IMG/VR virus record: IMGVR_UViG_3300032257_000002
Coordinates: 64,001 to 103,505 of that record
Source of the DNA: a virus
Lineage: Duplodnaviria; Heunggongvirae; Uroviricota; Caudoviricetes
Strand: one strand, 5' to 3'
Length of the DNA stretch: 39,505 nt
This document shows positions 1 through 39,505 of this stretch, one piece after another (the first letter of the stretch is position 1; each line of letters begins with the position of its first letter). The notes under the pieces are model-generated. The model was not told the origin of the DNA. It was given only the letters and a program-made list of their open reading frames with translations, and did no database searches. The position numbers were made by a program, and so were the translations under genes.

Positions 1-216
1 GCTAGAGAAGAACTAGCAAATGATAGTGGTGTAACACTACCTAATACACTAACCGCTATGCAGATCGTAGAAGAGATGGGTAAAGTACAAAATGCTCAGG
101 AAGCTATAACTGACACAGAGGCTGAAGCAAAGGCTAAGCCGGAGTTCGGTAAAATAGAAGAACTAGAAAAAGCCTTCACTAAAGAAGAGCTGAAACAAAT
201 AAAAGAATGTAAGTAA
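1..216 (+). CDS. Partial ORF, C-terminal end of a large helical (probably virion) protein, ends ...KQIKECK*
   Basis: Frame 1 is open from base 1 to TAA at 214-216; same codon style as the downstream ORF; stop overlaps the AAGGA RBS of the next gene. Confidence 0.7.
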   Translation, partial: AREELANDSGVTLPNTLTAMQIVEEMGKVQNAQEAITDTEAEAKAKPEFGKIEELEKAFTKEELKQIKECK

Positions 217-224
217 GGATAGTC

Positions 225-3047
225 ATGGCATGTGAGTTTGAAGGTAAATTCGACGGAGAGAAGCTGGATAAAGCGAAGGAGCTGAAAGCTTTGTATGACG
301 CACAAGAATCACTACCTCGTATGTCTAAGAAGAAGAAAGCACAACAGGATATATATGCTGACGCGGCTATCAATCCCCTGAAGTATGCTGAGAAAGTCAT
401 AGAACAGTCTAATAGCGTGCTGTCTGCATGGATGGATATCCTAGGTGGATCGGTAATCCGAGTAGCTAGTCCGGCAATAAAGTCAGGACATAAAAAGCTA
501 GCTAAAGAAAGTGACTTCTATCGCGATACTATACATCTGATAAGAGAAGGATTCACTAGGTCTGGGATAGCTCAAAGAATGGCGTCTACACTAGATATAG
601 CTGGTGATGTCGATGAGAAGATGGTAAGTGATATGCTGCAACTACATCAAGAAGTAGTGAGTGAATCGCGTACATATTTAGAAGATCATCTGCCAAAGCT
701 AGAACGTAAGCTGGATGACATGTATCCTGATAAGAAAGACAGAATACTGCTGAATAGACTGTTCGGTAGAACTGGAATAGCTAACCTATATCATGTACCG
801 GAAGTCGCTATCGGTATCATCAACGGTAAGATGACAATAGATGAAGCACTAGCTATAGTAGAACCTCAGGTAAAACTAGATAAAGACGCTAATGAAAAAC
901 TAGATGATATAGTAGATGGATACCTGAACGGTGTGAATGAGACAGGATATACGAACCCTAGTTCTGCTAACCTAATAGACAAGAGGTACAAGACAATCGT
1001 AGCACTAAGAGCACTGAAGAAACTAGATGGTGCTGAGAAGATGCTAAAAGATATGGACCTAGAAACTAAGCAGGATCTGTATGCTAGGGTAACATCTATA
1101 CGTGCACTATCAGATGTAATAAATGAAAGACAGACAGATGAATATGGTAAACCACTAGATTCTGAGCATGGTGAATATAGAGAAGACTACGATGGTCATA
1201 TGATGAAAGATCTGTATGAAGGTAACTATGAGTATGTAATGGTAACTGAAGCAGAGATGAAAGCCGGAAAATACAAAGCTGATGATGGATGGAAAGTACT
1301 AGTTAAGCCTGATGCAAACAACGGTATAGTAGGATTCATGGCAAGAGAAGATATATCGTCGTCTAAAACTCCAGGAATAGGTCTAGAGGTGGATCGATTC
1401 AACAATGGATTCTACCTAGATATGGAAGACAGTAAAGCACTGACTAATAAGCTAGATGCTATGGCTAATGATAAAAAAAGAGAAGACTTTCTAAAGAAGA
1501 ACAATCTAGTAAAAGCTGGTCAGAGATATAGATTAAGACTATCAGAAAAGGTCAAGACAGAACAGCTCGGAATGAAGGAATCACTAGCTCATACATTAAT
1601 GAGAACATTCGTACATAACAAAGAGCTGATAGAGATGCAATCGGTACGTGATATAGTAATGGATAAAGCGACAGAGACAATAAAAAATGAGGATGAACTA
1701 GCGAGGTTTAATAGAAAGCTGGGTGTAGAAGAAAGAAAGCATGCAGCAGAGCGAAAGCCAATGCCTATGTTCATAAAGCTGGATATGGAATATGATTCAT
1801 ATGACGAACTGCCGGCGTGGGTAAAGCGTAGATATACTCCTGCTACTGGACTAAGTACACTCAATGGATTCAACAAGCGAATATCACTGGTCAGGAAGTC
1901 TAGAGAAGATGAACTACTAGGTCATCCTAACTTCTCGATAGTAGGTAAGAATGCTCCTAGAAGTGTAGCAAGATTAGAAAGATACTGGAAAGAACTAGTT
2001 GTAATGGCTAAACAGAAAATGGTAATTCTCGATCCGGGAAAACTAGCTAAGGATGCCGTAAGTAATGTAGGTCTACTAGCGATAAAAGACGTAGGTGTGA
2101 TAGATATGGCTAGAGGATTTACAGATGGTATGAGACTATATAAAGAATTCAGTGATCTGCGTACCGAGCTAGTGAATGAAAAACTAAAGATGAAAATGGG
2201 CGATGAGAAAGCTAAAAGTAGAATAACAATACTAAACAAAAAAATCAAAGAACATGGATTCTACGATTCGTTCAAAGCAGGATTCGTACAGTCGTATAGT
2301 ACAAGTCTAGTAGTAAAGGAATTCGATACGTTGAGTGGTCTACAGACTGATATAGATGCGCTGATAGATGGACTAACGAAGAGTAAAAAAGGTGATCCTA
2401 ATATAGCGTTTGAAGCTATAAAAAAATGGCAAAAATTCGGATCAGAAAAAGGGTTCAATATCGATGGTCTGTTGAAGAGTGCTAGTAAGCTGAGTAAGGT
2501 GAATGGTACTGCTATGGGTGAAGAGATGATGAATATGGCTGAGAGAATGGAAAGAAATAGGAAAGATCCTGAGAGTGTGGCGAGGTACATAAATGAGCTG
2601 ATCGGGGGTCCTGCGAGTGAGGCTATCAGACTAGGTGGTGCAGTGATGGTAACTATGGATACACTAAGTAAGTATACACTAGCTACTACACTGGTGAAGA
2701 AGAAAAATATAAAGACTGGAAAACAGTATACAAAAGATGAAGCGTATACGGAAGCCAATAATACCTTCATCGACTATCGTAGAAATCTACCGAGAGAAGT
2801 AAAGGCATTAAGTGACTACGGAATACTAATGTTCCCATCGTTCTGGATTAAAGCGCAAAAAGTAATAGTAGGACTAGTTCACTACCATCCAAGTACTGCG
2901 ATAACATCATACATGATTGCGGATGCGCTAGACATAAGTAGTGCTACATTCCTGGATGTGAATATCATCAATAAGATAAGTGATGGTACGGTGATCAATG
3001 AGCCTACTAATTTAGTAGACTGGGGTGTCCTAAGCCATTACCTCTAA
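225..3047 (+). CDS. 940-aa virion-associated protein resembling the C-terminal domain of N4-like virion RNA polymerase
   Basis: Only one Cys (position 3); C-terminal TFIDYRRNLP...LSDYGILMFPSF resembles the recalled N4 vRNAP tail (FVNYDRLP...MESMGLMWF); opposite strand to replication genes; no RNAP catalytic motifs in this ORF. Confidence 0.5.
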   Translation: MACEFEGKFDGEKLDKAKELKALYDAQESLPRMSKKKKAQQDIYADAAINPLKYAEKVIEQSNSVLSAWMDILGGSVIRVASPAIKSGHKKLAKESDFYRDTIHLIREGFTRSGIAQRMASTLDIAGDVDEKMVSDMLQLHQEVVSESRTYLEDHLPKLERKLDDMYPDKKDRILLNRLFGRTGIANLYHVPEVAIGIINGKMTIDEALAIVEPQVKLDKDANEKLDDIVDGYLNGVNETGYTNPSSANLIDKRYKTIVALRALKKLDGAEKMLKDMDLETKQDLYARVTSIRALSDVINERQTDEYGKPLDSEHGEYREDYDGHMMKDLYEGNYEYVMVTEAEMKAGKYKADDGWKVLVKPDANNGIVGFMAREDISSSKTPGIGLEVDRFNNGFYLDMEDSKALTNKLDAMANDKKREDFLKKNNLVKAGQRYRLRLSEKVKTEQLGMKESLAHTLMRTFVHNKELIEMQSVRDIVMDKATETIKNEDELARFNRKLGVEERKHAAERKPMPMFIKLDMEYDSYDELPAWVKRRYTPATGLSTLNGFNKRISLVRKSREDELLGHPNFSIVGKNAPRSVARLERYWKELVVMAKQKMVILDPGKLAKDAVSNVGLLAIKDVGVIDMARGFTDGMRLYKEFSDLRTELVNEKLKMKMGDEKAKSRITILNKKIKEHGFYDSFKAGFVQSYSTSLVVKEFDTLSGLQTDIDALIDGLTKSKKGDPNIAFEAIKKWQKFGSEKGFNIDGLLKSASKLSKVNGTAMGEEMMNMAERMERNRKDPESVARYINELIGGPASEAIRLGGAVMVTMDTLSKYTLATTLVKKKNIKTGKQYTKDEAYTEANNTFIDYRRNLPREVKALSDYGILMFPSFWIKAQKVIVGLVHYHPSTAITSYMIADALDISSATFLDVNIINKISDGTVINEPTNLVDWGVLSHYL

Positions 3048-3205
3048 AGTGAGGAAGATGGCGGAGGATCTTCTGCTAAAGTCTTCAGCACTGTGTAAAC
3101 TGCAAACAAAACTACAAGCCCTACCAATACCCAAAATGCTGCATAGGCTACAACAAGAATAAGTACAAATAACATAGCTTGAGCTAGATATGTCAAGTTC
3201 TGCAC
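3044..3205 (-). CDS. 53-aa hydrophobic membrane protein (not in the ORF track)
   Basis: GTG at 3205 (or ATG 10 codons later) to TAG at 3044; MLFVLILVVAYAAFWVLVGLVVLFAVYTVL is a long hydrophobic run; fills the gap between two genes. Confidence 0.6.
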   Translation of the reverse strand: MQNLTYLAQAMLFVLILVVAYAAFWVLVGLVVLFAVYTVLKTLAEDPPPSSSL

Positions 3206-3209
3206 AGTG

Positions 3210-3635
3210 CTATCGCTCGTCTAAGATAGACTGTAGCTGTTCTTCAGGACCTTCGAAATTAGCAGGCTTTGTAAGTTTGCCGTGTTCGTCTTTAGGCATC
3301 TGAAGTTTAGCTAGGTTCGCATGCATGACAACGTTCAGTGCTTTAGTAGCCTGCTGTGGTGTGAGACCTAGCTTGAATATGGATCCGAATGCAAAGACTA
3401 TTTTATCAAGTGCCTTATCCAGACGATCTACGTCTTTAAGATTATAGTCGTTGTTCTTCAGATCTTGAAGAAGTTCACGAGCAAAAGTCTTGGCATCATA
3501 GTTACCAAGCAAGTCTTCGTGACCTTCAAGGGACTCTTCAATAGTGAAGGTGTCTTCTAGGAAGTCGGAGTAACCGTTCTCTAAAAGACCTGCTTCCTTA
3601 TTAAAGCGGTAGATTTCCTTAATAGGATTAGTCAT
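3210..3635 (-). CDS. MazG-like / PRA-PH family nucleoside triphosphate pyrophosphohydrolase
   Basis: EESLE ... DKALDKIVFAFG ... VMHANLAK ... DEHGKLTKP pattern typical of phage MazG-like proteins. Confidence 0.8.
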   Translation of the reverse strand: MTNPIKEIYRFNKEAGLLENGYSDFLEDTFTIEESLEGHEDLLGNYDAKTFARELLQDLKNNDYNLKDVDRLDKALDKIVFAFGSIFKLGLTPQQATKALNVVMHANLAKLQMPKDEHGKLTKPANFEGPEEQLQSILDER

Positions 3636-4038
3636 TGGTTACCTTTCGTGTTGGTATACTGCAAGATTCCAGAAAGTAAATACCTTCAGGTTCTTTGTAT
3701 AGTTCGGAGTATACTACTTCTGTAATACCTGACTGAGCTATAAGCTTGGCACAAGTCTTGCAAGGTGAGTGTGTGATATAGAGAGTAGCACCTTTAGTAG
3801 GGATACCTTCTCTAGCACAATATGTGATAACATTCTGTTCTGCATGAAGGGTGAACTCTGAAGTAGAGCCATCATCGCACTCACAAGTATTCGGCATACC
3901 AGAGATAGTGCCGTTGTATCCGATGTTCAGAATACGGCCTTCTTTGGCAAGTACGGCACCTACCTGTTTGCGTTTACAGTAAGACTGCTTAGCAAATGTG
4001 TAGGCTGTCTGTATCATAGCAGAGTCATACTTTGTCAT
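3628..4038 (-). CDS. dCMP deaminase
   Basis: CKRKQVGAV, GYNG, HAEQN and SPCKTC Zn motifs; likely start ATG 4038. Confidence 0.92.
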   Translation of the reverse strand: MTKYDSAMIQTAYTFAKQSYCKRKQVGAVLAKEGRILNIGYNGTISGMPNTCECDDGSTSEFTLHAEQNVITYCAREGIPTKGATLYITHSPCKTCAKLIAQSGITEVVYSELYKEPEGIYFLESCSIPTRKVTND

Positions 4039-5401
4039 TAGAAAATACCCTTTCTGCAAATTCGGCGATGTTAGAGCGAAGTATTCTGGTAAGCGGAGTT
4101 ACATGTAGACTCACATCATTGTAGGCTTTAGTACATGCGTCTAGCAGGATAGCTAAGCCGTTGTTGTACTTGCTGATGTACGGATTATCGATCTGTCGAT
4201 TAGAGCCTATGAGGATAATCTTTGAATCTTTTCCGAAACGTGTAAGTACTTTCTGCATAGACGACTTCGACATGTTTTGACACTCATCGATGATAGCAAC
4301 CATGTTGTCAAGCGTACGACCTCGCATACCTAGTGTGGTAGTGGTCTGGATGTTATACTTGTCAGTAAGTTCTTCGATCTGCGACTCTATGAAGTCTTCG
4401 TATTCACGGCCTTTAAGTTTTGAATCTTTGAAACGTGAACGTGCAATGTGGTTCAGAACGTCGTATACAGGAGTGAAGAATGGAGCCGTTTTCTCCTCGT
4501 TACCGCTACGAAAGCCGTTCTCTTCAGCTCTCTCAGCGTCATCAACAGATGTACGGATGTATAAGATACCGCCATATTCTTTGCGTTTGACTAACTGGAT
4601 TGCGTTAGAAAAGGCTGTGAGAGTCTTTCCTGTTCCCGCTGCAGCATCACAAACAACAATATCTACATTAGAATTTTGGATTGCGCGGGATAGGAATAAC
4701 TGTTCAGCATTTCGTGGAGCAGCGTCTTGTCGACGTAGCTCAGCTTCGGTTTCTTTGCCAAGTATGTCGATACAGTTGCTTCGAAGGTTTGCTAGCTTGA
4801 CTTGTGCGGTGGTGGAGTCGATGAACTTGTAGTTATAGTTTTCAGGACGATGATCTGGGACTACCTGTGTAATCACAGAATTGTGGAGTGTGGCAAATAC
4901 ATCTGAAGAAACAGAAACTTCGCGAACAAACTCAATAGGGCGATCTTCAACGATCTTTAAGTCAGTAACTTTAAGGCCGAAAGCTAGTGCACGTTTGTTA
5001 CACATAACATCGTTAGTCATAAAAGTTACGTCAAGACCTAGATTTGTGTAGTCTTGAGCAATTTGGATGATACGGCGATCATTGACAATGCTAACATCTA
5101 CGTTGCCGTAGTCTGGATAGTCACTGCGTGAGACTGTCTCTATTCGTACACCGTCTAAGTCACTAGGTATAACAGTGAGTTTCGCTGTACGTTCTATCGG
5201 TAGGTTAGTGGCTCGGGTTAAAATACGCCCCAGCTCACGGACTTGGAATTTAATTTCCGGATTAGTAGACGTCTTCTTACCATCGACTTCATCGAGAACC
5301 GTCTCAGGTAGAACTAATATGTAGTTCTGTCCTAAGGTACGGATGTTTTCAGCGTCGATGAGAAGGATATTAGTGTCTACAACTAAGTAGGGTTTTTTCA
5401 T
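4025..5401 (-). CDS. phoH: PIN-domain PhoH family ATPase (PhoH2-like)
   Basis: N-terminal VVDTNILL PIN motif and NDRRI; Walker A AAAGTGKT, IIDECQN, IGSNRQID. Confidence 0.88.
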   Translation of the reverse strand: MKKPYLVVDTNILLIDAENIRTLGQNYILVLPETVLDEVDGKKTSTNPEIKFQVRELGRILTRATNLPIERTAKLTVIPSDLDGVRIETVSRSDYPDYGNVDVSIVNDRRIIQIAQDYTNLGLDVTFMTNDVMCNKRALAFGLKVTDLKIVEDRPIEFVREVSVSSDVFATLHNSVITQVVPDHRPENYNYKFIDSTTAQVKLANLRSNCIDILGKETEAELRRQDAAPRNAEQLFLSRAIQNSNVDIVVCDAAAGTGKTLTAFSNAIQLVKRKEYGGILYIRTSVDDAERAEENGFRSGNEEKTAPFFTPVYDVLNHIARSRFKDSKLKGREYEDFIESQIEELTDKYNIQTTTTLGMRGRTLDNMVAIIDECQNMSKSSMQKVLTRFGKDSKIILIGSNRQIDNPYISKYNNGLAILLDACTKAYNDVSLHVTPLTRILRSNIAEFAERVFSNDKV

Positions 5402-5434
5402 TGGTTTCCTTTAATGATACCAAAAATTTTGTGG

Positions 5435-5641
5435 TTACTCAGAATCTACGGTAGCTCTACTGCGTGGTGCTTTGTGAGCGGACCAACGAGTTATTACTTC
5501 GTCTTTTCCGATCCACATATCTTTACCGTCAATGACTGATGCCATTTCTTCCTCTGTTAAGAAACCTAGGTAGAATGCTTTGAAAGCATCGTTTAGTGAT
5601 GAGTCCATAAACTCTTGACGAGCTTTCATTTCGTGACCTTT
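5435..5641 (-). CDS. clpP: ClpP-like serine protease, exon 2 (KGHEM...DSE*)
   Basis: In frame with exon 1 after intron removal; contains GKDMWI, the likely catalytic Asp region. Confidence 0.75.
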   Translation of the reverse strand, partial: KGHEMKARQEFMDSSLNDAFKAFYLGFLTEEEMASVIDGKDMWIGKDEVITRWSAHKAPRSRATVDSE

Positions 5642-5736
5642 CCTTGTGTTCAGAACTAGACGCAACTCTAGTTCCCGTGTTGTCGAAAGCTTTTTAAAAC
5701 AACACTGCTGCATGTTTCCATGCAGAGCAGACTATA

Positions 5737-6309
5737 TCAAGACCCTAAATTAATAGGGTCCTCACTATTTCCACTACCCTTGGCTTGTAGTGTACTTCCT
5801 TTCGGAATAGTCGTTAGGCTTTTATAATTTCCGTGTGATGGGTGAAATCCAAATCTAAGTTCGGCTTTACGCCTGCATGCTGCCGCTTCTTCTATAGTAT
5901 CAAAAACTCCTAAGTGAAGTTTCTTTCCATCAATGTTTATTCTAGCTCTCCAACGCTTACCATGAGCTGTTACACCATGATAGCCAGTAGAGCTGTTTTT
6001 ATAAATTGACTGATTTTTACTATTTAGAGAATCGTCAGCAAGTCTTAGATTTTCAATACGGTTATCAGTTCTGTTACGATTAATATGGTCAATATGTCTA
6101 GGAGGAAATTCTCCATAGATGTATAACCAAGCTAGACGGTGAGCATTGTAAGCTTTACCGCTAATTGTAATTCTGACATATCCGTTATTTGGTAGTTTAC
6201 CGGCTATGGTACCTGCCTCTTTATTTTTAAAAGACCCAGTAAGCCATGTAAATTTTCCAGTTATAGGATTGTATTGTAGTTTTTCTTGTAATTCAGTTTG
6301 TGTTAACAT
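5737..6309 (-). CDS. Intron-encoded HNH homing endonuclease with AP2-like DNA-binding domain
   Basis: AHRLAW..IDHINRNRTDNRIENLR; GVTAHGKRWRARI..LHLGVFDT..EAA; the 3-prime end overlaps the ribozyme core. Confidence 0.92.
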   Translation of the reverse strand: MLTQTELQEKLQYNPITGKFTWLTGSFKNKEAGTIAGKLPNNGYVRITISGKAYNAHRLAWLYIYGEFPPRHIDHINRNRTDNRIENLRLADDSLNSKNQSIYKNSSTGYHGVTAHGKRWRARINIDGKKLHLGVFDTIEEAAACRRKAELRFGFHPSHGNYKSLTTIPKGSTLQAKGSGNSEDPINLGS

Positions 6310-6327
6310 GTATATCCTTTTAAAAGT

Positions 6328-6350
6328 ATTATACTATGTCCTTTCTTAAA
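6328..6350 (-). promoter_or_regulatory. TTTAAG-N11-TATAAT promoter of the intron HNH gene
   Basis: Exact motif 19 nt upstream of ATG 6309; same spacing as five other copies. Confidence 0.7.
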
Positions 6351-6464
6351 TCACACTTAGAAATTAATTTAGCACGGTAGGTTACCTTCAGCATTACCTG
6401 GTCAGGCTTTCCCCGTTTAAGTGAGTTTAGGCATGGAATTACTTCCATGAATGGCTAAGAGTTA

Positions 6465-6839
6465 ACCCATCATACCTGCGGAGTAGTTGTGGATCATAAA
6501 TGAAGTGTGATCAGCTACTTCTAGTTTATCACAAGCTAATGCGATCATTGTACCGGCTGATGCTACAGTTCCTGATAAGTAGCCAGTGACTTTTGCTTTT
6601 GATGCTTTAATAGCGTCGATAATCATAAATGCGGAATCAACCATACCACCAGGTGTATTAAGATGGATAGTGAATGTGTCTCCACGTTCAGCTGTACGAA
6701 GCTCATGACATAGTTCATTGTAGTATGCAGGTTCTTCAATACCGTCTGTTAGGTAAGCGTCTGTGTGATGGCGATTGGTGATGATAGGTACTGTTTTTTC
6801 CCATGGTGAGTCTGATGGTTGTTGTAATTTAATGTCCAT
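6465..6839 (-). CDS. clpP: ClpP-like serine protease, exon 1
   Basis: HLNTPGG, TVASAG (catalytic Ser), FMIH (catalytic His); ends at GGT just before the intron. Confidence 0.85.
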
Positions 6840-7191
6840 TATTTTCCTTTGATAGTTGATTGATTAATAGGTCAAGATAATGTCGAGCTTTTTCTAGGTC
6901 TTGTATACCGTTCTTTTCTTTATAGCGAGTAACGTACTTGACAACGTTACCCTCACAAAACCCTAGATTGTTCTGGAATATGTACTCTATAGGTTGAATT
7001 TTCTGTGCGCTGTAGTGATCTCCGCCAACTTGCACGGTTAATGGATCTTCCTTAATAGGTGAGAATCCTGTACTTTTTAAAGAATCAATACTAATAGATG
7101 AAGCTTCATAGAATTTTTTGATTTCTTCATCAGATCCATAACGTCCTGTAACACCAAAGAATTCTTCTCTTTGGTTTTCGGTAACTTTCAT
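6829..7191 (-). CDS. DUF3310 / T7 gp1.7-like protein
   Basis: QVGGDHY..IQPIEY..GFCEGNVVKYVTRYKEKNGIQDLEKA; likely start ATG 7191. Confidence 0.85.
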   Translation of the reverse strand: MKVTENQREEFFGVTGRYGSDEEIKKFYEASSISIDSLKSTGFSPIKEDPLTVQVGGDHYSAQKIQPIEYIFQNNLGFCEGNVVKYVTRYKEKNGIQDLEKARHYLDLLINQLSKENNGH

Positions 7192-8213
7192 TAGGCATCC
7201 TTCCAAGCGTCAAAGTTTAGATTGTTAAAATCACCTTTGACTTCCTTAGTGTAGTCTGTAACACGGCCGGAGAAGAAATCGGTTTGAATGACTCCAACTA
7301 CGTCGTCCATGTACGGTAACGGATTTTTCAGAATGCCGTAATTGGCTTTCATACCTAGTAGCTTTAGTGCATTGTCTGCACAGTATTCTACGTAACGTTT
7401 AAGGTCGCTCTTAGATATATGTGGAGGATCTAGGTAATCAATAAGAGCATGCTCATACGCTACCATCTCTCGGATAGCTTCGTAGATTTCGAATTTTAAT
7501 TCGTCATCCCAGATGTCTAGATTCTCTGATATGAAGTCTCTAAATAGATGTGAGTTAGCTTCATTGTGAATAGCCTCTTCTTTTATGGAGAAGAGATTGA
7601 TGTCTGATAGGCCGGGATACTTGTTGTCGAACTGGTATTTAAGTAAGCCGGCAAACTGTGCCATTAACGAGATACCTTCAGCACCTCCACCGTAGACTGC
7701 TAGCATACGAGCTATTCCTTTGCGGTACTCTTTATGAGTGTCAGCATCGGATAAACCCATTGCTTTGTAGTCTTCAAATTTACGTACTTTAGCTTTATCT
7801 AGGTATTCTGTCTTCGTAGACATAACAGGTACTTCTAAAAAGTCTGTATATATGTTGTTTCCTAGACCAAGAGTTTCAGTAAATAGTGAGTAGTTCTCGA
7901 TGTGTGTGTACTCTCTAGCGTTAGCGGATGAGAGCCAAGCTAGCACTTCAGTGGGTTTGAAGATACGCATCATAGTTGCATATCCAGTTCCCACGATAAC
8001 TTCGTTTTCTGTGAATAGTCGCATTACTTCAGTGATGTAACGCTTCTCTTCGTCGGAAGCACGCTCATAGTCCTGTATGTCCTGCGAGAGAGAAATCTCA
8101 TCCGCAGTCCAATGTAGTCGATCATGCTTTTTGTAGTACTCCCAGAAATGGGGGTATTTGAAGCCTTTTGCGTCCTTAAAGACAGGCAAACCTTGAGTTT
8201 TAATTAAGCTCAT
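7191..8213 (-). CDS. nrdB: Class I ribonucleotide reductase beta subunit
   Basis: WTADEI, EYTHIENY (E115/H118/Y122 equivalents), AEG, EEAIH, DFFSGRVTDY. Confidence 0.93.
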   Translation of the reverse strand: MSLIKTQGLPVFKDAKGFKYPHFWEYYKKHDRLHWTADEISLSQDIQDYERASDEEKRYITEVMRLFTENEVIVGTGYATMMRIFKPTEVLAWLSSANAREYTHIENYSLFTETLGLGNNIYTDFLEVPVMSTKTEYLDKAKVRKFEDYKAMGLSDADTHKEYRKGIARMLAVYGGGAEGISLMAQFAGLLKYQFDNKYPGLSDINLFSIKEEAIHNEANSHLFRDFISENLDIWDDELKFEIYEAIREMVAYEHALIDYLDPPHISKSDLKRYVEYCADNALKLLGMKANYGILKNPLPYMDDVVGVIQTDFFSGRVTDYTKEVKGDFNNLNFDAWKDA

Positions 8214-8222
8214 GATAATCCT

Positions 8223-9992
8223 TTACTGACATGATAAACAGCCTTCATCAAATGGATTAGATCCAGATACGTCAATGGCTTTACGATCTAGTGCCGCAGT
8301 AGTTGCCCTAGTTGGGTTAGTACTTCGTAGATAGTAGAGGGATTTCAAACCTTGTTTCCATGCAAAGATGTGTAGGTCACTGATATACTGTACTTCACTA
8401 TTTCCGACTATGAATAGGTTCAGAGACTGACCTTGATCGATATAAGGTGTACGGTCTCCAGCGTGTTCTAGAAGATAGCGCTGATCTAGTTCAAATGCTG
8501 TCTTGAATACGTCTTTAGCGTACTCATCCATCCAGTCTAAGTGTTGTACAGAACCGTCATACTTCTTAATAGATTCCCATTGCTGGTCGATCCAAGAAGA
8601 GTCAAGATTGTGTTCATCAGCGTAGCTTCGGATGAAATTTTTCAAGTGCTTGTTTTGAATAGCAAACGTACCTTGCTTTAGCTTTTTACTAAAAGCATTA
8701 GATATGAGTGGTTCGATACCACTGGAGGTTAAATTACATAGATTACTGATCGACATAGTCGGTGCAATAGCTAGTGTAACGATGTTACGGCGCTGTGTGC
8801 CTAAGCGAGCTGATAATGGGCAGGGTTTTAAGTTCTGCTGATGTTTGTCAGATGCTTCACGAATAGCTTTGAATATACGGATGTTGGTTGATTTAGCCAT
8901 AGGAGATTCCCAAGCGATATGATGACGTTGTAAGTAGGAATGATATCCCATAACGCCAAGACCAATAGCACGTTCTTCAATTGCTGCATTGCGAGCATTC
9001 TGAAAGCCGGGTTTGTTTTCTGTTCGATCGATAAAGTCTTGTAAGACGTTGTCTAGGAAGTCGGTACAGTCAGCTACTACTTGTTGTAAGTCAGCAGAGT
9101 ACTCGTCCCAGTATTCTAGGTTCAATGAAGCTAGACAGCATACATTCGTTTTGTTAGAGTTGGTGTTTAGCATGATCTCTGTACATAAGTTCGATAGTTT
9201 GATATCGTAATTAGCTAGATCATATTCTGCAGGATTTTGGCGATTAGCGGCATCCTTAAAGAATAAGTATGGTTCACCGGTTTGTGAGCGAAGTTCTAAG
9301 ATCTGTGCCCATAACTTACGAGCTGCAATAGTCTTTACAACTTTATTAGTTTTCGGTGAGACGAGGTTCCAGTGAGTTCCATCGACTACAGCTCTCATAA
9401 AGTCATCTGAGATAGACACTCCGTGGTGAAGAGACTGGTCTCTACGATTCTGATCGCCTGTAGGTTTACGGATATCAATGAATTCGACAATTTCGGGGTG
9501 TGATATCTCGAGGTAGTCGGCTTGTGACATACGACGTACGCCGCCTTGGCTGACAGCTCTAGATAAAGCACCATCAACACACATAAAAGGAATAACTCCG
9601 CTAGAGGTTCCGATTTGATCGATGTCGGCACCTAGTTCGCGTACAGCAGACCAAGAACGTCCGATTCCGCCAGCTCCAGAACCTAACCAGCAAGATTCTG
9701 ACCAGGCGTTGAAGATACCTTCTTTTGAGTCTTCTACGTCTCCTACATAGCAAGAGATGGGAAGACCTCGAGAAGTTCCTCCATTAGAGGATACAGGAGT
9801 AGATGGATGGAACCAATAGTTTTTAATATATGTTGATATGCGGGTTGCATGGGCAGAGTCATTACTGTAAGCTGTTGCTATACGGTTTACCCAAGAGTCA
9901 TAATCTTCACCTTTTATGAAATAAGTTTCCTGATACATATATTGTGAGATTTGAGGTAGGCCATTCCAAGAACGTCCTTGAATTTGTTGCAT
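8223..9992 (-). CDS. nrdA: Class I ribonucleotide reductase alpha subunit (no ATP cone)
   Basis: LPISCY, SNLCTEI, IAPT, SLYYLRS, C-terminal CLSC. Confidence 0.95.
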   Translation of the reverse strand: MQQIQGRSWNGLPQISQYMYQETYFIKGEDYDSWVNRIATAYSNDSAHATRISTYIKNYWFHPSTPVSSNGGTSRGLPISCYVGDVEDSKEGIFNAWSESCWLGSGAGGIGRSWSAVRELGADIDQIGTSSGVIPFMCVDGALSRAVSQGGVRRMSQADYLEISHPEIVEFIDIRKPTGDQNRRDQSLHHGVSISDDFMRAVVDGTHWNLVSPKTNKVVKTIAARKLWAQILELRSQTGEPYLFFKDAANRQNPAEYDLANYDIKLSNLCTEIMLNTNSNKTNVCCLASLNLEYWDEYSADLQQVVADCTDFLDNVLQDFIDRTENKPGFQNARNAAIEERAIGLGVMGYHSYLQRHHIAWESPMAKSTNIRIFKAIREASDKHQQNLKPCPLSARLGTQRRNIVTLAIAPTMSISNLCNLTSSGIEPLISNAFSKKLKQGTFAIQNKHLKNFIRSYADEHNLDSSWIDQQWESIKKYDGSVQHLDWMDEYAKDVFKTAFELDQRYLLEHAGDRTPYIDQGQSLNLFIVGNSEVQYISDLHIFAWKQGLKSLYYLRSTNPTRATTAALDRKAIDVSGSNPFDEGCLSCQ

Positions 9993-9993
9993 A

Positions 9994-10398
9994 TTATTCC
10001 TTTGGTTTAAGAGTGATTTCTACTCTAGGGTTGATTTTATCTTGTTTAGCTACTTCCCAACTAGATGAGATGTGATATTTAACAGAATCCTGTTCAACGA
10101 TATCGATGTCTTGTATAAAATCTAAGAAGATTTTTTCAGACAGTGCGATGATATTTGATGCATCACAGCTCGGATTTTTGTAGTATAGGGTGTAGTGAAC
10201 AACATATTGACCTATAATTTTATCATAAGGACCATTAAAAGAATCTTTAAGATGTTGCTCAAGATCTTTCTTCAGTTGGTTTTTTGCATGATAGTGAGCA
10301 TTACGGTAGAAATTCATACCTACCAAACTAGTTTTATCTGGTTTGGTTTTATAGGTCTGGGTCCAGTATATAGGTAGTTCGAAGTTAAGCGCTAACAC
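9994..10398 (-). CDS. RusA-like endonuclease / Holliday junction resolvase; start uncertain
   Basis: MNFYRNAH, DASNI..K.FLD...D.V..DS pattern; the ORF-track start overlaps HU, GTG 10398 is more plausible. Confidence 0.5.
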   Translation of the reverse strand: MLALNFELPIYWTQTYKTKPDKTSLVGMNFYRNAHYHAKNQLKKDLEQHLKDSFNGPYDKIIGQYVVHYTLYYKNPSCDASNIIALSEKIFLDFIQDIDIVEQDSVKYHISSSWEVAKQDKINPRVEITLKPKE

Positions 10399-10636
10399 TG
10401 TCTTTGAATGCCTTTGCAGGACGGAATTTTGGTGTGTTAACTCCGTTGGAGCGTGTGAAGCTTTCAAATTTTCCAAAACCTGGAATAACGACCTCATTGC
10501 CGGCGACTACGTGACTAGATATTTTATCGAAGAAGAATTCTACGAAGTCAGTGATTTGTGCTTTACTGGCATCTGCGAATACATCATGAAGCATGATCTC
10601 TTCAACAAGTGCGGGTTTATTAATACGTTGTGACAT
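10385..10636 (-). CDS. hup: HU-like DNA-binding protein
   Basis: GNEVVIPGFGKFE and PKFRPAKAFKDSV; short arm. Confidence 0.9.
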   Translation of the reverse strand: MSQRINKPALVEEIMLHDVFADASKAQITDFVEFFFDKISSHVVAGNEVVIPGFGKFESFTRSNGVNTPKFRPAKAFKDSVSA

Positions 10637-10802
10637 TAAAGTCCTTTAAGAGTGGATTGGGTGATGAACACCAGCGAACAGACTTTCGCAACAAGTCTGC
10701 TCAAGGAATACACCAATGTTTGAGGCATGGGCTTACATCATTCTACTTTAAACGTATCTCCGCGGTGAGGCAGAACAGAAGGTAGAGAACGAATGCCATT
10801 GA
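10637..10802 (-). ncRNA. Structured intergenic segment, candidate leader or small RNA
   Basis: Only long non-coding gap in the area; 10-bp stem GAGCAGACUU/AAGUCUGUUC plus CUCAA/UUGAG, GGUG/CACC and GGCAU/AUGCC pairings. Confidence 0.3.
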
Positions 10803-11051
10803 TTAGATGAATAGTTCAGGATAGCAATCCGCTATCATTTCTAGGACCTGTTCAGAAGTAACCTTGTCTTCTGTAAGTGCGAGTGAGTAAGCTTCAGGTA
10901 CACCTGCTACAAATAATGCAATAATGTGTTGACAAGATTCTATATCATAGAAAGTACTAGCGGTAAAGTGTAAGCCTGTTCGTACATTAAGTATACGAGC
11001 AACTTGATTAAGTAGTGCGCTCTGTGAAAGTTGTAAGTCGATATGTGCCAT
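10803..11051 (-). CDS. Hypothetical protein, tag YPELFI
   Basis: ORF with AGGA RBS and terminal tag. Confidence 0.8.
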   Translation of the reverse strand: MAHIDLQLSQSALLNQVARILNVRTGLHFTASTFYDIESCQHIIALFVAGVPEAYSLALTEDKVTSEQVLEMIADCYPELFI

Positions 11052-11059
11052 AATAATCC

Positions 11060-11626
11060 TTAGTGTTTAACGAACTGCGGAGTCTGAGTAGCTGCCTGCG
11101 AAGTCCAGCAGTAATCGCAGTCGATCCCGCATTGTTTTGTCTTGTCAAGTGTAGATGGGCAGATAAATCGTGACGGATCTAGATTAGCTAGTTTGTCGTA
11201 ATTCAGTCCACCGGATTGCAGTGAGTCGATGAGTGTGAAGTTCGGAAGGGCTTGTAAACTAGTGAAGTCAAAGTCTTTCAGTCGTTTTGTAAAGGCGTAG
11301 AACTTAATAGATGGTAATGTGCTGGCTATTGCTGTCCATGACTCTATGTATGACTGCGAATAAAATTCTCCAGAAGCATGAAGTCGGATTGCTTTAAATG
11401 GTTTTCTAATAGCTTTTATTTCTTTTACCATATTAGGTATAAAATCAGTTTGTTTGGACGCCTCATACCGCGCGTTTCTTGCCGGTATTACTGAAGTAGG
11501 AAATCGTTTTTGTTCACGTAGGCTGTAGCACCCGGGACACTCTCTTCCACATACTTCTTTTGATGTGATAATATTAAACATATATTGGTTATGTAGTTTC
11601 TGGTTTCCTGGTTGTAGTAGTTTCAT
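11060..11626 (-). CDS. Gp88-like protein with CxxxCxxC motif (radical-SAM-like)
   Basis: VCGRECPGCY, IRLHASGEFYS, FYAFTK; start lies inside the endonuclease 3-prime end with its own AGGA RBS. Confidence 0.75.
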   Translation of the reverse strand: MKLLQPGNQKLHNQYMFNIITSKEVCGRECPGCYSLREQKRFPTSVIPARNARYEASKQTDFIPNMVKEIKAIRKPFKAIRLHASGEFYSQSYIESWTAIASTLPSIKFYAFTKRLKDFDFTSLQALPNFTLIDSLQSGGLNYDKLANLDPSRFICPSTLDKTKQCGIDCDYCWTSQAATQTPQFVKH

Positions 11627-12317
11627 TGTCTAATCCTAGTATGTCTATTATAAAGAGTTCGGTATTACCACTTGAAAGTAAGGCAGGACCTTGGTATTTA
11701 TACTCTTTGTATTGCCGCAATATCCGAGTCTCCTCTTCCAGTGCACCTAATCCTTCTGTGTATTTCCAGACTTTAAGGATTGTTATTGTTTTCAAATCGG
11801 CTACTAGAAATCTTTCCTCCACAGAACGATTAGTTATACCTATCTTGTAAGCTTGTCCGTTATTGATTGATATATAGTATAAGTATCCAGGTAGTTGTGT
11901 TTTAAACCCACCATCATACAGTTGACACTTTCCGCATCCATGCCCTTTTAAATGGTGATTTGGGGTTTGTGTAAACTTTCCATGTTCTGGGCAGACAATA
12001 GTAATTTTTGTGTGAATGTTTTTATATACCACATTACTATAATTATACTTATTTTTATGTGTTATGGAGGCAGTTTCTATAAAGTCTTCTTGAGCGGTAG
12101 AAAATTTAGCGGCCAGTTTATCATACTGACATTGTCGACAGCCTCTTCCTTTATTCTGTAAGTGGTTATTAGGGGTTTGTTGAAATTCCCCATGAGTAGG
12201 GCAAGTAATTACTACTTTTGTGCGATTATTTTTATAGACTGTGTTATTATAGGTATAAAAATTATTATGTAGTAGTTGGGCTTCTTTTATAAATTCTGCT
12301 GTTGTTTTCTTTTTCAT
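11589..12317 (-). CDS. Free-standing putative homing endonuclease (CxxC repeats plus T5orf172/GIY-YIG-like C-terminus)
   Basis: Two ITCPxHG.F.QTP..HL..GC..C repeats; YLYYI..YKIGIT..R..GNTELF. Confidence 0.8.
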   Translation of the reverse strand: MKKKTTAEFIKEAQLLHNNFYTYNNTVYKNNRTKVVITCPTHGEFQQTPNNHLQNKGRGCRQCQYDKLAAKFSTAQEDFIETASITHKNKYNYSNVVYKNIHTKITIVCPEHGKFTQTPNHHLKGHGCGKCQLYDGGFKTQLPGYLYYISINNGQAYKIGITNRSVEERFLVADLKTITILKVWKYTEGLGALEEETRILRQYKEYKYQGPALLSSGNTELFIIDILGLDNETTTTRKPETT

Positions 12318-12333
12318 GTAAAACCTTTACTGC

Positions 12334-12356
12334 ATAATACCCTACACTACGTTAAA
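12334..12356 (-). promoter_or_regulatory. TTTAAC-N11-TATTAT promoter variant
   Basis: 17 nt upstream of ATG 12317, N11 spacing. Confidence 0.55.
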
Positions 12357-12362
12357 ATCAGC

Positions 12363-12452
12363 TTAACTGCATACAGCTTTGCCTGCTGGGATAGAGAAGA
12401 TTAGCTGGTGTTTAAGTTTGCCGTTTTCGTATTTCAGTAGTTTTTCAGTCAT
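12363..12452 (-). pseudogene. Stranded original N-terminus of the Gp88-like gene (MTEKLLKYENGKLKHQLIFSIPAGKAVCS*)
   Basis: 12/25 identical, ungapped, to the N-terminus of 11060..11626; starts by ATGA overlap with the upstream gene. Confidence 0.85.
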
Positions 12453-12772
12453 ATCAAGACCTCCGGGTAGTTAGTTTGTAAGTATTTATAGAATGATGGG
12501 TGTGAATCCTGTATACGTTGTGTAGGTGTAGCTTGCATGTAGAAGTCGTGTCTGTCGAAGTACACCTCTAGCCATTCTAGAAATGCAGGAGTGCATTGTA
12601 AAGGCTCATCTAATATAAAGACTTTATTGCGGGTTAATGAAATCTCGCAAATAAGAGCTTGTCTATCTATATACGTACAGTCTACGTAACACCCATTCAG
12701 TTTATCTGCTAACTCCTTTAAGTAGGTAGTTTTTCCAGAAGATCGTGGGCGTAGCATAAATTCTTTAATCAT
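12449..12772 (-). CDS. Small P-loop-like protein, tag YPEVLI
   Basis: RPRSSGKTT Walker A-like, FILDEP Walker B-like. Confidence 0.75.
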   Translation of the reverse strand: MIKEFMLRPRSSGKTTYLKELADKLNGCYVDCTYIDRQALICEISLTRNKVFILDEPLQCTPAFLEWLEVYFDRHDFYMQATPTQRIQDSHPSFYKYLQTNYPEVLI

Positions 12773-13014
12773 ATGTATAACTCCGGGTAGTGGATTTTAA
12801 ATTCCTGTTCATCGAAAATAAGGTCACGTACATAGTAGTATCTGTCATCATCACGTTCTTTGTAGCTAATAACTTCAAGCTGTAGTTTGCTGTAGTCGAT
12901 TGCAGGATAAGTTTCTTCTATATAGGCTTCTATATGATGATGTAGATCACTAGTAGATACACTGCTGTGTAGTCCTGCAAGAAGATCGTAAAGCTCAGAA
13001 CGAATTAATGTCAT
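12769..13014 (-). CDS. Hypothetical protein, tag YPELYI
   Basis: ATGA-coupled ORF with terminal tag. Confidence 0.8.
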   Translation of the reverse strand: MTLIRSELYDLLAGLHSSVSTSDLHHHIEAYIEETYPAIDYSKLQLEVISYKERDDDRYYYVRDLIFDEQEFKIHYPELYI

Positions 13015-13211
13015 ATTAAGTACTCCGGATATTGATGTTTAAATTCTTGCAAGCGTTTATAAGCTACGCAAAATGATCGTTGACACTTGCGTTGATCCTT
13101 TCTGTAACCTCTCTCTATTTCGTTGTGGTTATACGCATAGACATAACTATACCAATAGTCGTAGTCCATAGCGAGAAGATAAAGTTTATCGTCAAATTCT
13201 TTTTTAGTCAT
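13011..13211 (-). CDS. Hypothetical protein, tag YPEYLI
   Basis: ATGA-coupled ORF with terminal tag. Confidence 0.8.
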   Translation of the reverse strand: MTKKEFDDKLYLLAMDYDYWYSYVYAYNHNEIERGYRKDQRKCQRSFCVAYKRLQEFKHQYPEYLI

Positions 13212-13429
13212 ATTAGCAGTTCTGGGTAGTACTTAGCGATCAACTTATCTAGTAACTCTAGTTTTTGGACTAGCTCCTTACCAGTAATCTGATAGGAGTC
13301 TATGCTAACGGTCGTGTCTGCATGTATAGTTATAGACGCAAATAATGAAGTATCGGAGAGACTACTATTAGTAATATAGCTGTTCTGCACAGTACAAGTA
13401 TTTAAAGTAGTTGATGTCAGTTGATTCAT
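13208..13429 (-). CDS. Hypothetical protein, tag YPELLI
   Basis: ATGA-coupled ORF with terminal tag. Confidence 0.8.
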   Translation of the reverse strand: MNQLTSTTLNTCTVQNSYITNSSLSDTSLFASITIHADTTVSIDSYQITGKELVQKLELLDKLIAKYYPELLI

Positions 13430-13632
13430 ATGTAAACCTCCGGATAATGTTGTTTAACAAGCTCAATAACAGTTGATAATGGTAAACCGCCGAAGTGTTC
13501 CTTGCACAAGTCCCGTTCATTCGTTTGTTTTATTCGGCGTTGCACTTCGTCACAAATATGCGCTTCGGCCTTATAATAACCATCAGCTAAGGCAAACTGA
13601 CTTTCCGAGTATGTTGTAGGGTTAAGTGTCAT
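13426..13632 (-). CDS. Hypothetical protein, tag YPEVYI
   Basis: ORF overlapping the pol stop, with terminal tag. Confidence 0.8.
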   Translation of the reverse strand: MTLNPTTYSESQFALADGYYKAEAHICDEVQRRIKQTNERDLCKEHFGGLPLSTVIELVKQHYPEVYI

Positions 13633-15445
13633 ATAAATCCTTCAGTACTTCGTTGATTTGCGTGGTAGTCGCATTAGCAGGAATAGCTTTTAGAGTAGCC
13701 CAATCAGGACCGATCTCCGATTCTGCGTCGTTGTGAACCGTTTGATCAGGCATAAAGTCTTTCGACATTACAGGTATGAGACGATCGTTCACCCATTTAA
13801 TAATTTCCGGATCTTTGTCTATCTCAAAGTAAATTGAGTCGTAAATAGTAGATACTATCTTGACTGAGTCTTGTAGACCTGCGTCGTCAATATATTGGTG
13901 CATCTTATTAATAGCGATTGCTGTAAGTATGGACCAGAACTGCACTGTTGCATTGGCTAAGGTTCGGATGTCGCGATTCGGATCATCTGATTTAAGATAG
14001 AAACCTAAACCTAGATGAATTCTACCATGTTCCTGAACTGTAGGTAGAACGTAATTTTCTCTGTAGTTCGTTATGTCTGGGTATAGGACATTGTGGTAAT
14101 TGTTAAAGATAGCTTCGGCAGCCGGTAGTGAGATCTTCAGTGAGCGAGATACCTTTGGTGGGTATGCGCCGTAGGATAATCCGAATGTAGCGGGTTTGCC
14201 TTTCTGTCGGATAGCATCTAAGGCTGGAAGATCAGCTCGAAGTTTGTCGAACTCTTTGACGTCGGTAACTGTGTTACCTGTAATTGGCATAAGAGCAGCT
14301 ATTTCTTCAGGGAAGTATCCATAAGCGTTCAGACAGTGTCCATCTAAACCTTCGAGGAATACGTTGCATTTGTTGGTGTCTCTGGTCAGAGAGGCAATAA
14401 CACGGTCTTCTAGAGCAGAATAGTCGGCTGTTAGAATGATCTTGCCTTCTGGTGCTTTGAAACAACGCTTGATAGGTTTAGCGAATATGGACTTTGTTGA
14501 AGGCATATTTAGTAGATTTGGGTTCTGCGATGTATAGCGAGCAGACTTAGCACCTAGAAGCTTTAATGTGCCGTATAGGCGGTTGTCTATAGAGTATCTG
14601 TAGAAAGCTTCAATGAAGTTGTTACGGACAATAGCAGCAAAGGAATGGTCTATGAAAGACTGTGTGAAGTCTTTGATGTTGTCATCTAGTGTTTCCTTGT
14701 GTATCCGCTCTATCTCATCACGATCGAAACTAGGTAAGCCAGTATCCTTTGAAGTTTTTTCAGATTCGACATTTAGCCAAGCGAATAGTTCTTGCTTCTG
14801 TTTACTGGAAGCTGGGTTGAACTCTGGCATCTCTAAGTCAGGAGACTTGATCTGTGATAGAAACTTCTCGTTATACATTGCTGACTTGTGATCGGCTATT
14901 AGTTGAGTAGCCTCGTCAAACAGTGTGTGCTTTGTAAGTTTGCCGAGTAAGAACTGCTGTAAGAATGGACGAGTTTTAGCAAAGGTCTTCACTAGGTTAG
15001 CTGGCCACTTGGATATTCCTGGAGATACTTCTTCGGCAGGTAGTGGAATACCTTGCTGGGTAGCGTATAGATGCATGAAGTAACTACGATGGACCATATT
15101 AGAGTAGTCAAAAGGTTTTAGGTAGTACGAAGAATCGCGTAGTTTTGTTTTGCGTTCAGCGATAAAATCTTTCGTAAGTCTATGATGCTGTAATTTCTGA
15201 AATTCGGAGATTAGTGGATTTGCTGCTAAACGAGCTTTGACGTCTAGTAATTGTTCGTTGAGCGTTTCCTCTAGTTCAAACACACGATCCATGTCAATGG
15301 ATAGTCCGTTATTCATTATGCGTACAGTGTCTTTGATCAAGTGTTTAGCTGTGTTATCATAGAATTCGCCTAATGGTGGGCTAACTGTTTTCGGTTCGAG
15401 AGCTGGAAGCTGGTCCCAAGGTGAGTAGTGCTGGTTGGTATCCAT
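13622..15445 (-). CDS. polA: Family A DNA polymerase, polymerase domain only
   Basis: SARYTSQNPNLLNMP, motif A ADYSALE, motif B RQKGKPATFGLSYG, motif C TIYDS; no exonuclease motifs. Confidence 0.92.
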   Translation of the reverse strand: MDTNQHYSPWDQLPALEPKTVSPPLGEFYDNTAKHLIKDTVRIMNNGLSIDMDRVFELEETLNEQLLDVKARLAANPLISEFQKLQHHRLTKDFIAERKTKLRDSSYYLKPFDYSNMVHRSYFMHLYATQQGIPLPAEEVSPGISKWPANLVKTFAKTRPFLQQFLLGKLTKHTLFDEATQLIADHKSAMYNEKFLSQIKSPDLEMPEFNPASSKQKQELFAWLNVESEKTSKDTGLPSFDRDEIERIHKETLDDNIKDFTQSFIDHSFAAIVRNNFIEAFYRYSIDNRLYGTLKLLGAKSARYTSQNPNLLNMPSTKSIFAKPIKRCFKAPEGKIILTADYSALEDRVIASLTRDTNKCNVFLEGLDGHCLNAYGYFPEEIAALMPITGNTVTDVKEFDKLRADLPALDAIRQKGKPATFGLSYGAYPPKVSRSLKISLPAAEAIFNNYHNVLYPDITNYRENYVLPTVQEHGRIHLGLGFYLKSDDPNRDIRTLANATVQFWSILTAIAINKMHQYIDDAGLQDSVKIVSTIYDSIYFEIDKDPEIIKWVNDRLIPVMSKDFMPDQTVHNDAESEIGPDWATLKAIPANATTTQINEVLKDLYDT

Positions 15446-15454
15446 GAAGCTCCT

Positions 15455-15739
15455 TTATATAAATAGTTCTGGGAATTCGGCTTGTAACTCTTTGATAGTA
15501 GGTAGTTTATCGAGCTTTTTAATTAATGTGGCATCAGTAGCTCGTATACTATCTGGTGAACAACCTGAATGATATAAACCAGCGCTAATACACGTCTCAC
15601 TGTCCTCTCGTATAGGTAACGATATAAAATGCAAAAAGCCATCATTATCTACAGTTCCTGGAAAAATTATCCAATGACGATATTCATCATCATTAGACGA
15701 AACTCCGTCTAAGTATAACCCTGGTTCAGGTAAGTACAT
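15455..15739 (-). CDS. Hypothetical protein, tag FPELFI
   Basis: GGAG RBS, terminal tag. Confidence 0.8.
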   Translation of the reverse strand: MYLPEPGLYLDGVSSNDDEYRHWIIFPGTVDNDGFLHFISLPIREDSETCISAGLYHSGCSPDSIRATDATLIKKLDKLPTIKELQAEFPELFI

Positions 15740-15747
15740 AATAACTC

Positions 15748-17163
15748 CTATAGGTATTGAGCGTTATTCAACGCTTTAGCTGCACGTGTACATGCTACGT
15801 AGTAAAGATTCAAGGATTCTAGTTCGTTAGGTTGTAACATTGTACAAGGATCGGTTTTGAGTAAGGCTAGTGGTTTGCTGATGGACTCATTCAAGTCAGA
15901 TGCAATGGTGACTTCGTCGAATTCTAGACCTTTGCAGGAATGTGCAGTGGTTAGTATGTAAGATTGATCAGAGCGCTCATGATTACGAGCTTCTTTATAA
16001 GCTTGCATAATAGCAGGGACTCCGTGCATACCTATAAGACGAACAGCTTGCTGTAGAGTGAAGTCGTCTTCGTGGACTTTTGCGATGTAGCGAAGTACTG
16101 TTTTGTATTCACGTTGTAAGCTAGTGGTCTCATACCAGCGATCTACATCTGATTGAAGATGCTTGTAAGCTGCATCTGTAATGAAGCCTTTATGTTTGAG
16201 TCCGATTAACATTAGAGGCATCTTAAAAATCTCCGTAGCTTTGCGAACTAGGCCATAGGGTTTATGAGCTGTGTTGAGCTCGATCATCTTTGAGATAAGT
16301 GCACTATTCGTTCGGGTTATATAGGCCTGTGATCGGATGGTAGAATCAGTCATAGGAATACCTAGGAAAGACATCTTCGGATCAAGATAGGTCTGACAGA
16401 ACTTTTCAATACGAGTAGCTATAAAATCAGCAACTCTAAATGATTTCGACATTCGGAAAATAGTGCCTTCGTTTTGTAATACTTCGAAGCAATTGATAGT
16501 ATGATTGAAAGTGTAGATGTTCTGAAATGGATCACCAACAGCAATCTTACGTATAGCTGGTAGAAGACGAAAGATTTCTAGTGTGACTTCGTTGAGATCT
16601 CCGGCTTCATCTAGCATAAGGAAGTCAAATGGATCGTATTGTAATTCTTCGTTGGCTAACAAGATATGAAATAGTTTAAGATAGAACTCGTGAGTACAGT
16701 CGATCTTGCCGGATTGCATAGCTGCAAGGTATTTGTTAGCAAGTGGTGCAGAAACTGCTAGTTGACGATCAGCGATGAAGTCATCAAATGTAGTAAATTT
16801 CGATAAGCAGAACTCACGAATAGCGTTCACTAGATTCACTTTGTCTGTATAGTCCAGCCGTTCTTCGATATTTCGGTAATTGAAGATACCTAGTTTAAGC
16901 TTCATGGGTTTGACAGTGGCTTGATAAGCTAGTGAGTGAGTAGTGACACAATTAGTAGATTTCGGAAACTTGCGAGATGCTTCAGTGGCAATAGATTTAT
17001 TGTAGGCCAGATAACAGGCGTTGGTATGCGGTATGGTATTCGCTATACTAACTAGCATGGTTGTCTTGCCGGAGCCTGCTACAGAGTCGATAAGTGTAAG
17101 ACCTTTACCAGCGTCGCTAACGACATGGTTGAGAATGGTGGTTTGTTCGGGAGTGTGGTTCAT
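15748..17163 (-). CDS. Superfamily 1 (UvrD-like) DNA helicase
   Basis: VAGSGKTT, LDEAGD, VGDPFQNIY, TAHSCKGLEF, YVACTRA. Confidence 0.92.
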   Translation of the reverse strand: MNHTPEQTTILNHVVSDAGKGLTLIDSVAGSGKTTMLVSIANTIPHTNACYLAYNKSIATEASRKFPKSTNCVTTHSLAYQATVKPMKLKLGIFNYRNIEERLDYTDKVNLVNAIREFCLSKFTTFDDFIADRQLAVSAPLANKYLAAMQSGKIDCTHEFYLKLFHILLANEELQYDPFDFLMLDEAGDLNEVTLEIFRLLPAIRKIAVGDPFQNIYTFNHTINCFEVLQNEGTIFRMSKSFRVADFIATRIEKFCQTYLDPKMSFLGIPMTDSTIRSQAYITRTNSALISKMIELNTAHKPYGLVRKATEIFKMPLMLIGLKHKGFITDAAYKHLQSDVDRWYETTSLQREYKTVLRYIAKVHEDDFTLQQAVRLIGMHGVPAIMQAYKEARNHERSDQSYILTTAHSCKGLEFDEVTIASDLNESISKPLALLKTDPCTMLQPNELESLNLYYVACTRAAKALNNAQYL

Positions 17164-17627
17164 ATGAATAGCTCTGGGTAAGTGTCTATAATGGATTGAA
17201 TACTAGGTACCTTTTCCTGTTCAGCTATGAGTTGTTCAATAATTTTAGTGAACTCTTCATGTCGATTAGCGATCTGTTTTGAAAGCTCACTAACTTTAGC
17301 AGCGATGGCTAGCTCAGGTGTAGCGTATAATGACGAACTCCATGAACTAATGGATTTAAGGGATTTAAGGGAATGCTTTATTTTATTACTTCCGTTCCAT
17401 GAAGATACATACTTAGATTTAAGAGAGGCTTTAGTGTCGTAACTAGTTACAATACCGTCTTGAAGTGTGTAAGCTTTGCCGGTAGGTGTTATGGTTGTTT
17501 CCTTAGGACCATAACCTGAAGGTTTTTCTGAGATTTCGACTTCGTAAGTACGGATAGTTTTTCCGGTTACTTTACCAGTAGTGGATACGTAAACAGGTTC
17601 TACGAGATATGCGATTTGTTTTGCCAT
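17160..17627 (-). CDS. Hypothetical protein, tag YPELFI (start corrected to MAKQI)
   Basis: AAGGA RBS before ATG 17627. Confidence 0.8.
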   Translation of the reverse strand: MAKQIAYLVEPVYVSTTGKVTGKTIRTYEVEISEKPSGYGPKETTITPTGKAYTLQDGIVTSYDTKASLKSKYVSSWNGSNKIKHSLKSLKSISSWSSSLYATPELAIAAKVSELSKQIANRHEEFTKIIEQLIAEQEKVPSIQSIIDTYPELFI

Positions 17628-17637
17628 TAAGTTTCCT

Positions 17638-17901
17638 TTATATATAGAGTTCGGGATAGTTTTCAGGTGTATAGGATGTGATATTATTCTTATTAGGGTT
17701 GTAGATTGCGGTAAGATGCTTGCAGAATGTGGCACAATCACCATTGTATGGAAAATCTGCAAATAAAATGTTTTGTTGTTTAATCTTAATACTGTTAAGT
17801 ACAACACTTCCATACTTCTCTAAATGGTCTTTTTGGGCGGAGAAAAAAGCATAGTATGTACATAAATTTTTTGTAGGGTGGTAGTATATCATATAGGTCA
17901 T
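17638..17901 (-). CDS. Hypothetical protein, tag YPELYI
   Basis: AAGGA RBS before ATG 17901. Confidence 0.8.
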   Translation of the reverse strand: MTYMIYYHPTKNLCTYYAFFSAQKDHLEKYGSVVLNSIKIKQQNILFADFPYNGDCATFCKHLTAIYNPNKNNITSYTPENYPELYI

Positions 17902-17910
17902 AAGCATCCT

Positions 17911-18132
17911 TTAAATAAATAGTTCTGGGTATCGAGCTTGCGCATCAGTTAGTGATTTGCAGGTAAATAAGTAAGTAGTTAACACACTTTCTTTAGTAGC
18001 TGAAACAGGAAAGGCCTCCCCTTTTCGGATGTTTTCGAAAGCATTAGTAAGTGATATAGCAATTGTACACAGCTGTGCATCAGCAAAAGTAACTCGGTAT
18101 TTATTGGTGTCGGTGCGATATACTTTATACAT
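17911..18132 (-). CDS. Hypothetical protein, tag YPELFI
   Basis: ORF with RBS and terminal tag. Confidence 0.8.
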   Translation of the reverse strand: MYKVYRTDTNKYRVTFADAQLCTIAISLTNAFENIRKGEAFPVSATKESVLTTYLFTCKSLTDAQARYPELFI

Positions 18133-18155
18133 AGTGACCCTTTAATAGGTAAGTA

Positions 18156-18175
18156 GAGAAGCCCGAAGGCTGCTC
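18156..18175 (-). terminator. C(UUCG)G hairpin, candidate terminator or stabilising stem
   Basis: GAGCAGCC-TTCG-GGCTTCTC just after the phosphoesterase stop; weak U-tract. Confidence 0.5.
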
Positions 18176-18181
18176 AGTTAG

Positions 18182-18634
18182 CTATTGAGCGGACGTAGGG
18201 GATGTCGAGTTTCTGACTTGATACAGACTAACTGTATTGCGAGATATCTCTCCGTAGTCTTTGTGGAGTGTAATACATTTCATATCCTGTCCGGAACGAT
18301 ATCCGGAAGCATGATGCCATGCGTCTTTACCGGCAAGTGTACGAAAAGTCTCTACAACGCAGGAAGGATATTCTTTGACGGACTGATGGTGGATGTGTCC
18401 ACAATACCAGTAACGGTACTTAGTAGCGGACCAAAGATCACTGCAGTCAACTGCCATGATCTCACCTAGTTTGTCAGCCTTTGCAGTATGTCCGTGAGTG
18501 ATACCTATAAGGTTCTTGCCAAACTGATGATACATAAACATACCAGGTTCGTCATGTACTACTACACGAGGCTCGTTACGATACCATGCTTTGATAAACT
18601 GACTCATCATAATAGCGGAGTGATCATTGTGGTT
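18182..18634 (-). CDS. Calcineurin-like metallophosphoesterase, exon 2
   Basis: Starts NHND, completing the GNH motif; ITHGH and YCGHIHH. Confidence 0.85.
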   Translation of the reverse strand, partial: NHNDHSAIMMSQFIKAWYRNEPRVVVHDEPGMFMYHQFGKNLIGITHGHTAKADKLGEIMAVDCSDLWSATKYRYWYCGHIHHQSVKEYPSCVVETFRTLAGKDAWHHASGYRSGQDMKCITLHKDYGEISRNTVSLYQVRNSTSPTSAQ

Positions 18635-18662
18635 CAAATTGTTAACGTATAGGCTTTTTATC

Positions 18663-19238
18663 CTATACTTCTGCCGGTTTATTTCCCGATGTAAGATGGC
18701 GATAACAAAGAAATTCTAATAAGGACTTTTGGCCTTTAGATAAATTACATGAAGGGCAAGAGATTGCTAAATTAGCTAATTCATGTTTGCCGTTTTGGTT
18801 TAAAGGTTCTACATGGTCAACATGAAAATTCTTTGAACAGTTAACTCCACAGTACACACAAAGTTTAATCTCTGTAGTTACCCACGCTCGATATTCTGGT
18901 CCGTTAAGATCAGAATCTTGTTTCGCTCTGCGTCGTACTGTTTCATTGTTCTGTTTTAAAAATTTAATTTTATCTTTGTTTTCTTCTCTGTATTTTTTTC
19001 GTACTTCTCTACCACCGTTTTCAAGATACTGTTTATGGTATTTTGAGAGTTGTAATTTGTTTTCTTTACGGTACTCTTTGTGGTATTGTCGTAGTTTTTC
19101 CTTGTTTCGCTTTGCGTATTCTTTTTTTGCTATACTAATACAAGATTTGCAATGGGGATGAAACCCATCAGGTTTAGTCTTATCTTTATTGTACTCCGAA
19201 TACGGTTTTTCTATTTTACATTTTGTACAAGTTTTCAT
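18663..19238 (-). CDS. Intron-encoded HNH endonuclease with N-terminal Zn finger
   Basis: CTKC..CKSC; CVYCG..HVDHVEPL..GKHELANLAISCPSCN; AAGGA RBS before ATG 19238. Confidence 0.9.
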   Translation of the reverse strand: MKTCTKCKIEKPYSEYNKDKTKPDGFHPHCKSCISIAKKEYAKRNKEKLRQYHKEYRKENKLQLSKYHKQYLENGGREVRKKYREENKDKIKFLKQNNETVRRRAKQDSDLNGPEYRAWVTTEIKLCVYCGVNCSKNFHVDHVEPLNQNGKHELANLAISCPSCNLSKGQKSLLEFLCYRHLTSGNKPAEV

Positions 19239-19260
19239 AGTGTTCCTTACGGTTTTAGAA

Positions 19261-19283
19261 ATCATAACGAACATTTACTTAAA
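19261..19283 (-). promoter_or_regulatory. TTTAAG-N11-TATGAT promoter
   Basis: 23 nt upstream of ATG 19238. Confidence 0.65.
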
Positions 19284-19474
19284 CCTGTATAAAACAGTTC
19301 AGCATACGTTTTCACTATAAAATAGTGCCGAGGCCTCGTGGAAAGATTATATTCTCTGATAGAGGTTCACCTTCTATGCGTTGCCCCTGACTAGCTTATT
19401 ACAGCTAGCCTTCGGTTCAAATTCCCATCTCAGGGTTCTTGCTTTATTCCTCGGTTTTAAATCGGCAACTATTC

Positions 19475-20203
19475 ACCGATTGCGGATCGCCAATGAACTA
19501 CTTCGTGTTTCTGAAGAGCTAGGTCTATAAGTCGTGTAGTTAGCATTAGTCCTATTTCTAAGACTTTTGGATAGCGGCCGTCTACATCTAGTGATGCACC
19601 AGATCTAGCGGTCTTGTTGTCATAGTTATCGCTGTGATAGAAGTCACCAACATCTACGATGAATGCTTCTTTCGAAGCAGTAGACTGGGAGACTAGTAAG
19701 TCCATAGCTTGTATAAGATCACGTTGAGCGATCTCTAGATCATTGTCTTCACCTACTTCTCTATGCCAAGCCAGCATACCTATGTGTGCATCGCCTATAG
19801 TGTATACAGACATAGTGTCGTCTACTAGGCTAGCAGTTTTAGGTAGTGGGATGGGATCTTTGAGAGGTACGCGTTCTAATAGGCTGTCGATCGCTAGAGA
19901 AAAATCTTCTAGCAAGTTAGCCTTAGCAACATCGGTTTTTACCCATTGCTGCTTGATGGCGCCGTCAGCATCGTAGAGTGTTGAAGTACCCTTCAGAAAC
20001 TCACCGGGTGATACAGAATTCCCGCTGTTTAGTGGGAGTGTTCCTTTTTTTCGGAGAGTATTGAGTCGGGTCTCTATACGTTCAAGACGATGGCGGATGT
20101 TGGGATACAGTGATTTAAGCTTCTTCTTCACGGCTTTGGGATCTAGGTCACATTCAATAGCTATTTGTGAAAACTCCTGATCGGAGATATTAGGTTGGGA
20201 CAT
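19475..20203 (-). CDS. Calcineurin-like metallophosphoesterase, exon 1
   Basis: IGDAHIG, VGDFYH; ends SAIG before the intron. Confidence 0.85.
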
Positions 20204-20259
20204 CTAGATCCTTTTTAAAAAGGTAAATTTAGGGCTTATATGCTGGTGCAACGCCTAGC

Positions 20260-20655
20260 CTAGATGAAGTATTCAGGGTACTTAGCAGATATACGTTGCC
20301 AAGCTTCTGGATATTTGTCTCGGTGATACGTTGCGGTGTTAAATAACTCGATGTAAGCGTGATCTTCAGACATAAAAAACCCAAATGTCGGTAAATTATG
20401 TACGAACATTCTTATCTTTTTTAGCGCTACTCTAGGGTAACTCCTATAGATGTATGGGTTGTCACTTAAAAATACTTTCTCGCTGATAACACCGCCGTGA
20501 CGAATGTGGTAAGTAGTAACAGTTTTTAGAAGTTTATATTTCGGTACTATAGTAACTAGTGGACCACTAGGTAAGTCTAAAGATGGTCTGTATTCAGGCC
20601 AGATAGTTTTATCTAGTGAACCTAAATCTGTTTGTAAATGTTTGGCTATATACAT
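20260..20655 (-). CDS. Hypothetical protein, tag YPEYFI
   Basis: ORF with terminal tag. Confidence 0.78.
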   Translation of the reverse strand: MYIAKHLQTDLGSLDKTIWPEYRPSLDLPSGPLVTIVPKYKLLKTVTTYHIRHGGVISEKVFLSDNPYIYRSYPRVALKKIRMFVHNLPTFGFFMSEDHAYIELFNTATYHRDKYPEAWQRISAKYPEYFI

Positions 20656-21071
20656 AATTCAGGATGTTTGATTTTTAATGTATTCTGTACATCTATAGGA
20701 AGTTCGACAAACTCATAAGATTCAGTGTCTATATCAATAGACTCTGAGTAGTAACCATTAGATTCACCATGCCAACGAAGGTCTACGTAACCTTTTGCAG
20801 ATGCAAAGGTGTAGAAGGTCCACGTCTGTGAAGTATAGCTATCTACCATTTCTGGAGAATTGGAACGTTCTTCAGCTTTGATAAGTGGCGTATATAGAAG
20901 TTTGTCAGGAGAGCCTGTTAAACTTTCAAGGTACACAGACTCACAACAATCTTGTTCGTGGTAAAGTTTTACTTTGTAACCATTTGTAAGGTAAAATGTA
21001 AAATAGTCTTCTTCATTCGTTGCGATGTAGATAGGGATTTGCCCTACCAGAGCTTCGATGTTGTTAGTCAT
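20646..21071 (-). CDS. Conserved phage protein (HEQDCCESV / TWTFY / GESNGYYSE family), tag HPELCI
   Basis: Motifs recalled from a widespread phage hypothetical family. Confidence 0.8.
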   Translation of the reverse strand: MTNNIEALVGQIPIYIATNEEDYFTFYLTNGYKVKLYHEQDCCESVYLESLTGSPDKLLYTPLIKAEERSNSPEMVDSYTSQTWTFYTFASAKGYVDLRWHGESNGYYSESIDIDTESYEFVELPIDVQNTLKIKHPELCI

Positions 21072-21083
21072 GTGTATTCCTTG

Positions 21084-21767
21084 TTATTTAAATAGAGTTC
21101 CACCCTCTTTTTTAGCAGCAGCTTTTTTTGGTGTAGGAGTTTTTGAGCCACCAGATTTTTTAGCTTCATACCAAGTAGTAATGTCTTCTTCAGTAAGACC
21201 ATTTTTGTAAGTAATGTTTTTAGCATACTTCTCTGTTTCAAGAGCTAGACGTTTACCAATCTCAGTTTCGTTGACAATCTCTTCTGCAGATGCGCCGTCT
21301 TCACGGAAAAATGATTTGATAACCATACGCTTCTGGATTTCGCCTTTTTTGGCACCTTTTTCAGGAATATAGTATTCTTCTTGAAGGCGGATTTTAATAG
21401 CTAAATCTGAGAAGTTGGTGATAACTGCGAACTCTTGTTCTTTGTTGTCTTTACCAACAGCGTGAGTTTCGTTTTCGATTTCGAAGTCGTCTCCGTCAGT
21501 CATACCCGCAATGATAGCAAGTTTGTTGATCAGTGCTGCACCGATTTCGTTAGTATCTCCGTTAGTGTTAGTAACGTAAGGTCCGTAGATAGTTTGGCTG
21601 TTTCCGTTATAATCTAGGTTGAAGTTTACAGATTCAGCACCGTTAGTTGATACATCAAGAGATGCAAATGTGATTGTTGTATCATAGATTCCAGATGAAC
21701 CGATGAATGATGCTCCACCGCCAGATTCTTTGACGGCTTCAGGGTTTGTTGTGACTTTGAATTTCAT
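21084..21767 (-). CDS. ssb: Single-stranded DNA-binding protein (N4 gp45-like)
   Basis: SGIYDTTI..A..GAESV.F OB-like pattern; lies downstream of the Sak4-like ATPase; basic tail. Confidence 0.6.
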   Translation of the reverse strand: MKFKVTTNPEAVKESGGGASFIGSSGIYDTTITFASLDVSTNGAESVNFNLDYNGNSQTIYGPYVTNTNGDTNEIGAALINKLAIIAGMTDGDDFEIENETHAVGKDNKEQEFAVITNFSDLAIKIRLQEEYYIPEKGAKKGEIQKRMVIKSFFREDGASAEEIVNETEIGKRLALETEKYAKNITYKNGLTEEDITTWYEAKKSGGSKTPTPKKAAAKKEGGTLFK

Positions 21768-21824
21768 GTTTTTTCCTTTTAGGTGGGTTTAGTAGATATT
21801 GTTAGTTCGGGATTTCGCCCATAG

Positions 21825-22049
21825 TTAGATGAATAGTTCTGGATATTTAAGTTTTAATTCTTCAATGTTATCACCTTTATCCACTATCCATTCAGATGGT
21901 AGACTATACTCACAAGTAATAGTCTGATCGTAACCTTCAGTTAGTGCTGTGTAAGTGTAAGAGTTATCAATAGAATTACCAGTAATCTTACCGAACCAGC
22001 TAGTATTTTTATGATGTATAAGTACAATGGTATCATTTAGCAATTTCAT
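21825..22049 (-). CDS. Hypothetical protein, tag YPELFI
   Basis: AAGGA RBS, terminal tag. Confidence 0.8.
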   Translation of the reverse strand: MKLLNDTIVLIHHKNTSWFGKITGNSIDNSYTYTALTEGYDQTITCEYSLPSEWIVDKGDNIEELKLKYPELFI

Positions 22050-22057
22050 AAAGTTCC

Positions 22058-22321
22058 TTAAATAAAGAGTTCAGGGTAGTTGTTTTTAAAGAACGTTTTC
22101 GTATCTTTATAATCAACATCTTTTAGAATACCTGTTTTTACAAGTTTTCTAAATTGTTGTACGATTTTATAGTTCGGGAGTTCTAGATAATCTAGGTCTC
22201 CGAACATCTTTGAGAATTTGCGGAGTACTGAAAATTCCTTGTTAAAAAGAAATAGTACTTCGCCGGTAGGGTTATTCACACAAAAGTGTGTACCTTTCTC
22301 TTTGTTTTTAAATACCAGCAT
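22058..22321 (-). CDS. Hypothetical protein, tag YPELFI
   Basis: TAATG-coupled, terminal tag. Confidence 0.8.
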   Translation of the reverse strand: MLVFKNKEKGTHFCVNNPTGEVLFLFNKEFSVLRKFSKMFGDLDYLELPNYKIVQQFRKLVKTGILKDVDYKDTKTFFKNNYPELFI

Positions 22322-22989
22322 TACAAAACGAATTCTTCTGATTCAAACTTGATTGCTGCTAGTTTATCTAGATGTTCTTGTAAATCGTACTCTTCGATAT
22401 TAACTGCTGTAGGTAAGTCTTCTAGAGTAGAACGAGCAGGATATTTAAGTCCAGAAGTATGTACCACCAGTTTATTTGATTTCTTTTCAATGAAAATTGC
22501 ATCATTAACTACAGAAAGCCATGATCCAGCTTTAGCGAACGATCCTGTAGCAGGTATGATATGACGAGCTGTTGCTTCATCGTATGATGTGTGAGCAACT
22601 ACTATTACGTTAATTTCAGATGGTATTAGTGTTTTTTCGATAAATTCATTAAAAGCCAGTGTATCACGGTTATTATTAGTGTGAACATCAAAACCTTTAT
22701 ATTTATCAGCGTTATACTTTTGCATAGATGAGTACATTTGTGTTACTGTGTCGAATACTACAGTAGCTGGATAACGGTTGAACTTGTCTTTGTAAGCAGT
22801 AATTTTTTCACCTACAGTTGACAGGAGTGCTTCCATACCTTCGTATTCTTTGATGTTAGCGTGTGGAATTTTAAATCCATATTCTTTGTGGTCCATATTT
22901 ATGACTAATACGTCTTTGAGTTTTGAAGTTATGGTTGATTTACCGCTTGATTCAAAAGCAGAGACTAAAAGTTTAATTGCGTGTGCCAT
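22321..22989 (-). CDS. Sak4-like / AAA_24 ATPase (recombinase-type)
   Basis: AFESSGKST, VVFDTVT, IVVAH. Confidence 0.8.
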   Translation of the reverse strand: MAHAIKLLVSAFESSGKSTITSKLKDVLVINMDHKEYGFKIPHANIKEYEGMEALLSTVGEKITAYKDKFNRYPATVVFDTVTQMYSSMQKYNADKYKGFDVHTNNNRDTLAFNEFIEKTLIPSEINVIVVAHTSYDEATARHIIPATGSFAKAGSWLSVVNDAIFIEKKSNKLVVHTSGLKYPARSTLEDLPTAVNIEEYDLQEHLDKLAAIKFESEEFVL

Positions 22990-23003
22990 GTTTTTCCTTT
23001 ATG

Positions 23004-23618
23004 TTAAGTTGAATATTTCCAGGTATACGTACCTGCTTTGTTTTGTTTTCCGTTGCAGACTTTTACTATACCTGAATAATGTATTTTAGCCCATTGGGCC
23101 GCCTCACTTATGGAACCAAAAATAGTTCCAGTCTCAATACAACAGACTTTTTTCGCTTTAGGGCTATTACTACCTAAATTGAGTAGTCGTAATTTATGTT
23201 TTGTACTTGCCGAGACTATAGCTCCTGATCGTAATTTCCTTTGCTTTTCCTTGCTTTCAGGAGTATTACGTGAAAGTTTGTTTGCTTTACCTATTCTAGC
23301 CTTATGTTGAGTAGTCATAGGTATACCACTACGATCAAATTTTGTTGAGGATTGTTTTGCTTGATTAAAAAAAGCTGTATTAACTCCTACATTAAATAAT
23401 TCGTGTAGGTAAACTTCGTGCATCAGTGCATCATGACGGTTACTAAATACTTTCAGTATCGTTTTTGTGCACTTTGCTAGATACTCTTTTGTTACAGCTT
23501 TAGATGACGACATGTACTTAGTATCCTTATGCGGGAGTACACTTGATCCTCGTGAACCAATGTAACTACGATTATCCGCGTAGCTATGCAGTATATAAGT
23601 GTAGTAGTATTTTTTCAT
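23004..23618 (-). CDS. Free-standing GIY-YIG homing endonuclease with NUMOD repeats
   Basis: YTYILH..NRSYIGSR, A.MHE, FFN; KKVCCIETGTIFGSISEAA (NUMOD1-like). Confidence 0.85.
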   Translation of the reverse strand: MKKYYYTYILHSYADNRSYIGSRGSSVLPHKDTKYMSSSKAVTKEYLAKCTKTILKVFSNRHDALMHEVYLHELFNVGVNTAFFNQAKQSSTKFDRSGIPMTTQHKARIGKANKLSRNTPESKEKQRKLRSGAIVSASTKHKLRLLNLGSNSPKAKKVCCIETGTIFGSISEAAQWAKIHYSGIVKVCNGKQNKAGTYTWKYST

Positions 23619-23635
23619 TATTATCCTTTACGTAT

Positions 23636-23658
23636 ATTATACTGCTATGTAGCTTAAT
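23636..23658 (-). promoter_or_regulatory. ATTAAG-N11-TATAAT promoter
   Basis: 18 nt upstream of ATG 23618; TTGCAA also lies 16 nt before the -10 element. Confidence 0.7.
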
Positions 23659-23732
23659 TGCAACTTAGGTACTTTTTACGGTTATGGGCGTAATAATGTA
23701 AGTTTGAGGATACTTGCGGTTCCTAAGCCGGG

Positions 23733-23984
23733 TTAAATGAAGAGTTCGGGGTAGCTATCAAAGTCTAAAGAAGGTATAGATATAATATAAATACATGTAT
23801 CATTATCTGGTAATTCATTTTGTATATAAGAAGGGCTAAGAGTAGCAGGTGTTATCTTAGTAATTTCTGTAAAATCACGTAAATTGTTACTGTAATATCC
23901 TTGTGTTTCGTTTAAATGTAACCAACCTTCATCTTCTTTATATATAGTGTATTTACCATTACTAAGCTGTAGAATATGGTACAT
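23733..23984 (-). CDS. Hypothetical protein, tag YPELFI
   Basis: TAATG-coupled, terminal tag. Confidence 0.8.
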   Translation of the reverse strand: MYHILQLSNGKYTIYKEDEGWLHLNETQGYYSNNLRDFTEITKITPATLSPSYIQNELPDNDTCIYIISIPSLDFDSYPELFI

Positions 23985-24256
23985 TAGATAAACAGCTCAG
24001 GGTAAGTTTTTTGTAGATGCTCTGATTCTGTATTTACAATAAGACAGTCTTCAGGATCTTTATATTCTACTCTGCTGTGTTCAGAAAAATTAAAGGACAT
24101 CTTATCTTTGTAAAACGGCATTAGTGTCCGTACTTTAACTTTCTTAGGTGAAAGGGCTAAGACTTTTCCGTAAGTCAGTACGGTACTGGTATTCATAACG
24201 TATTTGCAAGCTACCAAATCGTTAATTTTAATCGGTCGTTTCCACATATCAGTCAT
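23984..24256 (-). CDS. SH3/KOW-like small protein, tag YPELFI
   Basis: DMWKRPIKINDLVA..GKV....KKVKV pattern. Confidence 0.75.
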   Translation of the reverse strand: MTDMWKRPIKINDLVACKYVMNTSTVLTYGKVLALSPKKVKVRTLMPFYKDKMSFNFSEHSRVEYKDPEDCLIVNTESEHLQKTYPELFI

Positions 24257-24264
24257 AATAATTC

Positions 24265-24531
24265 TTAAATAAAAAGTTCGGGGTGTAGTTGTTTGAAAGG
24301 TGCAACAGAAACTAGTTCATGCTTACCTCGCCATATAGATGCTTTTCGGCCATTCTCTGTACGTATAAGTGCAGCAGGTGCTCCACTATATATATGTCTA
24401 TTAGATTTTTCCCAGTAAGTCTCATCTATTTCAATAATAGTACCTCTGCTGATATCGGTATTGCTTTGGCTGCCTGTAGTGTATAGAATTTCATCTCCAA
24501 CATTTAGTGGGAGTCCAAATAAGTCAATCAT
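24265..24531 (-). CDS. SH3/KOW-like small protein, tag HPELFI
   Basis: DLFGLPLNVGDEILY..GTI pattern. Confidence 0.75.
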   Translation of the reverse strand: MIDLFGLPLNVGDEILYTTGSQSNTDISRGTIIEIDETYWEKSNRHIYSGAPAALIRTENGRKASIWRGKHELVSVAPFKQLHPELFI

Positions 24532-24540
24532 GTGTTTCCT

Positions 24541-24867
24541 TTAGATAAAAAATTCTGGGTAATTTAATGGTAGTTGCTGTTTTTCGAGCTCAGCTGCTTC
24601 GATGAATTCGTAAGGTACGATTAACATTTCAGGAGCATAGCGATAAAGTTTTGTATCCGTAGTTCTTGTCGTATATGTATAACGAGTAAAAGATTCGTAA
24701 GTTTTGACTGTAATACGTTTTCTGTTGATTCGTGTTACAGTGGCGAATGTATCTGTATTCTGTGAACCGTATCCTCGTACCAATACAGTTTGACCTAGTT
24801 TGATAGGTCGACAAAGTATGTCTACATGTAAACCTTTATGGTATAAGTCCCATGGTTGTAAGTTCAT
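24541..24867 (-). CDS. SH3/KOW-like small protein, tag YPEFFI
   Basis: DILCRPIKLGQTVL..ATV....KRITV pattern. Confidence 0.75.
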   Translation of the reverse strand: MNLQPWDLYHKGLHVDILCRPIKLGQTVLVRGYGSQNTDTFATVTRINRKRITVKTYESFTRYTYTTRTTDTKLYRYAPEMLIVPYEFIEAAELEKQQLPLNYPEFFI

Positions 24868-24877
24868 ATGTTATCCT

Positions 24878-25231
24878 TTAAATTAATAGTTCTGGTCTGG
24901 TTGTGGCTAGGTCCCCAAGTAATGAAGGGTCAAATGATGGGTAAATTAGTTCTGCTTGGCCGCCTGAATGGTGTCCATTCCAGTAGTATTCTACCCAACG
25001 ATCTTCACTATCCTCTCCTACGCCATATAAATGAAAGACAAGTTCTGGGTGGTTTACTGATAATTTTAATATATGATCATCAAAGTTATACCATTTTGCG
25101 TCACATAAATAGTATGTATTATCTTTGTAAAATTCCCAATTATAGTCAGTAATAGCATCTAACTCTTTGTTTAGTAACTGGGTATCAAATGTGCCTTGTA
25201 TCTCAAGTGTGTAGTCTGTTATGTATCCCAT
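24878..25231 (-). CDS. Conserved phage protein (MGY.TDY / KWY / G.GEDSED.W family), tag RPELLI
   Basis: Recalled family motifs; terminal tag. Confidence 0.8.
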   Translation of the reverse strand: MGYITDYTLEIQGTFDTQLLNKELDAITDYNWEFYKDNTYYLCDAKWYNFDDHILKLSVNHPELVFHLYGVGEDSEDRWVEYYWNGHHSGGQAELIYPSFDPSLLGDLATTRPELLI

Positions 25232-25240
25232 GATAGTCCT

Positions 25241-25738
25241 TTAAATCAGTAGTTCAGGGTAGTTTGCGGTAAGAAATTTTTGTAAGTCTTTTGGTAGCAC
25301 AGAAATCGATTCTTGATAACGGAAGTGATCATATAGAGATGTATAAGTATCTACACGATATTCTTTTTTGCTGACTTTTTTCTGAGTCTTAGAGAAAGCC
25401 GCCATTATCGGAATAGCCTGTTCTGAAGCTTTAAATTCTTTATAGCTTTGTACTGAAATCTGATAGTGTAGATTATTAAGATTAAATGTTATTGATTTTA
25501 GTACATTTGAGTAACCTTTACGGTTTTCTTTAAACGCTAGGTTTAAACTAGTTAGTATTGTTTTAATAGTAGTAACATCAAATTCTCGGATCAGTAAATC
25601 AACATCCGAAGATTTTTTAGCACCTCCCCATAAACGGGAGCCAAAAAGTATTACATACGGTTCTAGTTCGGTAGGTACATAGTTTTCTGTATCAGGTAAT
25701 TTAACAGGAAAAAGTTTCTGGTATAAGTATTTTAACAT
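25241..25738 (-). CDS. Minimal Pol-beta-family nucleotidyltransferase, tag YPELLI
   Basis: ILFGSRLWG....SDVDLLI (GS..DxD motif). Confidence 0.7.
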   Translation of the reverse strand: MLKYLYQKLFPVKLPDTENYVPTELEPYVILFGSRLWGGAKKSSDVDLLIREFDVTTIKTILTSLNLAFKENRKGYSNVLKSITFNLNNLHYQISVQSYKEFKASEQAIPIMAAFSKTQKKVSKKEYRVDTYTSLYDHFRYQESISVLPKDLQKFLTANYPELLI

Positions 25739-25764
25739 GGATATCTCCTATAGATTCTTTAAAA

Positions 25765-26553
25765 TTATTTAAAAAGCTTTGGCTTATCTTTAAGTTTAAG
25801 ACGGATATCTTGAGCTAAAGCCCAACGTAAGTCGGGGTTCTCATCCCACAGTTTCACAGAGTGGGCTATAGTCATAAGTTGAGACTCAATCTTATCAAAG
25901 TGTTCTTGAGTGAACGGTTCCTTGAATTCGAAATGTCGGCAAGGTAACGTTTTTGTAGGACGTACGATGTATTGAAGTTCAATCTGTGATACAGGTTTCC
26001 CTAGCTTGGTTAAAATGTATGCGTAGACATGAGCTTGCATACGGTAAGCATAGGATATACCTGTAGGTTTTTGACCTGCAGTTTTGTAATCCCGTACTGA
26101 GTATGTCCCATTACCTAATGGTAATAAGGCGTCATAAGTTCCTGCTGTGTAAATACCTGGTAGTAACTTCCAGTGTATGAATTGTTCTGTGGAGTCAAAC
26201 GTACGGCCAGATACACAAGCATCGATGAGAGTGGTAGACATATCCTTCCAAAGCGTATCAATGTCTGCACGATCGTAGTCTATAGTTTGCTTTGTAAGGT
26301 AGTCATTAACTAGTTCTGATGAACTACCGGGGGACTCTTTTTTAGCGGCACAATCTGCGAAGTGATGAACGATGTTACCTAGCAGCGTACTAGTAGAACC
26401 TTCGAAACCGGATTCACCTAGCTTTGTCTCTCCCCACCATTGGCGAGGTGTAGCAAAAAATTTTGAAACACCTGAAGGTGAAATACGTGTAAAGTCGGAA
26501 GAGCCGTGGTCTGCTGATAGTTGGTCACTGCCGTCGTAGTAGTCTTGAATCAT
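25765..26553 (-). CDS. PD-(D/E)XK exonuclease (RecB/Cas4-like)
   Basis: ISPSG, GNIVH, GTYD..VRDYKT..QAHVY. Confidence 0.82.
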   Translation of the reverse strand: MIQDYYDGSDQLSADHGSSDFTRISPSGVSKFFATPRQWWGETKLGESGFEGSTSTLLGNIVHHFADCAAKKESPGSSSELVNDYLTKQTIDYDRADIDTLWKDMSTTLIDACVSGRTFDSTEQFIHWKLLPGIYTAGTYDALLPLGNGTYSVRDYKTAGQKPTGISYAYRMQAHVYAYILTKLGKPVSQIELQYIVRPTKTLPCRHFEFKEPFTQEHFDKIESQLMTIAHSVKLWDENPDLRWALAQDIRLKLKDKPKLFK

Positions 26554-26562
26554 GGTAAGCCT

Positions 26563-26838
26563 TTAAATAGAAAGTTCTGGGAATTGAGAATATATTAGAG
26601 TTGCAACAGTTTTAGCTATCTCAGTTGATGGTAACTTGCTGTTACATAACTTGTATATAGTAGGATTTGTAGATCTGCAAGAATAACAAGAAAAACAAGT
26701 ACTGTCGTATGGGCATAAAAAATCATTATCTCTGGTAATGAAGAATACTTCGTTTAAATACTGTTTTCGTGTATTATCGATTGTATCTACAATCTTTATA
26801 GTACATCCATCATCTTTATAGGTACCATAAATAGTCAT
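26563..26838 (-). CDS. Cys-rich hypothetical protein, tag FPELSI
   Basis: Start at ATGA overlap 26838; C..C..C..C..C cluster. Confidence 0.75.
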   Translation of the reverse strand: MTIYGTYKDDGCTIKIVDTIDNTRKQYLNEVFFITRDNDFLCPYDSTCFSCYSCRSTNPTIYKLCNSKLPSTEIAKTVATLIYSQFPELSI

Positions 26839-27065
26839 ATGAATAGTTCCGGGTATTTTCCCTGCCAATGTGATAGAGGTTTAATGTACTTTTGTAATTC
26901 TGATAAGTTCTTTGCATGTAAAGTAACAGTAGATGGGTTACGTGTATTATAGACAAAACCTAGGATAGAGGCTGTTATATCTTCAGAGAATTCAATGTAC
27001 TTAATTTGGATACTGGTAATTTCAAAAACAGTGTCGTGTGATTTAGGATATACATATTGTTTCAT
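26835..27065 (-). CDS. Hypothetical protein, tag YPELFI
   Basis: ATGA-coupled, terminal tag. Confidence 0.8.
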   Translation of the reverse strand: MKQYVYPKSHDTVFEITSIQIKYIEFSEDITASILGFVYNTRNPSTVTLHAKNLSELQKYIKPLSHWQGKYPELFI

Positions 27066-27322
27066 ATAAATAGCTCCGGGTATTTGTAAGGTATGTCTTC
27101 GAAGGACTCTACATCAGCTACTACTAATAACTGGCACTCTTCTTCGTTTGCAATCCAGTCAACATCGTTTGATTCTGTAGCGCGTTTATCGGAGTCGTCA
27201 TAACCTACTTCACACAGCTGTTCGAGAGAGTCAAAATTCGAAGAGAACCACTTATCAGTAATATAGATGTATATACTGTGTACCTGAAGAAGTGTGGTAG
27301 CGCGGTATAATCTAACTGTCAT
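27062..27322 (-). CDS. Hypothetical protein, tag YPELFI
   Basis: ATGA-coupled, terminal tag. Confidence 0.8.
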   Translation of the reverse strand: MTVRLYRATTLLQVHSIYIYITDKWFSSNFDSLEQLCEVGYDDSDKRATESNDVDWIANEEECQLLVVADVESFEDIPYKYPELFI

Positions 27323-27670
27323 ATAAAATACTCCGGAAAGGCATTCACTAGGTTCTCACGTGAGGTGAATGAACCTATGATTGTTGGTGGTACTAGTCGA
27401 TAAGCTTTATTAAACTCTGTAACTCTTTCCCAATTAGTAATAGTCATATCAGTAATATGCTGAATATATAAATCATCGTGTAATAACCCTGCGTACCAAA
27501 TACCGTCGGGGGTATCCTCATTGAGAAGATCTAGGATAGCCTGTTCTGTAGGTGATTCGGTTAGTAGTTTTTTAATAGCATGGTAGTTTAGCGAATTCGG
27601 TGTTAAGTGACGTGTTTCTTCGGTAAGTGTAAGAACTAGGTCACCATTATCCAGAAGAATATGTGTCATG
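27319..27670 (-). CDS. Possible rIIB N-terminal fragment fused to a tagged module, tag FPEYFI
   Basis: GGAG RBS before ATG 27670; directly after rIIA; SLNYHAIKKLL resembles the recalled rIIB N-terminus. Confidence 0.5.
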
Positions 27671-29620
27671 GTAGTGTTTCTCCAATTTAAAATAATGAGA
27701 TAGTGTAGATACAGAATCATTACGTAATGTGTATAATAACGGATACTTTTTCTCAATATTTGTAAAATTGTAAGTGTACGTAGGTTCTTTACATGTGATA
27801 CCGAATAACGAATCTAATGTACTGACTATTCTCGCGTCTAATACTGCTTGTTTATAGTTATGTAGCGGACGTTCCTGTACAGCAGTATTTAAATCATCAG
27901 GTATGTTCGAGACGTTTTGCAATACGCGATGTAGGTTATAACTATTATAATCTCCGTGCACTGAACTATCAGTATAATCTGGTCTAATGTTAAAAGTAAT
28001 AGTATTGCTGGTTAATATTTTTTTCAAGTAGTCTATAGCTAAATGTGCTTTAGGTAGCTGTTCTGCAATACTAATGTACTTTTGCTGAATTCCGTAAATC
28101 TGTGGGATAGAGATACCTAGTGTTTGTGATAGATAATTTCTTAGAGATACTATAGCTTCTCGTTCATCGTAAGTGAGTTCATAAGTTGAGCCTTTTAACG
28201 GACAGTAAAGTATTTCTTCTGTGTTTGTAGCTAGGTCGTAGTCGTACGCAGAGTAAGCTGAGCTACCAAAATTTTTTAGTGGTATAGTACCAACTGTTAG
28301 TCGGGATTGTTTTTCAGGTTTTTCGAAGTCAGATACTTTCTTGTAATCGGTAATACCTAAATACTGTAAGTAGCTTTCGATCTTTGGCGTAGTTATAGTA
28401 AAGTCATCTTTTGTTAACGTATTAGGAGCGATAAAAACTGCAGAAGTACTAGAGTACTGTTTTACGACATGACTATACTGTCTTTGATCAACAATGATAA
28501 AATCAGCTTCTTTGACATCGGAAAATGATGCGCGACGATCAGTGATTTTAAAAGTTTTTTGATAATAGTTAGTTTTTAGTGAGAATACAAAATCAGGATG
28601 AGACCATCTTATATAGTTGTCAATAACTAGTGTACCTTTAGTAATAGACGGATGCGCAAGCTGTGGTCTTAATGCATATGGTACTTTGTCCCATAAAGAA
28701 CTAAATAGCAATAATTGTTTAAAAAGTGTGGGTTCTTTTTTAATAGATAGGTTTGCGCGATTAATTATAATAGTTTCTACGTTTTTTATAAAATCTACAA
28801 GAAATGCTACGGTCGGTTTATCGTAAGTTAGTGATTCTCTACCTGGAGTAATTGAAATTGAACCTAAAGGTACACGAAGCACTAGGTTATCGTAGTTAGA
28901 TCTAATCTGGTATTGGTCTAAAGAATAAACAACATTTCCCATTAGAACTACGTTACTTTGATGGTGAGTAGAATCTAAAAGATAAAAATCTTGATGTTCG
29001 ATAAGTGTGCTAAGTTTTGGTAGTTCCGTATTGATTATAGGTTTATGGTCAAAATACTTATAAAGGTTCTTTGCTTTTTCATGGAAAGTAGGGATGTCTT
29101 CTGCTTGTACAGGAAGTGATAATCGTAAGCCGTTAGGTTCAGAAGTAGGTGTAGTGCCTAGTGACATACTGACTGGTAGATCATCTTTTAAAGATATCAG
29201 GTAAGTGATCTTCATACCGTTGTAGAACGATTCAACAGTGAAGTTTGATGCGTAAGCTAAAGCTGACATACGTCCGATACCGAAAGTACCGTTGTATTCA
29301 TTAGAATCTCGTTTAGTAGAGGCTCCGAATGTGCAGAATAGTCCAGTGATATCTTTTTCTGCTAAGCCTGTTCCATAGTCGCGTACAGAAAACTGTGCGT
29401 TGGAAGTAGTAGGTAAATGAACTTCGAACTTCGGTGTATGGCCGGCTTCTAGACAAGCATCAATGGCGTTTGTCGACCATTCTCGAATACTGGCTAAGAT
29501 AGTATCATTATATACGTTTGTAGTTAACATTTTAAACATGGAAGCGTTTACTTCAATACTAAAATCAGTAGTATTTATATCTGTTGTTGTAATATAGGAA
29601 TTTGTAGTTGATTGTTTCAT
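27647..29620 (-). CDS. rIIA: RIIA-like protein with GHKL/HSP90 ATPase domain
   Basis: VYNDTILASIREWSTNAIDA, VRDYGTGL, STKRDSN, GTFGIG, ISITPGRESLTY. Confidence 0.85.
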   Translation of the reverse strand: MKQSTTNSYITTTDINTTDFSIEVNASMFKMLTTNVYNDTILASIREWSTNAIDACLEAGHTPKFEVHLPTTSNAQFSVRDYGTGLAEKDITGLFCTFGASTKRDSNEYNGTFGIGRMSALAYASNFTVESFYNGMKITYLISLKDDLPVSMSLGTTPTSEPNGLRLSLPVQAEDIPTFHEKAKNLYKYFDHKPIINTELPKLSTLIEHQDFYLLDSTHHQSNVVLMGNVVYSLDQYQIRSNYDNLVLRVPLGSISITPGRESLTYDKPTVAFLVDFIKNVETIIINRANLSIKKEPTLFKQLLLFSSLWDKVPYALRPQLAHPSITKGTLVIDNYIRWSHPDFVFSLKTNYYQKTFKITDRRASFSDVKEADFIIVDQRQYSHVVKQYSSTSAVFIAPNTLTKDDFTITTPKIESYLQYLGITDYKKVSDFEKPEKQSRLTVGTIPLKNFGSSAYSAYDYDLATNTEEILYCPLKGSTYELTYDEREAIVSLRNYLSQTLGISIPQIYGIQQKYISIAEQLPKAHLAIDYLKKILTSNTITFNIRPDYTDSSVHGDYNSYNLHRVLQNVSNIPDDLNTAVQERPLHNYKQAVLDARIVSTLDSLFGITCKEPTYTYNFTNIEKKYPLLYTLRNDSVSTLSHYFKLEKHYHDTYSSG

Positions 29621-30336
29621 TCATGATCCTTTAAAGTTTTTAAAATTATTTCTTTATTTTTAATAGCATAACATTCTTGTTTTCCATGAAATTGTAGTTT
29701 TGGTAAATATTTATATTGATGATAGCTATTATGAAACGTTTGCTCTAATTCACATATATATCTTGGTGACCCTTCAATTATTTGAAGAACTTTCCATTGA
29801 TACGCCATATTGTATTTTCCATTGAAACGACGTTCTAACGTGTTAAATGTTTTACCTATTTTAAGAAAACGTTCTTCTTCATTCCAGCACTCAATTATAT
29901 AGACTTTGTAACCGTTTTTCTCTTTTCCTTGTTCAATCCAATCGGAGTAACGCCATCCTCCATGTGTTTTACAGTGTGGGCATCCAGCTCCTCTTTTATG
30001 ATCTGCTGGTCTTTGTTCAAAATATGACTCGCAGTTATTACAAAAAATTGTTACTTTTGCCTGGTTTGTTTGATATACAGTATTACTGTAATCATATTTA
30101 TCACCATGACAAATTTGAGCTTTAGAGATAAACTCGTTTGCTGCTTTAAGTTTATTTTGTTCTGCTACTTGTTTTGCAGAGCATGATGAACATGCAGCAT
30201 TTGGATTTTGTTTATGCTGTTCTGATCTAATTTCTTTTTCTATACCGCAACTATTACATTTACATAGGTAGTAACGTCTTGTTCGTTTAGAATTGCTATT
30301 AATTAAGCGTGTTCCTAAGTCTTTAATAAAAATCAT
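29617..30336 (-). CDS. Free-standing putative homing endonuclease, same CxxC / T5orf172-like family
   Basis: HGDKYDYS...C..C...F.Q...H..G.GCP.C; VYIIE..LKIGKT..R..ECY; likely start ATG 30336. Confidence 0.78.
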   Translation of the reverse strand: MIFIKDLGTRLINSNSKRTRRYYLCKCNSCGIEKEIRSEQHKQNPNAACSSCSAKQVAEQNKLKAANEFISKAQICHGDKYDYSNTVYQTNQAKVTIFCNNCESYFEQRPADHKRGAGCPHCKTHGGWRYSDWIEQGKEKNGYKVYIIECWNEEERFLKIGKTFNTLERRFNGKYNMAYQWKVLQIIEGSPRYICELEQTFHNSYHQYKYLPKLQFHGKQECYAIKNKEIILKTLKDHE

Positions 30337-30363
30337 AAGCACCTTTTTGAGTTAATTAGTTTT

Positions 30364-30386
30364 ATTATGACGACCATTTGCTTAAA
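30364..30386 (-). promoter_or_regulatory. TTTAAG-N11-CATAAT promoter
   Basis: 28 nt upstream of ATG 30336. Confidence 0.62.
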
Positions 30387-30401
30387 GGTGCATGAAATAT
30401 C

Positions 30402-30659
30402 CTATATAAACAATTCTGGGTGTGATTGTTTTGTAGGTAGCTCGTTGAATGCACCTGCAATTAAGTAATGTCTACCTGCAGCCCATTTTGACATAGTATC
30501 TAAAGAAATAGTACGAGGAAAGTTCCAGCTACCTATATAATCAAAAGGAAGTGATAAACATTCAGTAATGGCATCACTCCAATCTATAGAAGATTGATGA
30601 GATTCAGGGCACATTAGTATAAACTCATTATCCCATTGATCTTGTATTAAGTAATACAT
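30402..30659 (-). CDS. MYYLI-family protein, tag HPELFI
   Basis: Paralog of 31253..31510. Confidence 0.82.
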   Translation of the reverse strand: MYYLIQDQWDNEFILMCPESHQSSIDWSDAITECLSLPFDYIGSWNFPRTISLDTMSKWAAGRHYLIAGAFNELPTKQSHPELFI

Positions 30660-30667
30660 GAAATATC

Positions 30668-30970
30668 CTAAATTAGTAGTTCTGGGAATTTTGTTAAGAA
30701 GTCAGATGGATGTTCGGCTTTAGCGAGATGAATTGTTTGTATGTATAGATCGCTGTTGCTTCTTAATGCTTTACAATATTCTTCAATCGTAGAGAAATCA
30801 TGCATAACAATGGTTCCATCGTCATCATCAGGTGCTTCGCAACCTTCAATAGCAGTATGGACGATTTCTTGTAGTGATCCCCATTGACCATTTCCATGCC
30901 AGCAGTTTTTGATGTCGTCAATAATTGCAAATGAATCCCGAGCTTCTTGGTCAGTGATAAGATGGTACAT
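30668..30970 (-). CDS. MYHLI-family protein, tag FPELLI
   Basis: AAGGA RBS, terminal tag. Confidence 0.8.
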   Translation of the reverse strand: MYHLITDQEARDSFAIIDDIKNCWHGNGQWGSLQEIVHTAIEGCEAPDDDDGTIVMHDFSTIEEYCKALRSNSDLYIQTIHLAKAEHPSDFLTKFPELLI

Positions 30971-30979
30971 AAAATTCCT

Positions 30980-31243
30980 TTAAATAAATAATTCTGGATA
31001 AGATGTTTTAAACCAAGCTAAATCACGATCTTGGAATTCAGAGATAAGTGGAGTAATAAGTTGTCTAAAGTTTAATTCGTATACTTCACGAGTACGACTT
31101 TCAGATAAAGTTTCACAGGCTCTACTTGCTGGGCAATTATCACATACTCCGGTAGTCGAACATTCTGCGTAATCAGCTAAATCTGTAACATGTCCTTGTT
31201 CCACTGCTTGTAAAAAATTGATGTACATAGTTATAGGGTGCAT
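30980..31243 (-). CDS. Four-Cys hypothetical protein, tag YPELFI
   Basis: CSTTGVCDNCPASRAC. Confidence 0.8.
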   Translation of the reverse strand: MHPITMYINFLQAVEQGHVTDLADYAECSTTGVCDNCPASRACETLSESRTREVYELNFRQLITPLISEFQDRDLAWFKTSYPELFI

Positions 31244-31252
31244 AGGTGTCCT

Positions 31253-31510
31253 TTAAATAAATAATTCTGGGTGAGACTGTTTTGTAGGTAACTCGTCGTA
31301 AGTACTAATAAGTTTCCAGTCATATCCTTCGGCCCATTCACGCATTCCTGATTCAGATTGATCATCAGGGTAAGTCCATTCGTGAGCACCATCTGTCACT
31401 AAGTTAAAACATTTTGAAATACTGTTATACCAGTCATACGATGACCTGTTATTTTTAGGGTTTACAATAATATAATCAAAATTAATAGGGTCGTAAATGA
31501 GATAATACAT
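31253..31510 (-). CDS. MYYLI-family protein, tag HPELFI
   Basis: Paralog of 30402..30659. Confidence 0.82.
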   Translation of the reverse strand: MYYLIYDPINFDYIIVNPKNNRSSYDWYNSISKCFNLVTDGAHEWTYPDDQSESGMREWAEGYDWKLISTYDELPTKQSHPELFI

Positions 31511-31518
31511 AGAAATAC

Positions 31519-33771
31519 TTAAAATAAACGAGCTATCTGATTTTGCATTGCTTCTGAGCGAACTTCTTCGAATGGTACATCCCAGTATTCTTGAATATCT
31601 GCGTAGAGTGATTTAGCGTCTTCCAAAGAACCGCCGAGCTCACGAAGATGGTACATAGCTCGTATAACATTACGAGATGCAGAACCCCATGGGGCTTCAA
31701 ATGCGTAGTTGAACGTAGTGAGTGGATCTTTCAATTGTGCTGATTTTTGAGCAGAGGTAAATGTCTGATCTTTGTGCTTTTTATCGGCTTCCAGTTCTTT
31801 GGCACGAATGAGATAAGGACGAGCTTCCAATGGAGAAGCATCTAGGTTGGAAATAACTGGACGATCGGCATAGCTAAAGAATATTTGAGATTGAGGTAGT
31901 GGATCTACTCTGAGCGCCAAGTCTTCTGCTATACCTAGATAGAAGTGCTTCCAAGCAATCGGTGAAAGTTCGACGGTAGAGTCTAGCTCGATGAGTACTC
32001 GGAACTTGTACTCGTTGTCAGGATCACTAGATAAGGCGATATGATGGTTTATGTCGGATAGCATGAAGTGAGCTTCAGATGCTGTAATAGGTGAATCATC
32101 TATGTCTAAGACTACCCACTTGGTTCCACCAAGAATGTTTTCTTTACCGCGAACTCCGTTACGGAATTTAAACGGTGAATAAGCATAGTCACCTTCTAAT
32201 AGGTTTGAGAGATCGTTGAAAGTAGTATCGTTGACATCAAAGCCATATGCGGTAGTGACAGAGATATCATGTTTAGCAGTTCTTACAGCTTCAGAATCAC
32301 CATTAGTGATAGCAATGTTAAGTCGTGTACAATCAATGGGTTTAAATGATATGCCCACAACTTCAGTTTTAATAATCGGTTCATATTGTAATGCACCTCC
32401 TTCGTTGATTATTGAGTAAATACCAGAGGTATCGTAGCCGGAAGCTAGGTGAACTAGTTCTTGCAGCTTTCCATGGGATACTGAGGTTACGTAGTTGTTT
32501 TTCTTTAGGTCATATACAGATATAACTGCTTTGCCGTTTTCTTGTACTTGAGTTTTCATAAAATCTGCAAAATGTTCATAAGGCGATTTACTAATTTCGG
32601 TTTCGAAGTTGTGTATATCATCAGATAGCATCTCAATAAATTGCATAGCTTGTTCGTAGTGATGTTTCTGTATACTAGAAGCTTTCTCTATGAAGGCAAA
32701 TGTAGAAGATAGTTTTAAAGCACGCCACTGATTGTGTAAACGTACAAGAGAACTTAGAGAATCGGGATTGGTTGACTGAGCTACGTAATCTTTATTATAT
32801 CTTCGGTAAAGTTTGAATAATTGATCTACTTCAGTACTAACTGGTAAAGGTGTGTTAGCGTGAGTAATCCCATATTTAGCAACATCAATAAAGTAGTCTT
32901 CTATTAATTCTCTTGCTTTTGCGGCTTTATCATCTTGGACTTCTTCATATTCTAGTAGTAATAGGGGATCGTTGCTGAAATCAGGTTCAGGTAAAACTTC
33001 GTTGTTGAAGTATATTATAGATCTACGAGCTAGTTTAGAAGCTAGTGCATTTATAAATTTATGCCTAACTGCTTCATTGTACATAAGAATATTATAGCTA
33101 CCCATTAAAAGAGCGTTAGTAGGTACACCTGTTAGCTTTTTAGATCGGAATTCAGAACCTTTTGTGTTTTTAGCTGGTATATCCCCTAGATCATAAGAGA
33201 TTGCTAATGCTTTAATCAACTCGTCTGTGTCCTTGTTGCTGGAGAATTCATCACTCATTTCTGAGGTTACGACTAAAGGGGCTCCTAGAGGCGCTGTCAT
33301 GATTTCTTCTGCCAAGGCTACAAAACCTGGAGCAGTAGTAAATGCTGTCTCATAAGTAGGACAGTATTTGCGGTAGTTGTTATACACTTCAGGTACACTA
33401 GGTAATTCCTCACCAGCTTTCTGTGCTTCTTCTATAGCTTTTTGAACCAAGGTATCTTCTACATGGGCATCGATAATTTTGTAAGCTTTAGCAAATGCTT
33501 TAGAAGCCATCTTGTAAGAGGAGTCTTTACCTACTCCTGAACCGGCGGCAATCACCGTGATAGCGTTAGTAGGGCAGATGGTGCCGTCTTTGAGTTCTGC
33601 AGATCGTCTGAACTGTGAGGCAAAAGTGGTTAATACGCTTACTGCAATTGTGTATTTCATACGGTCAGGCACGTTAATTACAATAGTGTCTGAAATTTGT
33701 TTAATTAGGTCGTTAGCCTTTGGGTTAAGAGCTTGGCCTAAAGTTTGCGTTAGCGAATTTAGCATTGACAT
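31519..33771 (-). CDS. N4 gp43-like primase: N-terminal P-loop domain plus C-terminal AEP primase domain
   Basis: AGSGVGKDS Walker A; WVVLDIDD and HIALSS...KFRV AEP-type motifs; start inside the endonuclease 3-prime end with an AAGGA RBS. Confidence 0.75.
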   Translation of the reverse strand: MSMLNSLTQTLGQALNPKANDLIKQISDTIVINVPDRMKYTIAVSVLTTFASQFRRSAELKDGTICPTNAITVIAAGSGVGKDSSYKMASKAFAKAYKIIDAHVEDTLVQKAIEEAQKAGEELPSVPEVYNNYRKYCPTYETAFTTAPGFVALAEEIMTAPLGAPLVVTSEMSDEFSSNKDTDELIKALAISYDLGDIPAKNTKGSEFRSKKLTGVPTNALLMGSYNILMYNEAVRHKFINALASKLARRSIIYFNNEVLPEPDFSNDPLLLLEYEEVQDDKAAKARELIEDYFIDVAKYGITHANTPLPVSTEVDQLFKLYRRYNKDYVAQSTNPDSLSSLVRLHNQWRALKLSSTFAFIEKASSIQKHHYEQAMQFIEMLSDDIHNFETEISKSPYEHFADFMKTQVQENGKAVISVYDLKKNNYVTSVSHGKLQELVHLASGYDTSGIYSIINEGGALQYEPIIKTEVVGISFKPIDCTRLNIAITNGDSEAVRTAKHDISVTTAYGFDVNDTTFNDLSNLLEGDYAYSPFKFRNGVRGKENILGGTKWVVLDIDDSPITASEAHFMLSDINHHIALSSDPDNEYKFRVLIELDSTVELSPIAWKHFYLGIAEDLALRVDPLPQSQIFFSYADRPVISNLDASPLEARPYLIRAKELEADKKHKDQTFTSAQKSAQLKDPLTTFNYAFEAPWGSASRNVIRAMYHLRELGGSLEDAKSLYADIQEYWDVPFEEVRSEAMQNQIARLF

Positions 33772-34669
33772 TAAAGTCCTTTATAATTAAATTTAAAATG
33801 TTTCTAGAAAATAGTTCAGTATTGCCGGACGAAAGTAACGGATCTCCTGTATACTTATAGTTGCTATATTTTTTAAGTATACTTTGCTCCATTTGATAAG
33901 CTGTAGAAGCTGCCGGAAAATCCCATAAATATAGTATGTTAATACTAGTAAGTTCTTTTACTAAGAATCTTTCGTTCACAGTTCGGTTAGTAATACCTAT
34001 TTTGTATGCTTCTCCGTTATTAATAGATAAATAATACAATATAGCCGGTTTAGTTAAATTAAAGCCGTGTAAAGCACAATGCGGACAGCCACGGGTTCTT
34101 AGTAAATTATCAGGAGTAGTCTTGAAAGTACCTCCACATTTATGGCGTACTTCAATCTTAGTTCTTGCAGTAACGTAGTTTCCTACTACAGTATAGTCAG
34201 TACCCAATTTTTTAGAAAAGTTTTTAGCTGCTTGTACTTGTTTATCTTTATTTGTCTGTATTAGTTTTTGCACTGAACACACTTTGCAAGTTTTAGCTTT
34301 TAGATGGTTAATAGGTATTACAAGGGATACAGTTGCACAGCTGTTATGTTTTATTACTACTGGTGTTAAAGCATTTTTATAAACTACTTTAGCGTAGTCA
34401 AAAGCATCACCATGTATAGCTTTAGCCTCAGTAACAAATTCTTCCGTAGTTTTAGTTCTACTATCAGGCGTATCTTTGGAACAATGGGGGCATCCCTGTT
34501 TTCCAGATAAGTGATTATTAGGTTTCATAGCAAAAACACCGTGCTGTCTGCAAGTAATTTTTACTTTTGTATGACTAGTTGTATACACGGTATTTTCGTA
34601 AGTGTACATGTTATTATGTACTGCATTGGCTTTAGTTTTGAATTCTTCAGTAGTTAATCGTATAGGCAT
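33725..34669 (-). CDS. Free-standing putative homing endonuclease, paralog of 11589..12317
   Basis: Three CxxC repeats; LYYLSINNGEAYKIGITNRT..ERF..LLSSGNTELF nearly matches the 11589 ORF. Confidence 0.8.
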   Translation of the reverse strand: MPIRLTTEEFKTKANAVHNNMYTYENTVYTTSHTKVKITCRQHGVFAMKPNNHLSGKQGCPHCSKDTPDSRTKTTEEFVTEAKAIHGDAFDYAKVVYKNALTPVVIKHNSCATVSLVIPINHLKAKTCKVCSVQKLIQTNKDKQVQAAKNFSKKLGTDYTVVGNYVTARTKIEVRHKCGGTFKTTPDNLLRTRGCPHCALHGFNLTKPAILYYLSINNGEAYKIGITNRTVNERFLVKELTSINILYLWDFPAASTAYQMEQSILKKYSNYKYTGDPLLSSGNTELFSRNILNLIIKDFNVNAKFANANFRPSS

Positions 34670-34695
34670 ATAAGCTCTTCTTGTTTATTTCCTAT

Positions 34696-34718
34696 ACTAT
34701 AGCATATAAAGACTTAAA
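34696..34718 (-). promoter_or_regulatory. TTTAAG-N11-TATAGT promoter
   Basis: 27 nt upstream of ATG 34669; its TAA is also the stop of the stranded fragment. Confidence 0.65.
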
Positions 34719-34821
34719 GTACACTGATTGCTGTAACAATCTGTTTTACATGACCGTTAAGTGATGGGGTCAAAGCATTGTGTGTATCTAGTTCTTTTTT
34801 ACAGATTTCTAGCATTGTCAT
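34714..34821 (-). pseudogene. Stranded original N-terminus of the primase (MTMLEICKKELDTHNALTPSLNGHVKQIVTAISVL*)
   Basis: 12 identities to primase residues 1-32 with one 2-aa gap; AGGA RBS at the normal operon position. Confidence 0.78.
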
Positions 34822-34830
34822 TTTGTGTCC

Positions 34831-35097
34831 TTAGATAAAGTATTCTGGATATTTAAGTTTAAGCTCTTCGAAGTTTGAGATATTAAGTGGAGTACAGGTA
34901 GTAATAGTATCACCACCATCTGTTTTCATCTTATCAGGAAGAAAAGTAGTGTTATTGGCCATATTTTTAGTTAGTTGGTATAGAGCTGTTTCTGCGGTCT
35001 CGCACCATGGTCCGGCATTAAAACCTTTAAGTATTTTAAAATCAGAATTAGCTACTGCGTAGTGGAATTCCATCTCACGTTTTAACAAGTAGTACAT
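34831..35097 (-). CDS. MYYLL-family protein, tag YPEYFI
   Basis: AAGGA RBS, terminal tag. Confidence 0.8.
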   Translation of the reverse strand: MYYLLKREMEFHYAVANSDFKILKGFNAGPWCETAETALYQLTKNMANNTTFLPDKMKTDGGDTITTCTPLNISNFEELKLKYPEYFI

Positions 35098-35105
35098 TAC
35101 AGTCC

Positions 35106-35483
35106 TTATATAAATAGTTCAGGATTGTTCTTTTTAAAATCAGAAGTATTGAAGTGAGCGTCGTGCAGTACTCCATCTGTATCGATATATTGGAATGAAA
35201 TCACTTCGATGTCATGTAGTCCGTATCCTGAGCTAGGGATATAATCCCATAAACATTCTGTAATATCATCAGATAAATTTACAGAGTTACGATCGGATAG
35301 CTCACCCCAGCCTTTGATGTCTCCATTAAATAAGTAGTAAAAAGCGAGTACGTTGTCTTCTAGTTCGGCTAAGGTGACAGTAGAAGATTGTTCAGTATAG
35401 TCGCCGTCATTAGTATCACCTTCGACAGTTAATAGATAGACATCTTTTTCAGTAATAGGTGTGTGAGTAACAAATTTTGACAT
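35106..35483 (-). CDS. Conserved phage protein (GDTNDGDY motif), tag NPELFI
   Basis: AAGGA RBS, terminal tag. Confidence 0.8.
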   Translation of the reverse strand: MSKFVTHTPITEKDVYLLTVEGDTNDGDYTEQSSTVTLAELEDNVLAFYYLFNGDIKGWGELSDRNSVNLSDDITECLWDYIPSSGYGLHDIEVISFQYIDTDGVLHDAHFNTSDFKKNNPELFI

Positions 35484-35492
35484 GTAATTCCT

Positions 35493-35708
35493 TTAAATTG
35501 TATATTCTGGATGTATTTTAGCGATTTTATCATATATGTGCTGTGCTTCTTCTTTAGTATTAAAATATGTTAATTCGTTTAGCTGTTCAAAACCTATATC
35601 GTCCATAGCAGTATCCCAATTGATAATTTCGCCAGTTGTTAAAATGTACATATCGTCAGTAATAGCAATAAAATACTTATCAAATGTGGATAACTTAATA
35701 ATTCTCAT
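35493..35708 (-). CDS. Hypothetical protein, tag HPEYTI
   Basis: RBS, terminal tag. Confidence 0.78.
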   Translation of the reverse strand: MRIIKLSTFDKYFIAITDDMYILTTGEIINWDTAMDDIGFEQLNELTYFNTKEEAQHIYDKIAKIHPEYTI

Positions 35709-35716
35709 AATAGCCC

Positions 35717-35992
35717 TTAGATTAGTAATTCTGGATAGCGGTTAAATAGTTGTTTTGCGGATGAGATATCAGTACCATCAATAGATAAGATTACAGGATG
35801 TTTATGAAACTCGTCGTGTAAGCAACCGTAGGTAATACACATTGCACGAGATGGCTGTTCAGAGGTATTCCAAGCGCTCTCAAAATAGCAACAAAATGCT
35901 TCATGCATATTATCGCCTGCTGTTATAGCGGCCATACCATTGTCGTTGAAAATAAGAAAATAGTGATGGTACCATTTAACTAGATGTAACAT
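35717..35992 (-). CDS. Hypothetical protein, tag YPELLI
   Basis: AAGGA RBS, terminal tag. Confidence 0.8.
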   Translation of the reverse strand: MLHLVKWYHHYFLIFNDNGMAAITAGDNMHEAFCCYFESAWNTSEQPSRAMCITYGCLHDEFHKHPVILSIDGTDISSAKQLFNRYPELLI

Positions 35993-36647
35993 TTGTTTCC
36001 TTTAAATAGCGTTGTATAGAATTCCATAGCCAATAAGTAGCGCAGGCATCGGTAGTTGAATATAATAGCATCTGAGGATCGTACATCTGTTCTATAGTAA
36101 AATTATCAGCAGAGATTCCCCAAGCACCATACTTGTGTCCAGCGAGCTGCTTCAAGCCGGTTTTAGCCTGTGTGATATCAGCATGGTTAAGTATAGTCTT
36201 TGCAAGTATCTGAGTGTCTTCATAAAGTAGTGGAAACTTGCCAGTATGAAATTGTAAATGTTTGAAGTCAAAGCTTGCGTTATGCCAGACTTGACGGACA
36301 GGAGTAGTGGTTAAGAAGTTGAGAATACGTTTAGTAATTTTAGGGTTATCTAGTATAAATACATAGCCTTCATGATCATTTAGAGCTATGCTGCAGTGAG
36401 TTAGCTGTGTATGGGATGGATGATCAAGGGCTGTTGCTTTAAGGCGAGATTCAAGGGTAATACGTTCTTTACGCGGTAGGTCAGTTTCGAGTAGCTCTTT
36501 GTAGTGAGTTAGGTCGTCGGTAGTATACTTAACAGCGACCTCAAAGTCAGCAGCGAAGAGATCGGTTTTTGAAATCTCGTGAAGAAATCGGTTAGCTTCT
36601 AAAACTTTGTTTGTAGATTTGTAAGTTACAGAGATAGGTCGTTCCAA
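35976..36647 (-). CDS. Stand-alone PolA-type 3-5 proofreading exonuclease
   Basis: ExoI FAADFE, ExoII WHNASFD, ExoIII YSTTD; TTG start with GGAG RBS. Confidence 0.88.
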   Translation of the reverse strand: MERPISVTYKSTNKVLEANRFLHEISKTDLFAADFEVAVKYTTDDLTHYKELLETDLPRKERITLESRLKATALDHPSHTQLTHCSIALNDHEGYVFILDNPKITKRILNFLTTTPVRQVWHNASFDFKHLQFHTGKFPLLYEDTQILAKTILNHADITQAKTGLKQLAGHKYGAWGISADNFTIEQMYDPQMLLYSTTDACATYWLWNSIQRYLKETNVTSS

Positions 36648-36683
36648 AGTATGCTCCTAGATGTATTCTTCAGGGTATTTTTT

Positions 36684-37022
36684 TCAATGGCGTTTTTTGA
36701 CATAAGTTTCAAACTTATGTACGATAAACCTCATTGGAGTAAAAGACCATTTTAATTTAGTGAAAAAATCGTTAATTATTGTCATTACCCAAATTAGTAA
36801 AAATAGAGGGTAGGAAATTGGCCAAAGTAGTATAATAATAAAAGCGATAAGCCAATCAGGATATTTAATAACTATTGCCTTTAGAAACTCTTCAGTAAAA
36901 TCATAATTTTTAGGGTTGTTAATAAATTTTTTAATTTTTATTGATATATCGTAACAAAGTAAAATTGAAGGCATACTAATTGCACCTAATGTATACCAAA
37001 TTACAGGTAAGTATAATTCCAT
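36684..37022 (-). CDS. Membrane protein; in-frame KKYPEEYI* lies behind its TGA stop (to 36657)
   Basis: Two hydrophobic segments; codons after the TGA read AAA AAA TAC CCT GAA GAA TAC ATC TAG. Confidence 0.8.
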   Translation of the reverse strand: MELYLPVIWYTLGAISMPSILLCYDISIKIKKFINNPKNYDFTEEFLKAIVIKYPDWLIAFIIILLWPISYPLFLLIWVMTIINDFFTKLKWSFTPMRFIVHKFETYVKKRH

Positions 37023-37030
37023 AAAGACTC

Positions 37031-37453
37031 CTAAAGAAATAGTTCAGGAAAGTTTTCTATACAGTAAGCTTTCGCAATTTTTAAATTTGTTGAATGTTGA
37101 ATCTTATGGTTAGTCCATGTAGCCTTATGCAGTGTCGATGAGTATGTTAATTTAGAAGGTGTATTACAAATATTACAATCGTAATCTGAAAAGTTCTTAG
37201 CATCCTTACGTATATGTTTACCTTTCAAAGCTTTAAAACATGAATGGCAAACAGTAAAAGTTTTTGAACAACTGAGGTTCGCTTGTGTAAAATCTTTTCG
37301 CAATGCCTGGATATCCGTACGTGTAAATGTCATTTCTTCTAATATGTCGTCCGGTATAGCATGTAAATTAGATAAAGCTTCTGTAGTTTGTCTAATTTTA
37401 CGGTAGCGTGTACCTGCGAGTTGACGCTTGCTGAGTGGTGTATACGAAAACAT
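37031..37453 (-). CDS. Zn-ribbon hypothetical protein, tag FPELFL
   Basis: CHSC and CNIC pairs. Confidence 0.8.
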   Translation of the reverse strand: MFSYTPLSKRQLAGTRYRKIRQTTEALSNLHAIPDDILEEMTFTRTDIQALRKDFTQANLSCSKTFTVCHSCFKALKGKHIRKDAKNFSDYDCNICNTPSKLTYSSTLHKATWTNHKIQHSTNLKIAKAYCIENFPELFL

Positions 37454-37461
37454 AAGAATCC

Positions 37462-37734
37462 TTATATAAAGAGTTCAGGATACTGTTCTTGAAAAGTATC
37501 AGGATCGATAGGTAGTGTACTACGATAGATGCAGTGAAAAGTTTTACTGAGACATGTATTAATAAATTCGTCTAAAGTCATATTAACTTCCTCTGTACTA
37601 CTTAAATCAAGAGGTGTATTAATTGCTGACATAATATTACTCTTCCATTCGGACCAATCTGTTCTATATTTATCGTAAAAACCGTACCAACAACGTCCAG
37701 TAGATATATCCTGCATAAGTACGTACTCAATCAT
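37462..37734 (-). CDS. Hypothetical protein, tag YPELFI
   Basis: AAGG RBS, terminal tag. Confidence 0.8.
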   Translation of the reverse strand: MIEYVLMQDISTGRCWYGFYDKYRTDWSEWKSNIMSAINTPLDLSSTEEVNMTLDEFINTCLSKTFHCIYRSTLPIDPDTFQEQYPELFI

Positions 37735-37742
37735 TTGCAGCC

Positions 37743-37973
37743 TTATATGAAGTATTCTGGATATTTATTACGGGCTTGAGTTTCTGTTAAAAGATTTTTA
37801 ACGAATGTTCGACGACGTGTAGTGTTTGCAAGTCTGAAGGTGTATATACATTTAGTATCAGAAAATACTACTTTATTTTCATTAAGTTTAGGTAAATAAA
37901 GAAGTGTCTTCCAGTCTGTATCATAATAATACGGTGCGTAGAAAAGATGGTTCTGTAAATCATGATTTTTCAT
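37743..37973 (-). CDS. Hypothetical protein, tag YPEYFI
   Basis: ATGA-coupled, terminal tag. Confidence 0.8.
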   Translation of the reverse strand: MKNHDLQNHLFYAPYYYDTDWKTLLYLPKLNENKVVFSDTKCIYTFRLANTTRRRTFVKNLLTETQARNKYPEYFI

Positions 37974-38212
37974 ATAAGAAACTCCGGATATTGATTTTCA
38001 AAGGATTGTTGATCAAATGTTTTTAAAAATTCTTCGTAAGGTTGATAACCACTATGCAATATACAATTTCCATCTTTAGAAATAATGCAATTATTACAAG
38101 AGTCGATACCGAATATTCTACATGTGGTACCGCTGGCTCTTAAGTTATTAAGTGTAGAGTACGACTGTTTAAAAATATCCCAAAAATCAGGATGAAGTTC
38201 TGCGATGTTCAC
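37970..38212 (-). CDS. Four-Cys hypothetical protein, tag YPEFLI
   Basis: CRIFGIDSCNNCIISKDGNC. Confidence 0.8.
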   Translation of the reverse strand: MNIAELHPDFWDIFKQSYSTLNNLRASGTTCRIFGIDSCNNCIISKDGNCILHSGYQPYEEFLKTFDQQSFENQYPEFLI

Positions 38213-38220
38213 GATAAACC

Positions 38221-38457
38221 TTATATAAGTAATTCCGGATACTCGTCAAATATACCATCATCTTTGCAAAGTGATAGTGCGTATTCTTGACATGACATAT
38301 GTAAGTCATAACTAGCGGATAAAGGACAATCTTCACACATCATATCCTTACAGTATCCTTCATTAACTGCGTATGAAAATGTAAATGTTTTTGGCTCAGG
38401 AGTAGGGTTAAAACTCCATATAATAGGATAATCGCCTATAGTATGCTTGATTGTCAT
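38221..38457 (-). CDS. Four-Cys hypothetical protein, tag YPELLI
   Basis: CKDMMCEDCPLS...C. Confidence 0.8.
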   Translation of the reverse strand: MTIKHTIGDYPIIWSFNPTPEPKTFTFSYAVNEGYCKDMMCEDCPLSASYDLHMSCQEYALSLCKDDGIFDEYPELLI

Positions 38458-38465
38458 AGTGGTCC

Positions 38466-38684
38466 TTAAATCATGTATTCTGGAAAGTCATCTGGATGAC
38501 CTAGAAGTACGGTATCGTTATTCTTGATGTGTTGCTCAAAAACGCTACCTGGCCAATCGTAGTCTGTATAACGAAGTAAAAAAGTATATGTTGAAGATGT
38601 AGTACGTGTTGCATCGTAAGTACCTATAAAAATGTTACCAGTGTTTAACACTAGTTTATACAGGTACCCATCCCTCATTTCCAC
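38466..38684 (-). CDS. Hypothetical protein, tag FPEYMI
   Basis: Overlaps the AAA ATPase stop; terminal tag. Confidence 0.78.
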   Translation of the reverse strand: MEMRDGYLYKLVLNTGNIFIGTYDATRTTSSTYTFLLRYTDYDWPGSVFEQHIKNNDTVLLGHPDDFPEYMI

Positions 38685-39505
38685 TACTTTGTTTTAGTAG
38701 TGATTTTTAGGAACAGACCTTTGCTACCTGTAATATCTTCATCGAATTGAGCGATCTTCATGTAGTCTTTGTGGTCCTCTTCTTTGTGAGCTTTCAAGAA
38801 TGAGTTCAGGATTTCGATTTCCAAAGAATGGAAGAATGCAATTGCCGGCATAGCATCTGCAGCTTTGTCATTTGCTTTGATGTATTTCTCAAAGAAAGTT
38901 TCTGTAAGCTGGCGCTTCTGAATAGCTTCTTGTTTACTGGTTAGTTTTGCGATTTTCTTAACGATGGTTTCGATCTTCTGTGTTTTGTTCTTCTCGATAA
39001 CAGCTTCTACGTCTTCAAGTTTGACGACTTTAGCGTAGTTGTTGTAGAACGATAAGAATTGACCAGCTAGCTCAGAACCAAGTTTACCCTTCATAATAGG
39101 GAAATGAACTTCTTTCGGAGTCTTGTTCATATTGTCTACAAAGGCACCTAGTTTAGCCCATGATCTAGGGGTAGCTCCTACGTCACCGTTTTCCGGCATC
39201 CAGTGTAGGCGATCAGGGTGTTCAGCGATAAAGTCTAGTACGACAGAGTTTACTTTACTGCTGCGTCCCCAGGCTAGCCATGAAGCAGTATCAGCTTCTA
39301 GTTCTGCGTGGATAAAACGGTCGATCAGAGCAGGGTCCATTTCGTCAACCTGATAGTCATCAGCTGGATTGATAGCTGCAACGATTGTAGTAGCACGACC
39401 GTCGATATATGGAAGTTTGTGGGAGTGAAGTTCTTTGTTCAGTACAAGTTGTAGTGTAGCTTGACGTACATCGAGTGTAGAACGATTGAGTTCATCCAGG
39501 AATAG
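38684..39505 (-). CDS. MoxR-like AAA+ ATPase, partial (runs off the right edge)
   Basis: Frame open from 39505: LFLDELNRS (Walker B), AAINP (sensor 1), DPALIDRF (Arg finger), TPRSW. Confidence 0.88.
   Translation of the reverse strand, partial: LFLDELNRSTLDVRQATLQLVLNKELHSHKLPYIDGRATTIVAAINPADDYQVDEMDPALIDRFIHAELEADTASWLAWGRSSKVNSVVLDFIAEHPDRLHWMPENGDVGATPRSWAKLGAFVDNMNKTPKEVHFPIMKGKLGSELAGQFLSFYNNYAKVVKLEDVEAVIEKNKTQKIETIVKKIAKLTSKQEAIQKRQLTETFFEKYIKANDKAADAMPAIAFFHSLEIEILNSFLKAHKEEDHKDYMKIAQFDEDITGSKGLFLKITTKTK

Follow-up and report, generated by a model that had tools for sequence, protein, structure and literature searches.

A portable C-terminal peptide tail on many small, largely unrelated proteins of a marine phage, and a candidate protein pair for its recognition

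Why should so many small proteins of one phage finish on the same few residues? The question is raised by a window of 39,505 nucleotides (positions 64,001 to 103,505 of the virus record IMGVR_UViG_3300032257_000002), in which exactly 38 stop-to-stop ORFs of at least 60 aa, all of them in minus orientation and located within 10803-38693, end in P-E-x-x-[I/L]. This recount reproduced exactly the 38 ORFs and the residue counts of the initial annotation, i.e., counting back from the stop, Y25 F6 H5 R1 N1 at -6, P38 and E38 at -5 and -4, L27 Y7 F2 V2 at -3 and I37 L1 at -1. When residues were shuffled within the 124 ORFs, the mean was 0.04 and the maximum 2. Over these 38 genes and the 52-53 found in the whole 103.5-kb genome, the consensus is [Y/H/F]-P-E-[L/Y]-[F/L]-I-stop, and about one-third of the proteins of this marine phage are carriers. 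The tail is strictly C-terminal, with a single internal match to the full motif genome-wide versus 52-53 terminal ones. Carriers are nearly all small (median ca. 85 aa, range 45 to 165 aa) and belong to the replication-gene block, probably as middle genes. Between 10803 and 38684, the tail is present in 38 of about 40 genes shorter than 170 aa and in none of the enzymes longer than 200 aa; elsewhere in the genome, about 25 small leftward ORFs lack it, so that calling the tag “universal” was too strong. Hydrophobic residues occupy -10 in 85% of the tails and -13 in 52%, and -9 is often K, which supports the amphipathic element previously proposed to precede the motif. The 38 gene ends are best explained as a portable module of about 13 residues at the C terminus, made up of a short amphipathic helix and then [Y/H/F]-P-E-[L/Y]-[F/L]-I-COOH. 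A literature search found no description of such a tail, which is apparently undescribed so far. The tagged genes and their relevant neighbors are as follows (the last seven residues are given; “ATGA” marks a stop codon overlapping the next start, and “CCG GAG” the codons for P-E).

10803..11051, minus strand, 82 aa, CYPELFI; last gene of its operon
12449..12772, minus strand, 107 aa, NYPEVLI; weak AAA_14 match; ATGA, CCG GAG
12769..13014, minus strand, 81 aa, HYPELYI; ATGA, CCG GAG
13011..13211, minus strand, 66 aa, QYPEYLI; ATGA, CCG GAG
13208..13429, minus strand, 73 aa, YYPELLI; ATGA
13426..13632, minus strand, 68 aa, HYPEVYI; ATGA, CCG GAG
15455..15739, minus strand, 94 aa, EFPELFI
17160..17627 (revised start), minus strand, about 155 aa, TYPELFI; its orthologues in three related contigs are tagged too
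17638..17907, minus strand, 89 aa, NYPELYI
17911..18132, minus strand, 73 aa, RYPELFI
20260..20655, minus strand, 131 aa, KYPEYFI; downstream gene not close, operon end
20646..21071, minus strand, 141 aa, DUF7448 (residues 7-114) plus a 27-aa extension ending KHPELCI
21825..22049, minus strand, 74 aa, KYPELFI; operon end
22058..22321, minus strand, 87 aa, NYPELFI
23733..23984, minus strand, 83 aa, SYPELFI; downstream gene not close, operon end
23984..24256, minus strand, up to 90 aa, TYPELFI
24265..24531, minus strand, 88 aa, LHPELFI
24541..24867, minus strand, 108 aa, ProQ_C-like domain, NYPEFFI
24878..25231, minus strand, 117 aa, TRPELLI
25241..25738, minus strand, 165 aa, weak nucleotidyltransferase match, NYPELLI
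26563..26868, minus strand, 91-101 aa, QFPELSI
26835..27065, minus strand, 76 aa, KYPELFI; ATGA
27062..27322, minus strand, 86 aa, KYPELFI; ATGA, CCG GAG
27319..27669, minus strand, about 116 aa, AFPEYFI; ATGA, CCG GAG
30402..30659, minus strand, 85 aa, SHPELFI; paralogue of 31253-31510 (37% identity)
30668..30970, minus strand, 100 aa, KFPELLI
30980..31243, minus strand, 87 aa, SYPELFI
31253..31510, minus strand, 85 aa, SHPELFI; paralogue of 30402-30659 (37% identity)
34831..35097, minus strand, 88 aa, KYPEYFI
35106..35483, minus strand, 125 aa, NNPELFI
35493..35708, minus strand, 71 aa, IHPEYTI
35717..35992, minus strand, 91 aa, RYPELLI
37031..37453, minus strand, 140 aa, NFPELFL; the sole Leu end
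37462..37734, minus strand, 90 aa, QYPELFI
37743..37973, minus strand, 76 aa, KYPEYFI
37970..38212, minus strand, 80 aa, QYPEFLI; ATGA, CCG GAG; paralogue at genome 4084-4341
38221..38457, minus strand, 78 aa, EYPELLI
38466..38684, minus strand, 72 aa, DFPEYMI; directly downstream of the MoxR gene
38684..39505, minus strand, MoxR-type AAA+ ATPase (AAA_5), C-terminal 273 aa; candidate reader subunit
genome 2-592, MoxR N-terminal 197 aa, across the contig junction from the window part
genome 2010-3242 (outside the window), minus strand, VWA-zincin protein (DUF2201_N + DUF2201), 410 aa

Four more tagged genes come after the VWA-zincin gene. The phage genome also contains a ClpP-family gene, split in two (window 5435-5713 and 6462-6839), and an SPFH/Band_7 gene.

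One origin for such a pattern would be a single diverged paralogous family sharing a fold, with the tail as its final conserved element; rapid divergence is usual in small phage proteins, and three paralogous pairs do exist among the 52 carriers. However, once the tail was removed, the 52 carriers fell into 49 BLAST clusters, their lengths vary from 45 to 165 aa and they match different Pfam families: DUF7448 (E = 1e-25), ProQ_C-like (Tudor/SH3-like) and, weakly, nucleotidyltransferase and AAA_14 (P-loop). The claim that the carriers are unrelated thus holds, and a shared fold, named at the outset as what would refute a tag, is contradicted. We consider a single-family origin extremely unlikely. 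The DUF7448 carrier illustrates this well, its domain ending 27 residues before the tail: 107 of 120 homologues stop at the domain end, and the remaining 13, limited to the nearest relatives, have a 20-25 residue extension ending in the tail. AlphaFold2 predicts the extension of the DUF7448 carrier itself as a helix (126-135) plus a turn with a pLDDT of about 90, a local confidence that does not imply packing of the tail on the carrier. In the ProQ_C-like family (24541..24867), the tail is kept in 25 of 29 detectable relatives. Among cross-genome homologue pairs, 21 were tagged-tagged versus 2 tagged-untagged, with 32% identity in the body and 70% in the last six residues. The tail is portable between proteins and, across genomes, strongly retained.

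The same kind of ending recurs in unrelated marine phages, reaching 23% of the genes in Vibrio phage phiKT1024 (47 pattern hits versus 0 in the control, and likewise in SRILMA), and each genome has its own dialect. In the phage studied here, 51 of 53 tails end in Ile, and F, L or V takes this last place in other lineages. One 146-kb phage uses P-H-x-F-L throughout (11 pattern hits versus 0-1 in controls) and has no P-E tails at all. The tail evolves in concert within genomes, and such genome-wide change points to one co-evolving reader.

Before turning to this reader, the possibility that the conserved end serves as a signal in nucleic acid or in translation (a ribosome-binding region, a linker for cassette recombination or a nascent peptide acting in the exit tunnel) has to be considered. 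The stop codon overlaps the next start in 14 tagged genes genome-wide, and P-E is encoded by CCG-GAG in 11-12 of these but in just 2 of the other 38 (Fisher p about 4e-7 to 4e-8), which places GGAG 8 nt ahead of the next ATG, i.e., CCG-GAG doubles as the ribosome-binding site of the next gene. In phiKT1024, where E is frequent at -3, GAG GAA provides this same signal. At the remaining junctions, (A)GGA-N5-7-ATG follows immediately after the stop, and the genes are tightly coupled. One of these junctions (TAA-AGGA-N6-ATG, after the tagged gene 17638-17907) indicates 17627 as the most likely start of the ORF 17160-17813. Yet P-E is still invariant in the 38 non-overlapping genes, where it is written CCA/CCT-GAA without Shine-Dalgarno content. 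The codon variation previously described was confirmed, with all four Pro codons (CCA/CCG/CCT/CCC), both Glu codons (GAA/GAG), the six Leu codons (CTN and TTR), ATA/ATT/ATC and the three stops in use, the one nuance being CCG-GAG in most of the overlapping genes. Apart from this embedded Shine-Dalgarno signal, synonymous sites track the codon usage of the genome (GAA 36/38, CCA/CCT 34/38), and selection therefore acts on the peptide. In addition, some tagged genes are operon terminal (20260, 23733, 21825 and 10803), and the untagged enzymes of the same operons are equally tightly coupled, which makes a role purely in ribosome or termination coupling unlikely. A universal ribosomal effect would neither stay within one phage group nor switch E to H. 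A signal at the nucleotide or translational level appears highly improbable.

We compared three unrelated tail-rich phages (a 224-kb contig, a 97-kb contig and phiKT1024), and just two proteins of our phage had homologues in all three, namely the MoxR ATPase and, of one clade, the VWA-zincin protein with DUF2201. The genes for both sit amid tagged genes. DUF2201_N was present in all seven tail-rich records with a completeness of at least 37% and absent from four tail-rich fragments, which at 8-28% completeness are uninformative. Among 50,697 phage records, only 129 had homologues of the DUF2201 protein. The three closest (44% identity) were in the tail-rich Vibrio phages phiKT1024, phiTY18 and SRILMA, with pattern hits counted in the first and the last of these, and there were no tails in phages with homologues of only 22-28% identity (AR9, Slickus01, Vibrio 2.275.O, CRP-7 and N4-like SBP1). 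In IMG/VR, at least one tail was located at 24 of 30 loci around members of the clade (102 tails in 532 kb) versus 5 of the 80 PhoH loci that served as controls (9 tails in 1283 kb), with a Fisher p of 5e-14. With HExxH...H and the MIDAS (DxSGS, GGT, TDG) intact, the DUF2201 protein looks functional as judged from its sequence. However, several phages are tail poor despite a DUF2201 protein of the same clade, namely Alteromonas AD45-P1, with 1-3 tails, and three contigs (306, 127 and 111 kb), so the pair does not suffice by itself and must serve some other function. It should be noted that MoxR-vWA pairs occur in any case in N4-like phages and in the T4-like “group 2.2” jumbo phages (PMC7824862). 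The association may in part reflect ancestry, as few independent lineages are involved. Still, this co-occurrence, although circumstantial, suggests the MoxR and DUF2201 clade pair as the best candidate reader.

Could the tail do without any external reader? As an intrinsic cap (amphipathic helix, Pro kink and short hydrophobic turn), it would lend stability to very small proteins, or mediate self-association or coassembly of the tagged ones. The heptad-like spacing of hydrophobic positions (-13, -10, -6, -3 and -2) and the small size of nearly all carriers agree with this, as does Pro-Glu, both favored residues of the first turn of helices, and the helix and turn predicted for the DUF7448 carrier are compatible with it. 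However, DUF7448 domains fold without a tail in those 107 homologues, and a generic cap needs no free C terminus, against the 1 internal and 52 terminal matches. Neither would it shift in concert genome-wide or track one gene pair, and we regard it as quite unlikely.

A different reader is also conceivable, the tail being a C-terminal degron or docking peptide for host ClpXP/ClpAP, FtsH, Lon or a Tsp-type protease, or for a ClpP/NfeD-like protease of the phage, with timed turnover of small middle proteins as the effect. ClpX, FtsH and Tsp classically recognize hydrophobic free C termini. A ClpP-family gene is found in five of six tail-rich genomes tested (this one, G001, G005, G010 and phiKT1024), the SPFH/Band_7 protein of this genome belongs to the usual partners of NfeD proteases, and the dialects could equally follow host-specific readers. 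But a universal host machine leaves unexplained both the confinement of the tail to phages with one DUF2201 clade and the whole-genome switch from E to H. No ClpP-like gene turned up in the tail-rich contig G004 (85% complete), and tail-poor AD45 has one. The ClpP of phiKT1024, at 164 bits, is probably not orthologous to the NfeD-like genes, at 46-49 bits, and little weight attaches to the co-occurrence of ClpP-family genes, as these are common in phages. Recognition by one of these proteases seems unlikely.

The general model for MoxR-VWA pairs is that the VWA MIDAS captures a substrate peptide, after which MoxR acts (PMC7159879). Among the roles offered in the initial annotation, docking to a shared hub fits best, since the tail changes in concert and is confined to phages with one MoxR/VWA-zincin clade; packaging found no support, and a degron role is conceivable, be it as the result that docking leads to or by way of a ClpP-like protease. 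We tentatively favor, at somewhat less than an even chance, a docking tag most likely read by this pair, through which one lineage-specific partner would handle about a third of the phage proteins as a group. The partner would be a two-gene machine encoded by the phage itself, an ATP-driven chaperone/protease pair made up of a MoxR-type AAA+ ATPase and a fusion of zincin metallopeptidase and VWA (integrin I-like, MIDAS). The free C-terminal tail would dock on the VWA-zincin protein, its invariant Glu (His in one lineage) might act as a metal ligand at the MIDAS or at the zinc of the zincin domain, and the last three residues, all hydrophobic, would occupy an adjacent pocket. The ATPase could afterwards remodel the client, release it or feed it for cleavage. 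Cleavage cannot be the conserved step, since the catalytic Glu has been lost, giving HNxxH, in one of the tail-rich lineages, which has 15 tails in 21 kb. The E-to-H dialect fits poorly with a Mg-MIDAS ligand. As for known systems, the C-terminal domain of the DUF2201 protein matches CMG2, integrin I-domains and the MIDAS domain of Mdn1, all of which capture acidic residues of their ligands.

The initial annotation had counted 38 proteins sharing a C-terminal end, and the count was reproduced exactly: 38 minus-strand ORFs from 10803 to 38693 end in x-P-E-x-x-[I/L]-stop, with identical residue counts. By residue shuffling, 0.04 such ends are expected by chance, with a maximum of 2. The whole contig has 52 to 53 of these tails ([Y/H/F]-P-E-[L/Y]-[F/L]-I-stop), on ca. 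30% of the gene calls. The full motif occurs internally just once, which ties it to a free C terminus. Counting residues back from the stop (P at -5, E at -4), position -6 is Y (33), H (10), F (7) or N (2) across 52 tails. The amphipathic element said to precede the tail was recovered in a position-specific count, with a hydrophobic residue at -10 in 85% and at -13 in about half, and often Lys at -9; the conserved module exceeds six residues. Five tagged genes are found on the opposite strand outside the window (contig 27021-28360, +), heading a rightward block just before the structural genes, and therefore the tag is not confined to one transcription unit. Within 10803-38684, the tail is carried by ca. 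38 of the 40 genes shorter than 170 aa and by none of the recognizable enzymes. About 25 small leftward ORFs at 5.2 to 6.9 kb and 11 to 23 kb of the contig, beside the RNAPII gene, do not have it, and we infer that this block is the early region and that the tagged genes are middle genes. A role of the tail in packaging or injection was rejected, as it would have to apply to 50 small products of middle genes that have no link to the structural genes. A 28-codon antisense ORF ending in YPELGI (window 35158-35244, +), inside the tagged gene at 35106-35483, is most likely a chance match and not a gene. The motif has ca. 25 bits, below significance at a library size of 1.8 billion proteins.

The carriers had been described as unrelated, and clustering bears this out. 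Without their last seven residues, 52 proteins form 49 BLAST clusters (E < 1e-3), and the Pfam matches are to different families (DUF7448, E = 1e-25; a ProQ C-terminal-like domain; weakly, nucleotidyltransferase and AAA_14), so that a single paralogous family was rejected. Searches for defense systems and curated families (PADLOC, NCBIfam) gave nothing relevant in the 38 tagged proteins. The DUF7448 carrier (20646-21071) has its domain up to residue 114 and, after it, a 27-residue extension that bears the tail. Among its best 120 homologs in the database, 107 stop right after the domain; the other 13, which include most of the closest relatives, are tagged, all with an extension ending in [Y/H]-P-E-x-x-[I/L/V]. 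In the AlphaFold2 model of this carrier (pLDDT 92), residues 126-135 of the extension form a helix and H-P-E-L-C-I a turn after it, suggesting that the tail may be structured rather than disordered. The ProQ_C-like carrier has the opposite pattern, with the tail in 25 of 29 detectable relatives (31 to 51% identity), including those in which the match is confined to the N-terminal domain. These relatives came from an exhaustive HMMER search, while a word-indexed search recovered 0; by the latter method, the nucleotidyltransferase-like carrier has one relative. Homologous pairs across six genomes are tagged-tagged in 21 cases versus tagged-untagged in 2, with 32% identity in the body and 70% in the last six residues. 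We consider it nearly certain that this is a real, portable C-terminal tag at the protein level.

Codon variation had been taken as a sign of selection on the peptide. This stands in the 38 tagged genes of the whole genome without stop/start overlap, where P-E is written CCA/CCT-GAA and the synonymous sites, including the Leu codons (CTN versus TTR), match the genome codon usage. In 14 tagged genes, the stop overlaps the next start as ATGA; the last codon is then necessarily ATA, and 11 to 12 of these genes (Fisher p about 1e-7) write P-E as CCG-GAG, so that a GGAG is placed 8 nt ahead of the following ATG. Both layers exist, peptide and nucleotide, and the peptide is primary; the synonymous freedom of the tail is used to embed the ribosome-binding site of the neighboring gene. 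That a coupling or termination signal is the reason for the motif is disfavored, because some tagged genes are the last of their operon and the coupling of untagged enzymes is equally tight. Since the tail is present in overlapping and nonoverlapping genes alike, it is kept whatever the type of junction. In the cultured Vibrio myoviruses phiKT1024 (OM249648.1) and SRILMA (PP083314.1), position -3 is often Glu, written as GAG-GAA immediately ahead of ATA-TGA, and the tail again doubles as the Shine-Dalgarno sequence (GAGG) of the next gene. An Rfam scan matched no RNA families in the window, with no recognized intron or RNA element at gene ends.

The contig, of which the window represents the last 39.5 of 103.5 kb, belongs to an N4-related marine phage. 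It codes for a split virion RNA polymerase, a family-A DNA polymerase, a UvrD-type helicase, a primase, an rIIA-like protein, ribonucleotide reductase and a PIN-PhoH protein. Among cultured phages, the Alteromonas podoviruses vB_AmaP_AD45-P1 to P4 are nearest to it (59% identity in the DNA polymerase), and megablast of 19 kb of the window found no DNA-level similarity to cultured phages. The features referred to in the text are as follows.

Features outside the small tagged genes (coordinates of the window or of the whole contig)
Window 3628-4059 (-) and 6829-7206 (-): dCMP deaminase (E = 1e-22) and DUF3310 protein
Window 4025-5401 (-): PhoH with N-terminal PIN domain (PIN_4 + PhoH, 458 aa)
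Window 5435-5713, 5737-6309 and 6462-6839, all (-): ClpP/NfeD-like serine protease (CLP_protease, E = 2e-12) split by an HNH_3 endonuclease gene
Window 11589-12317 (-): homing-endonuclease-like gene
Window 18663-19274 (-): homing-endonuclease-like gene
Window 23004-23618 (-): homing-endonuclease-like gene
Window 33725-34669 (-): homing-endonuclease-like gene
Contig 3203-3943: homing-endonuclease-like gene
Window 38684-39505 (C-terminal 273 aa) and contig 2-592 (other part), (-): MoxR-type AAA+ ATPase (AAA_5), spanning the contig junction
Contig 2010-3242: VWA-zincin protein, 410 aa, zincin metallopeptidase domain (DUF2201_N) and VWA domain (DUF2201)
Contig 13426-14718: SPFH/Band_7 gene

The PIN-PhoH fusion is kept at 37 to 55% identity in related contigs, in a 224-kb contig and in phiKT1024. 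The dCMP deaminase and DUF3310 genes adjoin those of ribonucleotide reductase and form an unremarkable nucleotide-metabolism module with them. At least five free-standing homing-endonuclease-like genes (DUF723/T5orf172/CapR-type, HNH, I-HmuI-like) are found among the replication genes, one of them separating the VWA-zincin gene from upstream tagged genes.

Degenerate DNA patterns for Y-P-E-L-F-I-stop and Y-P-E-Y-F-I-stop recovered many uncultured viral contigs, with GC contents of 20 to 45% and sizes up to 235 kb; in those fetched whole, the tail is present on 10 to 49% of the genes. phiKT1024 and SRILMA have 47 matches each on the coding strand versus 0 in the control, and ORF calling in phiKT1024 gave 79 tagged genes out of 343 (23%). 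AD45-P1, a close relative of our phage, has only 1 to 3 tails. Tails agree more within a genome than between genomes, so that genome-wide variants (dialects) can be told apart.

Dialects of the tail
This contig: Ile end (51 of 53)
L089 lineage (IMG/VR locus): Leu end
L098 lineage (IMG/VR locus): Phe end
L217 lineage (IMG/VR locus): Val end
phiKT1024: Glu often at -3
146-kb contig (G015, locus L095): P-H-L-F-L throughout

Glu at -4 is 100% conserved in all the P-E genomes and is His throughout one genome, the contig G015 (IMG/VR, 146,525 bp). In its 21-kb locus L095, 12 to 17 tails are P-H-L-F-L, with no aromatic preference at -6, and over the whole genome there are 11 P-H pattern matches, versus 0 to 1 in controls, and 0 P-E tails. 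BLAST against all the fetched ORFs found no homologs of 17 P-H-tailed L095 proteins. Gene conversion is an unlikely cause of the dialects because synonymous sites are not homogenized. That a residue invariant elsewhere changes in concert over a whole genome is expected if the tails co-evolve with a single, lineage-specific reader, and this is the strongest argument for one. We find it fairly probable that such a reader exists.

When the contig was compared with the 224-kb contig, a 97-kb contig and phiKT1024, all of them tail-rich and having almost nothing else in common with it, exactly two of its proteins had homologs in all three, the MoxR-type ATPase and the VWA-zincin protein. Both genes have tagged genes around them. 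At the contig junction, the reading frames of the two halves of the MoxR gene are offset by one base, and another source has the contig at 103,519 bp versus 103,505 bp; the break probably arose in the assembly or trimming of a circularly permuted genome. DUF2201_N is present in each of the seven tail-rich records with a completeness of 37% or more, and AAA_5 plus DUF2201 were found in our contig and every such record; DUF2201_N was not found in four tail-rich fragments, which are too incomplete (8 to 28%) to be informative. In many other phages, the record annotation under the DUF2201 match is “HNH endonuclease,” likely a mislabel. The VWA-zincin protein is rare, with homologs in only 129 of 50,697 cultured-phage records, the best three being those of the phiKT1024 group (44% identity); AD45 has 38% and ordinary N4-like phages 22 to 27%. 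A maximum-likelihood tree places all the marine homologs in one supported clade (95/97), apart from the ordinary N4-like sequence, with tail-bearing members in every subclade. Phages with only distant homologs (AR9, Slickus01, Vibrio 2.275.O, CRP-7, SBP1) have no tails. Tails were found at 24 of 30 IMG/VR loci around members of the clade versus 5 of 80 PhoH control loci, and these five came mostly from contigs in which PhoH is closest (37 to 50% identity) to ours. For the locus search an alignment was required as the query, as a single DUF2201 protein recovered nothing.

Both the HExxH...H and the MIDAS (DxSGS, GGT, TDG) of the VWA-zincin protein are intact, and the C-terminal domain of its model matches CMG2, integrin I-domains and the Mdn1 MIDAS domain. 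All of these capture an acidic ligand residue, in keeping with the general model (PMC7159879) of a substrate peptide that is caught at the MIDAS site of the VWA protein and subsequently remodeled by the MoxR ATPase. An early hint of covariation with the dialect is that the position following the MIDAS Asp is G in most lineages with tails ending in I, and L or M in three lineages with tails ending in L or F. The L095 protein departs from the consensus beside two MIDAS residues (P344A and G365L, the latter in TDG). A complex prediction of our VWA-zincin protein (27-row alignment) with the last 40 residues of 21825-22049, Zn and Mg gave a score of 0.05 and a mark of 0.32, no verdict either way.

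On this circumstantial evidence from sequence, we tentatively propose the MoxR/VWA-zincin pair as the reader, a plausible assignment that falls somewhat short of being probable. The independent lineages are few, and both N4-like and T4-like group 2.2 phages often have a MoxR-vWA pair in any case. Besides, some phages of the same clade have few tails (AD45 and three contigs, of 306, 127 and 111 kb), so the pair must have another job. In the lineage of L076 and L077 (IMG/VR contigs of 39 and 52 kb), which is tail-rich (15 tails in 21 kb), the zincin motif reads HNxxH, without the catalytic Glu but with all three zinc-binding His. Thus, docking, not cleavage, would be the conserved step. The E-to-H dialect fits a transition-metal site, e.g., the zincin zinc, better than a Mg-MIDAS, so that docking may be at either the MIDAS or the zincin zinc.

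A ClpP-family protease is a weaker candidate for reading the tail; the gene is present in five of six tail-rich genomes tested and was not found in one tail-rich contig that is 85% complete. The ClpP gene of our phage is NfeD-like and split by the HNH endonuclease gene into a 125-aa N-terminal and a 92-aa C-terminal ORF, the counterpart in the related contig G001 being one 203-aa ORF. A group I intron model had no match at the split. The contig also has an SPFH/Band_7 gene, the usual partner of NfeD.

With the MoxR/VWA-zincin pair as the reader, a clade of marine phages (N4-like and T4-like) would label a quarter to a third of their own proteins with an encoded C-terminal address peptide. The phage-encoded machine would read it via a metal-ligand contact, through Glu or, in one lineage, His, and would handle clients proteome-wide, by chaperoning, timed removal or processing. 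This complete picture, in which these phages have a client-handling system of their own, is possible but rather doubtful. To our knowledge, genes of unknown function have their largest pool in the small early and middle proteins of phages. A tag shared by 25 to 30% of the genes of a phage would provide a common handle, by which one pull-down could identify the common partner and define a regulon of host-takeover proteins. Client recognition by MoxR-VWA machines is a long-standing question, and for the pair in phages there is only a conjectured role, in virion assembly; if it is the reader, the tail would be the first sequence-defined substrate signal or consensus tag known for any of them. The tag is also an annotation marker that confirms real small genes and their stops, may serve synthetic biology as a portable tag and is testable in the cultured phages phiKT1024, phiTY18 and SRILMA.

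No description of the tail was found in the literature, whether looked for by motif string or as a tag in papers on N4-like phages and phiKT1024. Formally, the closest class is that of genome-wide C-terminal sorting tags with a dedicated partner (PEP-CTERM/exosortase, LPXTG/sortase, GlyGly-CTERM/rhombosortase). Like the phage tail, PEP-CTERM is a short C-terminal signature on dozens of unrelated proteins per genome, even with a Pro-Glu core, confined to genomes that encode a partner inferred by phylogenetic profiling. However, PEP-CTERM requires an N-terminal signal peptide plus a transmembrane helix and a basic cluster after PEP, whereas all 52 phage tails have only three residues after P-E, on carriers that look cytoplasmic and in a phage genome. 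NCBIfam sorting-signal models did not match the 38 tagged proteins, nor was an exosortase found among 29 larger untagged ORFs scanned with Pfam.

Degrons and hub-docking tails (ssrA tag/ClpX, SspB XB peptide, SSB DDDIPF, T4 gp43/gp33/gp55 clamp tails) also consist of a few residues at a free, partly hydrophobic C terminus, and one hub reads a tag common to functionally diverse proteins. Their consensus differs (the phage tail has no LAA, no acidic run and no Q-L-x-L-F), and in the phage many clients carry the encoded tag (a quarter to a third of the genes), versus one hub carrying the tail. The tails end in [L/Y]-[F/L]-I and 0 in AA, as an ssrA/ClpX-type end would; there is no Q among the residues listed at -6 to -1, and the invariant P-E is foreign to the sliding-clamp motif (QL[SD]LF/T4-type clamp tails). 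The T4 capsid targeting sequence (CTS) is likewise a short phage-encoded peptide on unrelated phage proteins, read by phage machinery, but it is N-terminal, is cut by the prohead protease and marks a handful of packaged proteins from late genes.

The nearest genomic analogue is the FxSxx-COOH peptides (Haft and Basu 2011; Kaur et al. 2020, PMC7159879), small fast-diverging proteins in which only the C-terminal motif is kept and which are linked to a zincin peptidase and vWA-MoxR. They differ in having another motif (absent from our tails, and without an NCBIfam match), which belongs to one precursor per system, is cleaved off and radical-SAM-modified, and is found in actinobacterial conflict systems; the phage zincin domain is fused to the VWA. 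As for the putative reader, Mdn1/Rea1 (MIDAS with Glu of the Ytm1/Rsa4 UBL domains), CbbQO with Rubisco, NorQD and RavA-ViaA all combine a MoxR-clade AAA+ ATPase with a VWA protein, the MIDAS site of which captures an acidic residue of the client peptide (PMC7159879). The VWA domain of the phage pair matches those structures, with the MIDAS intact. For the MoxR-vWA-peptidase pair of jumbo phages, a role in virion assembly was proposed, with no mention of the tag (PMC7824862), versus the early and middle proteins here. The known MoxR/VWA systems have one or few clients and no portable consensus tag, whereas in these phages the VWA is fused to a zincin peptidase and up to 30% of the proteome would be clients.

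Follow-up and report, generated by a model that had tools for sequence, protein, structure and literature searches.

How can an endonuclease gene lie across the beginning of a conserved phage gene while that gene stays whole? To our knowledge, homing endonucleases are thought to persist in essential genes only within introns or inteins, or else to lie between genes. The question is raised by a locus in 39,505 nucleotides of tailed-phage (Caudoviricetes) DNA, called the window here.

An endonuclease gene across the start of Gp88

The locus is read on the minus strand. In order, it consists of the operon gene w107, an ATGA overlap, a stub of 29 codons, a 45-nt spacer, the gene for a 242-aa endonuclease, and the gene for the 188-aa protein Gp88. 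The anatomy and coordinates given by an earlier note on this DNA were all confirmed. The features are:

12449..12772, minus strand: w107, upstream operon gene of 107 aa with the C-terminal tag ..YPEVLI; its TGA overlaps the stub ATG (ATGA)
12363..12452, minus strand: stub ORF, a stranded Gp88 5' end of the K-Y-E-N type; 29 codons (28 homologous codons and a Ser codon), then TAA
12318-12362, minus strand: 45-nt spacer that separates stub and endonuclease ORF
12318..12366, minus strand: left end of the cassette, with TTAAG, a -10-like word (TAGTGTAGG/TAGTATA-like) and the ribosome-binding site (RBS) TAAAGG of the endonuclease gene
11589..12317, minus strand: endonuclease ORF, 242 aa, with its own RBS, start and stop codons
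11624..11637, minus strand: working RBS and ATG of Gp88 (AGGA 11634-11637, ATG 11626-11624), within the endonuclease coding sequence (..GLDNE..)
11543..11626, minus strand: working 5' end of the Q-x-G-N type, codons 1-28, a diverged duplicate of the stub
11528..11551, minus strand: codons for the invariant CX3CX2C motif (C26, C30, C33), invariant columns in 56 homologues
11060..11626, minus strand: complete working Gp88-family gene, 188 aa, PF17338

The stub holds the original coupled slot, as had been proposed: its ATG (12452-12450) overlaps the TGA of w107 (12451-12449). The working start of Gp88 was likewise found where it had been placed, 38 nt inside the endonuclease ORF, with the AGGA 7 nt upstream of the ATG. 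The stop codon of the stub is contained in the word TTAAG at the left end of the cassette. The loci L003, L026, L030 and L188 have the same left-end layout, which is also present upstream of the paralogous endonuclease at 34669, and the motif has four matches in the window against 0.5 expected. The functions given to these words are putative, and a scan for sigma-70 promoters and terminators gave nothing above shuffled background.

The endonuclease consists of two CapR/DUF723 zinc modules and a T5orf172/MUG113 (GIY-YIG-like) nuclease domain, as identified with Pfam; CapR and DUF723 score above the Pfam cut-offs, and T5orf172/MUG113 below the curated ones (19 bits vs 20-22.3). The protein matches phrog_681 ('endonuclease') with E 7e-54, and the positions Y..Y/KIG.T/R/E..GNTELF are invariant in 24 homologues. 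Its structure was modeled with a pLDDT of 90.5, falling below 50 in the tail, and the last 10 residues form an unstructured read-through tail across the Gp88 start. The C-terminal domain gave weak matches (Z 3.0-4.7, VIA-align) to the GIY-YIG nucleases Slx1, HIGLE, UvrC-N, I-TevI, and EndoII, and a Foldseek search with the whole three-domain model against the PDB gave no match at E <= 0.001.

Gp88 resembles radical-SAM proteins, carries a CX3CX2C motif, and matches PF17338 with E 2.4e-20 (73.8 bits, cut-off 24.4). Its 122 homologues are mostly 186-190 aa in length, and over its 188 aa the window protein is co-linear with endonuclease-free homologues of 186-190 aa. The working gene is thus full length, one uninterrupted ORF, and complete without splicing, in agreement with what had been suggested from the sequence. 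The working N-terminus matches at 26/26 positions in the homologue P0001 and 23/26 in P0002.

The similarity between the stub and the working start was first noted as 12/25 ungapped identities, a count that stands (46-48% identical); the pair has a local score of 60, compared with 49 as the 99th percentile for mismatched flank pairs. The stub is much closer to the N-termini of other Gp88 homologues, with 24/29 identities to P0011 and 23/29 to P0012, P0021, and P0051 (tblastn: 88% identical to L007, 82% to L009), and the similarity is therefore not due to chance but marks a genuine Gp88 5' end. It is truncated after the first Cys of the CX3CX2C motif, and at 24 of 25 positions it has a residue that is found in at least 5% of K-Y-E-N-type N-termini. 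Judged by these alignments, it is the true Gp88 start of another allele type. Two-fold codons end in C in 30-33% of cases in endonuclease genes, in 47-59% in core genes, and in 7/7 in the stub, and the GC3 of endonuclease genes is 0.23-0.27. Because of this base composition, the stub looks phage-like and the endonuclease foreign.

Alleles with and without the endonuclease

A scan of IMG/VR with a Gp88 alignment found 16 loci, and a scan with the single Gp88 protein found no matches. Closer relatives were also sought in IMG/VR through the polymerase, where the best was 66% identical, and through w107, where only the window's own protein was returned. In the phage GenBank collection, a DNA search gave only short matches to endonuclease genes and a protein search only distant Gp88 relatives. 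As a separate observation, a 190-nt gap upstream of the homologue P0027 (L193) has a 16-nt promoter-like identity to L030 that is suggestive of an endonuclease remnant, and the gap has no significant protein match to the endonuclease.

At the same locus, alleles without the endonuclease are found in L002, L005/L006, L007-L009, L191, and L194, and alleles with it in the window, L003, L004, L018, L030, and L195. This is the sporadic presence and absence at one locus among related genomes by which intronless homing is recognized. Furthermore, mosaic boundaries adjoin the endonuclease gene, as co-conversion would leave them, in L003 and in the allele pairs P0019/P0020 and P0010/P0047. L003 shares the layout of stub, endonuclease, and gene; its stub of 28 codons ends at the same nucleotide, nt 86 (the stub of L030 has 22 codons), and shares 26/27 residues with the N-terminus of P0005, an allele without the endonuclease. 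From nt 64 onwards, the working gene of L003 has 94% DNA identity to P0005, the empty allele of L005, and its first 63 nt are ~97% identical to the occupied allele L004. The last ~50 nt of the endonuclease gene together with Gp88 nt 1-63 are nearly identical to L004 against a background of 65-70%, and the switch from L004-like (occupied) to L005-like (empty) is sharp, within nt 60-68. Longer tracts are seen in the other pairs, measured against their nearest K-type alleles: P0019 (occupied, with GNTELF..* visible upstream) is ~45% identical to P0020 over the first ~95 aa and ~93% over the rest, and P0010 is 45% identical to P0047 over ~87 aa and then 97%. The replacement 5' tracts among allele pairs thus measure ~21, ~87, and ~95 codons.

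The endonuclease-free allele nearest to the window is that of L002 (P0001), with 88% aa identity in Gp88, 90% in the polymerase, and a w107 homologue (64% aa identical) in the same position. Its ATGA slot opens with an N-terminus of the working type, not of the stub type, and the two Gp88 genes are co-linear throughout, with no breakpoint at ~codon 28. The difference between them is exactly an 822-nt block of stub and endonuclease, 11627-12448, between two ATGA words. The dS between the two is 1.17 for Gp88 and 0.83 for the polymerase, which are similar values near saturation; as that of Gp88 is not the lower, nothing indicates that the gene was imported recently. At 32 nt beyond the Gp88 stop the DNA resemblance to L002 fades, in a region of flanking small genes that are poorly conserved anyway. 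In the next relative by polymerase, L191 (66%), a K-type start occupies the coupled slot.

These comparisons divide the earlier proposal, in which the element inserted at about codon 29 and brought a diverged N-terminus. It describes L003 well and is not supported for the window against L002; the expectation that empty alleles match the stub and then switch near codon 29 is contradicted by this nearest one. Even in L003, the stranded copy may not be a simple relic of the endonuclease-free relative. Alongside the close protein match, 13 of 81 nt differ between the L003 stub and the L005 N-terminus, 12 of them synonymous, which exceeds expectation from the core dS of 0.25 and suggests that stub and core lack one simple shared history. 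When the N-terminal types are mapped on a tree of the gene core, well-supported branches force five or more switches between them. A tree that groups the window's clade with a natively Q-type clade is not rejected in the AU test (p 0.19), and the Q-type start could therefore be ancestral to the window's clade. In hand counts of small numbers that carry little weight, endonuclease genes lie beside 4/7 Q-type starts on K-type-group cores, plus one possible remnant, and beside 1 of ~9 K-type alleles.

Origin of the locus

With anatomy, stub identity, presence and absence, mosaic junctions, and recurrence (below) all observed here, the locus is probably a product of homing, in which a free-standing homing-endonuclease gene has become lodged at the 5' end of Gp88. 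For this genome, we infer a cleavage activity, a cut position, immunity, and an order of events. Homing by double-strand-break repair would generate the locus: the endonuclease gene would enter together with the adjacent 5' part of a donor Gp88, and the donor RBS and ATG embedded in the 3' end of the endonuclease gene would then drive Gp88. The first 28 codons of the resident gene would be left in the ATGA-coupled slot as a dead stub, with the TAA in the cassette's left end as its stop codon. In this genome, the imported tract would span no fewer than the first ~21 codons and could extend to the whole gene.

The cut site is probably near the codons for the iron-sulfur cysteine motif, to judge from this locus and its relatives. 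The target would be intact in neither copy, the stub having retained the left part of the K-type sequence but lost everything beyond nt 86 and the working copy being Q-type in codons 5-22, and this loss would protect the carrier genome from its own predicted enzyme. In L030, the start is supplied by the same TTAGACAATGAAA word as in the window, and the working start, of a K-like type, hardly differs from its own stub as far as the latter extends. L030 is therefore a poor fit to a simple rule of immunity by divergence.

Within this homing origin, several histories could have produced the window. It is quite plausible, though we stop short of calling it probable, that the resident allele combined a stub-type start with the present core and that the cassette replaced only its first ~21-28 codons. 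This pattern is present in L003 when compared with L005 and L004, and the coupled K-type start of L191 agrees with it. In the window, the stub is pristine, 24 of its 25 residues being typical of functional K-type starts, and its composition is phage-like; both suggest that a phage of this composition had its K-type allele invaded recently. Against such a limited replacement, none of the endonuclease-free alleles found combines a start like the stub with a core like that of the window; alleles with stub-like starts have cores only 55-59% identical, and L002 itself has a Q-type start and shows no breakpoint relative to the window.

A more extensive replacement is conceivable but rather doubtful. 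The resident gene would have been K-type throughout, and one-sided homing from a donor carrying the endonuclease and an L002-like Gp88 would have replaced all or most of it, an illegitimate left junction sparing only the 5' stub. The working gene is indeed co-linear with that of L002 over its full length, and long tracts of ~87-95 codons exist elsewhere (P0010, P0019). The upstream genes vary among relatives (w107, DUF7205, a 94-aa ORF, polymerase), so that left-hand homology would often be missing. One-sided homing with illegitimate junctions has been shown experimentally in T4, according to a section of PMC2988022 that cites Parker et al. 1999, and it predicts a leftover piece of the recipient beside the element. 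This history is, however, burdened by the need for a donor Gp88 whose divergence from L002 happens to equal that of the rest of the genome, and its right-hand junction was not found.

It is improbable that the Q-type Gp88 is native and that the block of stub and endonuclease was imported whole, the stub having been stranded earlier, in a donor. The exact 822-nt difference from L002 would follow directly, as would a Gp88 dS at about genome level, and the lack of close kinship between the L003 stub and its own core is expected if stubs travel as a left homology arm. Yet if a diverged start is what confers immunity, a recipient of the Q type ought to be protected; the donor must also have had a homologous gene upstream, and the codon usage of the stub is unlike that of the endonuclease.

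Two origins apart from homing fare much worse. The stub and the working start repeat each other directly, in one orientation, as they would if the gene start had been duplicated in tandem on the spot, the copies had diverged, and the endonuclease had been inserted later, but we regard this as very improbable, together with chance similarity of a small ORF: the stub is 83% identical to allele starts of other phages and 46-48% to the adjacent working start, the two copies are of different N-terminal types, and the same layout occurs at other genes. We give almost no credence to the stub as a true first exon joined through a group I or II intron, an intein, translational bypass, or trans-splicing, for although two candidate group I introns lie elsewhere in the same genome, no Rfam family, group I and II introns included, matches 10700-12900 at E <= 1, only 45 nt separate the stub from the endonuclease ORF and none follow that ORF, the stub is closed by a stop codon, the working ORF has a full N-terminus homologous to the stub and the length of uninterrupted homologues, and joining stub to body would duplicate 28 residues. 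Intron, intein, and bypass readings were rejected on this Rfam result and the anatomy, and by its sequence context the endonuclease gene is a free-standing gene of the homing type, outside any intron or intein.

Recurrence and relation to known elements

The genome holds four endonuclease paralogues. One of them lies at the primase gene, with a verified stub:

34714..34821, minus strand: second stub, a primase 5' end of 35 codons, upstream of the paralogous endonuclease
33725..34669, minus strand: paralogous endonuclease, 314 aa, 42% identical; overlaps the working primase start by 47 nt
31519-33771, minus strand: working primase gene, with its start inside the paralogous endonuclease

When compared with the N-termini of primase homologues, the second stub scores 57, 53, and 45, and the working start 32, 25, and 19. 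A third cassette with a stub is probable elsewhere in the genome. Beyond it, flank duplication scores of at least 60 were obtained for 19/147 loci of the endonuclease family, against a null 99th percentile of 49. Manual removal of redundancy and artefacts left ~9 distinct cassette cases (of ~125 family loci), which cover DNA polymerase, NAPRTase, and one locus with 3'-end geometry; L050, from the same endonuclease family, has this geometry.

Several known systems resemble the cassette. The free-standing endonucleases SegF, SegG, and MobE of T4-like phages and the T5orf172 and CapR endonucleases of ICP1, as presented in parts of PMC2988022 and PMC10448857, are likewise independent of introns and inteins and lie between genes; they also share sporadic presence, adjoining mosaic boundaries, and co-conversion of flanks, and those of ICP1 have the same make-up of CapR/DUF723 repeats and T5orf172 (PMC10448857). 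In contrast, the insertion described here lies, in the recipient's terms, inside the target coding region and leaves a stranded 5' stub, and the endonuclease ORF itself supplies the working start and RBS. A term search over portions of PMC2988022 and PMC10448857 found no account of gene ends being duplicated. The one-sided homing of T4, as far as those portions describe it, is similar in that homology on one side suffices and the other junction forms at microhomology, but it was observed in a laboratory construct that contained an intron; the products at the present loci are natural, recurrent, and intron-free, and a donor-derived 5' end keeps the gene functional.

Replacement of the other end of a gene is known from fungal mitochondria, where endonuclease ORFs carry a replacement 3' end in Allomyces macrogynus atp6 and in Glomus atp6, atp9, cox2, and nad3 (PMC3630166). 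The analogy to Allomyces atp6 that had been drawn for this locus holds as a 5' mirror image: a diverged duplication of a gene end flanks the endonuclease, and the copy linked to the element, probably foreign, is used while the presumably native copy is stranded. The present cassette differs in acting at the 5' end, in a phage operon with translational coupling, and with another nuclease family. In Glomus atp6 and nad3 the endonuclease ORF is fused in frame to the host gene, whereas here endonuclease and Gp88 are read in different frames and the stub is closed by TAA, so there is no such fusion. The Aeh1 nrdA/mobE system (cited in PMC10448857, as outlined there) also has a free-standing endonuclease in the region of an essential gene without splicing. 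There both pieces of nrdA are needed and work as two peptides; the distinction from it that had been made is upheld, as the downstream gene lacks nothing, and the stub is a homologous duplicate of its working start and hence redundant.

These comparisons point to a third route in phages, by which an element would bring its own front end for the gene, the start signals being contained in the endonuclease gene itself; the host gene is not broken, and its old start remains as a stub. No description of this 5' form of gene-end replacement in phages was found in the literature searched. Stubs of this kind would be concrete, datable traces of individual homing events, and the cassette model offers an explanation for the mosaic 5' ends seen among members of this conserved family of phage genes.

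More speculatively, and with considerable doubt, the endonuclease and its promoter may, with the replacement 5' end and the stub, form one heritable composite that homes into the coding regions of essential genes. The stub would then be its left homology arm and perhaps an operator beside the endonuclease promoter, by analogy with I-TevI, which binds an operator that resembles its homing site. In such a composite, the diverged replacement start would confer immunity on the carrier, repeated visits and losses would drive the swapping of Gp88 N-terminal types, and lost elements would leave 'footprint' alleles such as L002.

There are also consequences for annotation. Short ORFs in an operon slot upstream of endonuclease genes can be relics, and true starts can sit inside an endonuclease ORF. 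For example, the homologue P0003 was called 15 codons short because its true start lies inside the endonuclease ORF.

The Gp88 locus and its stub

The window derives from a viral contig of 103.5 kb that carries terminal repeats. In the window, the upstream operon gene w107, a short ORF (the stub), an endonuclease gene and a complete working Gp88 gene follow one another on the minus strand.

Features of the Gp88 locus in the window.
12449-12772, minus strand: w107, with the C-terminal tag ..YPEVLI
12363-12452, minus strand: stub ORF, 29 codons
between the stub and the 242-aa ORF, minus strand: spacer, 45 nt
11589-12317, minus strand: endonuclease ORF, 242 aa
11060-11626, minus strand: working Gp88 ORF, 188 aa (Pfam GP88, 73.8 bits)

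The end of w107 and the start of the stub overlap via ATGA, and the Gp88 ATG lies 38 nt within the endonuclease ORF with an AGGA 7 nt upstream of it, confirming the layout proposed in the earlier note. Searches of the stub-endonuclease-Gp88 region against Rfam families gave no match. The invariant residues of Gp88 comprise a CX3CX2C motif (C26, C30, C33) and four more cysteines; the stub terminates past the first cysteine of this motif, and its TAA sits within TTAAG, the word that opens the spacer.

The earlier count of 12 of 25 residues common to the stub and the working start was borne out. The starts of the Gp88 homologues P0011, P0012, P0021 and P0051 share 23-24 of 29 residues with the stub, and tblastn gives 82-88% identity to the relatives' loci L009 and L007. 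Gp88 starts split into two types, K-Y-E-N (K-type) and Q-x-G-N (Q-type). The working start in the window is Q-type, and the stub, with 24 of 25 residues typical for K-type, is on sequence grounds a well-kept, genuine K-type Gp88 5' end.

Pfam finds a pair of CapR/DUF723 zinc modules in the 242-aa protein and, at its C-terminus, a T5orf172/MUG113-like domain; the protein also matches phrog_681 'endonuclease' (E 7e-54). Its C-terminal domain has a weak likeness of fold to GIY-YIG nucleases (Z 3.0-4.7). The structural model (pLDDT 90.5) is confident except for the final ten residues, the part overlapping the Gp88 start.

Two kinds of short sequence recur in the window. TTAAG followed after 8-16 nt by a TAGTATA-like word occurs at 12341-12366, 34691-34717 and 23633-23657 of the window, all on the minus strand: one ahead of each of the two endonuclease genes, and a third elsewhere. 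It has 4 matches in all (0.5 expected) and is a possible promoter. A common C-terminal tag, YPE[LV][LFY]I or HPELFI, ends consecutive small genes at 10803-13632 and also, for example, at 30402-31510 and 34831-35097. Its codons (..CCGGAG..) contain the RBS of the next gene, whose ATG overlaps the stop (ATGA), and the same tag is found in the relatives L002, L003, L004, L191 and L193.

Empty and occupied alleles in relatives

The earlier note had expected that alleles without the endonuclease gene (empty alleles) would match the stub and switch near codon 29. The closest relative found, L002 (polymerase 90% aa, Gp88 88%), runs against both expectations. Its w107 homologue and Gp88 overlap directly by ATGA, with no endonuclease gene, and the window has an extra block of 822 nt (11627-12448) that corresponds to the stub and endonuclease. 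The L002 N-terminus is of the working type, 26/26 identical to the working start of the window, which is the result that the earlier note had set as its refutation, and no breakpoint was seen near codon 28 between the two genes. Furthermore, dS between them is 1.17 for Gp88, not below the 0.83 of the polymerase. In the history of the window, it is possible that the 5' end alone was replaced, that the whole Gp88 gene was replaced, or that the stub came in as a passenger.

The same expectations are borne out, with one caveat, in another relative, L003, when compared with L005. L003 has the layout of the window, with a 28-codon stub, a 299-aa endonuclease and a working gene whose start is Q-type; its stub ends at nt 86, as does that of the window, and is identical at 26/27 residues to the start of the empty allele P0005 (L005/L006). 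The working gene shares 94% identity with L005 from nt 64 onward. L004, another occupied allele, is 65-70% identical to L003 elsewhere but nearly identical to it over the final ~50 nt of the endonuclease gene and Gp88 nt 1-63. One sharp junction can thus be placed at nt 60-68, since the cassette-linked 5' end is L004-like and the core L005-like. The caveat is that the L003 stub and the L005 start differ at 13/81 nt, 12 of them synonymous, which exceeds the prediction from a core dS of 0.25; the histories of stub and core are therefore separate.

Other alleles vary in what they retain. A third stub, of 22 codons, is present in L030, whose start word TTAGACAATGAAA is identical to that of the window; L004 and L018 have the endonuclease and no stub. 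P0019, counted as occupied because L195 shows the 3' end of the endonuclease gene, is ~93% identical to the K-type allele P0020 in the C-terminal half and ~45% over the first ~95 residues, and P0010 and P0047 show a similar pattern with a tract of ~87 residues. On the core tree, N-terminal type requires at least five switches; in the clade of the window, the AU test did not reject the alternative polarity of this type (p 0.19).

Upstream of the Q-type allele P0027, a 190-nt non-coding gap (L193:760-950) holds a 5-codon ORF and a word resembling the endonuclease promoter, and may be a decayed endonuclease gene. The gene caller began P0003 (L004:3394-3957) 15 codons late, at 172 aa, because its true start is inside the endonuclease ORF; this is an annotation pitfall of the layout.

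Recurrence of the arrangement

The genome of the window has four endonuclease paralogues, one of which forms a second cassette at a primase gene.

Further cassettes and paralogues.
31519-34821 of the window: second cassette, primase gene
34714-34821: primase stub, 35 codons, a closer match to primase N-termini in other phages than is the working start
33725-34669: paralogous endonuclease, 314 aa, overlapping the primase start
G000:C1 ~3275-3937 (L188, outside the window): third paralogous endonuclease, 246 aa
~29659-30225 of the window (L190): fourth, more distant endonuclease-like paralogue, 241 aa
L040:398-2090: DNA polymerase 5' stub
L098:2387-4847: NAPRTase 5' stub
L026:344-1963: stub of an unknown gene
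L050:267-1288: stranded 3' end, mirror geometry

The working primase start lies 47 nt within the 314-aa ORF. In the coupled slot before the L188 endonuclease is a 31-codon ORF, the end of which shares 10/15 residues with the start of a downstream HExxH-containing gene (score 41, marginal); this ORF is probably a stub. No flank duplication was found at the L190 paralogue.

A further 160 loci of the endonuclease family were fetched, and 147 loci overall were tested for similarity of their two flanks. Scores of at least 60 were obtained at 19 of the 147 (null 99th percentile, 49), and pruning by hand of duplicates, internal zinc-module repeats and low-complexity DNA left about nine distinct cases, among them the diverged duplicate gene ends at L040, L098, L026 and L050. 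Direct repeats of 129-150 nt are present in the flanks of L113 and L078/L130.

Probable homing, and known systems

These arrangements are best read as homing through double-strand-break repair, in which the endonuclease gene would move together with the adjoining 5' part of the donor's gene, in a tract of variable length. The 5' end that the recipient had upstream of the insertion point would stay behind. Left-hand homology is often missing because upstream genes differ among these phages, and repair with homology on one side and an illegitimate left junction, as documented for T4 (PMC2988022), would produce a stub. Once made, the stub could act as a left homology arm. We infer that the cut falls somewhere around nt 60-90 and that both copies, stub and working start, are immune to cutting. 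In composition the stub resembles the phage, while the endonuclease genes are rich in AT and look foreign, a contrast that agrees with homing.

The nearest known systems in phages are the free-standing T4 endonucleases Seg and Mob (PMC2988022) and the T5orf172+CapR endonucleases of ICP1 (PMC10448857), and in fungal mitochondria, endonuclease ORFs bringing a replacement 3' end (PMC3630166). A 5' version in a phage operon, whose start signals lie within the endonuclease ORF, is a new variant within the literature searched.

Downstream of the 190-nt gap in L193, at 2101-4512, are a SegE-type GIY-YIG gene and an RNR large-subunit gene called in two pieces. At L005:1-2700, the DNA polymerase gene falls into three pieces with NUMOD4 and HNH_3 endonuclease ORFs between them, possibly reflecting introns or a split gene.

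Follow-up and report, generated by a model that had tools for sequence, protein, structure and literature searches.

The window, the whole stretch of 39,505 nucleotides analysed here, belongs to the 103.5-kb genome of a marine phage and contains a DNA primase gene whose start is overlapped by an endonuclease ORF, with a 35-aa open reading frame resembling the primase N-terminus on the far side of the endonuclease. The features of the locus are as follows.

34831..35097, minus strand: upstream 88-aa gene, ending PEYFI
34831-34833, minus strand: TAA stop of the upstream gene, overlapping the AAGGA of the stub
34828-34832, minus strand: AAGGA ribosome-binding site (RBS) of the stub, 6 nt before its ATG
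34714-34821, minus strand: stub ORF, 35 aa, a dead copy of primase codons 1-33 followed by V-L-stop
34714-34716, minus strand: TAA stop of the stub, followed by the spacer
34670..34713, minus strand: 44-nt spacer separating the stop of the stub from the endonuclease ATG
33725..34669, minus strand: predicted free-standing homing-endonuclease gene, 314 aa, intact, between stub and primase
33777-33781, minus strand: AAGGA RBS of the working primase, within the endonuclease ORF
33676..33771, minus strand: working primase codons 1-32, candidate donor-derived (replacement) 5' tract
31519..33771, minus strand: working primase, N4 gp43-like, 750 aa, complete and aligning with its family from residue 1

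The working primase is assigned to PHROG 2135 ('DNA primase') at 3.7e-93 over residues 18-743, is 45% identical over its full length (100% coverage) to the primase of Alteromonas phage AD45-P1, and has its best homolog at 58% identity, no endonuclease-free primase allele above that value being present in the data searched. The primase ATG and AAGGA both fall within the endonuclease ORF, the ATG by 47 nt, as claimed in an earlier note on this DNA, and the 5' tract of the primase carries a 2-codon deletion relative to the family. The intervening gene encodes a predicted homing endonuclease with a nuclease of the T5orf172/GIY-YIG type, in which N-terminal Zn-finger repeats precede a T5orf172/MUG113-like core (GIY-YIG superfamily); 'NTELFSRNILNL' marks the end of the conserved core, and in its last ~20 codons the ORF reads through into the RBS and start of the primase. 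The protein matches PHROG 681 ('endonuclease') at 7e-57 and PF14311 (DUF4379) at 25.3 bits (cut-off 24.5), with repeated CxxC modules visible in its alignment, and its C-terminal 121 aa score below cut-off against both T5orf172 (17.3 bits, cut-off 20) and MUG113 (17.0 bits, cut-off 22.3), the latter giving 20.3 bits (same cut-off) with the paralogous endonuclease at 11589-12317. The Y...YKIG...R...E...N core residues of T5orf172/MUG113 endonucleases are present, residues Y212, Y222, K223, I224, G225, I226, T227, R229, E233, R234, N283 and E285 are invariant in three paralogs, and no PDB relative was found by sequence. The endonuclease at 11589-12317, described earlier as a close paralog, falls in the same PHROG and is a paralog indeed, but at 48% identity a moderately close one. 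We infer that the endonuclease is expressed from the spacer, which holds the palindrome CTATAGTATAG. The TAA of the stub is where the earlier note placed it, but the endonuclease promoter in which it was said to lie could not be recovered: the minus strand of the spacer lacks a sigma-70-like site, and shuffled sequence contains the motif TATAGTATAGG at least as often.

To judge by profile and alignment, the 35-aa ORF is a genuine displaced primase N-terminus. The first 34 residues of 115 other primases, with the protein of this genome excluded, were made into a profile and compared with the 1882 ORFs of 25 aa or more present in the six frames of the genome; this profile recovered the stub at 57.6 bits (E=1e-16) and the working primase N-terminus at 18.5 bits, the next ORF lying at E=0.5. 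The two copies are collinear, residue 1 on residue 1, and identical at 12 of 34 positions (35%; BLASTP E=0.006 in a single comparison), which bears out the 12 identities originally reported, and the family homology of the stub stops at 'AIS'. The RBS of the stub occupies the original operon position of the primase start, as had been proposed, and in endonuclease-free relatives the upstream gene is followed directly by that start. All coordinates given in the earlier note hold.

The stub is grouped by sequence similarity with the primases of other phages, and not with the working copy of its own genome. It is 53-62% identical to the N-termini of the nearest relatives, against 29-44% for the working N-terminus, and the upper values (62% and 44%) are those obtained with P0003, the nearest relative of the gene body. 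Ranked by gene-body similarity, the ten best matches of the stub are numbers 1, 3, 15, 23, 30, 45, 6, 2, 7 and 19, while those of the working N-terminus are 1, 37, 53, 19, 24, 35, 30, 34, 52 and 55, with Spearman correlations to the relatives of the primase body of 0.56 and 0.34, respectively. Furthermore, the identity of the body to P0003 (58%) matches that of the stub (62%). When N-terminal identity was regressed on body identity, the stub proved, if anything, closer to the canonical sequence than would be expected (z=+2.33), and the working N-terminus lies within the normal range, being no outlier for a divergent protein (z=-1.24); a sliding BLOSUM window likewise finds the entire primase divergent and does not single out its start as foreign. 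Taken together, the concordance tests only lean towards a chimeric primase with a foreign end and a native body, the parent of each side in the primase case being one that we infer.

The layout is present at three genes of this genome: the primase, Gp88 and, beyond the limits of the window, a metallopeptidase gene. In that order, the stubs measure 35, 29 and 29 aa, the spacers 44, 45 and 41 nt and the endonuclease/target overlaps 47, 38 and 40 nt. The Gp88 locus is made up of the following features.

12363..12452, minus strand: Gp88 stub, 29 aa, ATGA-coupled to an upstream 107-aa gene
11589..12317, minus strand: paralogous endonuclease, 242 aa, its ORF running 38 nt into Gp88
11060..11626, minus strand: working Gp88 (PF17338 family)

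The Gp88 stub of the window is identical at 22 of 25 positions (88%) to the N-termini of P0134, P0135 and P0174, from another Gp88 clade whose bodies are only 56-58% identical to that of the window, and at 12 of 25 to the working start. In L177, the nearest endonuclease-free relative, the equivalent of window position 12449 is joined directly to that of 11626, and Gp88 has the working type of start, its first 26 residues being identical to those of the window; to the left of the junction, identity to L177 falls to 68% from 81-84%. Since the working 5' end matches L177 and the stub comes from the other clade, the gene as a whole, and not its first 30 codons alone, belongs here with the endonuclease. 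Among metagenomic relatives, Gp88 of the filled allele L178 shares 16, 14 and then 26-30 identical bases per 30-nt window with the empty alleles L180 and L181, its first ~60 nt being foreign and the remainder ~94% identical to the empty allele, and the L178 stub matches the start of the empty allele at 27/30 and 23/30 positions, against 16/30 for its own working start. The L178/L180 pair proves that replacement of the 5' end alone occurs in this endonuclease family. The endonucleases of L178 and L179 are ~68% identical, and 77 of 80 nt are the same in the two loci across the 3' end of the endonuclease gene and the initial ~50 nt of Gp88; in the same comparison, the stop codon of the L178 stub apparently derives from the last bases of the upstream gene of the donor. 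The endonuclease relatives upstream of Gp88 carry PF05265 (DUF723). The pattern of filled and empty alleles predicted beforehand is thus seen for Gp88 in metagenomes, as a presence/absence polymorphism of the endonuclease with a co-converted tract of ~60 nt, which is indirect evidence of site-specific cleavage and homing.

Endonucleases are also found at primase starts in other phages. In L033 and L191, the endonuclease is inserted after primase codon 4, leaving ATGAGTATGTTA as a stub and supplying a new AAAGGA RBS and ATGTCAATGTTA, and four empty relatives have an uninterrupted junction. The endonuclease-linked primase of L033 is preceded by the same TATAAAGGA...ATGTCAATG module as the primase of the window, and the serine codon at position 2 differs at all three bases between its two copies (AGT and TCA). 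In L068 and L261, the primase start is immediately preceded by what is left of a decayed endonuclease of the same type, and in L193, a contig that begins inside its endonuclease, an endonuclease of the other subfamily, like that at 29617-30342 of the window, overlaps the start. No island of high identity around the primase start was found between the window and L068 or L033, unlike in the L178/L179 comparison. Alignment-based scans of 160 related loci (80 from viral contigs and 80 from metagenome contigs) revealed no second long primase stub. A search of 1.84 billion representative proteins with the N-terminal profile did not reveal one either; it returned six short proteins, one of them the stub itself, two from frameshift-ridden or very low-coverage contigs, and three that, to judge from their sequences, look like primase N-termini cut at contig ends. 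A scan of IMG/VR with a single primase gave only four distant loci, and none of 50,697 phage records matched the region by megablast.

Within the genome, three of the four endonuclease paralogs carry the layout, including all three members of the subfamily of the primase endonuclease. Across related loci, stub length takes values of 0, 4, 27 or 33 codons and the donor tract ranges from 60 nt up to the whole gene. The repeatable insertion near codon 30 proposed in the earlier note hence stands as to recurrence, the pattern being present at three genes, but the varying stub length means that codon 30 is no fixed rule. A survey of upstream/downstream similarity at 77 related endonuclease loci was noisy, because tandem endonucleases and related loci entered the null, and served as a source of leads only. 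Stubs of variable length are compatible with a defined insertion site and equally with left junctions that arose by accident.

The layout was probably left by the homing of a free-standing endonuclease gene, with the 5' end of the recipient primase staying behind as the stub. In this model, the carrier phage would have the endonuclease immediately upstream of its primase start, with an ORF running into the primase RBS and first codons. During mixed infection, the endonuclease would cut an endonuclease-free primase allele at a position placed ~30 codons in, and the carrier genome would serve as template for repair of the break. On the right side, homologous recombination within the primase would copy the RBS and first ~31 codons of the carrier; on the left side, the ends would be joined at or near the break. 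The RBS, ATG and codons 1-33 of the recipient would hence persist ahead of the endonuclease as the dead 35-aa ORF. Being diverged, the replacement 5' end would no longer offer a cut site, making the carrier immune. The interpretation in the earlier note is partly supported by the evidence above: overwriting of a 5' end by endonuclease-driven repair, with a stub left behind, finds support, a fixed cassette does not. Because the primase is whole at the DNA level, the model needs no intron, intein or bypass, in line with the original claim of invasion without an intron or intein. Evidence of joining, which the earlier note regarded as damaging to its reading, was not detectable in either the Rfam search or the ORF alignment.

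Several other explanations have to be weighed against this model. Joining of the stub and the primase by a group I or II intron, an intein or translational bypass, or a role for the 35-aa ORF as a functional leader peptide, might be invoked for an intact ORF with a good RBS that would be translated, but is extremely improbable. No Rfam family was detected at E up to 1 in 31000-35500; the endonuclease ORF is not flanked by a ribozyme or an in-frame intein, with only the 44-nt spacer before it, an overlap instead of a gap after it, and reading frames that differ and are not fused; and joining would duplicate an N-terminus that is already complete in the working primase. Relatives are also without any comparable small ORF. 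Intron, intein, bypass and leader peptide were all rejected. Tandem duplication of the primase 5' end upon endonuclease insertion, followed by divergence of the copies, would account for two copies collinear from residue 1, but is very improbable: the stub is nearer to the primases of other phages (up to 62%) than to its own working copy (35%), the better-conserved copy is the non-functional one, and the copies of L033 use different codons for the same serine. The grouping of the stub with other phages excludes duplication in place, and the reading was rejected because the similarity ranking contradicts it.

Two further readings retain the recombination or the cleavage and differ in what they make of the stub. 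The same recombination might have had the opposite polarity, the whole working primase being native to the endonuclease-carrying lineage and the stub being either the end of a patch from another phage, cut at ~codon 33 and joined upstream, or the left flank of the endonuclease from an earlier host, so that nothing was replaced. The Gp88 case of the window speaks for this, with its working-type start in L177, its stub 88% identical to the other clade and its drop in identity left of the junction, as does the working primase N-terminus, which is no outlier for its body. We nevertheless regard it as unlikely, given that the primase stub tracks the relatives of the body better than the working N-terminus does, that stub and body are about equally close to P0003, and that the L178/L180 pair documents 5'-only replacement in this family. 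It is also conceivable, if rather doubtful, that each stub is a one-off scar of illegitimate end-joining after cleavage, neither inherited with the endonuclease nor playing any role in homing, in which case there is no cassette. Such scars would be expected to vary, as stub lengths (with L179 and L068 having no stub) and donor tracts do; a stop codon seemingly taken from the upstream gene of the donor, as in L178, is what a non-homologous join should produce, and no other primase stub was seen in the 160 loci. On the other hand, all three subfamily endonucleases of one genome have stubs with near-identical spacing, the stubs are intact ORFs without frameshifts, and the end points of the Gp88 stubs in the window and in L178 differ by no more than one codon despite diverged endonucleases.

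A more far-reaching extension of the homing model can be put forward only tentatively, and we think it somewhat improbable: the stub, stop, spacer, endonuclease, RBS and substitute 5' codons might together form a self-contained mobile cassette that homes with precision into coding sequences of core phage genes. In it, the stub would act as a left homology arm refreshed from each recipient and the diverged 5' tract as the immunity determinant. Refreshing of the stub from each recipient would explain why a dead ORF is intact and canonical. If true, the cassette would be a further general route for homing endonucleases into essential genes, standing beside introns, inteins and the T4 gene 60 bypass, and would be common in marine N4-like phages.

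Under the homing model, a selfish nuclease gene takes over the start of a core replication gene while leaving that gene unbroken and using no splicing machinery. Short ORFs upstream of phage endonuclease genes may hence be dead gene starts that should not be annotated as genes, and the first 20-35 codons of endonuclease-linked genes can differ in ancestry from the rest, distorting phylogenies. The stubs would also flag where diverged phages have recombined and indicate the nuclease cut site, making a prediction of the nuclease target testable.

The closest precedents appear to be the intronless homing of T4 and the mORF elements of mitochondria. SegF, SegG and MobE are free-standing endonucleases of T-even phages with intronless homing. 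As in the case described here, they are encoded between conserved genes and spread by double-strand-break repair that drags flanking donor sequence into the recipient, but we know of no target-gene stub described for any of them, and in the present case the endonuclease abuts and overlaps the start of its target and the 5' end of the recipient is retained. Reportedly, Bonocora and colleagues in 2011 termed T4 mobA and the 50-nt bypass of gene 60 a 'mobile DNA cassette'. There too, a neighbouring sequence that moves along with the endonuclease gene allows an essential gene to tolerate the invasion and abolishes the cut site, with neither intron nor intein, although T4 relies on gene splitting and ribosomal bypass, whereas the phage primase is kept in one piece by a substitute 5' end. 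On intronless homing with marker co-conversion by the T-even endonucleases, PMC12724721 refers to Belle et al. (2002), and the mobA/gene 60 cassette is discussed in bioRxiv 10.1101/2022.08.31.505936. According to PMC10448857, T5orf172 endonucleases with Zn-finger repeats of the CapR/DUF723/DUF4379 type mark recombination boundaries in ICP1 and other phages; they share with the present endonucleases the predicted domain architecture, the presence of several copies per genome, and a position adjoining replication and other core genes at the border of exchanged DNA, and the passages of that paper on gene fragments, duplications and truncations mention no target-gene stub.

The mORF elements combine a mobile endonuclease ORF with a foreign gene end and are documented in Allomyces macrogynus atp6, Rhizopus atp9, Mortierella cox2 and the atp6, atp9, cox2 and nad3 genes of Glomus (PMC3630166), and C-terminal duplications of mitochondrial atp6 and cob have also been described (PMC6279837). 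The mechanism is not new in kind but mirrors these elements (PMC3630166). Under the homing model, the two systems have in common that a free-standing endonuclease ORF inserts close to one end of a protein gene and supplies a diverged substitute for that end which runs on into the gene body, while the original end persists beyond the ORF as a remnant. In both, the remnant is nearer to relatives than to the working copy in its genome, and several genes per genome are affected. The phage enzyme differs in type, being a predicted Zn-finger/T5orf172-type nuclease and neither LAGLIDADG nor classical GIY-YIG, and has no in-frame fusion to its target. Furthermore, mORF elements replace 3' ends, whereas in the phage the 5' end would be replaced; the element thus also has to provide an RBS and start codon, the old ones staying with the remnant. 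The proposed homing model would thereby extend gene-end replacement from the 3' ends of fungal mitochondrial genes to bacteriophages and to 5' ends.

The window covers bases 64001-103505 of a virus record that spans 103.5 kb and has direct terminal repeats. Among cultured phages, the closest are the Alteromonas phages vB_AmaP_AD45-P1 to P4, whose 'N4 gp43-like' primase is 45% identical over its full length; no endonuclease lies in front of the AD45-P1 primase. In the virus studied here, the primase gene is preceded by an endonuclease ORF and a short ORF, hereafter the stub.

Features of the primase locus
34831-35097, minus strand: 88-aa upstream gene, its TAA overlapping AAGGA
34714-34821, minus strand: stub, 35-aa ORF, next after the 88-aa gene
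44 nt between stub and endonuclease ORF, minus strand: spacer
33725-34669, minus strand: endonuclease ORF, 314 aa
31519-33771, minus strand: working primase, 750 aa, its AAGGA and ATG inside the endonuclease ORF (overlap 47 nt)

All factual statements of the earlier note on this locus, save that on a promoter, hold on checking. Near the locus, most small genes (many, among them those in 30402-31510 and 34831-35992) share a C-terminal peptide, [Y/H]-P-E-x-x-I, which also ends the genes upstream of the primase and Gp88 (PF17338 family) junctions in relatives.

In a pairwise alignment that begins at residue 1 of both, 12 of 34 residues are identical between the stub and the start of the working primase (E=0.006 for this one comparison). 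A profile of the first 34 residues of primase homologs (120 gathered, 43–58% identity; the window's own protein left out) was searched against 1882 six-frame ORFs covering the whole genome. The stub scored 57.6 bits (E=1e-16) and the working N-terminus 18.5 bits, with no other significant match among the 1882 ORFs. On these scores, obtained with independent sequences, the stub is a textbook N-terminus of the primase family, and the displaced primase start that the earlier note had recognized by resemblance is confirmed. The stub ends directly after the conserved 'A-I-(P/S)', and the working N-terminus is diverged, with a two-residue deletion. The stub-endonuclease-primase arrangement is a real feature of this genome.

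In the 314-aa endonuclease, treble-clef Zn fingers of the DUF4379 type exceed the Pfam cut-off, and PHROG 681 'endonuclease' is matched strongly. The C-terminal core yields sub-threshold matches to both T5orf172 and MUG113, and three endonuclease paralogs show no variation at the Y/YKIG/R/E/N residues. The domain layout is like that reported for T5orf172 homing endonucleases in ICP1, T5-like and Vibrio phages (PMC10448857). The conserved core stops at 'NTELF..IL.L', and the codons that follow are read-through, in a different frame, over the RBS and start of the target. No RNA family, and hence no group I or II intron, was detected in 31000-35500, and the reading frames exclude an intein. The promoter placed in the 44-nt spacer by the earlier note was an assumption, and a consensus scan returned no sigma-70-like site; the window shows no enrichment of the motif TATAGTATAGG. 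Ahead of the endonuclease ATG, the spacer contains a palindrome, CTATAGTATAG (34691-34703), that is not enriched genome-wide and could be a phage-polymerase promoter or operator; loosely similar TAGTATA/TATAG strings are seen in the other cassettes' spacers and in those of contig loci L033, L178, and L179.

Four related endonucleases are encoded in the genome, and all three members of one subfamily present the stub-spacer-endonuclease-target layout, so that the recurrence of this layout, previously proposed for more than one gene, extends to three targets.

Stub-endonuclease units in the genome
Primase: stub 35 aa; spacer 44 nt; overlap 47 nt
Gp88: stub 12363-12452 (29 aa); spacer 45 nt; endonuclease 11589-12317; gene 11060-11626; overlap 38 nt
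DUF2201/VWA metallopeptidase (same genome, outside the window, G000:C1): stub 3985-4074 (29 aa); spacer 41 nt; endonuclease 3203-3943; gene start 3242; overlap 40 nt

Several Gp88 homologs have N-termini identical to the Gp88 stub at 22 of 25 positions. In the metallopeptidase unit (G000:C1:3203-4074, equivalent to locus L262 1404-2275), a 246-aa paralogous endonuclease lies ahead of a 410-aa target, the stub fits the family start 'MSETT...PLSR..LD.ALAN', and stub and working start carry an identical 12-nt GCACTAGCTAAC right ahead of the junction. The fourth endonuclease (29617-30342, minus strand) belongs to another subfamily, with a 'KIGKT' core; it is ATGA-coupled to a 657-aa gene downstream and has no recognizable stub upstream, and its relatives are found at the primase start in loci L033/L191 and L193.

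Metagenome contigs carrying closer relatives of Gp88 allow alleles with and without the endonuclease to be compared. In the empty alleles L180/L181, Gp88 is ATGA-coupled to the gene upstream, whereas the filled allele L178 presents a 28-aa stub, a spacer, a DUF723 endonuclease, and the working Gp88. In successive 30-base segments, the Gp88 genes of L178 and L180 share 16 and 14 bases, and then 26–30 in all later segments, a jump in identity indicating that foreign sequence makes up only some 60 nt at the 5′ end of the L178 gene. With the start of the empty allele, the stub of L178 has 27/30 and 23/30 bases in common. The stop codon of this stub apparently comes from the terminal bases of the gene upstream in the donor, which suggests a non-homologous left junction when the arrangement first arose. 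Locus L179 has an endonuclease and no stub, and its endonuclease is only ~68% identical to that of L178. Nevertheless, the two loci agree at 77 of 80 bases over an island (L178 1024-1103) that takes in the 3′ end of the endonuclease gene, the RBS, and the initial ~50 nt of Gp88, arguing that this tract travels with the endonuclease. The island, set in cassettes otherwise ~68% identical, could reflect a functional site, dual coding, or recent conversion.

The allele comparison called for in the earlier note thus bears out 5′ replacement in L178, but not for the Gp88 of the window. Its nearest relative, L177 (81% nucleotide identity), lacks both endonuclease and stub and has a working-type start, with the equivalent of window position 12449 joined directly to that of 11626, and the window stub groups with a different Gp88 clade. 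Here the whole working Gp88 gene belongs with the endonuclease, the stub being where DNA of another lineage ends.

For the primase, identity to the N-terminus of P0003, the nearest relative of the primase body (58% over the body), is 62% for the stub as opposed to 44% for the working start, and the top matches of the stub, but not those of the working start, are mostly the closest relatives of the body. Since the stub tracks the relatives of the body, similarity ranking favours the polarity put forward earlier, with a native stub and an imported working start. The working start is nonetheless no outlier, lying within the range expected from the divergence of the whole protein (z=-1.24), and no close empty primase allele was found in the data searched; for these two reasons the opposite polarity, an imported stub before a native working start, is a minority prospect of appreciable weight, against which the 62% versus 44% identity to P0003 speaks. 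The grouping of the stub with primases of other phages, and not with the adjoining working copy, excludes an in-place duplication of the primase 5′ end.

No further long primase stub came up among 160 primase loci from viral and metagenome contigs, or when 1.84 billion proteins were searched with a profile. At L033/L191, the inserted endonuclease belongs to the other subfamily and follows primase codon 4. It leaves a stub of 12 bases, ATGAGTATGTTA, whose ATGA coupling to the gene upstream is exactly that seen in four empty relatives, and the working primase restarts with ATGTCAATGTTA, preceded by a new AAAGGA. In L193, the primase start is overlapped by another endonuclease, and L068 3640-3966 (= L261) bears, directly before the primase start and with no stub, a decayed window-type endonuclease with N- and C-terminal pieces left and the middle deleted, an example of the loss phase in the homing cycle. 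Two unrelated metagenome contigs (L015 1-30 and L016 1-30) start exactly at primase codon 33, where stub homology ends; this is a hint that assembly may have broken at a polymorphic insertion site, at the convergence of filled and empty alleles.

Several relatives have the primase split into ~174-aa and ~570-aa ORFs by an HNH-type endonuclease gene (L036 2246-5758, also L074, L202, L214, L216, and L260; proteins P0077, P0121, and P0368), with ~11 conserved residues gone at the break and no duplication; in L074 the endonuclease lies on the opposite strand. In L030/L213, an insertion of another sort, ~1 kb long, lies near residue 120. The primase is thus a hot spot at which endonucleases of several kinds invade. 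Near-exact direct repeats of 30–45 nt bracket related endonucleases in L150 (1783-1827 / 3513-3557), L156, L138, and L159, one of these endonucleases being in a giant-virus contig.

The interpretation advanced in the earlier note is supported in part. Most likely, the endonuclease would cut endonuclease-free alleles some 25–35 codons into the target gene, and repair from the carrier would copy the endonuclease and a variable stretch of the adjoining target by classical co-conversion, the recipient's 5′ end being kept upstream. Once in a donor, a stub would provide homology right at the break, so that the stub-endonuclease arrangement could propagate as a unit.

No account of 5′ stubs at endonuclease genes of phages turned up in the literature searched. 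In mitochondrial mORF elements, the foreign C-terminal end of a gene arrives with an endonuclease ORF and the native end is left downstream, as in Allomyces atp6 and Glomus atp6, atp9, cox2, and nad3 (PMC3630166); atp6/cob duplications are described in PMC6279837. In two viral contigs (L132 1957-3792 and L112 1626-3967), genes for related Zn-finger endonucleases have beside them a second, diverged copy of the upstream gene's C-terminal portion (44 aa, ~36% identity in L132), a 3′-end version like that of the mitochondrial mORFs. The arrangement described here, which affects the gene start and not its C-terminal end, would be the mirror image of the mitochondrial elements and an elaboration of the intronless homing of T-even phages.
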